Assembly: GCA_024137785.1 (NCBI GenBank)
Contig: JAHRHZ010000082.1
Location: forward strand, 5,701,994-5,765,993
DNA length: 64,000 bases
Direction: 5' to 3'
DNA from: Ginglymostoma cirratum
Lineage: Eukaryota
The notes beneath the pieces were generated by a model. It was not told where the DNA came from. It did not search any database and saw only the letters and a list, made by a program, of their open reading frames with translations. The translations under genes and the position numbers were made by a program. Positions 1-64,000 of the stretch are shown piece by piece. Within the stretch, counting starts at the first letter, position 1, and the number at the start of each line of letters is the position of its first letter.

Positions 1-349
1 TACCTTGAATATGAAATGCATGCAGTTTCCAACTATGTGGTATGCAAATTACAGTCACCAGCTCCAAGTTGTTGGTCATTACAAACTGATGATAGTCATC
101 TTCAGGGAGGACTGACAGGTCAAGGGGGCGGGATGATGTTAGTAGATAGGAGATGGGGGTGTGGCTTGAGGTGAGAGGAAAAACAGGTTAGGGAGGTGGA
201 GATGAGCTGGGCTGGTTTTGGGATGCGGTTGGGGGAGGGGAGATTTTGAAGCTTGTGAAATCCACATTGATGCCATTGGGCTGCAGGGTTCCCAGGCTGA
301 ATATGATTTGCTGTTCCTGCAGCCTTCGGGTGGCATCACTGTGGCATTG

Positions 350-749
350 NNNNNNNNNNNNNNNNNNNNNNNNNNNNNNNNNNNNNNNNNNNNNNNNNNN
401 NNNNNNNNNNNNNNNNNNNNNNNNNNNNNNNNNNNNNNNNNNNNNNNNNNNNNNNNNNNNNNNNNNNNNNNNNNNNNNNNNNNNNNNNNNNNNNNNNNNN
501 NNNNNNNNNNNNNNNNNNNNNNNNNNNNNNNNNNNNNNNNNNNNNNNNNNNNNNNNNNNNNNNNNNNNNNNNNNNNNNNNNNNNNNNNNNNNNNNNNNNN
601 NNNNNNNNNNNNNNNNNNNNNNNNNNNNNNNNNNNNNNNNNNNNNNNNNNNNNNNNNNNNNNNNNNNNNNNNNNNNNNNNNNNNNNNNNNNNNNNNNNNN
701 NNNNNNNNNNNNNNNNNNNNNNNNNNNNNNNNNNNNNNNNNNNNNNNNN
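350..749. other. Assembly gap (400 N)
   Basis: Run of N lying inside a PLE insertion between two oppositely oriented arms. Confidence 0.99.
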
Positions 750-782
750 TTCTGATGAAGGGTTTAGGCCCGAAACGTCAAG
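750..782 (+). ncRNA. Minimal type I hammerhead ribozyme motif (PLE-associated)
   Basis: CUGAUGA (752-758), extra A, stem II GGGUUUAGGCCC (760-771), GAAA (772-775), palindromic stem III ACGU, GUC cleavage triplet ending at 779; 5' side of stem I is truncated by the gap. Confidence 0.7.
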
Positions 783-892
783 TTTTCCTGCTCCTATGAT
801 GCTGCTTGACCTGCTGTGTTCATCCAGCCCCATGCTTGTTATCTCGGACTCTCCAGCATCTGCAGTACCTTTTATCTCTGATAGTCATCTTC

Positions 893-1016
893 TGGTTGGT
901 TGGCTCGCTGAGCTGGTTCATTGTTTTTCTGCAGAAGTTTCATTACCCTGCTGAGTAACATCATCAGTGCAGCCTCCAATGAAGTGCCATTGTGCTTTCC
1001 CGCCTATTATTCATAC
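893..1016 (-). mobile_element. Penelope-like terminal fragment (family C) with hammerhead motif at 929-972
   Basis: Minus strand: CUGCA-CUGAUGA-U-GUUAC[UCAGCAGG]GUAAU-GAAA-CUUC-UGCAG, with a 5-bp stem I; flanked by GATAGTCATCT copies at 880-890 and 1017-1027. Confidence 0.7.
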
Positions 1017-1399
1017 GATAGTCATCTCTTTGAAAGAAAGCAATCACAAGTGATCTTAAAACCACAAAGCTCAAAAATAATGCAAGGCCTCACAGACCTT
1101 GCATTAAACAGATGGCCTTTCACCTTAAACTTTCACCAAGCACTCACAATCTCCTACTGTCTCATTGCGATATGACATGTGCAGCATTCATCAGTATATT
1201 GTCCCTAGAGAGAATCCATGACAATCCTTGACAGGCTCGATTTCACATTGTTTGGAGGAGTGCACTAAAACATAATTTGTAAGTGAGGTGAGTGTTGCTT
1301 TCTCACTTCACTAACAATGTGTTTTTTATGTTCCCGACTCAGCTTCATCGCAAGGGTATCACCGACGTCATTTGTTCCAGATCACACTGCTTTGTATTG

Positions 1400-2120
1400 C
1401 TTTCACTGAAATTTTCAGCAACGTAACTGGCTTCGCCTAGGTGCATGATGTCATAGACTGTACATAAGTCATGCTGAGAGGACCATTTCATAACAGAGCA
1501 CAGTCCACCAACAGAAAGGGAATCCATTCCGTCATTGTGCAAGTGAATCTGTGATCATCACTACCATATCTTAAAAGTTTGTTCCTTGTGCTCTGGGAGC
1601 TATCTTAATGCCTATGTCCTTGAGAACTCTCAAGTTCCTGCTGTGCTGGGGGTCCAAATGCCTTTCAAGGATGCTTCCTGATGGACAAAAGCTACCCTCT
1701 CAGACAATGGCTGAAGATTCCATGACACAGCCTCACCTCTGAGGCTAAGCATGGATAAAATGTTGCCCTTCCTTTCACCAGAGTCAAGGTGGATATGACC
1801 ATATTTCTGCTGAGCATGGTTTCTGATGCTTAGATTTGTCTTGCTTAAATTTAATTTGATTTATTGCAGTCACATGTACCTAAGTACAGTGAAAAGCTTT
1901 GTTTGGTGAGCAGTACAGGCAGATCATGGACCGGGGGGCATTTTGCATTACTCTGTGGACAGAATGTCCTGCATAAACCTAGCAAACTCTGCTCTGCACA
2001 ACTGGTGCAGACAAAGTAGGAAAATGATGGACTCTGAAGAGCTGGGAGAGTGGCAGGAATCTTCTGAGGAGAAGGAAGAAGAGAATGGGGATATTGAGCC
2101 GGAGGAACATCACATGCAGC
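1400..2120 (+). mobile_element. PIF/Harbinger (HARBI1-like DDE) transposase fossil
   Basis: Frameshifted and stop-containing translation: GFA*VHDVIDCT*V..NRKGIHSVIVQV/ICDH..GSYLNAYVL..MDKSYPLRQWL.., then GGILHYSVDRMSCINLANSALHNW and an acidic tail; matches Harbinger motifs IDCTH, NRKGxHS, GDxGYPL, LQYSP..LHN; interrupted at about 1755-1925. Confidence 0.85.
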
Positions 2121-2843
2121 ATGACAGAACTGACAGCATTGGGCATGAGAAGCCAGACCGAACTTAATTTACACCCAGTTCTAGTAGGTTTGAGCTGAAT
2201 GCTGTGATCTTTCATTAACTATAAAATTGTTGTGCACAAAATGCAATCTATTTTTGTTCCTAGTGGCAAACTCAGCTTCTCTGTGTTTTTTATTTATTTG
2301 CTTTTACTATTGATGAACAAAAATTAATGATTTGAACCATTTGGAGGCTTTCCAGTATATGAAGTTCTCACATTGAACAATGAGAGGATGCTGGACCACA
2401 TTGTGCATTAAGGAGATGGTAGCACTCACTGAGACTGGGTTGTAAAATGGGACGAGGCTAATGACAGGTAAGCTATGTGACTTGATTCATAAATAACAAT
2501 AGATGTAAAATTATCCCTTTAGATGTGTACTAAAGTGTCAGCCATGCTGCCTGTAAGCCCTGAGAAAGAATGTTTTGTGGTTGCTTTACCATTACGCTCA
2601 CAGTAAATGCCAATGCCAAATTTCCAGTGCTTGACCAGGTGCAATGTTAGGCTTTAAAGATGGTACCACTGCCAGGTTATCACATCGAGGTGAGTGTGTC
2701 TGCCTGTCGCATGTGGGAGAATATGACAAGTGAGGTGCCATAGGAGCATTGCACATAAGTAATGAGGCAAAGTTAGGAAGATAGCATAAGAACTAGGCAC
2801 CGCACAGAGAAATGCTTAGTGAAACTCACCAAAATCGATAACT

Positions 2844-3085
2844 GAGATAACCAGGTGTAGAGCTGGATGAACACGGCAGGCCAAGCAGCATCAGAGGAGC
2901 AGGAAGGCTGATGTTTCGGGCCTAGACCCTTCTTCAAAAATCATTTTTGAAGAAGATTTCTGAAGAAGGATCTAGGCCGGAAACGTCAGCCTTCCGGCTC
3001 CTCTGATGCTGCTTGGCCTGCTGTGTTCATCCAGCTCTACACCTTGTTATCTCAGATTCTCCAGCATCTGCAGTTCCTACTATCT
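2844..3085. mobile_element. Inverted pair of PLE family A terminal repeats (fold-back insertion)
   Basis: Left arm is the reverse complement of the right arm; hammerhead cores near the centre (plus-strand CTGAAGA at 2960-2966); 15-bp TSD CCAAAATCGATAACT at 2829-2843 and 3086-3100. Confidence 0.85.
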
Positions 3086-3129
3086 CCAAAATCGATAACT
3101 ATTCACTTTCGCGTATGACTCAGCCCAAT

Positions 3130-3262
3130 GTTTTAGATCTGTTGCCTTTCAGAGATGATAATTTTGTTTCTCTCTCTACTGATGCTGCCAGACCTGCTCA
3201 GTATCAACAGCATTTTCTGGTCGTGTTTAGACTGTCAGCATCACCAGTACTTTGCTTCTGCG
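3130..3262 (+). mobile_element. Degenerate PLE family B terminal fragment
   Basis: gatgctgccagacctgctcagt... similar to other family B copies in the window. Confidence 0.55.
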
Positions 3263-3834
3263 TCAGTTATGTAAAACTTTCATTGTCATTTTCAATAGTA
3301 TGTGTAATAATTATAGTCAATCTTCAATGCTTCTCAGTTTCATCTTTCTAGATGATTATTTCATGATTTGGTAACCTGGAATTTGTAGTCGGTGGCCAGG
3401 CAGCAATTCTCTATATTGACATAAAAGAAAGCTGGCCGCAAAGACCTAGTAATCTCTGTGGTGGGAAATTCCTCTTTCCCGATTTTAGTTTGAATTTGGT
3501 TAAAGTGGAGGGGATCTCCAACAGTTCAGCAGCAGTGATGTTGTCAAGCAAGTCAAACAGCCAACTGCATTGAAGTATCCTCACAGACAGCAAACTGGGA
3601 TGTAAAATGCTTTGATTATTCTTGGCTTTTAATGAAATTTTACAGACAGTAAAATAAATTACTGAAACACACGTACAGGATTGTGATGAAAGCCTAAATA
3701 GCATAACCAAACGTTTACAATTTTACTTACTTACAAATCTATAGGACTTTTGAGAAATTTAACATGCCAAAAATACAAAAATAGCTTTTCGGGATCATAG
3801 ATGTTCATCAGCACTCATCAGGAAATTGGTACAT

Positions 3835-4962
3835 TATTAAAAACCCAATTACCCACAAGGTAGGAGCTCGTGGTATTGGAGGTAATGGATTGAGAACTGG
3901 GTAACACACAGAAGACAAAAAGTTAGGATTAATGTGTCTTTTTCAGGTTGGAAAGATGTAACCAGTGGAGTGCGATAAAGATCAATCTTAGGGCCTCAGT
4001 TAGTTCCACCTATATTCATGACTTGGAGGAAGGAGCAGAGTGCAATATATCCAAATTTGTTGATGATACAAGAATAGATGAGGGGATATGTTGTGGTGAG
4101 AACAAAATAATCCAGAAGGTAATATCAATAGATCGAGTCAGCGGGCAAAAACTTGGCAGATGGAGTTCAAGGCAAGTATGAGGTCATGCTATTTGGTAGG
4201 AAGATTCAAAGTGAAAACTGTTATTTAAATCGAGAGAGATCCCAAAAACGTGCAGCAAAGAGGAACCAGTGTGTTCTTGTTCATAAAGAAGTTAGGATGC
4301 AGGTACAATAAGTAATTAAGAAAACAAACAGAATTTTGGCCTTCATTGTGGGGGTTTAGAGTATAAAAACTGAGAATTCTTGTCACAGCTGCTCAGTGTT
4401 GGTGAGGCTGTACCTGGAATACCACGTACAGTTTTGTTTCCTGTATCTTATAAAGAATGTATTGGCCTCAAAGGCAGTTCAAAGGAGATTTACCAGTTTG
4501 ATTCATGTTATGAAAAGGTTGATTTATTGAAAAAAGCTAAATAAGTAAGGCCTGTGTTCATTAGAGTTTAGAAGAATGAGAAGTGATCTTATTGTAACAT
4601 CCAAGTTTGTGAGGGGTCTTAACAAAGTAGATATTGAGAAGATGTTTCTACCACTGGGGGGGTCTCGAGCTGGGCGACACAACTACAGAATAACAGGACA
4701 CCCGTTTAAAACTGAGATGTGATGGAATTTCTTCTCCCAGAGAATAGAGAATGTCTGGAATTCTCTACCCCAGAGAGTTCTGGATTCTAGATCACTGAAA
4801 GTATGTAAAGATGAGGTAGATAGAGTTTTATACATTGAGGAGTAGAGATCAATGAGAAGTTGGCACTAAAAAGGATTTGAGGCCTAGGCCAGATCAGCCA
4901 TGATCTTACAGAATGGTAGGACTGGCGTGAGGGTCTGAATGACCTACTCCTCCTATTTCTTA
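3835..4962 (+). mobile_element. CR1-type LINE, 3' part of RT plus 3' tail (decayed)
   Basis: ISKFVDDT (FADDT motif) in ORF 3948-4181; LEYxVQF and FSLEFRRMRSDL-like segments; typical tail gaatgacctactcctcctattt. Confidence 0.85.
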
Positions 4963-5560
4963 CAGAACGTAGATCTGTACAGCACAGGTATGGACCCTGC
5001 AGACCACGAAGTTGTGCCAATCATAATGCCAAAATAAACAAATCGCTTCTGCCTGCCCTTGGTCCATATTCCCCCCATTCCTTGTATATTCATATGCTTA
5101 TCTAAAAGCCCCTTTAACACCCCCATTGTATCTGCCTCCACCACCATCCATTGGCAGCACATTCCAGACTCCTACCACTCTCTATGTAAAAAAAATCTAC
5201 TCCTCACATCACAAGGGAAAAAGATTCTGTCAACCCTATCCATGCATCTCATAATTTTATAGGCTTCTATCAAGTCTCCCCACAGCCTCCACTGCTCCAG
5301 AGAAAACAACCTGAGGTTTTTCTAGCCTCTCCTTATAATTCATATCCTCTAATCCAGGCAGCATCCTGGTAAACCTCTTCTGCACCCTCTCCAAAGCCTC
5401 CACATCCTTCCTCTAATGTTGCGACCAGAATTGAATGCAGTACTCTAAGTCTTATAAAGCTGCAACATGACATCCTGAGTCTTTTCCTCAGTTCCCTGAC
5501 CAATAAAGGCAAGCATGCCATATGCCTTCTTTACCACCCTATCTACTTGCATGGCCACTT
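4963..5560 (-). mobile_element. CR1-type LINE 3' end, tail-to-tail with the previous copy
   Basis: Reverse complement of the CR1 ORF2 end (LERVQKRFTRMLPGL-like) and 3' UTR. Confidence 0.85.
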
Positions 5561-6889
5561 TGTTGTTATGTTACGTGTCATGGAAGTAGACATAACTGTT
5601 ACAAGGGTTTTAACAGTGTGACTAGTCGCAAATAGGTAAAAGCAGAAAGTCAATTCAGCGATCTCTACAGATTGATGATTTCAACAATGCGCTCTATTGA
5701 GAAGGGCAGAATCATTTGCCAGGATGTGTGCCGATTCCAGATATTTCATTACTTGCCTTATGTTCTAATTGCAGCGAATGAATTAATTACTATGTTAAAT
5801 CCGTTTATCAACACTTCAAGACAATCAAAACTTCACAGAATCATTATTCCTGCTATAAAAACTATCTTCTAGACAATGCTACTATAAGTCTTGAAACTCC
5901 ACACATAAAAAGAAGGATCAATATAACTTACTAAATTAAGGATGTTGGAATATTCATTAGGAAGTCAATGATCTGCCCCTTGATACTCCAGCATAAATCT
6001 TATTAGTCTGTATATTTGACAATTAAAATGGTATATTTCATTAAATATCTGTCTTTTGTTAGTGTGGATTTGGTCATTCTCCAAAAATTCCGAAATTGTG
6101 GACATGCAATAGCAAAATACAATAGAATACACAATATCGGCTGGAGTGATAGGGCATTCACTGACACTCGTGACCTTCTGCACACATTGAACTTCTACCA
6201 TGTGCTGCTGACCTCGTTATGAGAGAGTTGTGCAAAGCTGGTTTCATTCACTTTCCAATTGCTGGTTTAACTTGGTGGCATTTGGAACAGTCAACTTAGC
6301 CAGGGTTAGTGAGAAAGTAACTTAAAATAAACCGCTGCTCAGTTAAATGACAAATGTGTCATCGGTCTGGATTGTCAGAGAAAGTTAATGATAAAATATA
6401 TTGGCTGCACACTTGTGTGTAGCTGGCAATCTGAAAAGCTCAGGAATAGGCTTCCCGCCAAATCAGTCCCTGGGTTGCACAGCTCAGTATTTCACAGTTG
6501 GGCAGCATTTAGATTACAGCCAACTCTTGGTGATAGTACACAAGTGTTTCATTAAGATTTTCCAAAATTATTTAACTTCAGCTGGCCTGCGGTTTTCTGT
6601 TTCCAGTGGAAACGTTTGCAGTGAAAGGACCTTTGAGTTTTTCATTTTTGAAGCTGGCTGATGCTGTTTCAGAATTTTTTTCCAATTATTTGCTTTTGTT
6701 TAACTTCCTTCACATTTTTCTGCAATTTGTTTGGCTTATCTGTGTCCCTTTTTCACTTCTTTCTTATTTTTTAAAATTCTTCTGATCTTATTGCTGTTTT
6801 CAATTAGATTTGAAAGTTTCAAACTTATTTTAACTACCTTTAGATTGCAATCCCTTTTGGAATTTCTCTTGCCTGAAGAGATTTGCAGG

Positions 6890-7875
6890 CATTCATCAGG
6901 GTGATGTCCTCGACCCAACCATCTTCAATTTCTTCATCAAACAGTTTCCTTGCATCATGAGATCATAATTGGGAAGGTTTGCTATTGATCTCATAGCGTT
7001 CAGTTCCATACAATAATCAGTACTACAGATAATTAAGCAATCCATTGCCAAATGCAACGTAGTCTTGGTTAACATTCTAAACTGATACCTTGGGGTGATA
7101 AGTGGAAAGCAATATTCATGGCAGACAAGCGCCAGACAATAACCATCAAGAGATCTCATCACCTTTGCTTTCAAATACATCACTGTCACTGGATCCCCTA
7201 TCATCAATACCGCAGGGTCTCCACTAACCACATCCTGAACTCTACCAGTCATATAAATGCTTTGACTATAAGACACATTAGAGGCTAGGTATTCACCAAA
7301 GCGCAACTCACCTCCTGTCTCTTGAAAGCCTGTCCACCATAACACATAAATCAGAGTGTGATAGAATATTCTCCACTTGCCTGAATGAGTGCAGCTCCAA
7401 CAACACTCAAGAAATCAATACCATCAAGGACTAAATGGTATACATGATTGCCACCCTATTCAGCAACAAACATCCCTTTCTTCCACTATCAGTGCACAAT
7501 GGCTGCAGTGAGTGTATTTACAATATGTACTGCAGCAACTCCCCAAAGTTCCTTTGATAGCACCTTCCAAATCCATGAACTCTATCACCTGGAAGAACAG
7601 GTGCAGCAGGATCAAAGGAATATCACCATCTGCAAGTTCCTCTCTTAGGCACGGGCCATTCTGACTTCAAAATATGTTGTTGTTCCCTCACTGACACTGG
7701 ATCAAATCTTGGAACTTCTCCTCTAGCAGCACTATGGCTGTGTCTATCTGATATGGAATCTGATGTTTCAACAAGGTGGCTCACCATAACATTATCATAG
7801 ATAACCATGGATGTTATGTACAAGCTGGCCTTGCTAGCAATGCCTATAACTCATAAATAATTTATTTTTAAAAAG
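6890..7875 (+). mobile_element. CR1/L2-clade LINE RT fragment plus 3' tail (second LINE family)
   Basis: QGDVLDPTIFNFFI..GRFAID (QGSVLGP..FADD motifs); related tails recur at about 22070-22165, 37325-37500, 39170-39610, 43915-44270 and 50890-51030. Confidence 0.75.
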
Positions 7876-7979
7876 GCAAGGATCTGCCACAGCAACAATT
7901 GAATAAGCCTATATATATACGTTACTCAAACCCTCACGTATATAGAACTGGCCAGACATATCTGGGAATGTCAGAGGAG

Positions 7980-8490
7980 TTAGGAGCATAGAAAAAGCAG
8001 TCAGTCATTTAGCCCCTCAAGCATATTCTTGAATTTAGCGAGATCATGGCTGGTCTGTGACCTAACTCCATACAAGTGTTGTCCGACATCACTTGGAACA
8101 TTTTGCCGAAAAGAATCTAACAATCGTAGTGTTCATGGCAGTTGACGTAGAATCAGCTGCAACAGATATCCAATATCTATCACTTATTGCATGTCGAACT
8201 GTTTACTAACCTTACACATGAAAGCCTTTCTTTACTTTGTTGACTACATATCCTATTTGTGATTCCTATACACTGTAGAAAGAATTTATTTTTATCTACC
8301 TCATCACTTTTCTTTAATATTGTGAAAACATTGATCAAATCATCCATTCACCTTCCAAAACACAGGGAATACAAGCCTAGTTTGTGTAATCCCTTCTCTT
8401 TGCAATCCAAATTAAAATATCCCTCCCAAGGAGTATGCGCCCAAAATATGATATAAAGTGTTATTAAGCTGAGTTTTGCACAACAGTAGC
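7980..8490 (-). mobile_element. Old CR1 3' fragment
   Basis: Degenerate reverse complement of the CR1 tail (gagatcatggctggtctg..). Confidence 0.6.
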
Positions 8491-9609
8491 ATTACTACTA
8501 CTACCTTAGATTCTCGTCCTCAAGTGGTTCTTTCACCAATCTATATTTCACTGTGGTTTATTTTTCCCCAAGCTGGGAGTCAGGTTCCTGAATTGAAATG
8601 GTATAGCAGCAGTAGGATTGAACTTTTAACCAAGAGATCATGAGCCCAAATCTACAATGGCAAACCTATGAAACTGAATTAAATATGTCTGGACAGGAGC
8701 TTGTGAAAAAAGAATCTTAAAACCATTCTGTGAAAGCACAGCATGAACACAAAAGCACTACGAAGTTGGCACAGTTTGTGCAATCTCACTTTTTACAAAT
8801 TGTCTGCTAAGCTTCCTACATTACAAGAAACACTTCAAGATATGTTTTATAATGAGCTTGGCTTGCACCATAACTGAGAAAGCAGTGAGTAACCATTCAA
8901 AACCATTCAAAGTGGTATTGCAATGAGTATGATCCTGGATGGGCTTTTCCAATATACTTGTATGGAGATTAGTGAGGTCCTGGTGAAATGGTAGATCTGA
9001 CAAAATTAGAGTTGGAGATCAGGAAAACCCTACAGAAATGCTTCCTTTTGAAATATGTCAGTATGCTAAGTCTTTAAATTGTATCTAATATCTCAGATGT
9101 GTTTCATGTTGTCTTTCAGGTGAGGCATCAAACAATGGTCCCATGCAGGATTTACACTTGCCTAGCATATGCCTGCAAATTCAGTTTCATACCTTTATTT
9201 TTTTCACACAGAATGTCGATTTCTTTTCTGACCTACTTTTCCAGCAATGGCAGAGTCTTTAAAAAGCTGTAATGTATTGTCTGTCTTTGAAAAGGCTTTA
9301 AGAATTTTCATGTCCTAAAGAGAATTAAAAACAAAAGGACTGGTGATGACTGGCTCACCATCTAAATTTACACCTGAGAGTCTTTCTTTGCTTGGTTGAC
9401 TACATATCCTATTTGTGACTCCTATACACTGTATAGGAGAGGGATTCCAGCTAACATGTGATTTTGTGCTCATCTAGATTCTAAAATATTACTTTTTCCA
9501 TTCAATATTTAAACTGCAGTTGAACTGATTTATGATATTTGAATCTCTGAATCAGAAGGTTTTGTTGTGTCCAGGGTATCAGCTCAAACATTAGGTTGAC
9601 CTTTGTAGG

Positions 9610-10370
9610 ATACATGGCACAGATACAGGACTATTCACTTGATCAGTCCATGCCATTGTTTATGCTCCACTTGAGTCACCACCCACTTTTCCTTATCAAA
9701 ATCTACCACTGTAACCACCTCCCTCAATGTTCGTCTACCTTCCCTTAAACACAGCCATACTATTTACTTGAACCATTCCCTTTGGCAGTGAGTTCCACGT
9801 TAACACCACTTTTCTATAAAGGACTTTCTTCTGAATTCCCTGCTGGGTTTCATGGCGGCTAGCTTAAATTGATGGCCTTTAATTATGATCTCCCCCACAA
9901 GAGGAAATATTCCCTCTGCGACCACTCTAGGAAAACCTTTCACAATGTTAAATACCTCTATCAGGTCACACTTCGGCCTTCTTTTTCAAGACAAAAGTGA
10001 CCCAGCCTGTCAATTCTTTTCTTGTTTATACCTATACATTTCTGGTTTTATGCTTATAAACATCTGCACCTTCTCCAATGCGTCCATATCCCTTCTATAA
10101 TGTGGTGACTGAAACTGCCCACTTTACCATTCGTGCGGTTGATGTGATACTTGTGAAAATGTTATTATATTGATACTGGTTTTATTGATTCATTACATTT
10201 AGTATAACTTCCCGACATCTCGTTATCTATCCATCTAGGCATAAAGCCTACTTCTTTGTTTCCTATTTCATGGTCTTGCCAACCTGTGGCACAACTTTTA
10301 GTGATGGACGTACTGTGAAGCCCCTTTGTTCCTTTTATCTCACCTGGACTTGCACCTTCCAAGTAAGAAG
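9610..10370 (-). mobile_element. Old CR1 3' fragment
   Basis: Degenerate similarity to the copies at 4963-5560 and 55041-55845. Confidence 0.65.
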
Positions 10371-10680
10371 TGACTACAAAACTAAAACTCTACCATTCAA
10401 GTGATCATTCTTCAAATATGTCAGTGGCTCAAATGAGGTCACTCCGCACTTTTGAGTTTAGATAAAATTTGATGCAGACTTTTCATTGCTTTGTTGATGT
10501 GTTTATATTTTATCAATAACTCTCATTAACTGATGATGTAAATCTGTTTTCTTATGTCAAAATGTACAATTTCACTATCAAAAGGAAGGAATATGTCTTT
10601 GCAAGTTTGTCTAAATCTGTTTGATTTCTCGGGTTAGATGGTTTGGTGATTTCAGATCAGTGAAACAATGTGCGGAAAAG

Positions 10681-10890
10681 AAATAAAAACAAAAAGTGCT
10701 GAAGAAACTCAGCAGGTCTCGCTGCATTTGTGGAGAGAAACACAAAGTTACTGTTTTGATGACTGATTGAACACAAAATGTTAAGTCTGTTCTCTTTCTC
10801 CACACATGCCGTTAGACATGCTGAACTGTTCCAGCACTTTCTATTTTCATTTCAGACCTTCACCATCCACAGCATATTGCTGTTATTTGA
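10681..10890. mobile_element. Inverted pair of PLE family B terminal repeats
   Basis: gaaactcagcaggtctc.. arm followed by its inverse; near-perfect 11-bp TSD GTGC(G/A)GAAAAG at 10670-10680 and 10891-10901. Confidence 0.7.
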
Positions 10891-10904
10891 GTGCAGAAAA
10901 GGAA

Positions 10905-11000
10905 ATTTTCTGAAGAAGGGTCCAGACCCAAAATGTCAGCTTTCCTGCTCCTCTGATGCTGCCTGGCCTGTTATGTTCATCCAGCTCTGCACCTTGTTAC
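10905..11000 (+). mobile_element. PLE family A terminal fragment with decayed hammerhead
   Basis: CTGAAGA at 10910-10916, stem II GGGTCCAGACCC, GAAACGTC mutated to AAAATGTC. Confidence 0.75.
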
Positions 11001-11504
11001 CTTTAGCATTGTACCACTTATTCACTTCACAAAGGTGAGCAGAGCCTCTGGAAAATGATGTTATAAGAGTAATAGAAAAATAACAGCATGTAAGTTTCTA
11101 ATTCTTCATTGTTTGCATTACTTTATAAAACTAAAAAGGAGTAGCTAATGGCAAAATGTAATTCACTTTCTTTTCTTACATAAGTAGAAAGAGTTACATA
11201 TAGTTTCCAAAAGGCATGGCTGTATCATTTTTCTGTCAGACAGTTGAAAGATAAAAACAAATACCTATACCAAATGTTCCTTTCAGAAATACTGCTTCCA
11301 AGAACTAAGTTATTTGAACATAATACTATACTTCGTACAAGTAGAGAAGTGCTATTTGAGTTTTTCCTCTCTAGTACCTCCCTTCTACAGTGTTCACTGT
11401 TTCACCTTCAATCGTTCTTTACGTCCAAACCATCCAAATAATCTTTTGATGATTCAGTCTTTTGAAGTAGCACCTGAAAGTTATTAATGTAAAAGCATAA
11501 TGAT

Positions 11505-11692
11505 GGTAGATGATGGAAATTTGAAAAAAAATCAGAATAATCTGAAAATACAGGTCAGTCATTAACTGTTGAGACATCTGCATTTCAACTTGATGACTTT
11601 TCAGAAGAGAGCCAAAAGATCATCAACTTGAAATGTTAACGCTTACCGGATGCTGCCTGACCTGCTGAGTGTTTCCAGCATTCTCTGTTTCT
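11505..11692. mobile_element. Degenerate inverted PLE family B pair
   Basis: gatgctgcctgacctgctgagtgtttccagcatt on the plus strand, preceded by a decayed inverse arm. Confidence 0.5.
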
Positions 11693-14600
11693 CATAGATA
11701 AACATTATTTCTATCTTTGAAAACATCAGATCAATTTTATCCTGAAAGTAAAACATGTAACGCACAATTAAGTACAACATTACAATAATAATCGGTTTCT
11801 TCTGAATCTGTTAAGCTTTTGAGCAAGACATCAGAATTCACTTATATCCTGGACAGTGGCCAGTCAAGAGTCATACGTATGAAATTATTCTCATACACAG
11901 GTATTGACTAATGCTCCCTATTATCAGACTGACTTAGGTATAGTATTACTTTGACCACAAATGTTCCTAGGCAGTTTCCGATGACTGTCTTAGCAAAACA
12001 GCAATGAATGTTATATTTTAATCAAAACGTTGAAACAGCAAATAAGAGTATAGTGAATAAACATCTTCATTCATGAGTTTGATTAGATAACTCAGTAATG
12101 CACCCGATCTTATCAAGAGTTAACACAAACTTGTTTAACAGAAATTGAAGATGTTTATCAGACTATACCTCTGGTCATGGCATTTGTATGCCCTTCCATT
12201 AGTACCAGTATGCTATCATACTAGGTTTCAATTGATCTAGAGTAATCACCCTTTATGTTGGATTTCCCAAATGGTCTGCATTTAAAGTAGAAAGAGTACT
12301 AAAATTCCAGTGATAGCAATTGATTTACCTTACTAATAGTCACTACCATTGGCATACAGGTATATAGCCCTTAAGATTTGGATCACGTTAAACTAATTCT
12401 CCATTCTAGTGAAATGAATTATTGTTGAAATGGTCATTTTTTTAATATTATTATATTTTAAATGTTTAAAAATATGAGAAGCAAGATCTCAGATGCTCAC
12501 TACATCTGGAAGAAGCATAATTTTAAAGTTATGGTGATTGAGAAACTACCTTGTTTGGACAGATTGTACCAAGGAGATGTGATGCTAGATTTATTTATTG
12601 ATCTTATGCAAAATTATTTCAATTAAACACTTAAAATATGCCACACATTTTCAAAATGGCTTCTGTATCTTTATATTCTGCATAGATCCATCAAGGCAGA
12701 AAATGTTTTCATTTTCTCCTATCAAATTGAGAATTCTGTTCTCTCCGTTGATATTGTGCTTGGCAACTCTTTTATTTGTTCCAAATATGTTTCTCTCATA
12801 CTCTCTCATTCCACAAACACAATCAGACATGCGAGACAACTCAGAATTCCTAAAATAACCATTTTTATTCAGCCACATGTATTAATATCTTTGAGGTGAG
12901 GTCAACACTGTCAGCCAGTAAACAGGTCAAGCTTGTTCACATTCTGAGGGGAGCATTTACTGATGAAATTAATTTTCAGTAATAGTATGCATTTTAGAAA
13001 TTCTGTGAGACCAAGTACATCCATGTCTTAGCTAAACTAACAAATCATCAGACTATTCTCTCCATTTACAGTTGAGACTTCTTCACATTTCTTCATGCCT
13101 TTATGCCTAAAAGATCATATTTACTTGCATTTGTACTACCAAAAAAAGGGATATTATTCATAAACCTTTCCTTGAATTTGAAGAATAGTTTGACTTCCAG
13201 AATGTTCCTCAATAAAACTTCTGTATTTGCTGAGCAAGGAAAATGTATTCTCAGCAAATCATTACATAGCACTGTCTTTTTTTTAAATCAGATACAAAAA
13301 AAATTATAAATATGCAATGGTGATTATGTTAGCCCTATAAATACTGTAAGAATAATGCCTAAGGTGGACAAATGGCTACGACATGATGTCAATATGAATA
13401 TTTTAAGAAAAATCTCAAGAATGCTCTAATTTTAGCGTTGTCAGAGATTGTCAGCTCTATTTATAGAATATTTTAAAATGTTTTAATATCCAACCAGTCT
13501 TTTTTGCTGTTGTTGTTTTTCCACATTTACTCTTTTGGATGTGTGTTATTTCCAGTCTACAATTGTTTGCGTGATTACTGGTGAATCCCACTTTTCAGGA
13601 AAGTTACACTGAAGTCTTCTTGTACCCTTACCATGCAGCCAAGAGACGTAACCTTAGGTTTCACGGGATGGTAAGAAAGGGAGAAAGAAGGCGACAATTG
13701 ATGCAACGCTGAAACACCACGTTGTAACTGACAATTTTTTTCACAGAGACGGAACACAAAAACCATACTGTATCCTTTCCACCCACTTCCATGCTGTTGG
13801 GTACAAAGGAAACTTCAAATCTACACGCCATTTTTTGAATCATGTGGTGGAGCATTAATATCGGAAAAGCATTTTATTCTGAGCTACCGCCTCCAAAAGC
13901 ACCCACGCCATTTCCCGTAGTGCCACCGCCATTCTGTGATAGCAACATTCTGCAAACCAGCTGTAAAAAAAAGAAACAAATTACAGAGTGGAAATAACGT
14001 GAGTACAGAACAGAGAGCTGGCGGAACCAGGAACGTAGGAAACAGTGAAATGCAACGAGAGACAAATAAAGGTTATGACGAACGAGGGCGAATTAATAAT
14101 AATTGAATCAAATGAGAAAAAAATTGAAAGGTTATTGTTGTGAATCTGTTAATTTAATGCATGATTTTGATGTTTAATGGACTGAACACACGGACCATTA
14201 CACGAGAGAACCACGGGAAGGTCATTGTCATTGTATTCAGGCTTGTCCATTCCAGTAGATCAAAGCTCAGTTCTGACTCTGCAGCTGCTGTAGTCTACAC
14301 AAGTCTACACATTTAAAAAAAAAACTACGTGTTTATCCAAGTGCAGTGATTGTTTTCAGCCTGCAAGCCACTTTGATCACAAAGAGTACCCCCGTGATTG
14401 GAACCTAGGCATTCAAAGCAGACTTGTGGATGATTAATCGGAGAGTAATATCTGATCTTCGTCCAGGTTACCATTCAGTCACCAGTGTTTCCCAACCTTT
14501 TATCACCAAGTGGCCGTTGTTCAATCTGTCACCAGAATGCCTATTTCATTAAGATTTACTTTCTTACAGCATGCTCGGTAGGTTTGTGAAGGTAACAATC

Positions 14601-16059
14601 ATCACGTTACTGCTCCAAGCATCGGTTGAATGAATGAATGAATCACCACATATCTCAAGCCATCTTGTCCTACCATAAACCTGCACTATCCGAGGCATTT
14701 ATGTTTGTGTACAACAAGCGCTGTTTATATAACATGTGGTAGCCGATGTACTTCAGCACATTGGTGGAGAATGGAAATAAGTTGTTTCTTTTCCCCATCG
14801 GAAACTAAATAAAAAGTTCAGTATTGAAAATTTGAGATGGTTGGCAACGTGTCACCGGTGTTCAGTGTAAGCCGGTCTTTTCGGTGTTATTTTATCAACA
14901 CTATCCAACTCGCAGTGCGATCCCAACCAGTCCAGAGCTTCTGCAAAACCGAACTCCACTTCCAGTAGCAATCAACGGAGCTCACTTCTCAACCATTCAT
15001 GAAGTTGGTGAATATTGCAAACATTTCTTTAGAACTGTGATGTTTGGAACAACCCAAATTGCAATTCTGCTTTCGGAGGGAAAATACTGGGAACAACATC
15101 GCGAGTTAGTCAGATGTGACAGAGAAATGAAGACATTTTGAACGCAGTCTCTCCATGAAGTTAATCTGCCTGAGATTTTTAGGATTTTATTTGGGGGTTC
15201 TGTTAGATTTTCAGCTCCATTTTGTTTTGCTTTCAGTTCTGCACTGGTGGCTAATTCTATTTATTCTACTTGAAAGCGTTTCACTAAAGATATAATTCAT
15301 TGTGACAAAAATGCAAAATGTTACAAGGTTCTCTGCACACGAAGTCAGTGTACAGTATCCATTTTCTGTGCATTTATCAAAAGGGAGTCATTTCATGTCA
15401 CTTTTCTGGTATCCATTTGCTGACATTTGTCTTCGAGATAACGATAGTCTTGCACCAACTCCAGATGTCCCTCAGATCTCTAAAACAAACGTTAAGAGGT
15501 TAAATTTTATGTTTTTATGAGTGCTGTGTCCATCCTACTAAGGTTATCTTCTCTCTAGATGAACTAAATTTGGCAGAATATTCAAACGACGGTGAGTTCG
15601 AGGTCAATGCAACCGCAAGTTTTCAAACTGAATGCCTGGATGTCACACTTTGCGACTCCCAAGAAATTCGCGCGATCAATCCTAACAAGGGCTAAGGTGA
15701 ATCAACTAGTAAATTTTGACGGACAGTGTGATGGTTTTTGAATTGGTTTTAAAACTGGCGTTCCTCATTTCCTTTTGAAAACTGTTTTTTGCTAAATTTC
15801 CTGTTGCTCTTGTCGAAGTGACCAGGTGCAAGGGCTATGCAGAGGTAAACCAACACACAATACGTTTAGTTTCCTACAGGTGTACATTTATTGAAGACAC
15901 GTAGTATATTTGCAGGGATGTTAAGCTGCATCTCCATAATTTACTTCCACTGCATGTAGACAATATATATAGATATACAGGCAATATGTGCAAAAAGCGT
16001 AGTTTATTAGTACACAACACAATACGACTGAGATGTATTACGTCTGTTAGCGTCTATTT

Positions 16060-16590
16060 GGCTCAGGTATGTGCCTGGTCAGAAGGTAATGGGCTCAGTC
16101 TCCGCTCTGGAAATGAAGCACATAATCCGGGTTGTCAAATCTATACATCAATGATGGAACTACCACAATGGTGATGCTGTCCCTTGGTCGAGATACTACA
16201 TCAACGTCTTGTCTAATTGCCCCGACCTCTACTCCTAATCGAAAATAAGACAATAGCCGATGCTGTTCCCCCTCAAATAGCAACACTAACAGAACTAAAA
16301 ACAACAAAAAAAAATGCTGGAGCTCACAGCGGGTCAGACAGGACCCGTGAAAAGCAAGCAAGCTAACGTTTCGAGTCTAGATGATCTCCAGCACCTTTTG
16401 TTTTCAGTTCAGATTCCAGCATTTGCAGTAATTTGCTGCCATCACTAAGAGACATTACTTGGCTGGATATCTCATTGCAACTGCGCGAAAAATAGTCACC
16501 TTTCTTGGAAGGCAGTAGTTACCATAGGACAGTAACTCGGTGCAACTGAAACACATTCAGAAGCCATTAAATGCTATATAAAATGTAACA
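16060..16590 (+). mobile_element. Old Deu-domain SINE (SacSINE1-like) interrupted by a PLE family B inverted fragment at about 16290-16440
   Basis: tRNA-like head (ggtcagaaggtaatgggctcagtc..gaagcacataatcc), Deu-like core and tail aatgctatataaaatgtaa; similarity recalled from the consensus, not aligned. Confidence 0.55.
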
Positions 16591-19500
16591 TCCATGCGTT
16601 TATCCCCCGTATCTTAAAACAAAATTGTTAACCACATTAAGCCAAAGAACAGAGTGCTGGATGTTACCAAGGTGGGCATTGGTTAAAGACAAAAGGTTAG
16701 ATCAACTATTAGGTCATGTGCGGGTAAAACCAGGCTTAACTGTTGAAAGCCTGAAATCTGGAAGGGAAAGGGTGAACAGTTGAGGTTGTTGCTGAGAAAG
16801 CATAACATATTCACCGCGCTATGCAAGCTAAGCAGTATATCAGGATTACGTAATATGCTGATTCTGGATTTCATCACTATGGGGTTTAGGAAGGGCGAGA
16901 CCATCCATAAGACGTTTACATTTTGCTTTGGAAAAATAATGGTAGAACATTTTGAGGAGCATTAATCATGATAGCATTGATAAAAAGACAAAGACAAAAA
17001 TGCTAAATGGAGAATTTGTGAGAATAGTCTTCCCAAATATGTGGGTGTATTCAACTCTTAGATAGAGAGGAGTTTTATAGAGGAGTTGTTGAACAAAGAA
17101 TAAGCTTGAGGCTTGAAAGAACACCGTGAGCAAATGCGAAGACTTAGTTCGGAGGACACAGAGGTCAGAATGGATTGCCAAGGGCATCAACACTAGTAGA
17201 CGAAGAAGGAAAATGGTAGTGCCGTCAAAGTCTGAGTATGGTTAAGCAACAACGACAGAGAAAGAGTAAGCTAGAGGAAACAGGATAATAATTAATATCA
17301 CTTTGGTTGTAGATAACATAATTAACATCACTTTGGTAGCGTCTAAGAGTAATTTGTTTAAAGGTACATGGACTAAATTAGGTCAGAAACTTCAGAGATA
17401 TCCAAAGCAATGGCTGATTGTTTTACAAAGAATTCAGTCCAAAGTTCCAGAGATGGATAGCATAGCTAATACACAAACATTGTGGATTAGCTTGAATCAG
17501 GCCGGAATTTTCAAGGTATTAAGTATATTGGGCAGTGATCTACATAAATGTCGAACATACCTATATCCAGGGAAGTTGGGTAGAGATTAGAAGGCATAAA
17601 ATAAAAATAATCAATTTAGCAGTGAGTTTGTCCTCCCTCCGGACAAACCTGAGGGAATTTAGCAGTGAGAGTAGGATGAGACTGCATATAACAGATTGAA
17701 CTGATGATGTAGAGCAAAAAAAATTCTTACCTTCAGAACAATGGGATAGACGCTGTTGGAACCAAAAGGAAGAGACTCCAACAGATGAATCATGAACAAA
17801 ACGTGATGTTAATCTTAGTTGCTGAATTGGATTAACAGAAGTCACCACAGAAGTATAAGATTAGTCAGCATGTTTCAGCCTAATTGTGCTGCCAGATGCA
17901 ATAGACATTATAGATTGTCAAGCATTATTGAACAAGAAGATAACAATAAGAACCAACTGAGACAGCAAGTGACATGACCACATACAGTTCCCTTCTCATA
18001 TATAGTATATGTTAAATATGTATCTGCAATAAATCCATCTTATAGTTACACAGTATGGCTCAGATTTAGTTTAGTGTAATTATTCCTTAGATATACAATG
18101 TACCTTAAATATGCATATATATCATTAAAGTTGTATCTACAGATGCAGATTATTCCTCAGATGTACCTGGACAGCTATGGCTGCTCAGTGGTTGGGTTTG
18201 TTAAGACTGAGATGGGTAGATTGCGGTATGAAGGCGAGTACTGACATATGGGAATATTGAGAGAAGATGCAGTTGATCAGATGTGATCTTATTAAATGAC
18301 AACAGAGATATCCTATTCCTTGGGTTCTTAAGCATATACCAGAATTTTTTTAAAAAAAATCCAAACGGATAACGATGATCAGTGTTTCTATGCACGGAGA
18401 TCACTTTAGCGTTTCAGAATGTTCTAGCAACTGGGCGCTGGTTACATCACTGACTTTTACAGGTATTGCAGCGATCGCTCGCTGTATTGTTCAACCTCGT
18501 TAATTTTGATAAGTGAATGCTAAAAGTCTGGTATATGATTTTTCTTTGGCATTAAGATGTCATATGAACTCAATCGTATCCGCACCAAGGTGATGTAAAG
18601 TCAAATGGGAATCACCGTGACTTTGAAAAAAACACAATTGCTGGTATAGGGATTCGTTCCCTGTTCGTCCCTGGGCTCCGATTTGTTCTGGGGGTTCGGG
18701 TTATGGGTGACTTCTCTTTGGGGAAACAGAACAGTTCTCTCATTAAGAAGCAGCTGGGAGCTTTGCCGCAGCGTTGTTTACTACCATTTGCATTTGTATT
18801 TAATCAATAAATTAAACGTGAAATGTTCAGTATGTCTGAGAAGAAACGGTATATAACATGAAAGGATCGAGGACGAATATCTGAAAATCTAAATCGTCCT
18901 TTAAAGCTATACTATTTTTAACTTAGGACAAACCAACCGTCACCGCTCAGAGCGCTAATTCTGATTATTTTACAGCCATCTCTCGAAGGTACCGTAACAG
19001 TGGGAGGTGTTTTTAAGGGCAAGGGTCCATATTTTCAACGTATAAATGTGCTGGGGAAGGAAAAGATTAAATAAGTTTACAGCCACAGTAAATGACTATA
19101 AATGGAAATCGGAGCAAGCTACCGCGGAGCTGGGTCGGCCATTGTTCCAGTGTGTTGGAATTCGCGTTGGTAAGCGGTTTCAATTGAAGCCAGGAAAAGA
19201 CAATTACACTACTGCACAAACAGCAAAGTAGATCATTGCTGAAAAAAAACGTCTTGTTAATATTAATAGTGAGGTAAGGTACATTTAGTGCCGAATATTA
19301 TAGAACAGTTGAGGCGCTCCCTGATGTCAAAGCCTTTTGCTGTTCTGGAGTCCGATGCAGGCAGACACCTACAGACCAAAATATGGCGACCGACCTTCCA
19401 ACACAGCCGGGGTCTGAGCAACAGGGCCATCGGCAGTGAAGTTATTTCGTGCACACAGAGAGATCGCCGTTTGTGTAAACGGTGACATTAGCAGAGCGAT

Positions 19501-20309
19501 GTCAGGGCTGGCCACATTTCAATCACCCGCTTGGCTGCCTCCCTAGAAGAGGAGAAACTGGGACGATTTCAGATTTCGCTTTGCTTTCCTTTAGGTTGTG
19601 AGGAAGAAGGATCTTAGTGCAATAATACCACGGCAGTGGCTTCGCAACAGGCACTATTATCACATCCGCGGGACAAGAACACAGTTCCAAAATCTGAGTT
19701 AGAAACACGAGTTGTTCTGAATGTCCTCGCACCAAGGGAATGACCACCCGTGGGAAAGATTAATCTGTGCCTTTGATCGAGGAAAGATACATTCATTTGT
19801 TTGTTTATACGGAAAGGGAGAACATGTGGACTTCAGATTACACCAGGGTTACATAAAGTCACAAGTGTAGTTAAAAATAACCGGGGAATCTTGCAGTAAA
19901 AGTTGCTTTAGGTCATCGAATGGAAGATAAAAGAGTGGCATTTATCATCCACCTGGATGCGGAGAGTGCCAGTGGGACGGATTAGATGGGCTGAGTGGCT
20001 CGATAGCTTCTCCAGCCGGTTGGAGATTGGGAGACTGAGCACCCAGGTGATGAGTGAATCGGAAGCTCCCTTGTGATGAGCAGAGAGCGAAGCCGCTAGC
20101 CCCGGTCCTACTCCTGCTGTCACTGTACTTCAGCTCATTAGTAAGACCAGCCGATTTGGTGGTGCAACACCTTCCGAGCTTGGTCTCCCTCCGTTACCAC
20201 AACGGGCGCCATCAACACAGCTATGTGATTGCCCAGAAAACTAGTTTCGGAAATGTTCTGGGGTTAAAGATCTCCTCCTGCCCGCTTTCCAAATACTGGT
20301 AACACTCCA

Positions 20310-20452
20310 ATAAAAGGTCAAAACTGCGGATGCTACGAATCTGAAACAAACATAGAAAGTGGGGGAGAAACTCAGCAGGTCTGGCAGCATTTGTTGAGAG
20401 AAAGGCAGAGGTAACATTTTCAGGATGAAATGACTCTTCTACAGAACTGACA
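20310..20452 (-). mobile_element. PLE family B terminal fragment
   Basis: Mutated hammerhead core CTGTAGA at 20438-20444 (minus), followed by the family B tail. Confidence 0.7.
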
Positions 20453-20555
20453 GCACCCTGATCTAAGATCGGGAGCTGAGACTGAAAAGTTCTCTGACTG
20501 ATTCTCAAATTGTTTCCTGATGCGGATGCTAGGCGGAAACTCCAGCGCAGCACCC

Positions 20556-20582
20556 TGTGTGTATGTGTGTGTGTGTGTGTGT
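20556..20582. repeat. (TG)n microsatellite
   Basis: tgtgtgtatgtgtgtgtgtgtgtgtgt. Confidence 0.9.
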
Positions 20583-21944
20583 TCCTGGACAACCTGTTTC
20601 CCAGGTTAAGCCCGGGGTTTCCAGGAAAAGCAAATGATATAGTGAACATTCTTCACAACCAACACACACGAACGAGTCCTTCCACTGGCTTTCACCACGT
20701 GCTCGGATTGACCGGGAGAGCCGACCGTCCTCAGAACATCCCCGTGTACCATACCGAATGAAACGTTTACTTCGGGGTTATGTGACCAGAGTGAGTGCAG
20801 CAGTGGCCGAAAACAAATCAGCAGCAACATGTTGTTCACAACGCCATACCCCTCCCTTCTACAGCGTGCTCTGACCTTGGGCTCCAAAGCCTGCATTTGG
20901 CAAAATTCCAGATTCTATTTTTCCAATGTATTTCTAGGATCCACTTTACTGGTGAAAAATTGAAGAGAGTAAATTAAGGACCGCTGCTCCGGGGAAATTT
21001 TGATGTGAGTTAAAGCAGTATTCCAAAGACAGCATAAATACTATGGTCACCTAGCCTTGTTTTTGCTTGTAAGGTTGGGTCTCACTGCTCGTCACATTGG
21101 ATTTGTATAGATAGGGGTGGGTGTACCTTGAGAATATGAAAATAGTGTAGTTTCATTTCCATTATCGAAACTCCAATTAAAGTCTTCGGGAACTGATTTA
21201 AATATTTCCGAGTTTATTCAAACACGACACACACACGTCCAGCGAAAATTTCAATAGCATGACGTATGAGCACTAGTCAAATAAACACAATCTCGTACAT
21301 TCACACAAAGGGACATGCTTGAGAGATGATCTCATGAGATGAGATGTGTGCGGTGCCTCGTGATCTCACCTCGCTCTGGAATTAGGTTGAATTACTCATG
21401 AACTACTGGGAAATGTCGAATTTACATTTCCCGAACAAGAGAAGCGTCCCGCGATCTGCATTGGTAAAATGAGGGGAACGCTCGCAGTTGTTTCGGTTTT
21501 AGCTCGCATTGTGTGCTTTCTGTTCAACGGTAATCTTAGCCATTAACTGAACTATCCCCACAGGCACTGAACATTCCGTCCCCTCTGGACTGAAACCAAC
21601 CCCAACTCCCCCCATTCCCTTCCAAACACGAAAAAAAACCTCTGACTTTTCCGGCGCGATGGTTTAAATTAATGAAGAAATTGAATGTATAACCAATTTG
21701 GTTGAGAATGTCTTCACCATTTCCGACCCAAGTCACCGCTTGGAATCTACAATAGAATCATTCAGAGGATTGTTTTGGTCCTGCACCAATCAAGTACCGA
21801 GACGAAATAGTTAAGAGGTTTTAAATGCGCAGGAAGATCCCAGATAATGGAAGCTGCAGCTAGTTGTTGGTAAGTGTAGGGTTGATGTAGACCTCATTCT
21901 CAGAACGTACTACATCCAACCGATGTGTTTTTATTTTGGGAGAC

Positions 21945-22065
21945 AAAGGAGCAGCAGATGCTGGAATCCAAGGTAGACAAACAGGAGGCTGGAAGAACAC
22001 AGCAAGCCAGGCAGCATCTGGAGGAGAGAAGCAGTCAACATTCCAGGTATTACCCTTCTTCAGGA
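21945..22065 (-). mobile_element. PLE family A-related terminal fragment
   Basis: CTGAAGA at 22057-22063 (minus), stem II GGGTAATACCT, decayed GGAATGTT, then cagatgctgcctggcttgctgtgttc. Confidence 0.7.
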
Positions 22066-23939
22066 TTTTTTAAAAAAAAATTATTTCACGGGATGTGGAT
22101 GTAGCTGGCTGAACCAGCATTTATTGCATATCCTGAAATGCCCTTCAGAAGGTGGTGGCAATTGCCTATAACATTTTGATTCAGATACCATGGATTATTA
22201 GATCTGCAGCTTCATAATCAAAATCAAGCCTCTCACTCAAGTAAATGGTGGACTGATGTTCAGAAAGACAGGACTCAAAGACACATTCACGCTTCAGATG
22301 GTGTCACAACACGATTCAATCGCTGTGCCATTATCAAACATGTATGGTATTTAATTTTCCAAAGCAGCAGTGGTTATGGTGGATGATGTCTATTGTGTTA
22401 ATAATGCTTCCAATTCGAGTTGTTGTCTTCTGACATTGCAGAACCTCTGCCCTAAAGTCTTAGCAGCCGAATACGTAGATAGCGTCCATGCACTCAGTAA
22501 TGTCATGTCGTGTTCGGGTTTAGAATTTATCAATCAATGAAACACCATCATTAAACAAAAGCCCTTTGCAAATCTTGTGATTCACAAAATTCAAATCAGG
22601 ATAGAAGGTGTGTCAGAATGTGCAGGATCGTGGTACCTTTAGGTGCGGGGGGTCAGACTGTCCAACTTTAATAGCCACGGGTTAATCATGTTCTGGTCTG
22701 TTGGTTGTGTCTTCCCTGTTCTCTTTTTCCTTCATAATTTAGATTGGCTTTGGTTGACAGTGCTAGTGGTCTTGTTCAGCCACTTGCATTGTGTATGGAA
22801 ATCCAACATCACATCTCCCTCCCAAACCACTGCAGAACTCCTTGGGGTATTGTCTGTTTGTCTGATACGGAACGTGCATTCTCTGTCTCCAAAGAACGCT
22901 TCAAAGGACAGACTAATTAAGGCACAATTTGGGAACAGCCAGACTAAGGAACGTCTAAACAGGAATGGTTAAAGTTATGCAGGTTTTCAATAAACGATGC
23001 TGGTATAATTCCTGCTGCTCGTCCATGGTCGGGCCAGCTCAGTTACCTGAGCCAAAGTGTCAAGAATTCCGAGCCCACGGCGTCATAGGCCACAATTAAA
23101 TCAGCAGATTGGACAGTTAATAACAGCTGGTTGGAAGACTCCCAAACCTATTGAATTGCTCAATCTGCACGGGTTAATTACTGATTGCAGCCTCCTAGGC
23201 ATCTCATCTTGGGATGAATTTGACTCCAAATTTCTTGCTTACTTTTCTCTCCCGGATAATTACCTTCAGGTCATCTGAGCAAATTCGGGTTATCTTCCTG
23301 GTTTTCCAAACGTATCCTCAATTTGAAGGTTTACACAGCAGTCCACAGTGTACCTGGCGTCAAGACCATAAACTCTGTACTAAAACTGCGCCAGTAGTCT
23401 ATTTACCGAATAGACACATGTTCTCGTTTAGGGATGGCTTTTAGAGAAATCACACTTTCACCCGCCTAGCCCTAAGACAGTCCCACACTGAGAAATAGCC
23501 TCTGAGCCAGTTCTATCCTACAGCACAGATCTCAATTGGCATTAATTGTTTGAAAGTCTAAGATCAACGTTTATGAACCAAAAACCTCCTGCCCTCGGCT
23601 TTGCACTTATAACTCAACTTGAGGTGCCTTGGTTAAAGGATCGTTTCACGTGCAGTTGGACAAACGGTCGTCTTGTTTAGCACTTTAAGTTTCTAATGAC
23701 GGCATTTCCAGAGAAATGCCCTAAGAGATCCGCCAAGGGGAACAGTCACTTTGACGGCATACTCAGTGAAGTAGCATTCCTGGGTCAGAGGTCTTAGGAG
23801 CAATGAGACTTTGATGTACAGTTATTGCACCCCAAGTCACAGGATGTTGTCTCCTCGACTATTTTAATCTGCACAGTTTGTCAACGTGACACATATCAAA
23901 CTGTGGTTTCCGAGAAATGACGCCAGCTGGTAACCACAG

Positions 23940-24762
23940 TTACACGCAGTATGACTTACTTTAATAAAATGTTACTTTAAAATATCGGCAGTAAGATTTC
24001 AAATGAAGCTCCATAGTTCCATCACTTTCATTTACTCAGTTAACAGCACCAGAATCCTTGGACAGGAGCTTCACGATGACAGTATATTGACTTCTACATT
24101 GCGCGGCACAAATTAAGAATATGACTCAGTCTTGTTTCATAGAATTTCTATTCACTGTTCAGTTGCTAAATAAGAAACGCCAGCTCAAAAATGGCGTCCC
24201 GGAGATTTTAAAAAAAAATCAGAATATCAACATTCATCCATTATCTTACTGACTGTCGCCTCACTGCAACAGCGAATATGGAGCTTTAAAGGCGTTTTCA
24301 CATATTTACACATTCAAGCACAAAAAAAATACAATTCTATCATAGCAGCACAAGCTCGCCAGCTTCGGAAATATCAAACAGACAGGAAATACAAAGAGTC
24401 TGCACATGTAGATAGCACACATTATCACAAATATTAATTATATCTGACATTGGATTAAAAATTGAAACAATGTATCAAACATCCATAATGTGGTTTTATT
24501 TATTTAAGATTTTGCTTTTTAAAAAATTAAAAATCCAGATTTAAGGAAGCGATTTTTTTTATCGCTGCCCTTTACTCCTGGTTAGTCCAGTCTAACTCCA
24601 GACACATATTTACTTCTACATATTTAATGTGCCCGCTTATAAATAAAATTGCATACATTTGAACCTTTCAATGAAAAGAATGGAGATTTGGGTTAGAGTG
24701 CATTCACCCTCAGGATTCCTGCATTCATTCTATACGATTTCTAAATTGGCCTTAAGTTTCCT
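23940..24762 (-). other. CBX4: CBX4 3' UTR (distal end approximate)
   Basis: Follows the stop codon; overlapping AATAAA at 24495-24504 and ATTAAA at 23960-23965 on the minus strand; miRNA and Pumilio motifs at 24230-24350. Confidence 0.6.
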
Positions 24763-26151
24763 TCACACCGTTACATATTCCTTAAAAGTGACAGTTAGGC
24801 AGTTCGCTGTGACATCTGTGATAATCAGATTGCCCAGGTAAGGTTTGAGGCCAGTCCAAGGATATTGTTGCTCTCCCTTTGCCGTTTCCGCTTTCTCCTC
24901 AGCCTCCGTCTGCTGTGTCGTCGCCTTCTGAGGCTCTGGCCTGGACTTTACACAGCTCAGATCGATTGGCTGCTCGGGACTTGAGTCCAAAGTCCCATCA
25001 ATTCCCTCATTCCGATAACTATCGATCGCCTGCAGCTCAATGAGATCATCCTGTTCCAGCTGTACGGCGCTCCCCGGCACGCTAATGCTTCTACACGTCG
25101 GCGGCTTTTTGGCCTCTCTGTCCACGATGGGTTCTGACAGATAGCGTTTCCTGGATTTGGGGAGTTTGGAGTATAAACCGTCCCTTTTGGAAACCTCCGA
25201 ATCACAGACCCATCGCAATGGAGTTGGTGGTTCACATTGCTCAGGCGCCTGGGGACGTTGTTCCTTTGGAATTCTCACCTCTTTCCCTCTTGATATCTCG
25301 TTACTTTCTGCGTCGGCTACCTCTCCGTTCACGTTTTTATTTTGTGCTGCAGCTTCCGCCTCTTTAACCACCAAAGTCCTAATATAACCATTCTTATCGG
25401 CCACTGCTTCTTTGTTTACATTACGAGTCTTGGCCGCCTCGGGCCACCCATTTGCAACATTATTAGCCTCCAACTTCTCTACACTTTCCTCAGCCGCCAC
25501 AGCTTTGGTATGTCCATTTTTAACTATCCATAGCTCGCGGTCTCCAGTCTTGCTTGTCACTGACTCATTCCCTCCATCCCCGTTCTTACTGTGTTTATCC
25601 TTCGCCGACTGTAGCCCATTATCCATATACTTGCTCATAACTATGACAATCCTGCCGTTTTTGTTTTTATTTTTTACTATTTTCATTCTACCATTCATGC
25701 CATTGCTTTTCAAGCTTTGCTTGGCTAGTTCTGGCCCCGTCCCGGATCTCGAATCCATTTCCTTCATTTCAGGCTTCTCTATGCCTTCAGACTGGGAACG
25801 ATTTCCATTTTTGGCACCACTGCGCAGCGCTTCTTGTTCCTGAATACTTTGAGGTTGCTCCTGATTTCCTTCAGTTTCACTCCTGTGAGAGTCGGCCTGT
25901 TGGTTAGGATACATGATGTCCGGTTGGTAATGGTGATGCTTTTTGCTGTTAAGCTGGTAGTAATGTTTAGTGGCTTGATGCTGACGCTGTTCCTCGGTGT
26001 TACAGGGTTTATATTGATGAAGCTTCTTACTGTTCAGCTGATACTGGCGTTTAATGGGTTGCTGCAGGATATCACTCTTGGACCTTTCTTCTTCCACATA
26101 ATTGTCCTGCAGCTCCGAAGGAACATTTGACCGTCGAGCAAAAGCTGGTAG
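24763..26151 (-). CDS. CBX4: CBX4 coding exon 5 (SIM, CtBP-binding motif, C-terminal Pc box)
   Basis: catttccag acceptor; starts LPAFARRSNV, in frame with the 444-aa ORF; contains GRIVIVMSKYM (SIM1, 25639-25650), PIDLS (CtBP motif, 24955-24969) and the Pc box GNLIITDVTANCLTVTFKEYVTV*, characteristic of CBX4. Confidence 0.97.
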   Translation of the reverse strand, partial: LPAFARRSNVPSELQDNYVEEERSKSDILQQPIKRQYQLNSKKLHQYKPCNTEEQRQHQATKHYYQLNSKKHHHYQPDIMYPNQQADSHRSETEGNQEQPQSIQEQEALRSGAKNGNRSQSEGIEKPEMKEMDSRSGTGPELAKQSLKSNGMNGRMKIVKNKNKNGRIVIVMSKYMDNGLQSAKDKHSKNGDGGNESVTSKTGDRELWIVKNGHTKAVAAEESVEKLEANNVANGWPEAAKTRNVNKEAVADKNGYIRTLVVKEAEAAAQNKNVNGEVADAESNEISRGKEVRIPKEQRPQAPEQCEPPTPLRWVCDSEVSKRDGLYSKLPKSRKRYLSEPIVDREAKKPPTCRSISVPGSAVQLEQDDLIELQAIDSYRNEGIDGTLDSSPEQPIDLSCVKSRPEPQKATTQQTEAEEKAETAKGEQQYPWTGLKPYLGNLIITDVTANCLTVTFKEYVTV

Positions 26152-27082
26152 CTGGAAATGGAGAATAAATTGATAAGTATTAATTGGGTTTCAAATTCTG
26201 GTAAGTAGCTTATAATCAATTAACTAAAGAAGAGGAATACAACTTAGATCTGTATACCAGCTCCACATTTAGCCACTGATTAATGAAATTTAAGTTGTGT
26301 TCTTAGCCACCTCAGTAGCAAAGCTCAAATTATACAGACTTAGATTTCCACCTTCTTACTTGTTTCACTTCCCTGGTCTAAAAGTTCCAACTCCAAGCCC
26401 TAAAGCACAGGCAAATGGCCATCAAGGTCTATTCCACTATCAATCTGCTTCATATGTTAAGGAGGAATCTGTGACATGTCTTAATCATTGATGACTTCCT
26501 GCTCATTGTTTCAAAGCATGAGATGCCAACTGTTCATACTAATCTATTCATTTATGAGTATAAGTGGTCTCGCAGTAATCAACATCAGCTTGTATTTAGT
26601 AACCCAGTTGACGACCACTACTTTTTGTTTAGTTACTACCAAAGTTGCTTCGGATTCTCTATTTATTAACGAATCTGAATAAGTTTACTTGTACCTGGTC
26701 TTTTTAAATATATTTTATGATATTCGGTGACTACAGATTGCAAATTTGGAACATTAAAGATTTGAGATTGTATTGCTAAACAATAGTATTGTTAAAGTAC
26801 ATCTAGATAATTTTGTACTCAAATTTCCATTTGCGTCCCTGCATCTATTTATGTCTTTCAAGAACATATTCACTTGCACTTTAGGTTTTGTGTCAACATC
26901 ACTTTATAATATAACATTGATATTTACATAGTTGCTTGCTTTAAGTGAGCATAAGGTTTGACTGTGAATATTTATGAAACTCAATTCGTCTTGATTAAAT
27001 GGAGCCAGGAAATATGTGATGGATTGCTCTAATCTGGTTCATATATAACACAAACAAACGAACATTCAAGGGTTGATATTAC

Positions 27083-27149
27083 CTGAACTAGTAGGTGTTT
27101 TGGTTTGGGTCCTCGTTTACGGTAGCCCATTGATTGTTCTTGTCTTTCC
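27083..27149 (-). CDS. CBX4: CBX4 coding exon 4 (AT-hook-like motif)
   Basis: ctgcag acceptor; encodes ERQEQSMGYRKRGPKPKHLLVQ; gtaata donor; 67 nt, ends in phase 0. Confidence 0.97.
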
Positions 27150-27399
27150 CTGCAGTCATAGATAAAACAGTCAGTCTTAAAGTTACTGGAAAAGTTAAAT
27201 TCATAATCAGTTTACAAAAATGTTTTCTATGCCCACTCCTGAAAAGACCTGATCTCTTTGGCTGCGCTATACTTTGTATGTAACCTACAACACCCTAACA
27301 TAATGCAAAATACTTTTAATTTAAACAGTTTCTAGGTGCTCTGAGATTTTTAATTAAATGTTTACACTTACATAGCCAACTGAGTGATTAGATATGAAG

Positions 27400-27490
27400 T
27401 CAGAAATTGCTGGAAAAACTCAACAGGTCTGGCAGCATCAGCAGACACAAAGCAGAGTTAACATTTCAGGTCCAATGACCCCTCCTCAGA
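27400..27490 (-). mobile_element. PLE family B fragment in CBX4 intron 3 (sense orientation)
   Basis: CTGAGGA (27483-27489)-G-GGGTC ATTG GACCT-GAAA-TGTT-AACTCTGC. Confidence 0.75.
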
Positions 27491-29529
27491 TTACATTGTC
27501 ACAATATACATCAAAGCTATGGTGCTGCAGATTATGAGTAAAGGTTTACATTTTATTGTGTCAAAGGGGCAAGTTCCTGACTTGCAATGTATATTCAATC
27601 AAACAAGTTCACATTAAACATTAAGATATCTGCCCAATAAGGTATAACAATATTATTTCTACATAAAATTTTAGTGACAGAATGTCTTAGATGACCATTA
27701 TTTACAACTGGTAAGTCTGGGCCTAAAAGGATGTCTGAGATCTGACAAATCTGTATATGCTAAGCAGCCTTTCTTGCTTCTACATGTGCACTAATAAAAG
27801 AAAACCACCACTTCTCATTTTACTGCTCATTTTCCAGTTTATTATTGGTCTCTGTACTTATTTCCAGATTTTACATGCAAAAATGCATCCTAATTGTCTG
27901 TTCCTCTGAAGCGTACTTTGAGAGTTCACTTGGGTGCCGTTATATTAATGTTAGGGCTACTTCAACCACTGACTAACACAACAATATGTCCACCTCCTAT
28001 CAGCTTTCTGATAATTGTTCTCTTATTGTCATTTAAAATGCACATTCAAAAAAGAGCATCTAACAGCTCACTCTGTTTTCCTTGGTTCCTTTGGATAGTT
28101 CATGCTATTATTTTGCCATATTAAATGAGTTAAAATAAGTGTAGTATGTAGTTAAGTCCAAAATGCATCAATACGTTTTGATCATTGTTTTTATTCTGCA
28201 TAAGACTGGAATGCATTGTATTAAATCTCTGCACGTAATTGTACTATCGACGTAACTGAAATTAGACCACTGAGGCCTTGAATGCAACAAGTACAGTGAT
28301 ACTTTGGCAATTGTTACATTGCAAGACTGCACTCTTATTAAAGTTATTTCTTACACAAAGTACTATGATTTCACTTGGGCTGTATGTTCATCAATGTGCT
28401 CCTGCAACCCAGTCAAAATATGCAAAAGTTACAGGTTAGCTTATTTTGAATAACTGCAACCGACTTGTAGCTGGCGGCAGGTGGAAAGGAGAAACTTCAA
28501 TTTCACTCGTTCGCCCTCCTAGTCTGCTGTCTCTCTTTAATTCAACTTGAAGAGAACGCGTACTACCTATGCCTATACGCAAATGTATGTAAGCCTCTTT
28601 TTAAAAAATGTATTGTTGACTTAATTATTAGTCTAATTATTTCTGTTCCATCAAGATCTAGTTATAAGCAACTTCTTGTCCCTCCCACCATGTTACACGC
28701 AGCATGATTCCACTTTATTTATTCACATGATTGCAGGCAGCTATGGCAACCCCGTGCGCTACTCACCAGTCGGATAGATTATCGTGTAACTAATTAAAAG
28801 AGATATGTAACCCTCCGTGTCCTTTTTTCAGGTTACAGCGTTAGTTAAAAGCAACGTTGCCCCTTTAAAGTGGTACTTGCGCCATTGGCAGGTGTATCAA
28901 GGAACAGGAGCGTAGTGAGGCCATTAGAAACAGGAACACTGGTTAGAAGGACGTTGTGTAGTCTGACAGCCCAGAACCTCCCTACACGAGTCTCACTTCG
29001 AAGATAAATGCACCATCTAGCTACGATCTGGAACATGGCAGCAGTAGTCACATCACTATTGCAGCTGTGGTTAAAAGGGAGATTTACAAACTTTTATATT
29101 CCAGTATTTATTGCGCCAATATATCTTATCAATTTCTTATCTAATGTCCTTGCCCGATTTGAACTTCAGTAATGACAGGAAAGGTATTGGCATTTGGAAG
29201 TATAACGCTACCAGCTGATTATCGATTTCCCACCCCATCCCCCTTACGGTTAAGGCCATCTCAACATATTTCACCGTGGACTGGCTTTTGCTAAACTGCG
29301 CTCAGAATAGATCCCAAGGACCCAGGCGGTGGCTTAGACCACATCTGCACCGAAACATCACCGCGTTCTAATCTGGTTGCATTTCGAAACCGTGCAGCCC
29401 CTCTACTTTCGAAAGCTCTGAGCTTTTAGCCCTATTTATTCTTTGTTGGTCGTGTTTGCGTTTATGTACAAAATGTGTGTGTGTGAAGACTAGTGACAGA
29501 GTTCTTTCGACCCCTCTGTTTTTCTTTAC

Positions 29530-29595
29530 CTGTGCTGGAAAGCCAGGAGCAGCCGAGGGTCCAGGATGTTCTCCTCTGGCTCCCACGTGTTGTAT
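29530..29595 (-). CDS. CBX4: CBX4 coding exon 3 (chromodomain end)
   Basis: tctccgcag acceptor; encodes [21 protein letters not shown](R); gtaaag donor; 66 nt. Confidence 0.97.
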
Positions 29596-29926
29596 CTGCG
29601 GAGAAGACACCAGCAGTTCACTCAAAACCTCTCCAAATACCCAAGCGGAAAATTAAAACGAACTAGTGCTGCTATTCTAGCAGTGTGCAAGGGAGGCCAT
29701 TTTCACTCCATTCACACACACTATCATATCTTTCACAGTCCATTAAGACATTCCAGGACTCTCATTGGCCATTTTTTGGTTACATTGGTTTAGCTACTAA
29801 TAATCCACTGATGGCATTTGTCAGAAGGGAATTGATTTGACTCCCACATGATTCCTCCAGCCATGCAGACATTTGGACGCAGTAGTTTATCTTTAATATT
29901 TAAAAATGCAAAAAAAAAGCACTCAC

Positions 29927-29970
29927 TTGGGAGACCATCCCCTCCATTTCACCAGGTATTCGACTTTTCC
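29927..29970 (-). CDS. CBX4: CBX4 coding exon 2 (chromodomain)
   Basis: ttctccgcag acceptor; encodes GKVEYLVKWRGWSP(K); gtgagt donor; 44 nt. Confidence 0.97.
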
Positions 29971-30081
29971 CTGCGGAGAAATAAAGACAGCGTTCGTCAC
30001 TGAACAGCAGAGACAGCCCTATTCCTGATCAATAACCTGGAGGGATTAGTGTGGAGGTGGCCTCCAGCCGGTCACATTTAC

Positions 30082-30150
30082 CTTCCTGATCCGTTTTTTC
30101 TCGATGCTTTCCACAGCAAATACGTGCTCCCCTGCGGCTGGTAACTCCAT
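30082..30150 (-). CDS. CBX4: Chromobox protein homolog 4 (Pc2), coding exon 1
   Basis: ATG at 30150-30148 in strong Kozak context (gctATGG); encodes MELPAAGEHVFAVESIEKKRIRK, the CBX4 chromodomain N-terminus; GT donor at 30081-30080; 69 nt. Confidence 0.97.
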
Positions 30151-30950
30151 AGCGATGCGAAGAGCTGAACGGACGCCGCTTGACCTCTGCTAACTGCAGC
30201 TCGCTTCACCCGGAAGGGAGCACTCCTGCTGTGGGCAGTCACGGCTTTCCCTTCTCTCTTCTTGTTTATCTTCTTGGCACCCTTTCCGGGCGGGCTTTTT
30301 TTTCCCTGTCCCTTCGGTTCTTGACTCCGTAGTCACAGACCCGTTCTCTCTCTCTCTCCCTCTCTCTCTGCTGCAGAGCCGGCAACGCAGAAACGCAGGC
30401 AACACAACGCTGTGGCGTCAGGATCTGGAGCTGTCAATCAGCTCAGCCCCGCCTGAGGTCGGAGAATCTTACTACAGCACCAAATACGGGCAAGACGCAG
30501 CCTTGTATGGTAATGGCAGAACGATAAATTCTGTTTTTCCAAATTAAGACAGAATGACATGAAAATGAACATCAGAAAATGGTGCTTCTCCCCATCCCTG
30601 TCCCTCTCCCTCCTCATTGGGACTGTTGTCTCGCATCTAAACAATGTAATTCCCCGAGCTCACAGTTTTGTTCCAGTGCAATGTGCAAATGTCTTTCGTG
30701 TCCTCTTCTAATTGGCTATGCATCGGGCTAGCAATGTCTTGCGTTCTTTGAGAAACCTGCTTCGTTTCTGACAGACATCAAAACGCGTCACTATTTCATT
30801 TAATTTTTCCCAATACCCCATAACTGGGGCTGCTACGTTCGCCCTTTATTGTGCATACATTTTGCGAAGTACACGGTACCGTGAGTCAGCTTGTAACCAA
30901 CCCCCCCCCCAATCACATTGAGCCGATATAAATGCACGATCATGGCAATA
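30151..30950 (-). promoter_or_regulatory. CBX4 5' UTR and CpG-rich promoter
   Basis: CpG-rich; no upstream ATG seen between 30151 and about 30420; (GA)n tract at 30345-30369; CCAAT/ATTGG boxes near 30616, 30711 and 30909; AP-1 TGAGTCA at 30882-30888; TSS not determinable. Confidence 0.6.
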
Positions 30951-31111
30951 GTGATGATCATAACACCGTGCTACATTGTTAGTCAATGTTCATTTGTCTC
31001 AGTGGCTTGTAATTTAGTGCTTTCCACCGTGGTGGAGTGTTACATGATAGAACCATTGGAACCAGCACACAATACTCTTCCTCATTCAAAGAGCAACCAT
31101 GGCTCCTTCTG

Positions 31112-31487
31112 GTAGGGCATTGCCAATTTCAAGCTGTAACTCTGCCAATATTCAACATGGGACACAATACCGCCGGAACAAGTTTTGCTTTACTGTTTGT
31201 GCGTGTATGTAAATAAATATGAGAAGCATCAGTCAATGTGCATCGGCTGCTTTTTTTAAAAAACAATCGCTGGACAATTACTTATACAAGGTGAATAGAA
31301 GCCTTGTCTGGGTATTAAGTTCGAATGGATGATTGAAGGAAACTCGCAATGATTATTAATGCAACTTCCATGTCCATTTCCCGGAGGTCAATTTTCGAAA
31401 CTGAAAAGCTGAAATGAAAGAAATCCACTGGCACAAAATTAGAAATTGAAGGATCTTAGGCAAACCGCTTGGGAGAGGCAACCTAGT
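31112..31487. mobile_element. Possible old hAT-Blackjack-type MITE
   Basis: Degenerate TIR-like ends tagggcattgcca ... ggcaaccta (consensus TAGGGTTGCCA). Confidence 0.3.
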
Positions 31488-32948
31488 CGCTGAAAAGCGC
31501 AGCGTATCCCATCCCCCTCCCCATCGCTCTTGACTCGTATTTATCAACACTCAAAATGCTTCTGACACAGAATGCCCATATTAGGATATTGGTCACGGAC
31601 GAAATGTAGAAGCATTGTTGCAAACCCCGGATACTTCAATGATTGCAGAATACTTTCTATTGATTTCAGGAATAATCGCTACACTTACACGTTAAAAAGA
31701 GAACAGATAAATGGAATAGCCATTTAGTCGGGTGTTCATCTAACCCGAATTTCGCTTGCAATAGGTGTACTTACTTGGAGAAAATTGTCGAAACTGTTAT
31801 TTTGTGTCCTGATGTCCTCGTAGCGATTAACACGTGGCTAATTGGCACTTTGCGACACTTATTCTAATCATCCAAAGTAGATCATGTCGCTGTCTCCAAA
31901 CCATCTCCCTCATGATGCAGCGCACTGTTTGGTATTATTGGTATTTTACATTCAAATAACGCCAGTCAATGAACCAATTCACACATGTCTTATTGCTGTA
32001 ATGATAGCTTGTCTCCTCGTGGTGTGTTACTATTGGCCCTTTGGGCATAAATGGAATTATCAGCCTAAAAGCTTTGTCACCAAAAGGTTAAACGTATACC
32101 CAGTAAAATAAAACAAATCAAGTGCTAATCAAGCACATACACAAAATATAAGAAAAATGCCCATGAATGGTCATCGTCAGCACCTAAAGAGTGCAGAGGC
32201 CCAGGAATGAGAAGTACTTTGAGATCATTCTTTTTGTTGCTAATAGCTTAGTGTTTAAATCAGCATTGTTGTCACTTAAAATGGATTTTTACATCACACT
32301 GAAATATTTTTGCAGTTACCCACCCCACACAAAGATCTGTGAATATATGCTTCAGTATAATCTGATCGAAATTTACGTTTACCGTGGAATATTCAGACTT
32401 GCCGGAATAATTGGATACATAGCCTTCCTGCTCATAAACAAATATAGACTCATTCCACATCACAAGATCCACTTCTGCTGGTGATGGTTGCATGATCTAG
32501 ATACTTCCTCTGGTGCAAATGTATTCCATCTAAAGCCATTTTAAATTGTTGGAAATTATAATCCAGACGTCTGGCGCCACAACCCTGATGATAGCCTAAC
32601 TTTGTTTTAGCTACACGTATCTTTTTTGCACTCGAGAATAAGGAATGCTGATGTCTATTTTTCTTACTGTTAATAGTCATTTATTATTCTGAGTAAATTA
32701 GTTCCATTGTTATTATATTCAGATATTTTCTAGTCCTCGAACAAAGGAACAATTCAGTATGTTTATATTCAACAGGTTTGATGTTTGGACATTGAGTATG
32801 AAGATTAATCAAAAATGACAAAGCTTCCCTCGACTTGAATGTGGATCCTTGGCAGTTGGAGTAAGCCTTATATCATTGTTCTCAAGCCTAACTATGTTGA
32901 ATAGAAAATATTGAAGAGTAACTAATTCCATGAAGAATAACAGATCTA

Positions 32949-34811
32949 CATTATAGTTATCAAATTTGTTAGTTATAATCATTAAGTAGAAAGATTACTT
33001 GCAATTAATTAAATACTTGTAAGGTTAGATTTGGCAAAGCATGCATGCATCCTTTTAACTTAGTAATGTGCAACTTATACATGGCACTAAAATAGTGTGA
33101 ATGCAAAGTTGCAAAAATTCTCATACAATTGGCTCAAATGATCTTGGTCAACAGAAAATATCATGATCCATATGTGGCATCCTTACTTTTCTAAAGTGAT
33201 ACACATGTTTCTATGTCTTTCCACATCTTTTCTTTGATACCAATGCTCCTATGTTTGATCTCCATCCATCTTAGGACTTCCCCTCCTCTGCAAACATCCA
33301 TTAACTCTTAAATAATCTACTGAGAAAGACGATGGTTCAGGAAGTCTGAGGACAGGCATTTCTAAAGGGCAGAAGTTTAGACAAATTTATCAATGCGCTC
33401 CATTAGATAACAACTTTTGTATATTCTAGAGCCCTTACACTTCAATGTAGAAATTCATTCTGCATTATGGTAATAAAATTTGTTAGTTATAATAATTAGG
33501 TAGAAAGATTACTTGCAATTAATTAAATACTTGTAAGTTTAGATTTGACAAACATGCATGCATCCTTTTATCTTAATAATGTTCAACTTATACATGGTAC
33601 TAAAACTGTGTGAATGCAAAGTTGCAAAACATCTCATACAATTGGCTCAGATGATCTTGGTCAACAGCAAGTATCATAATCCATATGAGGCATCCTTACT
33701 CTACTAAAATGATACACATGTTTCTATGTCTTTCCACTTTTTTTTATACCAATGCTCCCTATGTTTGATTTCCCTCAATCTTGGGGCTTCCCTTACTCTG
33801 CTAACATCCATTAACTCTCAAGTAATCTACTGAGAAAGACGATGATGGGATGTCCAAAGTATGTCAGCTGCTTGATTTGTATAAATTTGTATAAAATAGT
33901 AATTCTGGTATTAAATTTATGGCTTTTAAGCAAATTGGGCAACTTTTAAAAATCACTTCACATTCTTAGCAATTGTTGCTCCCCAATGAAATGAATAATT
34001 CCAAGTTCCTGATTATGAATTCACAGATGAATTCCCACATTAATGTATCAATCTCAAAATGATGTCCTCAAACTAGTGACACAACAGTGAAAATAGTAAA
34101 GACAATGTTATCTAACATAATGTGGCATGACAATGGTTTGTCACCTTTATATAAAGATATCAATTGAATATTGTCAGCCTCCAAACTCCATTTAGTGACT
34201 ACTGATATTTGTACAATACGCAACATAGTTTTCTATATAGAAACTTGAAGTTCATTCTCTATTCAAGAAAACCTTCTGGTTCAAATTGTTAAAGGGCAAT
34301 ACTCTTCTCTATATGATTGAACACAATCATCCTATAGTGCACCATTTAATGCCATTTCTTATGCACTGCAACAAAAAGTCTAAGCAATGTTTTCCATTGA
34401 GATAAAGGAAAAGAGGTCATCAATGCTGTTATCATTAGATGATGGCGCAACTATCACTACAGTAGAGGGAAAATTGAACTGTTAAAGATAACTTTATGGA
34501 ATGAAAATTAAACAGTTGCCCAAGTTCAGTCATTATGATAAAACAGATGGTATGTTTTTCCAACTGTATTAACCATGCCCTGAGGTACAACAGCTTTGAC
34601 ATAGGGTGCATACATTTCCTCAGGAATGTTTAAGGATCCAAATGCCTTTAAATTGCACATTATCCATTATTAGAACAATCATAACAATGGTCCAGGAAGT
34701 CTGAGGACCAGCATTTCTGAAAGGCAAATGTTCAGACCGTTGTGCTCCATTATACAACAACTTTTGCATATTTCTAGAGCCTTTACACTTCAATGTAGAA
34801 ATTCATTCTGC
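32949..34811. repeat. Diverged tandem duplication A-B-A'-X-B' (A+B unit 514 bp)
   Basis: 32949-33334 resembles 33463-33844; 33332-33463 resembles 34687-34811. Confidence 0.9.
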
Positions 34812-37800
34812 TTGAGTAACATTGATTCAAGTTTCAACTGGTGACCATGGATTGATATTTTGCCATATCGGATGATTAAATTAATTTGAAGCTTTGGAAC
34901 ACCATGTTCTATAATAACTAGTATTACAAAACATCTATGTTTTTGGATAATGTTTCTGTTGTAGTATATTGAGTTTTTAAGGGCACTTCCAGAAATGTAA
35001 ACTGTTCAGTGACCAACAAAGATTTATGATAATTATCATTTAAGAGTCTATCATAAAAAAACACTCGTATTGTTATACCGTTCACATTTCAGTCAATGGA
35101 ACAATTTTAATTCCGTCCAGTGATAGATGGCTACTATTATCTAAATGATAATATCAATTTTGAGCATGTCTTTCGGAAGCCCTTGCAGAGGTAGATTTTG
35201 GATGGATGTTATACAGCGTGACCTGAGCTCTGATGTTCTCAGCTACCATGTAGGGCATGGGTAATATCCAACATATATCATTTTAAAAATAGTAGCTTCA
35301 TGTAACGTACTTTATATTAGAATGTCGGAAACTTCATAAACGCACTCCTATTGTGAAGGTTCATACAAAGCTCAGTCGGAACTTTTGTTAACCAGCTGTC
35401 CAATATTACCCCCAGAAATGTTGTTTTGTGTCATTGGAAATCACCTGTCGAAATCGCAAAGGATTCATCATGCATAGCCCATATCAGTTAGAATCTAACT
35501 GATTGTTATTTTCAGGCACGTGAACCAAATTATTGGAATGATTTGTTTTGGGCTTGCTATTTATTTAGTTAATTAATTGATCAATCGGTCAACAAGTACT
35601 GATTCCCCAAATTGTGGGTAGAGAGAAGAAAAGTACAATCCCTTTTAGCTGTCTTACTACAGCCTTCCCACCACATTTGCTTGCAGATAGCACCAATGGA
35701 TCAAACAATGAAGCAGGGTATGGAAGATATAGGCACGGGGGAACCCTCCGATTCTTCTTTCAACAAGAGTACAAATTGGTCGAGCCAATTTCTAAGCATC
35801 AAAACACCACTCACTATTTAATAGATGCATTGGTTGTTTGTAGATAGTTTATGAATAGGTTTTCATGGTAGAACAATTATTAAAGTTAATCGCCCTTAAT
35901 GAGATTATGACTCCGATTTCAATGGCGATACTAATTCAAAAGTGCTGAAGGACCGAGAGAAGGGAAGGTGTGGTATGTAGGTAGTCTGGGGCGCTGAGTG
36001 CACACCACGCATTCATCTCCAATGTTTCTTCAAACTGGTTTGAAAACGTCTCAAATTGAAATGAAATCACCTGTTGACAGAATGCAGATGGCGACCCTTG
36101 ATTGAAACGTGGCGTTTTGTGGTGAACACGCTCTTAAAGGTTCTACCAATGATTTTTTTTTCATCAACATCCGACATTGTACGGGACCTCTAACTTTTAG
36201 CAATCTCCTACGAACTATCTGATAACTCGGCTTCGAGGAATTTCAGCATATGTTAAAAAAAATAACATTTTGGCGTTGATCGCTGATCTGAGCAACTGAT
36301 GTGTTATCATGTGACAAATATGGGTCATTTTACCAGTTCCGATGATGCACGAAGCTTTTCAAGATGGTCAAGGCACAACACCGAATGTGTGTTTCATTTG
36401 CTCGGATCATTCAATCGTTTAACATTTGAAGGTTTGTGAGATGCGAATCATAAGAGATTCATTTCAAATCCCTTCCAAACCTAGAAAAGAGTCTTTTTTT
36501 TCTACCGTGGGATAAATCCGCAAGGCACGATTCGAATTCAAATGAATGAGGCACGTGAACTCTGGAGGGGTTTTTCTTTTGGTGCATTTTTTTAAAACAG
36601 AAAAATCACTTAAGCAACTGACCATATATCATCTCAAATGTGTACGTGTCGATAATCAACACATATTGTGTCGAGACGTCTATTTTTCAGCATCATTCCA
36701 GTAAATTCCTCCATTAGGAAACTATCAGACAGCAAAACAGCCAAGACAGACTCCGCCATTTTCTCAGCTCTTGTATTTCATTTGATCATGAACGGCATGT
36801 GCTGGATTATTTGTCCGTTAACATATGCAAATTTTGGCTAACAGCTTGCCAAGAAGATGCGTTGATCATTCAGAAAAGGCAACATGTTCCATATAATTTG
36901 AATGTCTAACCATTCATAATGCGGGCTTCAGTGAAACAGATACAGCAGTTCCCCCTCCCCCCCCCCCCAACTCTCGATCTGGCCAACTGACCGGCCACAA
37001 GGAGATCTGTCTTGCAAAACTCCAACACTTTCGTCTCAAGTTCTAGATACGACAAAAATCTGACAGAAGCATTAAAGAGTCACCTATCATTAAATCAAAG
37101 AACAGCCAATCCAACAACATTCAACAGAAGATATTGTCACTAGGGTAGTTAGATGTGGCGTTAATGAGAGGGCTATCGTGGCCTTAGTGGCGTGTGGCAT
37201 TCCCAAAAAAGGTAGCAAAGGAATCTCTCGCTCTTCCGGAAACCAGTCTCACGTTGTGCCTGTCCTTGCGACGGCGCGATTCAGTGGTGAGCAAATGGCA
37301 TAGTGGTTGAATTCAGATGGGATCTTTTTCTCATTCACTTGTGGGATGTGGGCGTCGCTGACTGGCCAGCATTTATTGTCTGTCCCTAGTTGCCCTTGAG
37401 AAGGTGGTGGTGAGCTGCCTTCCTGACCTGCAGCAGTCCGTGTGCTGTAGGTAGAAGCACAATGCCCATAGGGAGGGAATTCCAGGATCTTGATCCCGAT
37501 TCTGATTGGTTTCAAATCCCCTCATCTTTATTTTAACAGCATTGGACTTCTAAAGACCACGATCCAATGGTGGTCTGTTTATTCCATGCCATGTTTGTCA
37601 TGTTGAGCGTTCTTGTTATTATGCAGGTTCTCTGGCTTCGAACGTCCTTCCAAACCAATTTCCTGCCGATTCAGTTTGATGCATCGTTCGCTCCTTTATC
37701 GTGGATCCACACTTCATAAAGGACTAACCAGAGGGCTGGAGTGAGGCGGTGGGTCAGAACAGTCCGGGATAACGGTAGCATTTGAATGTACCGAACTCCT

Positions 37801-39279
37801 GACCCGAACTTCCTTCGTGCCTCGTGGTTTGAGGGAACTCGGTTACTCATCAGAAGGTTCCAGCTCGGTTCGGCGCAGATCTCCGGATAAAAGTGTCCTC
37901 CCTGGGGCCAGCGAAGCCGAGGAGACGCCGGAGCGAATGCAACATCGCAGGGCTGCAAGCTTTGCCCACGTTAAGATCAAAATAGATCAGATTAAAATGT
38001 TTTGCATAGGGGTCCATCGTCAGTTACCCCAAAACAATGTACTAAGATGACTGGCTATGTGACCCTTTTGTTAAAGTAAACTAGACACTTTATCCTCATT
38101 GAAATCAACAAAAGAGAGGTCTTCAATAAATCAATGAGAGATAGGTGCTATAGCAACCTGGCAGTAGCTACGAATGTCGCTTGGTTCATGACCATTACCC
38201 AACTAATCAATAGTGTTGCCTTTTAAGCTTAACCCTCAAATTCGGCACCTGGTTCTTTCGGGCATTTGCACCCCCCATGATCACCAAATGTAGGTCTAAC
38301 AGCTTCCTTCCTTTCCGAGCTCAGTCTTCAAGCTTCACGTACGTGCCTTTTTAAAGGTCTAACTCTGTTCAGACAGCCAGCCACCTGCCCCTCGCTGTGG
38401 TTGAACGGGTTTGACCTTAAAAACGAAACTCTTCTCCATTTTGCAATGAGCAATCATTTCCTGGCATTCAGTCGGTGGTATTCGAGTCTGTTTCACTTGC
38501 TCTTTCAATTGCTCCGTTTCAAGCAGAATCTCTGCGCTTAATGATTACTGCTGTTTGAGAGATGGATATTTGACACGTGTCAACATTAAGTAGCTAACAG
38601 ATCCGACTGGCACAAAAGAGAGAGGAAAATAGATGTCCCGTTTTATCCCCCGCGTTTAAAATGTGATGTGCATGAATGTCACATCATGGAGAATAAAGAG
38701 TATGGTTATAATTTAAAAGGTATTGATTAATAATCAATAGGTGTCCAGTTGTGTTCGTAAAAATAATACATGCTATTACAACACGCTGAGCAATTAAGCA
38801 GAGAGCTAGGAAGCTAATTTCCCCCAACAAATGATCACTGATGCACATTTGATTTTGTTGAAAGATTAGCGATGTACACGATCATTACCTTGTGTTTGGG
38901 CACAGACATGATTGGCTCTGTAAACCATCGAAGGGGGCTTGGGCTTTTACAGAGGCGAATTTCAATGAGTCTGAACGCATTTTCTACTCAACTTCTTCCA
39001 ATGTTTAGAGCATCGCATACGATAGTGAAGAGCTTGATGTCGAAGGACACCACCTCACTTCTCTTGACATCAATAAGCCCGTCAAAAAGACAGTGTTACT
39101 CTGAACTTGGATGCGTGGTTCCTTGCCAAAGCTCCTACACCCAAACCTAGGCTTTCCCCAGGCTTAGAAAGTCAACGTCAGCAGATGCATGGGAACACCA
39201 CCATGGTCCCTTCCGAGTCAGAGACAAAGGGAGTGACAATAGTGGTAAAGATATGATAGTGACAAAAAAAAGTGATATA

Positions 39280-39410
39280 TAACAAAGAATTGCGGATGGT
39301 GGAAATCTGGATCAAGAACAGAAAAGGCTGGAGAAGCCCAGCAGGTCTGGCAGTATCTATGGAGAGAAAGCAGAGTTAAAATTTCGAGTCCAGTGACCCT
39401 TCTTCAGAAC
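39280..39410 (-). mobile_element. PLE family B fragment inserted in a LINE tail
   Basis: GTT-CTGAAGA (39401-39407)-A-GGGTC ACTG GACTC-GAAA-TTTT-AAC. Confidence 0.75.
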
Positions 39411-42400
39411 AAGACAGCATAGGTCCTTTGTTTTATATTGGAAATATATTGCCGGTTCTTCATTGTTGCTGGTTTAAATTCCTAGAACTGCCTACCTGAC
39501 GGCCCCGTGGGTGTAACTGTTTCCCATGAACTGCAGTGGTTTAGCCGCCTTCTCGAAGGCAAAAATAGATGGGCGACAAATACTGGCATTGCTAGAAAGG
39601 ACCACATAAACATAAAATAAGAACAATCTCAATATTGTAAATATTGTGCTGAGCACCCGGACACCAGTTGCCCCGAATGTTGTCAATACCGAGAGCTTTG
39701 ATGAGCGAATACCCGACTAACTATGAGCTAAATTCCAATACCCGCCATGTTGAGGTAATGACACGTCAACACGTTGACACAAGACCGTGCCACTGAAAAA
39801 TATGGGCACCTTTGCAGCTGGTCTGTAGACCGAACAGGGCGTATTGCTCATTTGTATGTTGCAAATACCTCAATGTATTTGTTCTAAATGTAGCGATGCT
39901 AACAAAGGATGGTTTGTATAACTGCACGTCCCTACTGGTGTTTCACCAATATATTTGTGACGGCCCTGTCACTGAGTGCAGTCTATGTGGCGCTTTCGGT
40001 TGAAATAGTCCTGCGCTGTATTTGTTACAACGGAAGCCCTCTGCAGTTCTCGGGGCCTCCCCAGCACCAGCTGCACAACGGCTAACCTCTACCTTCCACC
40101 CCTTCCCTCCAGACCCATACCACATTCATTTAAATTTCACTTTCCCCATTGATATGGCGGTTATTTTGTTAAATTATCTGAAATATGATGGTTTGAAAAG
40201 AAAGCCCTAACCGAAGTGGCTAGCCCAGAGCTCTGAAGGTGTGTTCCTTTGGGAATCCAGCTATCCGACAGGTCATTTGTGAACTTTTAAAGCCGTGTAG
40301 CTATTCTCGAACAGAACAATAAATTGGCGGGTAGCTCCTTAACAGGTCGATGAGAGCGCGAGTACTGTGCTGTGATCAATAGGTTTAAAAATATTGACAT
40401 CTCACAATGCAGTGGGCATTTGAAAGGTTACGAGTGGGATTCCTGATTCCCGTTTCCTCTCTTTTGTAGATAGAGTAGAATGAAGACGATTGGCAGGAAT
40501 GATGGGATGGGGGATGGAGGACTGTTTCTGAATGACAGGCTCTGGGAGGCGGTGTCCCAATGTTGCCCCGCATTATGCCACTGGAGCAAAGTCCATTTTA
40601 GTTCGTCCATCGCTGCAGGTGGGCATTTATCGGCACACACACCTCAAGCGTTCGATTTGCAATCCGTTCCTTTACTGTTACTTCTCCGCACCTTTAGATC
40701 GAAGCCATGGTTTTGTAACAACTCGTCCCCTCTAAACCCTGGAAGCCCCCATGGAGTTCAGTCACACTGAAACACTCCGAGAATAGACTTCACATGCGTT
40801 ATCTGCACACATGAGCAGCCACAGTATTGCAGCTGTGCAGCTAGACCTTGCTCACAAGGCGTTAGACTGGAGGCTGCTCTGACATTTGAGCAGCACCGAT
40901 GCCCATGCAAATTTAATTTCTTTAAATAAATTGGTGGCTTTTGCAAAGATCGATCCTAACATAACGATTGTATTTTGGAGGTAAATCGGGAATCTTTACT
41001 CCAATGGGATTTAGTCTCGGGGCTGCAGCACATAACCCCAAATTATTCAAATGTTACAACATTGTTGGGAGCTGTTCACAAATGCCTCTGCCTTTGATTT
41101 TTGTATAATCGACGCAGTATTTCAAGTAACACAGAGGGCGCGGACTGATATTTTAAATGACTGAATGCGTGGATCTGTTGTTTTCGTAAAGGGGAAGATG
41201 TGAGCTCCCTATGTAGGAAACCAAAGAAGCAACAGCATGTTTCTGGGAGGAGACTTTCAGGAATCCACGGCGCCGCTGGGATGTCGGGCGGTGGAGGGGA
41301 GAAATCATCAACTCCATAATACCTCGTTGGGATTAAAATATTTACCGGGATTTACAGAGACGACATAATCACTTTGAACCGGTAAACGCCCTTTCCCACC
41401 CACACTCTATCCAGATGTGCGTTTTTTTCCTGTGGACCGTGGAAAATAGTTATTGGTCGATCAGTCACAGCTGCACTGACGCAGTCGCTATAATCTGGTG
41501 TATTTATAGTAACAGAGAGAGAGCGTACAGATGCCAATCTCACTGATCTCCAGATAGAGAGCTACAGAGTTAGCGTGGGTTTCTTTTCTGAAGCACCACT
41601 TCCCAGTTTGCACACACGCAGATTGTATCCACACAGGTACCAAAAAAAACCCTTCGCCCATTCGTGCTGTCCCTATAATGGGCCAATTTCACTTCAGTTT
41701 TACAGGGCACTGCAACATAAAGCAGAGTTTAAAACCTGTGTCACCTTCTCAGCTTTAGCCAAAACACCAGGATAAAATACACCATCAGTCTGTTCTGAAC
41801 TTCCAATTGCTGTGTCACGGTCACCAGCCTCATTTACAACCCCTTTCACACACCACCACCTTCAATCCCGTTCAAAATGTTGTTTCAGGATCTCTCGGAA
41901 TTATTCACATTTGACCTAAAACGACGTTGTCCCTCAGTCTATCCCGCATATGCTCTGGTTATTCGGTCACCACACACCGCTCATTTCAGAAAGACTGGTT
42001 CAGATTCAGCAGTCAGTTATGACTCAAGTCAGGATCAGACGGCGCACCTATAATCATGGCTTATGTTCTATGTGGCCCGTGTCGCACGCCTGAGGCTGGC
42101 CTTTTGACGCACATTATTTGTCTTTAAGCTCTGGAGACACTTTCCATTTGCGTCAGATGTCAGAACCGCCGGGAGAAGCCGGTTTTCCTAGCTGCTGCAT
42201 TTCTGTGTGAAAATAATAGAATTCCTTCAGTCATCTCCATGAGGAGCCGGGAATAGCAGTGGGTTCTGTTTCACTCCCAGCGATTGGGCTTTGTTAGAGG
42301 CAGGTGTTGGCATTGGACGTAGGGGTGTGTAGTGTGTGGAGGGTGCAGTTTAGTGACTGAGCATTTGTGCCTTTGACATTTCTGGGGAGTGAAAACGTGC

Positions 42401-43083
42401 AACGTAGTGTCTTCACAGAAAATCGCCTTTCTATTTTTAGAGTCCGAGAAGGCAGCAGCTTCATTAAGACAAGGTTGACGTGCATTTATATTAATCGCCT
42501 CTCGTGTCTGACGTTTGTTTACGAACTCTTTTTCCATATAAACAGCAGCCCTTTGAATCAAACCCAGCTCTCGGCCTCGCCCTAGAAGCGGAAGGTTCCA
42601 GACCATTATCCAATTCGGCACTCAACAACTGAAGGCATGTTAAAATAGGACGTATTACCCCAAGTGTTGACAGAAACTGCATTTACCTAAAAGTAAACAA
42701 AGTTTTGTATGCGAAGCCGTTCACCTCAAAGACTCAAAAGCGAAGCGTCTTCTTACCAGACAAAATGTACAAGTTCAGATCAAGAGAGTACAGCCTGAAC
42801 ATCCTGGGCTATATCTGCTCTATCACACACATAGCCATCATCATGAATATTTGTGAACCCTCCAAAATTAATGAAAAAAAAGACAGAAAAGTTCAAAAGT
42901 AAATGACGTACGCACCAAATGAAAATCCACCCAATGCTCCAAAAAGCTAATTTGCTGCTCTCCGGGATATAATTTCTATTCAGTGTCAATTTTGGTTGGT
43001 CGTTCAATGGATGTGACGCATATACTGTGGCAATTTATTCGTCTTTTGTAGGTAACATTTTAAGCATTTTGCTAAGAAGACTA

Positions 43084-43182
43084 GTAAAAAAGACATCTTT
43101 TCTGAAAAAGGGTCCCGACCCAAAACGTCGACTTTCCTGCTCCTCTGATGCTGCCTGGCCTGCTGTGTTCCTCCAGCTTCTA
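43084..43182 (+). mobile_element. PLE family A terminal fragment
   Basis: Decayed core CTGAAAA at 43102-43108; 15-bp TSD TTGCTAAGAAGACTA at 43069-43083 and 43183-43197. Confidence 0.8.
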
Positions 43183-43914
43183 TTGCTAAGAAGACTAACA
43201 CAGTTCATTCTTCAGAAAGTATTTTATACTTTTGCACGATGTAAATAACAGGAGAGAAGATGCGATAATAAGACTGCAGCTTGAGGAACGCTAATCACAC
43301 AATCCAAAATTCAATAAAGTCAAAGGACTTGTCAACAAGCTGCTTAAATAATGTTTCACATTAAGTTTCAGTTCCAGTTGAAATTCTATATATACAATAA
43401 TCTTGGTAATGATCACTATTTTAAAATTTTTTTTTTAGAAAATAAAACGAAGATATAGGTCCAGCCTTATGTTTGTGCGCTTAATGTCTGAATCTCAACA
43501 GTTGATAGGTGTGCCGGAAATGTAGATTGAAAGCTCACTTGTGTGGAATATATCACCATTGGTGACATTTTAGTCATATTGTTATATATGTAACCTGATA
43601 TGACAAGGCTTCGTATTAGGATAGTTATATGTTCTAGCTTTTCTTTTTCCCCTCTCTCTGGTCATAGCAGCAGTGAAAAGCCTACTGGGATTGCATCATT
43701 TGTTCATGCTGGAGAGTAGTTTACTAGAAGTGGTATCAGATTAGGGCTCAGCTATTTCTGTAGTCAGACAAAACTGCAGTGATTAGCCTGATAAAAGGTG
43801 AACCAGTATTGGAAACATTCTTATATAAAATGGAAACTTCAACGTTGAATGGTGAAAGAATGATAAATACAAAATACAATTAATGTGATGACAAGCAAAA
43901 GATTACCATTTACA

Positions 43915-44270
43915 TTTTTTTGCAGGATTTGAGCATTGCTGGTTAGGCCAGCATTTATTGTCCATTCCCAATTTCACTTGACAAGGTTTGGGCGAACTAT
44001 TGCAGTCCACGGAGTTAGGTACAATCACAGAGCTGCTAAGGAGGGAGTTCCAGGATTTTGACCCAGCAACTCTGGAGGAACAGTGATATGTTACCAAGTC
44101 AGGAGGTATGTGGCTTATAGGGGAACTTGCAGGTAATGGTGTTCTCATGTATCTGCTGCACTTGTACTTCTAAATGGTAGAGGTCATGAATTTGGAAGGT
44201 GCTATTGAAGGAGCCTTGGCAAGTTCCTCCAGTGCACATGATAAATGGTACATGATGTTGGTCAGTGGTG
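43915..44270 (-). mobile_element. LINE 3' tail fragment (same family as 6890-7875)
   Basis: ggccagcatttattgtccattcc.. gggagttccaggattttgacccagc. Confidence 0.7.
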
Positions 44271-45119
44271 CTATCTTAAAACAAAACCAACACATAGCAG
44301 ATGCTGGAAACTGAAGTCAACAGATCTGAGGAGACTGAAACAAAATTGTATTCCAGGCCAATGAACTGACGCAGAACAACAACTTTGCAGATGCTGAGTA
44401 TTTCAAGAAATTTCTTATTTTGTTTCAGGCATTTTAAGAAACATCAATTTTATTGTACAATCTCACCATATCAATTTCATTTTCACAGTAAATGAAATTA
44501 AGAAAAAAGCACCCACATAATACTCATGGATCCCCTATGGTACTGTTCACACTTACAGGGAGAGGTGCAATTAATAAAACATTAGGAATTAAGTGAAGAG
44601 AGTGGCAACTGTTGGCAATGGGCATAGAAAGGGGCTAAGAAAATTGAAGGGCAAGGTAGATGACAGCCAGAAAAAGCTGGGGAAGCAAGCTGAGAAGTCA
44701 CTTTACTATTTCTAAAAGTAGTAAGAATAACACTCATTACTCGTATGGTGATATCCATTGACTTCAATGTCGCGAGAATGTTACAATTTTACAAAGAATG
44801 TCAATATATTATTACTCAACCACATAGTCTGAATTCCTGATGCAGAGTGCCTAAGTATTGACATCAAAATCAAGCAAAGTTGGAAGGTGAGTGATAACTG
44901 GATAACAATATTACCTTCTTCAGTTTATTTTCTTGTGGTTTTCTCCTTCCCTCCTTTCTTGAAGTATTTATTTCATGCTGGTATACAGTTCTACTCTGAG
45001 TAGTCACCCTCTGAAACTTTAGTTAATGGCCATTATTCATGTGTAAATCAAAATGTTGCAGTTAAAACCCCACTATTTAACAAAAGAAGGAGGAAAGCAA
45101 GTGAAAAATCACAAAGCTA

Positions 45120-45890
45120 TTAGTCTAATAACAATCAGAGGGGAATGATAGAATAAATATTAAAATGTGTGATAACAGGGCATTTAAAATTTATTGGCTT
45201 GACCAGAGTCTATGTGGATTTATTAAAGGGAAGTGATGTTTATAAACTTTTTTTTTCAGAATGTAACCAGCAGAATAGATAAGAAAAATAGTGGACGTGG
45301 TTTTGAGATAACAAGCATGGGGCTGGATGAACACAGCAGGTCAAGCAGCATCTTTCAAAGGCCTTTTCATAAGGTCCCACATGAGATTAGAAAACAATAT
45401 TGAAGCACGTAGAACTGGGCGAATATAATGAGTTGAGAACCTGTTAATAAGGGGTCTGTGGCAGGCACAGTGTGGTGTCTCTCTGACTGAGTCAGGGAGG
45501 CCTGGGTTCAAATCCTACCTGCTACAGAGATGTGTAACAACATTGGAAAATATCGAGAATTGGTTAACAGATAGAATGCAGAATAGGAGTAAATGGGTCA
45601 TTCTCAGGCTTGTAGGTTGTGTCTAGTGGGACACCGCAAGGATCAGTGCTTGGGCCTTTGCTATTCTAAAAGCTATATCAATGATGTGAAATTAGACATT
45701 GTATGTAATATTTACAAGTTTACAGATGTCCAAAGCTGGTGGAAGTGTCTGGTATGAGGAAGATACAAAAATGTTTCAAGGGGATTTAGAGAAGCTAAAT
45801 CAATGGGCAAAGAAATTGATAGAAGGGATACAATTCACTGAAATGAGTGGTTCCCCACTTGGTGGGAAAAATAACATTACAGAAGGTGGA
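45120..45890 (+). mobile_element. CR1 RT fragment with nested PLE piece (45305-45352) and SINE (about 45452-45545)
   Basis: VDVV..FQKAFxKVPH and SGTPQGSVLGPLLF motifs. Confidence 0.8.
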
Positions 45891-45929
45891 ATCATACAGG
45901 GATCTGATTCAATATCGAGTTCCACAACT

Positions 45930-46280
45930 TCAGAGTTGACCTGTCTCTTTCACTTACATTCCCCACTCTGCCCCATTTGTGTCTTGCTGACTTTGGTCTC
46001 TGCAGATCTGACCCATTTTCTCCTTTTCACATATTCAATTACACCCATTTAACAATGTCTATCATTTCTTTACAACCATTATCACTGCCTTTCTCTTTTG
46101 CTCTGGGCACCCTCATAATCTGTTCCGTGTGCTCTCTTCCCCTCTGTCGATAGTGTAAAAAGCTATCACTTCTCTCTTTTCAGTTCTGAAGAAGTAATAC
46201 TGGACTCAAAACATTAATTTTGTTTCTCTCTCCACAGCTACTGCCACACCGGAGCTTCTCCAGCACTTTCTGTTGTTATT
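45930..46280 (+). mobile_element. PLE family B fragment with pyrimidine-rich upstream region
   Basis: CTGAAGA at 46186-46192, then ctggactcaaaacattaa and the family B tail. Confidence 0.6.
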
Positions 46281-46339
46281 ATCATAGTATAATGTTTGTG
46301 CTAATGGACCTGCAATTCAGAGTCCTGCAATAAAGTTAG

Positions 46340-47130
46340 TTTGATATAACATCTTTAATATAAAGTAACCCTAAGCCCTTCACAGAGACATTATAAAACA
46401 AAATACAACACTGAACCACAGAAGAGATATTAAGGCTGATTACCAAAAGCTTGGTGAAAGAGGTAGCATTTAAGAAATGTCTTAACCAAGAAAAATGAGG
46501 CAGACTTAGGGAGGAAATTCCAGACTTATGGCGTAGACATTTGAAAGCCCAGTAAACAATGAGGGAATGATTGAAATCAGGGACTCTCAAATGGTTAGAA
46601 TTAGATGGGTGCAGAAGGTTGTAGGGCTAGAGCAGTTTGTTGAAAAGAGGATAAACCAGACCATGGATGAATCTGAAAATAAGGACAAGAATTTTAAAAC
46701 TGAAGTTTTGTTTAATGGGCAGTCAATATACATCATCAGTATAACAGTGTACGGAACTCAATATGAGTTTGAACATAGGCACCTGAAGGCCTCAAGTTTA
46801 TGCAAGCCAGAGTAGTCAGTTTTGGAGGTAACAATGGCATGGATGAAAATTTTGGCAGCAATGAGCTGAGACAGGATCAAAGTCCAATATGAAGGTTGAA
46901 ATAGGTAGCTTTATTGACAGTAATAATATGTGCTTTAATGCTTATATCTAGTCAGTGGCTAAGTAGACAATGGCTTCAGTCTTCCCAATATTTAAGACAA
47001 ATAAATTTCTGTTTATCCCATCTGGAAGCAAGGCAAGCAACCTGTCAATGTAGAGTCAGTGGAGGAGTCAAGAAGGTGGTGGTGAGGTAAAGTTGAATGT
47101 TTTCATTGCCAAGTGGGAACAGACATTTTG
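46340..47130 (-). mobile_element. Old L2-like LINE fragment
   Basis: Purine-rich plus-strand pattern typical of antisense L2 (ggaggaaattccagac.., agtagtcagttttggaggtaacaatggcatggatga). Confidence 0.5.
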
Positions 47131-47834
47131 TTTATGATGATGCAAGGAAATGCAGAGGTAAATGTGTGGGGATGGCAATGGAAATCTGGAGAGAATTCCA
47201 TTAAAAAAAGTGCTTGTTGGAGCATGAGGACAAACTCCAGTTCTGCTGTATAGGACAGATAAAATGTTTGGTGGGTCAGCCTTCTGAAGAGTACTGATTA
47301 GTATATATTTCATTTGCTTAGTGCATTGGGAAGCCTGCCAGAAAGAACATTGTCAATGTCAGGGATTATGAACAAGACCAATATAAATCTCATCAGAGCA
47401 GGACTTTGTGCAGCGTCTGGACTTCATCCTTCCTGGAACTGATGTGGTGCTCACTCCGATTGTATGGAACTATCCAATGTTTGATGGCCGATGTTGCAGT
47501 TTCCACCCAAAATAAGAAGCAGCCACCCAACATCAGAGTGCTGCAATGGAAGCTCACATTTCTGACACTCAAAGTCGGCTTGCTGCTATGCAACTTCAGA
47601 CTGCTGTCATCATGGCCCTGAATGTAGAGTGGAAAGTGACTTGCAAATTGTCTCAGCAATCCATCACCCAAAAAAAAACACAATGACTGATGAGGTGCCA
47701 ACCCAGGGAAAGTGATGGTGCCGCCATGCAGCACGAATCTCATGTGGACCACATTTTCCCTCTGACCCCAATCACTCCACCAATTACCAGTCAATCAGCC
47801 AGCCCAAATATTTGCCGAGTTGGTGCAGATGCAG

Positions 47835-48125
47835 TCATAGTTTAAAAACAATGGGTCATCCCTTTAAGACTGAGCTGAGAAAACATTCTTTTCTCTTAGA
47901 AGGTTGACAATCTTTGGGATTCCCTTTCGTAAAAGACAGTGGATGCAGAACCTTTAAATATTTTTAAAGCAGAGGTAGATAGATTGTTGATTAGCACAGA
48001 GATGAAAAATTATCAGGGATGTGCAGGAATGTACAGTTGAGATTAAAATCAGATCAACCATGATCTTATTGAATGGCAGAGTAGGTTCAAAGGGGTGAGT
48101 GGCCAACTTTTATTCATTGTTTGTA
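47835..48125 (+). mobile_element. CR1 3' end
   Basis: tttaagactgag..agatcaaccatgatcttattgaatggcagag, homologous to 4700-4960. Confidence 0.75.
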
Positions 48126-49924
48126 TGTTTGTTAAGCCTGCTAGGCCCAAAGCATCACGAGGTCACCCTGCAAGGACATTTACCTTCTCCAGTTTGGGAA
48201 TACATTGGGGTGGCATCCTGATGTGGCTTCCTCCTATTTTTCTAGTTCATCCGTCCACAGTGAGCAAGGAAAAATCAGCCCTGAAAATCAACAGCTGGCC
48301 TCTAACCATTGTGCAGTGCTAGGGTAACACTGATTAGTAGTAGGAGGTCAGACCAAGGTATACAAGACACAGGCATTAAGAGAACGTACAAGGGTAATTA
48401 AGGGGTCATTGGACTCAAAATGTTAATTGTGTTTTTCTCTTTACAGATGCTGCTAGATCTGCTGAGTTTCTCCAACAATTTTTATTTTTGTTTGCAATTA
48501 GTTCCAAGATGGCATCATAACCTGCTGCTCTGAAAGCTTAAATTGGATATTCACTGTGTGTGTGCCAACACCTGGACCAATATGGTGCCTTGGACAATTA
48601 CAAGTATTAGCTGTTGATCTGTAAGAGGGTTGTTGTCTCAGTTAAAGGCAGGTGCTAACAAACCCAATTTCTTATCATAATATATTCAAAATGACACCTT
48701 TGAATTGGTTGAACTTCAAATTAGTAATTTCTCGATGATTATGGCAGCTTCAGTTGAACTATAACCCTGACTGCAGGGGTGAACCCTGATCAGTCAGAAG
48801 CAAGAGTGCTATCACGAAGCCAAGGGTTGTACTAGTGACATAATATGCAGGCTAAATACAACAGTAATAGTTCTGTTTCACCTTCAAAATACTAAACAAT
48901 ATGTAGGCAGAAGTGATTGGTTTCACTACATTAGTCAGACATTAATAGAATGAAAACCTCCGTATACATAAGATTGAGGAATATTCACATGGGTTTGAGT
49001 GCAAGTGAACTCTGCAATCCACATGGGAATGTAGAAATAGACATGCATACTTTTAACTCTCTAAGATTTGTGCCCAATGTGAAGGATTCTGAATTGTCAA
49101 AGATTACCAGACACTGTCTGGAAGGACTCAACAATACAAAAATCAAAACAATCATGCTTCTGAGTAGAGCTAAGCTGCAGATCATTAGCTTTTCTTTGAG
49201 AGGTGTGCAGCATTTTGGAGCACTCAGAAGATGGCATACCTTCAGTAGCCCTTGCTGAATGGGTCTTAATGCATGGGAAATAAGAAAGCCTGACTCGGAC
49301 CCTCTCTAGCTTTTCTCAATGGTGTCTTCAGTGCTAAATAATAGAGGCACTCCCATTTGCAAATCCACATATAGTCTGCAAATCCGTAATTTTGGGAATG
49401 CAGAGTTCTGACTGATCTGCCAACAATACTAATGAGAAAATATGCAGGCAAAGTGACACCAACTTTTGGTATCACACTCATAACATAGCCTACTTATTAT
49501 GGTACTTCCTCCGGGAATACTTCGCTGCAGCCACTACTAAAATGGCTGTAGTTATTTGAGGTTGAAATTTGAGGGAAATGGCTTGAAGGGCTAACCTTCT
49601 TGACCTTATTAATACATGATAGAATTAGAATTAAACTGCTGCTTTTTAGGGCAGGACATTTTACTCCATTCACTATGGTAAGTCTACTGAAGAGAAAGAC
49701 CCAGGTCATTTTAGTTGAAAATCTTGCTACTAGCTGTGACAAAAATACAAATAAACTCAGTCACCTGTGATTCTATTATGTACTCAAGCAAAAAACAGCT
49801 GAAATTTCAAGTGATCTATAGTATTAAAAAGTCAATTGATTATTTTCACCATTTTTCTTTGGTATATGTATATAGGTATATTCTTCAGCCTGTTCTCCAT
49901 CTACATTTCTACTAACTTTTTAAG

Positions 49925-50130
49925 GGGTTAGTTGGTTGGATGGCTGGTTTGTAATGTGGAGTAACAACCAACAGCATGGATTGGATTCCTGCACAGGCCA
50001 AGGTTACCATGAAGGATTCCAATTCTCAACCTTTCGCTTTGCTTGAGGTTTGATGACCCTCAGGTTAAACCATCACCAGTTTTCTCTAATAAGAGAGCAG
50101 CACTATGGTCTGGACAATGGCGACTTACCC
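49925..50130 (+). mobile_element. tRNA-derived SINE (decayed)
   Basis: Degenerate A/B-box head (gttagttggttggatggctgg..ggattcctgc) and conserved-looking body. Confidence 0.5.
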
Positions 50131-51393
50131 TTGCTTTATATCTCTAAGCATAGTTCACACTAATACAAATAAAGCTGCTAGGATATAAATGAAAGAGGAA
50201 GTGTGATATCGTATACTACATCCCTTATTCATTGGAATAAGATGAAGCAATCTCAATTGTCTCTACCCTTGATCATAATTCCACTTTAGTTTGTGTAGAT
50301 GTTTTAAAATTACAGACATCCAATGATTAATTATTTTCCTAGCTCACCACATGTTCTGAATGGCACTCTATCTAATTGTAGTTTTGAAACTACTTAATCA
50401 TGAGGAATTGGAACAGACTCTGATAATTACCGTATTGGATTCCATATGTCAAATTTTCTTCAGTGAAGCAAAAATTCTGTAAGTACTTAAACTGGTATAT
50501 ATTTGCTAAATGTGGTAGCATTAGACATCAATTATTTATAGATTAACAACATTTTAAAAAACTTTTCACAAAGGAGTCCTGAACTATATTTTATTCTGTA
50601 TGATGCCTTGCATCAAACAGGCACTATTGTAAATGCCAGAGGAAGTTAGAAAACTGGAAAGGGGGCAAGACCATGGACAGATTTTAAAATGAGGATGTGA
50701 CTTCTATTTTAATAGAAAGAGGTGTTGCTTAACTGAGGCAATGTAGATAGGTTAGTGAATTGAGCAGTAATGATTAAGGAAGACCTTGTGCAATTTTGGA
50801 GATAGGCTGAGTTTAGGATGCCCTCAAGTTCACAAAGGTGTAAGTTTGAAGATTGGCCAGCTACTACGTCACAATAATCCATCGGATCAAAATGCAGAAC
50901 TCATCCTTTAATAGCATTGTGGATGTACTTACAACACACTGCAGCAGCACCTTCTAAAGGGTAATTCAAGATGAACAATAGATGATGGCCTAGCTAGCAA
51001 CCCTCACATTCAAAGAAGAAATGAAAATAATGAAAGCGTGCCAGTGTGATCATGAATATTTGCACGTACAGTTTATTACTGAATTTTCTTTAAAGATGCT
51101 TTATTTGTTTAGAACAATTGGACCATGAGGACACCGGAAAACATTCAAGAACACTAAACAAAATCAAATACCATAGATGTATTAATCAAGATTGGATCTG
51201 ATCTGGATAGGTTATTAGCATTACAACATTGTATGCCAGAATGAGAGGGTATGGAGTTGTACAAATAATTGCTTGCATATTCTTCATAAAAGTGTGGTTA
51301 AAATGAATGAGTAAAAGGATTTACCATTCCCCAACGGTGAATTCTATTGCAAAGAGCTGATGAGAGTACGAATTTATACCTTTCTAGAAATGT

Positions 51394-51506
51394 GGGTCTT
51401 GTGGCACAATGGTAATGTACCTACCTCCAGGCTAGAAAGTCCAGGTGCAAGCTTCACTTGGTCCGGAGATGTGCAATATCATGTCTGAACATGTTGATTA
51501 AAAATA
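51394..51506 (+). mobile_element. tRNA-derived SINE, same family as about 45452-45545
   Basis: gggtcttgtggcacaatggta..caggtgcaagc..ggagatgtgcaata. Confidence 0.55.
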
Positions 51507-51514
51507 TTTTCCCA

Positions 51515-51765
51515 AACTGGCTACCTCCCCAGCTACACTCACCTTTACTGGCTCCATCCCCGCCTCTTTGACTTGTCTGTCACCTCTCCACCTATCCTCT
51601 CTTCTATCCATCTTCTATCCGCCTCCCCCCTCTCCCTATTTATTTCAGGACCCTTTTTCCCTCCCCCATTTCTGATGAAGGGTCTAGGACCGAAACATCA
51701 AGCTTTCCTGCTCCTATGATGCTGCTTGGCCTGCTGTGTTCATCCAGCTTCACACCTTGTTATCC
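51515..51765 (+). mobile_element. PLE family A 3' region with hammerhead motif
   Basis: Pyrimidine-rich stretch, then TTT-CTGATGA (51672-51678)-A-GGGTCTAGGACC-GAAA-CATC-AAG and the family A tail. Confidence 0.8.
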
Positions 51766-53221
51766 TGGAAATTGCCAGAGTGTGTTTGATTTGTCAGCAC
51801 AGATAGGACACATTTGTGCCTATGCACTTCAAAACCAAACTTACTGTAAATAATCCAAAGGATTAACAGAATAAAAATAACCTAGTAATTGGCAGTCAGC
51901 ATCGTTTCAGATGAGAGAGAGGTTAAACCTTTTTGTGTCTCCCCAACTGACAGTGTAGCATAGGTAAAAGTTTCCTGACACAAAGATAGACTGCGTTCTT
52001 AATGGAGTCGGCATCATGGATGATATGAGTAAGAAATTGGCTGACGAGGAATAACAGTAGCTATTGGTTGAGTGCATGATGTTGGGCTGAAAGATTTACT
52101 GAACAATGCTGGAACCTAGATTTAGAAATGAAAGTCGATTTGGTAAAATACATTGTATATGAAATTGGTGGGGTTGGTAGCCAGACTCTGGGAACAATAC
52201 TAGGACTTTGACAGCATTTACAGAAGGATAACAGAAAAAAAAAACTTTACAAGAAGGGGAAACATTAACTTTATGAATAATGTTGAAGCAGTGAGGGGAC
52301 TAATAAAAAATGAAACTAGCAGAATTCTGAACCATTCTGCTAGAACTCTAAAGCTGTCATGTTTATCATCTTCAGCGCTTTATTCGGGTCATACTTTGAG
52401 GAATGCATATAGTTTCGGTTACCCAGGTGCAAAAGAAACATATATTTCCTGCAGTAATACAGAAAAATACCACAAAGTTGATCTCAAATGTCAGAGGATT
52501 GAATGCTCAGAACTGGTTAGAAAAAAATGCAAACCCTTCAGCCTTGAAAGGAACTGATTGAAAGGAAACAGAGGAATAAAAGCGTCGAAGCTAACTAGAA
52601 GTAATAAATCCATAGGATATTAACTTTAAACTTCAACTGCAACCTGAGGAGCAATTAGTGAAAAGCAAACTCAGGATTGAGGAAAATTCAACACCACTTT
52701 CTATGGAAGGGTAATCTAGACAGACTGAATAGTTAACTCCATCAGCATTTACCATTGTAAATTGAATAAGGACAAAGTTTTAATAATGCGGCCCACCAGG
52801 AAATGTATTTTAATTCATTTTAAATACTATATGAATGTAACAAATCACAATAAGAAGGTTACCAAAACAGTAGAACTTTCCATAACTTTATTTCCCAAAT
52901 CAAACAATTTAAGATTCACATTATTCTTTGGAAGAAAAATGCCTGAGATTGAACAGCTAATTCTAAATTTTAATTGCGATTGAAGAATATGTAAAAGTTA
53001 TGCATTTAAGTCCTTGAGCGATCAAGCCCACTTACATGGTTAAAAGGTACATCTAAAACCAAAATCATATTGTTGGCCAGTGCAAAAAATTAAATTTTCA
53101 AAAAACAATGTTAAAACTAATGTCATAATTAAAAATGACCAAATTAGATCAAATACCAATTGAATTATTTATTTATAATTAAAGATACTTTCATATCAAA
53201 TAGGAAGGAAATGTGATAATA

Positions 53222-53460
53222 AATTCAGGAAGTGCTGGAGAAACTCAGCAGGGCTGGTTGCATCTGGGGAGAAAGAAACAAGAGTTTAATGTTGAATCCA
53301 ACCTGATGAATTCAATTTCGTTCTGCAGAAAAATCATACTAAACTCAAAACATTAACTTTGTTTCTCACTCAACAGATACTGTCAAACTTGCTGAGTTTC
53401 TCCAACACTTCCTGATTCATATTTCAGATCTCTAGTATCTGCAGTACTTTATTTTTATTT
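53222..53460. mobile_element. Inverted pair of PLE family B terminal repeats
   Basis: aggaagtgctggagaaactcagca ... tgctgagtttctccaacacttcct. Confidence 0.75.
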
Positions 53461-55040
53461 TAGGAAATACATACATTTTGCTTTATAATTAAGGGCCTTG
53501 CTGCTTCATTAAAACCAAGAGATTAAAATGATTAGAACGCAGATAGACAGCCAGGCTCCTCATCACCGAATCAGAGAAGATCTCAGTCTCACCTAATATT
53601 TTGAGGGTAAGGTGAGTCTGTAGAAATTTTCAAATGTAAACAAAATCATTTTTGAACATAAGCAAAGTCAGCTGCCATGTTTAGAGTAGACTTTATCTTC
53701 AGTAAAGATTCAGAGGCATATAGTATAATCTTAGCCAAACCTTCTTCCAGACTGAACAAATGCAAATATTTTATATCACAGAAGTCTATAAGTAGGTTAT
53801 ACAACAGAAATGAATATGAATGAATTATTGTCAACTTTCAAATGTAGGTCAAAGGAAAAGCACAGCCTTGTTAAAAATTTGTTTCACAATTGTGCTCCTC
53901 GGTAACATCAAAAGGAACATTAATGCAAATTTACAAATAATGCAGATGGCATTCTGTCTTGTAGCAAACAAACTAGAGGTGCAAACTTCAACAGAATCAA
54001 TGTTTATGAGGCTTTTGTGCACACATTTTCTATTTCAAAGGCATACTATTTCTTTGTGTATAAAACTTGTCAGCTCATAAAGGGCAACAAATCCTTCATT
54101 GGTTAGGTTAGTTATGTAAGATAAAGTACATTAAACCTTCAAGTATTGTACTTAGCTTTAAATCTTCATATAGTTTGCTTTAGAACAGACTGTGCATTTC
54201 ACAAATAGTGCATGGTTTTCTTCAAAATTAAGGATGACAATTCTGAAAATAGAACACTTCCCCATTATACATCTGTGCCATTTCCCACATTCCTAAATCT
54301 ATGCACCACATGCTGGGTGCTGGTAAAACCCAGAGTGCATGAAGATAATGATTTGTAAAAAAAATGATCATAAGCAATGTTATCACTAAAATAAAAGAAG
54401 GATGAGTGACGACAAGTTTAGCAATTCCAGAAGTAAAATATCCTTAACCAAGAGGCCAGACATGATTAGAAATTAAAAAAGCAAAACTAATATGGTAATC
54501 AATGGACTCCTGGGAGGAACAGATGGACCCTGACTTATTTAATAATAACTTAAGCTATTGGAGATGGTACAAAAGGAGGACAAGGAGAGGAAACAGTACT
54601 GCTATTGGGTAACTACTTTCTCAGTGCTGAAAACAATCTACAAGGTAGTCTCTCTGGTTCTCTCAAAACAATATTTTCTCAAGATATATTCTAAAGTATT
54701 CTCTGCAACCATAAGTATAAACTAATTTGCTGAATAAAATTACTGTTTAACAACCAAATAAACCAGCCTGTTTCAGTCCAAGTCTCCGTCACCATGTCAC
54801 GTCAAGGCTTTACAAAATCAACATGAACAGGACTACAGAACTGCCCCCCCTTATGTTGCTCTGACTTGTACACCCCTGCCTCAAAGCAGCAGCTCTAGCA
54901 TCAGTTTTCTGATCCTACTCTTTACCACTAATATTGGACCTAACAAGCAATGGATCACCAAACTACATTCTAAATTCAGTGCATTTTAACAAATAAGCTA
55001 AAATAGATCAAAACTGTTAAAACACAATGCATCTGCAATC

Positions 55041-55845
55041 ATAGAGTCACAGAGTCACACAGCATGGAAACAGACTCTTCAATCCAATCAGTCCATGCCG
55101 ACCATAAACCCAAACTAAAGTAGTCCTACCTGCCTCTGCTTGGCCCATAACCCTCCAAACATTTCCTATTCATGTACTCATCCAAATGTCTTTTAAATGT
55201 TGTAATTGTACTCACATCCACCATTTCCCCTGGAAGGTCATTCCATACATGAGTCACCCTCTGTGTGAAAAAATTGCCCCTCTAATCTTGAACTCCCCCA
55301 CAATAAGAAAAAGACACCTGCCATTCACCTTATCCATACCCTTCCTGATTTAATAAGCCTCTTTAAGTCAGCCCTCAACCTCCTACACTCCAATGACAAA
55401 AGTCCCAGCCTATCCAGCCTCTCCTTATGACTCAAACCCTCCATTCCAGGCAAAATCCTTGTAATTCTTTTCTGAACCCTCTCCAGCTTAATAATATCTT
55501 TCCTATAACAGAGTGACCAAAACTGGATACAATACTCCAGAAGAAGCCTCACCAACATCCTGTACAACCTTAATATGATGTCCCAACTCCTGTACTCTAA
55601 ACATTTGAGCAATGAAGGCAAGCATACTAATTGCCTCCTTAATCACCCTGTCTACATGTGATGCAAAATTCAAAGAATTATGTACCCAAACCACTAGGTC
55701 TCTCTGTTCTACAACACTACCCAAGGCCCTACTTTTAATTGTATAAGTCCTACCCTTGTTTGTTTTACCAAGATGCAATACCTCGCATTTATCCATATTA
55801 AACTCCATCCGCCACTCTTCAGCCCATTGACCCAACTGATCAAGC
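55041..55845 (-). mobile_element. Relatively young CR1 LINE 3' fragment (frameshifted ORF2)
   Basis: ORFs 55503-55886 (WAEEWRMEFNMDKCEVLH) and 55325-55621 (LEYCIQFWS..LERVQKRITRILPGM) are the CR1 ORF2 C-terminus. Confidence 0.92.
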
Positions 55846-56019
55846 TTCTCACTGACGCTAATCGAAGATCCCTCAGACTGAATCAACTCAAGATTTAGAT
55901 CTTGAACGAATGTACTCCTCCAATATTGCGCTTTAGATCAGTCGCCTTGTGGAGTTGATTTTATTTTTTAACCGATACCAGAATTTTGAGATAACTTTAT
56001 ACCTAAACTGGTAAAACTA

Positions 56020-59000
56020 CACTTAGGTTTGCTTGAGCAAAACACTTTTATTTATTTGGTTCATTGCTATTTTTACTAACAAGAGTCTGGATTTATAATT
56101 CACTTATTGATACAACTGTTCTAGCACCAACAAAAAACCAGCCAATATTTCAAAACGCTGCAATAGCGAGATTAGTCAAAATTACTTCTGAAATGTTCCA
56201 AAGAGAAACCACACAACCACAACTAGACTTCATCTTCACCATATTCCTAATAAAATCTCATTCAGAAAAATGCTACTGGTGTGAACATAAAATAACAAAT
56301 AATATTCATGAATTAATATTGCCTATTTCATAAGTGAGAGTAGTGAACAACTACCAAGATCAACAAAAGATTGTGAAAAAAATCAAACAAATCCAAAAAT
56401 AGTACGAAGTCAAGTAGGTGAAACTAGCTTTACCTACATGAGGTTTACAAAGAATTCTATGACTATGGTAATATCAATTTAAACAACTGATTGAAGTGGT
56501 AAAAATACAATGGAAAATCAAATGAAAAAATGTTGGTACATTATTTTGCAACTCAAATGCGTGATACAGGCATATGTTGGGACTAATTATTTCTATGAAG
56601 ACTATTGAAACAGATCTATCCATTATTATAAGCAAACTAACCAGAGACCAATTGGATAATAACTTTTTACAACTTGGCATTTATGAGAAAAGTTATGTGA
56701 TATAACCCTTCTACACTTTAGAAGAGGTAGCTTTGCCGTTTTCACCCAGGGAATACCACAATGCATTAGTTTAAAAACAAGCAAGTGTAGAGGGAATAGT
56801 ATGTCCAATTTATTTAAAATAGTGGTTTGGTAGTGTTGATCATTCAAAGTTCTATAGAGAAACTGTTGATGTGGATTAAACAAAACAATCCGTTCAAAAA
56901 GATTTATGTTGGCGTTCAGGGATATTTACTGTAAGCAAGGTTAGAAAAAAAATGAAGCTTTTGTTGTGTTTTAATTAAAAAGGAGAAATTTGCAGTAGGA
57001 CATGAAAGAAAACCTCCTTTGCTTAATTAGCATTGGGTCACAGCTCTTTATGTTTATGTGAATCAAAAGCCACACTTCCTTTAAGCTTCAGTGTCACCTT
57101 GCTGAAACAACCAGCTTCCTTTTGGTCCCCCAAGCTGCATTTGATAGACATTCAGTCTGTTGACCACAATATTTGCTTCAAAGAAAGAGAATGCTCAAAT
57201 ACAAAGCATATTCCATTTGTAAAGTGGAGGCATATCAAAATCAAATTTATGCCCAAGTGTCTGAGAATGCATCTCCGCTATGTAACACAATCTAGATTTT
57301 ACCTTGAAAAGGATAAAATATCAGTCTGTAATTAGACTTCAGTGAAACACATCAAGCCATTAGGCAGGATATGTAGATTTAGGTTTAGCTTTTGGTTTGC
57401 AGTTTTTAGGACAAAGCAAATCCCCTATTGTAAAAATGAGTCATTCTCAACACCTTTACTGTTATCCATTTTACATCTGCACTAATACTTTTGAATACAA
57501 CCAGCTTCTATTGAAACATTCTTAAGAATAAGTTACATTGAATGCAGTTTAAAAAACATTTTGTAGCTATGATTAGATGACAATGGCGGGGCCAAGAAAA
57601 ATATTTTTCTTTGTGTTGGAAGAATCAGAACATAATGCTCCAAAATAAAATGTCTTGAACTTATGTTAAAATAAAAGCCACTTGTAAATGAAATATACAG
57701 TATTATAAATCCACATATAAATCACACAGCACCTGGAAACTCTACCCCACCCACAATTTTCCTTCTTTGTCTTTTCCCAACTCCCACATAAAACCAAAAT
57801 AGATTCCTGTTTCTTATGAGTGTTTGCACCAATGTAACACAGCAACAACCTATTGAAACAAATCTCAAGTTGGCACTTAAATTTGCTAAAGCTTGGTCGT
57901 GTTCACAAAATTGTATGTTGGGCCTTGTGAAAAGCTGAAGCAGCCCAAATTCACATTCTGCCTTCTCTCAGGATGACAACAGTTTCCAGGAATACTTTAA
58001 ACAATGCTGGTGAACTAAAGTTCATAAATGTAAATGTATAGACATCGTGAATAATAGTAATACTTAACAACATCATGCACGTCATTATCTTCTGAGCACA
58101 GTGACAAACTGATAACTATGGCATTCTTATGCAATGGACTCATATTCATTAGGAAATGAATTGAGACTAGTCATTTCATTTAAGATTCTTAACATCCTCT
58201 GACAAAGAACGCCTTCATCCTACATATCCAGGTTCGGTTTAATCCTAAATTACACAATGATTTCAAGATAGCATCCAGCCCATTAACAGAATTTAAATTA
58301 CATACTTTTTTACAAAAATGTGTTTATTTCTTATTGGTTGCCAATGCAGCACAGACACTAACATTTACATAATTACCTAAATGAGTGCCCCTGCAACACC
58401 ACGAGGGCAACTAGAGAAAAAGGTAAAAAACACACAAACTATTTCCACTTGACAAAACATATTTCGGATTCTACTTAGCCTTTGGAACACCATGTACTGC
58501 GTGACTCCCAATGCACTGACAAGAAAAATAGCAGTCTAAAGGTTAAATTGTATTGTTAGACATTGTATTTAGATTTTCTACAGCAAAGATGCAAACCTAA
58601 TATATGAATTCCTGAATAGAATGGTCACTCAGGCTTAAAGATCTACATAAACAGATCATTAAGCAAGTCGTATTTACAAGCAAGGCAAATACTGCACTGA
58701 ATTTTTTAAAGTATTCAACAAATGCGGTACTCAAATCTGGAAACCTGCAATATTTCACACTTGTCTTAAAAGCAATTCAAATCTACTTGCAAATTATAAT
58801 GTGGAAATATTTTAGACATTATGGGTTAAAGTTAATTCAGGGGATATGTTCAGGTACCTAGGAGGGAAAACACATGGACAGATCAGTGTGAAGCAATTTC
58901 AAATTCTGGACAGCATGCAAATACCTTACACTGTATCCCTCTGGAAACAGGCAGGAATGATGTCAGAATGGGTGGGTGGGTGGGTGGGAATAGAAACTTG

Positions 59001-61700
59001 GACAGGAACTTGTGAACTCCAGGGACCCAAGGAAGCAATCCCATCGCACCCCACTAACCCTAACAAATACCATACCACACTCCACACCTATTCAATCCCC
59101 AAACACCACCAATCACTCTATCATGAAGTTAGTAAGTACTAACTAGGGTTCACATAAAATTTCTTTCTGGAAAATCATAATGACTAATACTTAAAACAGA
59201 TGTCATTTACTATTCCCTTATTAATGGCCCTATTTAAAAAAAAAACACATTCTACCACACTCCCTTCACTATGGCACGCATTTTTGTATGACTTCTGCAT
59301 ACAGATTCTGGAGTATTTACTGTAAAGTACTACATGGTTATTAACTACAAAATCAAAGCCATGTTAATAAAAATGTGAAAAGAATGGATGATAGCATGAT
59401 TCTTGCATCATAGTTTTAATGAATGGGTAAATGCATACTGACTGAAATTGTATCCACAGCATTTAAAGAGGTAATTCCATACATAATTTTATACCAGATG
59501 ATTGCCACAAAATATATGTATGGGAAAGTCATTATCATTTCAAGATGTTAATTTTTAAAAGATCAAGAAATGCAAAGTGCTACAAAATAACTAAACTTCG
59601 CAGATCAGAAGCAGAACCTAAAAGAGGACCATAAATAATGGTCTCAGCTGATTGGATGCATCACTTTTAAAAGTTTCTTTTGCAAGATTAAATGTTTTGA
59701 GATCAGAATAATTTTTCACAAATACCCAGTAAAATTTTTTCCCTTTGTGATTTAGACTTCACCGCCAATCCCAATTTTCATTAATGTTACAGACATGCTA
59801 TTTACAAAGTAAACCTCATTTCAAAATTCAATCAGACAGCCTAAAAGTGATCAGAAGTTTCAAATCCAGAGATGATAAGTAAACTTGCTCCTGAAAACAC
59901 ACAGCCTTTCTAACCTTGATATCGGCCAATTTCTAGCTGATGCTCATAGTCCAATAAGCTTAGTCAACCAGACAACATCAGATAAAAGAGCCAGCCTTCC
60001 TAGAGTGAATACTAATTAGTCCATTATCATCCAACACCAATACATTAAACAACCTAGACTTCAGGCATGAAAGGGCAATGTTCTAAGACAAGCAATCAGC
60101 AAACCCACCTTCCCAACCTTCTCTAAGGTTGATGTTATGTGCTAAAACTCTGAATACGAACTGAAACTCTCATGTGACAATATTACCATTAACTTTGATC
60201 AGTAACTGAATGGGTAAAGTCATACTTCCCAAATGTTACAATAAAACACTTTTATGTACAATGTAAAACCGTATAGTTTGGAGGTGTTCCAGCATTCTCT
60301 GTGAGACAATAATAAAATTGCTTTCAACGATAAAAGAGCAAAATTCAATTTCCCTTTTACTGACTTAAACAACATTTGAAATGGTCTCAAACTCTTACAT
60401 ACTCAGTCTTTACACTCCTCCCTCAATTTTTAATCAATCAATATCACTTTTATTCTGTAGTCTATGACTTGAAAGAGAGTGAAAATAGGTGGCAATGAAT
60501 ATTTTGAAGTGAACAACACAGTGATTTTATTTCACCTGCTTGAGTTTGGATATAGCTGTCCATGCTGCAAGTAAAACTATTAAATAGGCAATTAAAATTG
60601 AACATATTTGCATTTTAAACTTTTAAATTTTAATTTTTAAAGATTGCTGGGTGTTACTCAGATAGGCTCAAAAATAAAATTAAAAAAAATCACAAGATAA
60701 TTAGTGAACAAACCAGACTTTGTGTCAGAACTAATGCATACTAAAATATTAAACTGCCCACTACATTGGAAACATTCCAATCCCAGATTTATGAAAACAT
60801 CAACAATACACTGCTGTCAGTTTGGCTAAATACAGCAAAATAATTTTAAAAAAACTCCAACTTCTTTGGACAACTTGGAAAGAAGGGCCAAGATCTGATT
60901 TGTAACACAACGATGTGACTTATACCCAAACTAATGCAGGCAAAATAAAATCATCATGTCGATCACTTCAAAGTATTGACTATAACCAGTTTTCAATTTT
61001 AGTTTTCTCATTAGTACTTATACTTTCAGAACACTCAAACTATTTGCTACCACAGCTACTTTAACAATCAAGAATCTAAGTTGCCTCAAAACATCAACTA
61101 CCTAAAACTCTAGAGATCTGCAAACACTTCTTTTGAAGATAACCTGTTACTTGGAAATGTGTAAATTAGTAGAAGTTCAAGCATTTAACCCTAATTTTTT
61201 TCAAAGTAAACCAGTTAGAACAAGGAATAAAAATATGCTATGTTAGAACAATGCTTTCTGGGTGTGGCCAGTGGGTTAAAATTCTAATTTAGACCAACAT
61301 TGCTTGTGGGCACAATTATACTGAAACTGCAGGATTCTGACAATAAGCATATGTCTGACATTTCTACCAGTCAAGGTGTCTGTACCCATGCTTTTAACTT
61401 GTGCCATTAGAATTCGTTTGTTATTTCTTCCATCCTCTCAAACACCATTAATTTTTTTTAAAAATACAACAATCAAATTGAAATGGTTGCCCAGAATTCT
61501 CCAGATATTTTTCAAACCTTTCAAGATTTCACAAACAATTTCTGAATTGATGGTCGAGTTCTAAAATGATCAGCAGTCGTCATACAAATTATTGACTGAG
61601 TGGTATTTTATAATGTTTATGATACTGAGAATACAGAAAGATGTGAAGAAATGTGTTTTAAAAGACAAGAGGTGAAATTTTAATATCATAGAGTGAAATG
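56020..61700 (-). other. Putative long 3' UTR of an upstream minus-strand gene (TBC1D16 expected by synteny)
   Basis: Repeat-poor and U-rich on the minus strand; overlapping AATAAA at 56047-56056 followed by a GU-rich tract; Pumilio motifs; no coding exon seen in the window. Confidence 0.3.
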
Positions 61701-62469
61701 GTATGGGAGCAGTGGATGGTTAAAAATACTATAATGCCCTATTGTGAAGTTTGTTTAAACCCACCTTCTTTCAAGGACGGCATGCTCAGCAGTGAGCAAG
61801 AAAGCCCTGGAGGGAGGCAGGATGCCAATTTGAATATGTTAAGAGGTAATTAACAGTTATTTTAACAGGGTTTTCATCTCTAACTGTAGGCACACAGGTG
61901 TCTCAGGCTTCCTGGATCTCTCCAGTGAAAATAATGCAAGAAAACAGCAGCAAACGAGGGAACTAAAATGGAACAGGCAAAAAAAAATCCCATAAGTACT
62001 GACAACTCAAGCTACCTCCTTCCCTAATGAAAGGCATTTGCTCACAGGAGTCAGGAGTGCCAGAACCAAAACCACATGATTACATGATGTGGCTTAGAGC
62101 AAATACTTGAGATGTGAAAGATTCAGGTGCCGCGACAGTTGTAATCACCCTTCAGTGCTCACCAGCAATGATTACAGCTACAGAAACAGCAATGTAAGAG
62201 GAGGCGAAGCATAAACTGACTATGGTACAAGGAGGCCCAACTGCTGTCCTGGACGTCCTAATAAAGGCAAGATTTAGTTAGGCCCCTATCAATGTGTCCA
62301 CCTGGTAGCCACAGTGACTGCACCACTGCACCAACCACCAGTATCCCTGCCCTCCATCAACACAAACCAAGAAAACTTCCTTTTCACTGACAGCAATTGC
62401 TCAATTTAGTCTTGTCCTACTGCTCATCACATGATGGAACTTGCCAGGCAGCAGAGAAAAGCAGTCAAG

Positions 62470-62806
62470 ATATGAAATAGGAACAAAGGAGCAGTAATAG
62501 GCCATTCTGTCCTTTGTGTCTGCTCCTCCATTCAATTATATCTGGCTGATCATCTACCTCAATCTTTTCCTCGTGCACTCTGCACATATCCCTTGATGTC
62601 ATTAGTACCCAGAAATCTATCAATTCATATCTTCAACATGCTCGTTGATAGAGCATCCATGCATCCTGGGTAGAGAATTCCAAAGATTCACCACCTTTAA
62701 GTGAAGAAATGTCTCCTCACTTCTGTCTTAAATGGTCTGTCCCAAATTCTGAAACTGCATCCCCTGGCTCTAGATTCTCAAGCTAGGGGAAACATCTATC
62801 TACATC
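62470..62806 (-). mobile_element. CR1 3' end
   Basis: ctgggtagagaattccaaagattcaccacc..gtgaagaaat. Confidence 0.75.
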
Positions 62807-63000
62807 CAAAACAAATAAAGATGTGGATGCTGGAGATCTGAATCAAAAACAGAAATTGCTGGAGAAACTCAGCATGCCTGGCAGAATCTATGGGCAGAAA
62901 GCAGAGTTACTGTTTCAAGGCGCTGGACTCGAGACGTTAACTCTGCTGATTTCCCACACAGGCTGCCAGACTTGCTGAGTTTCTACAGCAATTTCTGTTT
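62807..63000. mobile_element. Inverted pair of PLE family B terminal repeats inserted in CR1
   Basis: aaacagaaattgctggagaaactcagca ... tgctgagtttctacagcaatttctgttt; 13-bp TSD ATCTATCTACATC at 62794-62806 and 63001-63013. Confidence 0.85.
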
Positions 63001-64000
63001 ATCTATCTACATCACTGTTTCATATCCTTTAAAAATGTTGTAAACTGGTGCAAATATTTAATTTTTAAGTAACTCAAGAATTAAGCAGTAACTTAATATA
63101 ACATTGTGTAACATGCCCATGTGTATATCCCTGTACAACCATAATATATTGTAATCTCGGCAGCTTTTTCTCCTTCTGCTATTCCAAAGTAGTACAAACT
63201 CTATTGCTTCAGCAGAGCTATAAGGAAGCAGGCAACTTCAGCTCTTGGCTGCATTGCTCAGATGCTCTTGGCAGGTGTCCTTTGGGTTTTAAAGCCCATG
63301 AGGGCTCTGTCAAAGATTGTTCCATACCTCCATCTGTGTAGTGGTAGACTGATTCATTCGGATTCGGATACCAACGAGCACACGCGGCACTAATTGGAAG
63401 CACTTTAAGTGGAGTCTCAAATGCATGTCATCTCTCATGGTCCACCTGACTTCCCTGCTAGAAATCAGCTTTTAGAGAATTTTGCTCCATCAGTGAAACA
63501 CTGAAGAATCGAGAGGATTTTATTAATTGTGTTTCATAAAATTGCAAACCATTAGTGAGGCCCTGCATACACGAATCAGACTATTTCGTTTGATGCTCCA
63601 TGCAGGTAGGTGGTCACTCTTTTCATGGCCAAAAATATCATTACAAAGACCTACAAGGTCATGACACATGCTCATATCTGTTGAAATTTTTCTTCAGAGT
63701 TAGGATTAACTTGTGTATCATCAATCATGTTGTAGTTACATGACATGGTTATTATATTGGTTTAAGCCTTCATCCAGTTGAGGTTGAAGAGTTTACCATC
63801 AGTGTATTATTACCACACTTTTGGAACCTGTCAGTTGTTAGGCTGAAGCACTGCTTTAAGAAAGATTTTTCTCCAGCTGCCGTAACATGACAACTGGAGG
63901 GCTACCTCTACCTATTATTGTGTGCTCTCTTCAACAATAATGAGGGCAAGAAGACACATATAGGTAACAGTAATGGAATGTCAAACAGAGGGATGAACAA

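Follow-up and report, generated by a model that had tools for sequence, protein, structure and literature searches.

Hammerhead-bearing repeats in a Ginglymostoma cirratum contig are truncated terminal repeats of Penelope-like elements, probably copied from uncleaved RNA

A 64,000-nt stretch of the Ginglymostoma cirratum genome (assembly GCA_024137785.1, contig JAHRHZ010000082.1, positions 5,701,994 to 5,765,993), hereafter the window, contains many short repeats with hammerhead ribozyme motifs. What are these repeats, and from what kind of RNA were they copied? A sequence-only reading had listed about 20 of them in three families, A, B and C, and this outline holds. Each family is recognised, 12 of the 12 places listed contain a copy, and an A/B profile derived from six family B copies, plus family C, gives 25 arms at 20 sites, 2.55 kb in all. 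At E ≤ 0.01 the profile detects 24 A/B arms in the window, whereas the reversed window yields none at E ≤ 1. A density of 24 A/B arms per 64 kb is comparable to the sample mean, about 260 per Mb; the repeats as a whole run to about 300 arms per Mb. A minimal-hammerhead descriptor has 92 matches in a 1.06-Mb contiguous sample, compared with 0–2 in each of 10 dinucleotide shuffles. An Rfam scan of the window matched no hammerhead family. Its MIR842, MIR5185 and MIR528 matches at 2879–3019 lie below gathering scores and were rejected, their source being a head-to-head pair of repeats; such repeats mimic miRNA hairpins.

Descriptor matches in the sample have the make-up of the minimal type I hammerheads of Penelope-like elements (PLEs), as had been supposed: CUGANGA, G10.1-C11.1, GAAA, U16.1-H17 and, in 89 of the 92, an extra base after A9. 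The closing pair is G-C in 66 and G-T in 22, the latter reflecting CpG decay. Stem III is palindromic, ACGT in families A, B and C and, by a compensatory swap, AGCT in a further family, D. In 8 natural exemplars taken together, pair 2.1-1.1 occurs as T-A, A-T or C-G and pair 10.3-11.3 as G-C, T-A, C-G or A-T, so that the stems covary between families and not within them, in exemplars chosen by a descriptor that itself requires stem II. Among 82 young A copies, the four core CpG positions are changed in 12–13%, versus 0–4% at most other invariant positions; 36 of the 82 keep the whole core, and a CpG change is present in 33 of the 46 broken ones (positions after +1, confounded by a one-base offset between subfamilies, were left out of the tally). 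The CpG decay that had been claimed is thus real, but the accompanying statement that most copies are inactivated holds for the window and fails for young copies genome-wide. Retention through CpG pressure, covarying stems and a palindromic stem III for dimer cleavage suggest that the master elements probably carry a working hammerhead. Dimer cleavage of hammerheads is ascribed to Lunse et al. in PMC6765202. Monomer and dimer folding energies were dropped as evidence for an active dimer, since stem II palindromes pair too.

One family A insertion of the window lies at 103–879. Its inverted arm (103–349, minus strand) contains the last 53 codons of a GIY-YIG endonuclease (349–191) and part of the 3′ UTR, and an assembly gap (350–749) separates it from the second arm (750–879, plus strand), which has a long tail and the hammerhead 752–779. 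A 14-bp target duplication has its left copy at 90–103: the sequences at 90 and 879 agree over 14 nt, whereas none of 300 random pairs agreed over more than 9. The repeats sit at many assembly gaps. The descriptor passes four window copies, at 752, 967 (minus), 27489 (minus) and 39407 (minus), and only 752–779, with a predicted cut after C779, has a full core and combines a G-C closing pair with the ACGT palindrome, in agreement with its earlier designation (752–782) as the most intact. Other family A copies are a head-to-head pair in which a short arm (2844–2941, minus) with mutated C3 faces a long arm (2956–3086, plus) with a broken stem II, inside one 15-bp target duplication (2829 and 3086); a stub at 10907–11002 (plus) that begins at the fixed 5′ site described below and has lost both core CpGs; an older A-type stub at 43099–43182 that likewise begins at the fixed 5′ site (plus; 15-bp duplication at 43069 and 43183); a tail-only stub at 45305–45352 (minus); and a copy at 51521–51764 (plus) with 150 nt of UTR, including a TATA-like box and initiator-like site, and a hammerhead (51672–51699) broken in stem II and palindrome.

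Family B is represented by a tail-only stub at 3153–3247 (plus), core-decayed stubs at 20322–20448 (minus) and 46182–46280 (plus), a stub without CUGANGA at 48398–48506 (plus), one with stems I and II intact and the palindrome broken at 39288–39411 (minus), and one with decayed C11.1 and palindrome at 27383–27491 (minus), in a CBX gene intron and on the gene's own strand. A head-to-head pair occupies 53215–53446 (53300–53215 minus, 53320–53446 plus), an old B-type pair with decayed cores 10677–10872 (10759–10677 minus, 10758–10872 plus), and a weak B-type remnant 44269–44364 (minus, E 0.008). The copy near 62920 was correctly placed in family B; it is, however, a head-to-head pair (62822–63007, 13-bp duplication at 62794 and 63001) with CUGANGA in neither arm, and about half of the family count listed earlier consists of tail-only or core-less stubs. 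The copy at 22063 (minus), assigned earlier to family A, lies outside family A proper, in a more distant subfamily of its own, intermediate between A and B (21952–22065, minus, GAAA box broken). A related subfamily accounts for a decayed stub at 11614–11695 (plus) and an old head-to-head pair at 16297–16430 (16387–16297 minus, 16385–16430 plus). The family C stub lies at 890–1011 (minus), with an 11-bp duplication at 880 and 1017 and a hammerhead (972–929) mutated at C11.1 and in the palindrome.

These repeats are 5′-truncated terminal-repeat (pLTR) stubs of autonomous Penelope-like retrotransposons, and they belong to the known class of hammerhead-bearing PLE terminal repeats published in PMC4209133. 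The 53-residue protein piece in the window is identical at 53 of 53 residues to a full-length protein, P0001. The piece itself has no Pfam match, and linkage to reverse transcriptase (RT) and GIY-YIG endonuclease was therefore drawn from other loci, where the association expected by the sequence-only reading was found. Family A, with 31,579 exact copies genome-wide, includes a full-length copy (L117) in which a hammerhead and tail are followed by an intact 1,049-codon open frame scoring 29.7 bits for RVT_1 (cut-off 29.6) and 23.4 bits for GIY-YIG (22.6) and carrying DKG, YIDD and a CX4CX2C linker. The pLTR follows the ORF at family A loci and in L117 also precedes it; the endonuclease-end/UTR piece was matched at 14 of 20 A loci. 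For B and C, linkage was assessed by tblastn and motifs: a B hammerhead lies within 500 nt of 11 of 39 divergent endonuclease ends, and Poseidon-type RT and endonuclease occur at family C loci. Family D is linked to an endonuclease at one weak place only. A zinc-finger-like CX2-5CxxC linker separates RT and endonuclease in A (residues 898–906 of P0001) and B (L078); a family C frame (L032) enters the endonuclease without it. Nematis shares this linker, and the vertebrate groups are Neptune and Poseidon. On these motifs, rather than on a tree with named references, A and B appear to be Neptune-type, B being an older family, and C Poseidon-type, a name that also reflects resemblance. A title-level survey of the literature turned up no published account of these families, which may already be catalogued, for instance in Repbase or Dfam.

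Head-to-head pairs number 33, versus 3 tail-to-tail, and include 64 of 146 A arms. Target duplications of 9–16 bp flank 21 of the 33, fold-backs with short fillers occur at many junctions, and 26 of the 33 join a long arm to a short one, against 39% expected (P 5e-6). Among 124 resolvable family A arms (22 of the 146, adjoining gaps, were dropped), 31 have 5′ ends at −32 to −30 from the cut site, none at −36 to −33, 23 spread over 193 nt further up, and 1 at +1, ruling out stubs that begin at the cut site as the main pattern. The fixed start lies 4 nt before the core, which is whole in these 31 copies. In family B, 47 of 129 arms start at the corresponding place; in 30 family C copies a start pile-up is absent. 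Two fixed 3′ ends fall at +63 to +69 and +96 to +104, about 36 nt apart. A TATA-like box is found 31 nt upstream of the fixed start at 13 of 20 A loci, those retaining the UTR, and in the family B seeds one precedes an initiator-like site by about 30 nt. The base before the fixed start is G in 1,564 of 3,571 A copies (44%) and 856 of 1,826 B copies (47%), versus 24–26% expected; by hand count, G stands at 14 of the first 100 +1 junctions listed. A clean duplication with a single G was seen in only 2 of 30 G junctions, and in many such junctions the partner arm or the target offers another source for the G. The base A is also in excess over T before the start, and purine-biased untemplated addition may contribute to the G excess. 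Splicing to an acceptor located at the start was ruled out, as family A has no AG there; in D. virilis the intron ends at helix I.

The mechanistic information lies in features absent from the sequence-only reading: the constant positions of the 5′ start and of the two 3′ ends, and the arrangement of arms in pairs. The fixed start, the TATA-like box and the excess of non-template G point to run-off copying, and we consider it probable that the stubs come from Penelope elements whose short A and B copies are run-off RT products of a capped, uncleaved transcript. The upstream pLTR would serve as a TATA plus initiator promoter, with transcription starting at the first base of stem I. The element protein would nick both target strands 9–16 bp apart, and one cDNA would be primed from each, at two internal start sites; RT starting inside the front end of the transcript would run off its 5′ end after 100–135 nt, and long copies would stem from priming in the downstream pLTR. 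Retrotransposon RTs can copy a cap as an extra G, and the extra G here would be such a copied cap, a signature for which our title-level survey found no published report in PLEs. Hammerhead cleavage is predicted to remove a 31-nt capped leader, and judging from the copies it is likely dispensable for most insertions. The stubs themselves are passive genomic fossils and have no upstream promoter. The sole mapped Penelope promoter, that of D. virilis, is internal and TATA-less (PMC2377424). In poly(A) RNA-seq there is no position at which molecules start or stop in numbers, and 85% of the aligned reads continue into unrelated sequence, as expected of read-through from dispersed copies. Among 15 matches listed of 225 in this library, of a type ill-suited to small circular RNAs, none shows a joint at the cut site.

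The fixed start could instead be set by processing, through an endonuclease nick at ATT in the pLTR or RT drop-off or template switching at the edge of stem I; we regard this as unlikely. The Anolis enzyme prefers 5′-ATT-3′ in its own pLTR (PMC11167929) and family A has ATT exactly at the start, a point that also falls on the outermost pair of stem I, and fold-back junctions with short fillers are common. Yet family B shows the same cliff without ATT there, and both families have the G excess and a TATA-like box at a fixed distance. Moreover, an RT blocked by RNA structure stops on the structure's 3′ side, so that drop-off would not leave ends 5′ of it.

That the hammerhead makes the main template, with cleaved or cleaved and circularised RNA being reverse transcribed as PMC4209133 proposes, is disfavoured and seems to us quite improbable. 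All families retain the core and palindrome, and 980 copies genome-wide begin precisely at the predicted cut site versus 395, 361 and 406 at three control positions with different downstream words, an excess of about twofold after pattern-odds correction; about 20 of 30 junctions classed by hand are true. AA microhomology and the short palindrome inflate this count, however, and in the unbiased set a single copy of 124 begins at +1 against 31 that begin 31 nt earlier with the whole core. Circles would permit long copies but leave the −31 cliff unexplained.

The earlier term 'retrozyme-like units' implies non-autonomous units multiplying as small circular RNAs and tandem arrays, a reading largely refuted here and very improbable. 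Short hammerhead-bearing units do dominate numerically, a three-unit tandem was seen once, outside the window, and animal retrozymes derive from pLTRs (bioRxiv 2026.07.22.740005). But retrozymes are defined there by tandem units with a full hammerhead in each, and no such array is present among the window's 20 sites; against 64 of 146 arms lying head to head, same-strand neighbours within 700 nt number only 10, unit ends are not at the cut site, and the sequence is continuous with the autonomous element. Domestication of some copies to regulate the CBX gene is scarcely credible, since the intronic B copy, though on the sense strand, lacks C11.1 and the palindrome, in a window whose A/B arm density is comparable to the sample mean.

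Run-off copying of uncleaved RNA is the preferred reading. The class is known and what the window holds are fossils; the repeats are of value for the statistics that a family so young and so abundant provides. PMC8557442 describes what PLE hammerheads do as still unclear, and uncleaved RNA was used by the one element that has been reconstituted (PMC11167929). In the present case the predicted start site, the cap copy, both priming sites and the cut site are each resolved to the base, and open frames are found intact, which makes template identity and in vivo ribozyme cutting directly testable in a Neptune element. More tentatively, and with considerable doubt, a million dead stubs could be a readable in vivo record of the Penelope cycle: the hammerhead as first structure of the capped transcript, most insertions as twin-primed run-offs in which uncut RNA is copied together with its cap, read as G, and a small class of cut-site starts marking ribozyme firing in germ cells. 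The ribozyme would there remove the 31-nt capped leader and act as a switch, ending translation of the RNA when a dimeric particle brings two copies together.

Among known systems, the non-LTR animal retrozymes (bioRxiv 2026.07.22.740005) share with these repeats a short, non-coding, pLTR-related form and a type I hammerhead; they are described as tandem arrays of complete units, unlike the dispersed single or inverted stubs with target duplications found here. The metazoan PLE hammerheads of Cervera and De la Pena 2014 (PMC4209133) share the extra base between 9 and 10.1, G10.1-C11.1, palindromic 15.2-16.2 and a helix III without loop, and likewise several families per genome, mostly single truncated copies, and opposite-strand pairs 100–700 bp apart. 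Stem II of family A, at only 4 bp, is unlike that set; the descriptor hits, about 88 per Mb, extrapolate to roughly 380,000, whereas coelacanth has 4,000 and Xenopus 9,000; and the copies mostly retain an uncut core where a cleaved or circular template was proposed. The one supplement searched holds no shark entry. Neptune-clade EN+ PLEs (Craig et al. 2021, PMC8557442) share the single RT and C-terminal GIY-YIG frame, DKG, the CX2-5CxxC linker, the inverted 5′-truncated copy and a 30–40-bp tail at one end only; the families here differ in a long Ala/Thr/Pro-rich N-terminal stretch and in duplications that show no microsatellite targeting. Poseidon of Anolis carolinensis, PAc (Frangieh et al. 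2024, PMC11167929), shares two internal RT start sites defining the tail and the use of both strands. Its hammerhead at the pLTR-ORF junction, its uncleaved RNA as dominant substrate in vitro, and its cutting and extension of both strands are in line with our copies; its ORF starts at stem II, versus about 100 nt after the cut site in family A, and that account appears to give neither a transcription start nor a cap signature. Finally, inverted Penelope pLTRs of Adineta vaga (PMC3846280) share head-to-head pLTRs in one 8–10-bp duplication, junction palindromes, an optional tail and a putative TATA plus initiator. Inversion is explained there by self-priming, possibly on antisense RNA, whereas the long/short asymmetry of the present pairs accords with twin priming on sense RNA, at two sites.

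The hammerhead-bearing repeats of the window are real, and the sequence-only reading was correct to recognize them as repeats of Penelope-like elements (PLEs): every copy it had placed was found. An arm here is one terminal-repeat (pLTR) stub with a hammerhead, a tail or both. A profile built from six copies of family B detected 24 arms, family A arms among them, and one built from six A copies detected 19; neither found an arm in the reversed window. With the single copy of family C, the total is 25 arms at 20 sites. In a contiguous 1.06-Mb sample (the window, 200 kb adjoining it and four 200-kb stretches from other places), a minimal-hammerhead descriptor gave 92 matches, 89 with the extra base, versus 0–2 in each of ten shuffles. 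Arm densities per Mb of the sample were about 140 for A, 124 for B, 9 for C and 30 for a fourth hammerhead family, D. Across the 4.36-Gb genome, a 28-nt A motif occurs exactly 31,579 times (control, 0), a 35-nt B pattern 34 times, and a C query returned 2,891 candidates. Within the window only 752–779 holds a complete core; its copies are fossils and bear no sign of host function.

The parent elements were identified from flanking and full-length sequence. A hammerheads are preceded on the 5′ side by a pyrimidine-rich UTR and, further upstream, by the end of a GIY-YIG endonuclease; of 20 A loci, among which two represent a single site, 14 match the endonuclease-end piece at window 349–103. A 212-residue reverse transcriptase (RT) piece has 44,341 candidates genome-wide, and all 150 matches scored were free of stops. 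In one of 20 stretches fetched around such matches, the full-length A copy L117, a hammerhead and tail precede an open frame of 1,049 codons, in which RVT_1 and GIY-YIG both score above cut-off and DKG, YIDD and a CX4CX2C linker are present. The A protein also has an Ala/Thr/Pro-rich repeat of variable length, placed after the helical N-terminal part and before the RT (L117:3800–4140). Such a linker is characteristic of Neptune and Nematis and missing in Penelope/Poseidon (PMC8557442), and the PLE groups of vertebrates are Neptune and Poseidon (bioRxiv 2026.07.22.740005); by these motifs A is Neptune-type. B is an older relative: its hammerheads lie within 500 nt of 11 of 39 divergent endonuclease ends, one of which has the linker. 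The endonuclease and RT upstream of C loci are without the linker, which points to C being Poseidon-type. Every feature of EN+ PLEs that could be tested was found.

Insertion architecture was examined in 146 unbiased A arms. Counted from the predicted cut (C779 in the window), 3′ ends fall at two places, +63 to +69 and +96 to +104, and this region is the PLE tail. Head-to-head pairs (33) hold 64 of the arms, against 3 tail-to-tail pairs and 10 same-strand neighbours; the description of these repeats as retrozyme-like units therefore does not hold for their organization, which is not tandem. The only retrozyme-like tandem seen, at 3505110–3505508 of G000:C1 outside the window, consists of three hammerhead-tail units, each about 130 nt long, arranged head to tail. 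One long and one short arm make up 26 of the 33 pairs (mixed expected, 39%; P = 5e-6), and none has two long arms. Target duplications of 9–16 bp flank 21 of the 33 pairs, and 11–15-bp duplications were found at 5 of the 20 window sites (the longest match among 300 random pairs was 9). One pair thus corresponds to one insertion. They would be best explained if both target strands were nicked and each primed one cDNA, one at each internal start site. Inverted pLTRs, tails and junction palindromes have already been described for PLEs (PMC3846280, PMC8557442).

One target word occurs three times in the window (90–103, 879–892 and 1017–1027), and an A insertion sits at the left boundary of an older C insertion, with the beginning of the C copy inside its duplication; the same nick site was thus used first by a Poseidon and then by a Neptune element. 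Runs of 100 or 400 N that mark assembly gaps very often separate the two arms of inverted pairs (window 350–749 and many loci, e.g. L001, L014, L243 and L261), so these hairpins interrupt the assembly and leave long pairs under-resolved. Rfam matches to plant miRNA precursors at window 2879–3019, below gathering thresholds, come from a head-to-head pair; annotation could mistake pairs of this kind for miRNAs, or they could enter small-RNA pathways.

The 5′ ends of A arms are strongly positioned. After 22 arms abutting gaps were left out, 31 of the remaining 124 end at −32 to −30, none at −36 to −33 and one at +1; 23 are spread across the next 193 nt upstream and 12 extend beyond. In B, 47 of 129 arms end 2–6 nt before C3. 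By promoter consensus, both families begin at the A within an initiator-like YYANWYY; this base is also the outermost pair of stem I, and a TATA-like box lies about 30 nt upstream. In copies where the templated C immediately before this A has been replaced, the new base is G in 1,564 of 3,571 cases for A and in 856 of 1,826 for B (expected, 24–26%); at +1 junctions a hand count found G in 14 of the first 100 listed. Among 30 inspected cases with A or T, 7 are point mutants that retain UTR, and the actual share of G among junctions is therefore higher. In many G cases, however, the partner arm could equally supply the G, and clean cases were 2 of 30. We read the fixed start and the G excess as run-off at the capped 5′ end of uncut RNA. 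Three observations count against this reading: 30 copies of family C show no 5′-end pile-up; the D. virilis Penelope promoter is internal and TATA-less (PMC2377424); and neither starts nor ends of RNA reads form a peak, whether among 50,145 placed from one poly(A) run (unstranded; 85% of these reads continue into other sequence) or among 110 from a second run.

Genome-wide junction counts were 980 at +1, 395 at −12, 361 at +5 and 406 at +11. Scaled for pattern odds they become about 1,750, 790, 910 and 720, with about 4,500 at −31, values that are rough because the patterns differ downstream. By hand classing, 30 inspected +1 loci included 3 full copies carrying mutations, and about 6 were fold-backs at a palindrome nearby; the +11 control had more fold-backs than +1. 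The twofold +1 excess hints that cleaved RNA is used to a minor extent but does not prove it.

Other features lie near the repeats. A CBX (Polycomb chromobox) gene that resembles CBX4 occupies 24763–30150 on the minus strand, with chromodomain exons near 30120, 29958, 29588 and 27121 and a long last exon carrying the CBX C-terminal motif. A two-copy direct repeat at 32945–33844 (period about 513 nt, 89–91% identical) is unrelated to the hammerhead families, and minus-strand LINE-like RT fragments, which we take by resemblance to be CR1, lie at 5321–5549 and 55413–55937. About 20 nt past the cut site, the B tail runs from a pyrimidine tract into CAG and ATG (e.g. 48420–48450, plus strand); this word resembles a splice acceptor, and copies in introns could make it available to host genes.

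All eight natural exemplars share CUGANGA, a single extra base, G10.1-C11.1, GAAA and a palindrome of four bases; stems I and II vary on both sides between families. In D the CG of the palindrome is swapped to GC, giving AGCT instead of ACGT; this family has 31 matches in the 1.06-Mb sample and none in the window, often as inverted pairs. Of 82 young A copies, 36 have an intact core. At the core's two CpGs, C11.1-G12 and the palindrome, young genomic copies show decay of 12–13% per position; all families nonetheless keep both, which suggests that selection maintains them in master lineages. The literature and supplements searched, with Repbase and Dfam outside the search, describe neither these families nor a PLE cap signature; the repeats offer a record, precise to the base and open to testing, of where the template starts, of the cap, of twin priming and of possible cleavage in vivo. 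The hammerheads have every feature of PLE min-HHRs that could be tested and are of the type described in PMC4209133, where cleavage is weak and seen only as dimer or trimer. The two 3′ ends of A correspond to the two internal RT start sites of the Anolis element (PMC11167929).
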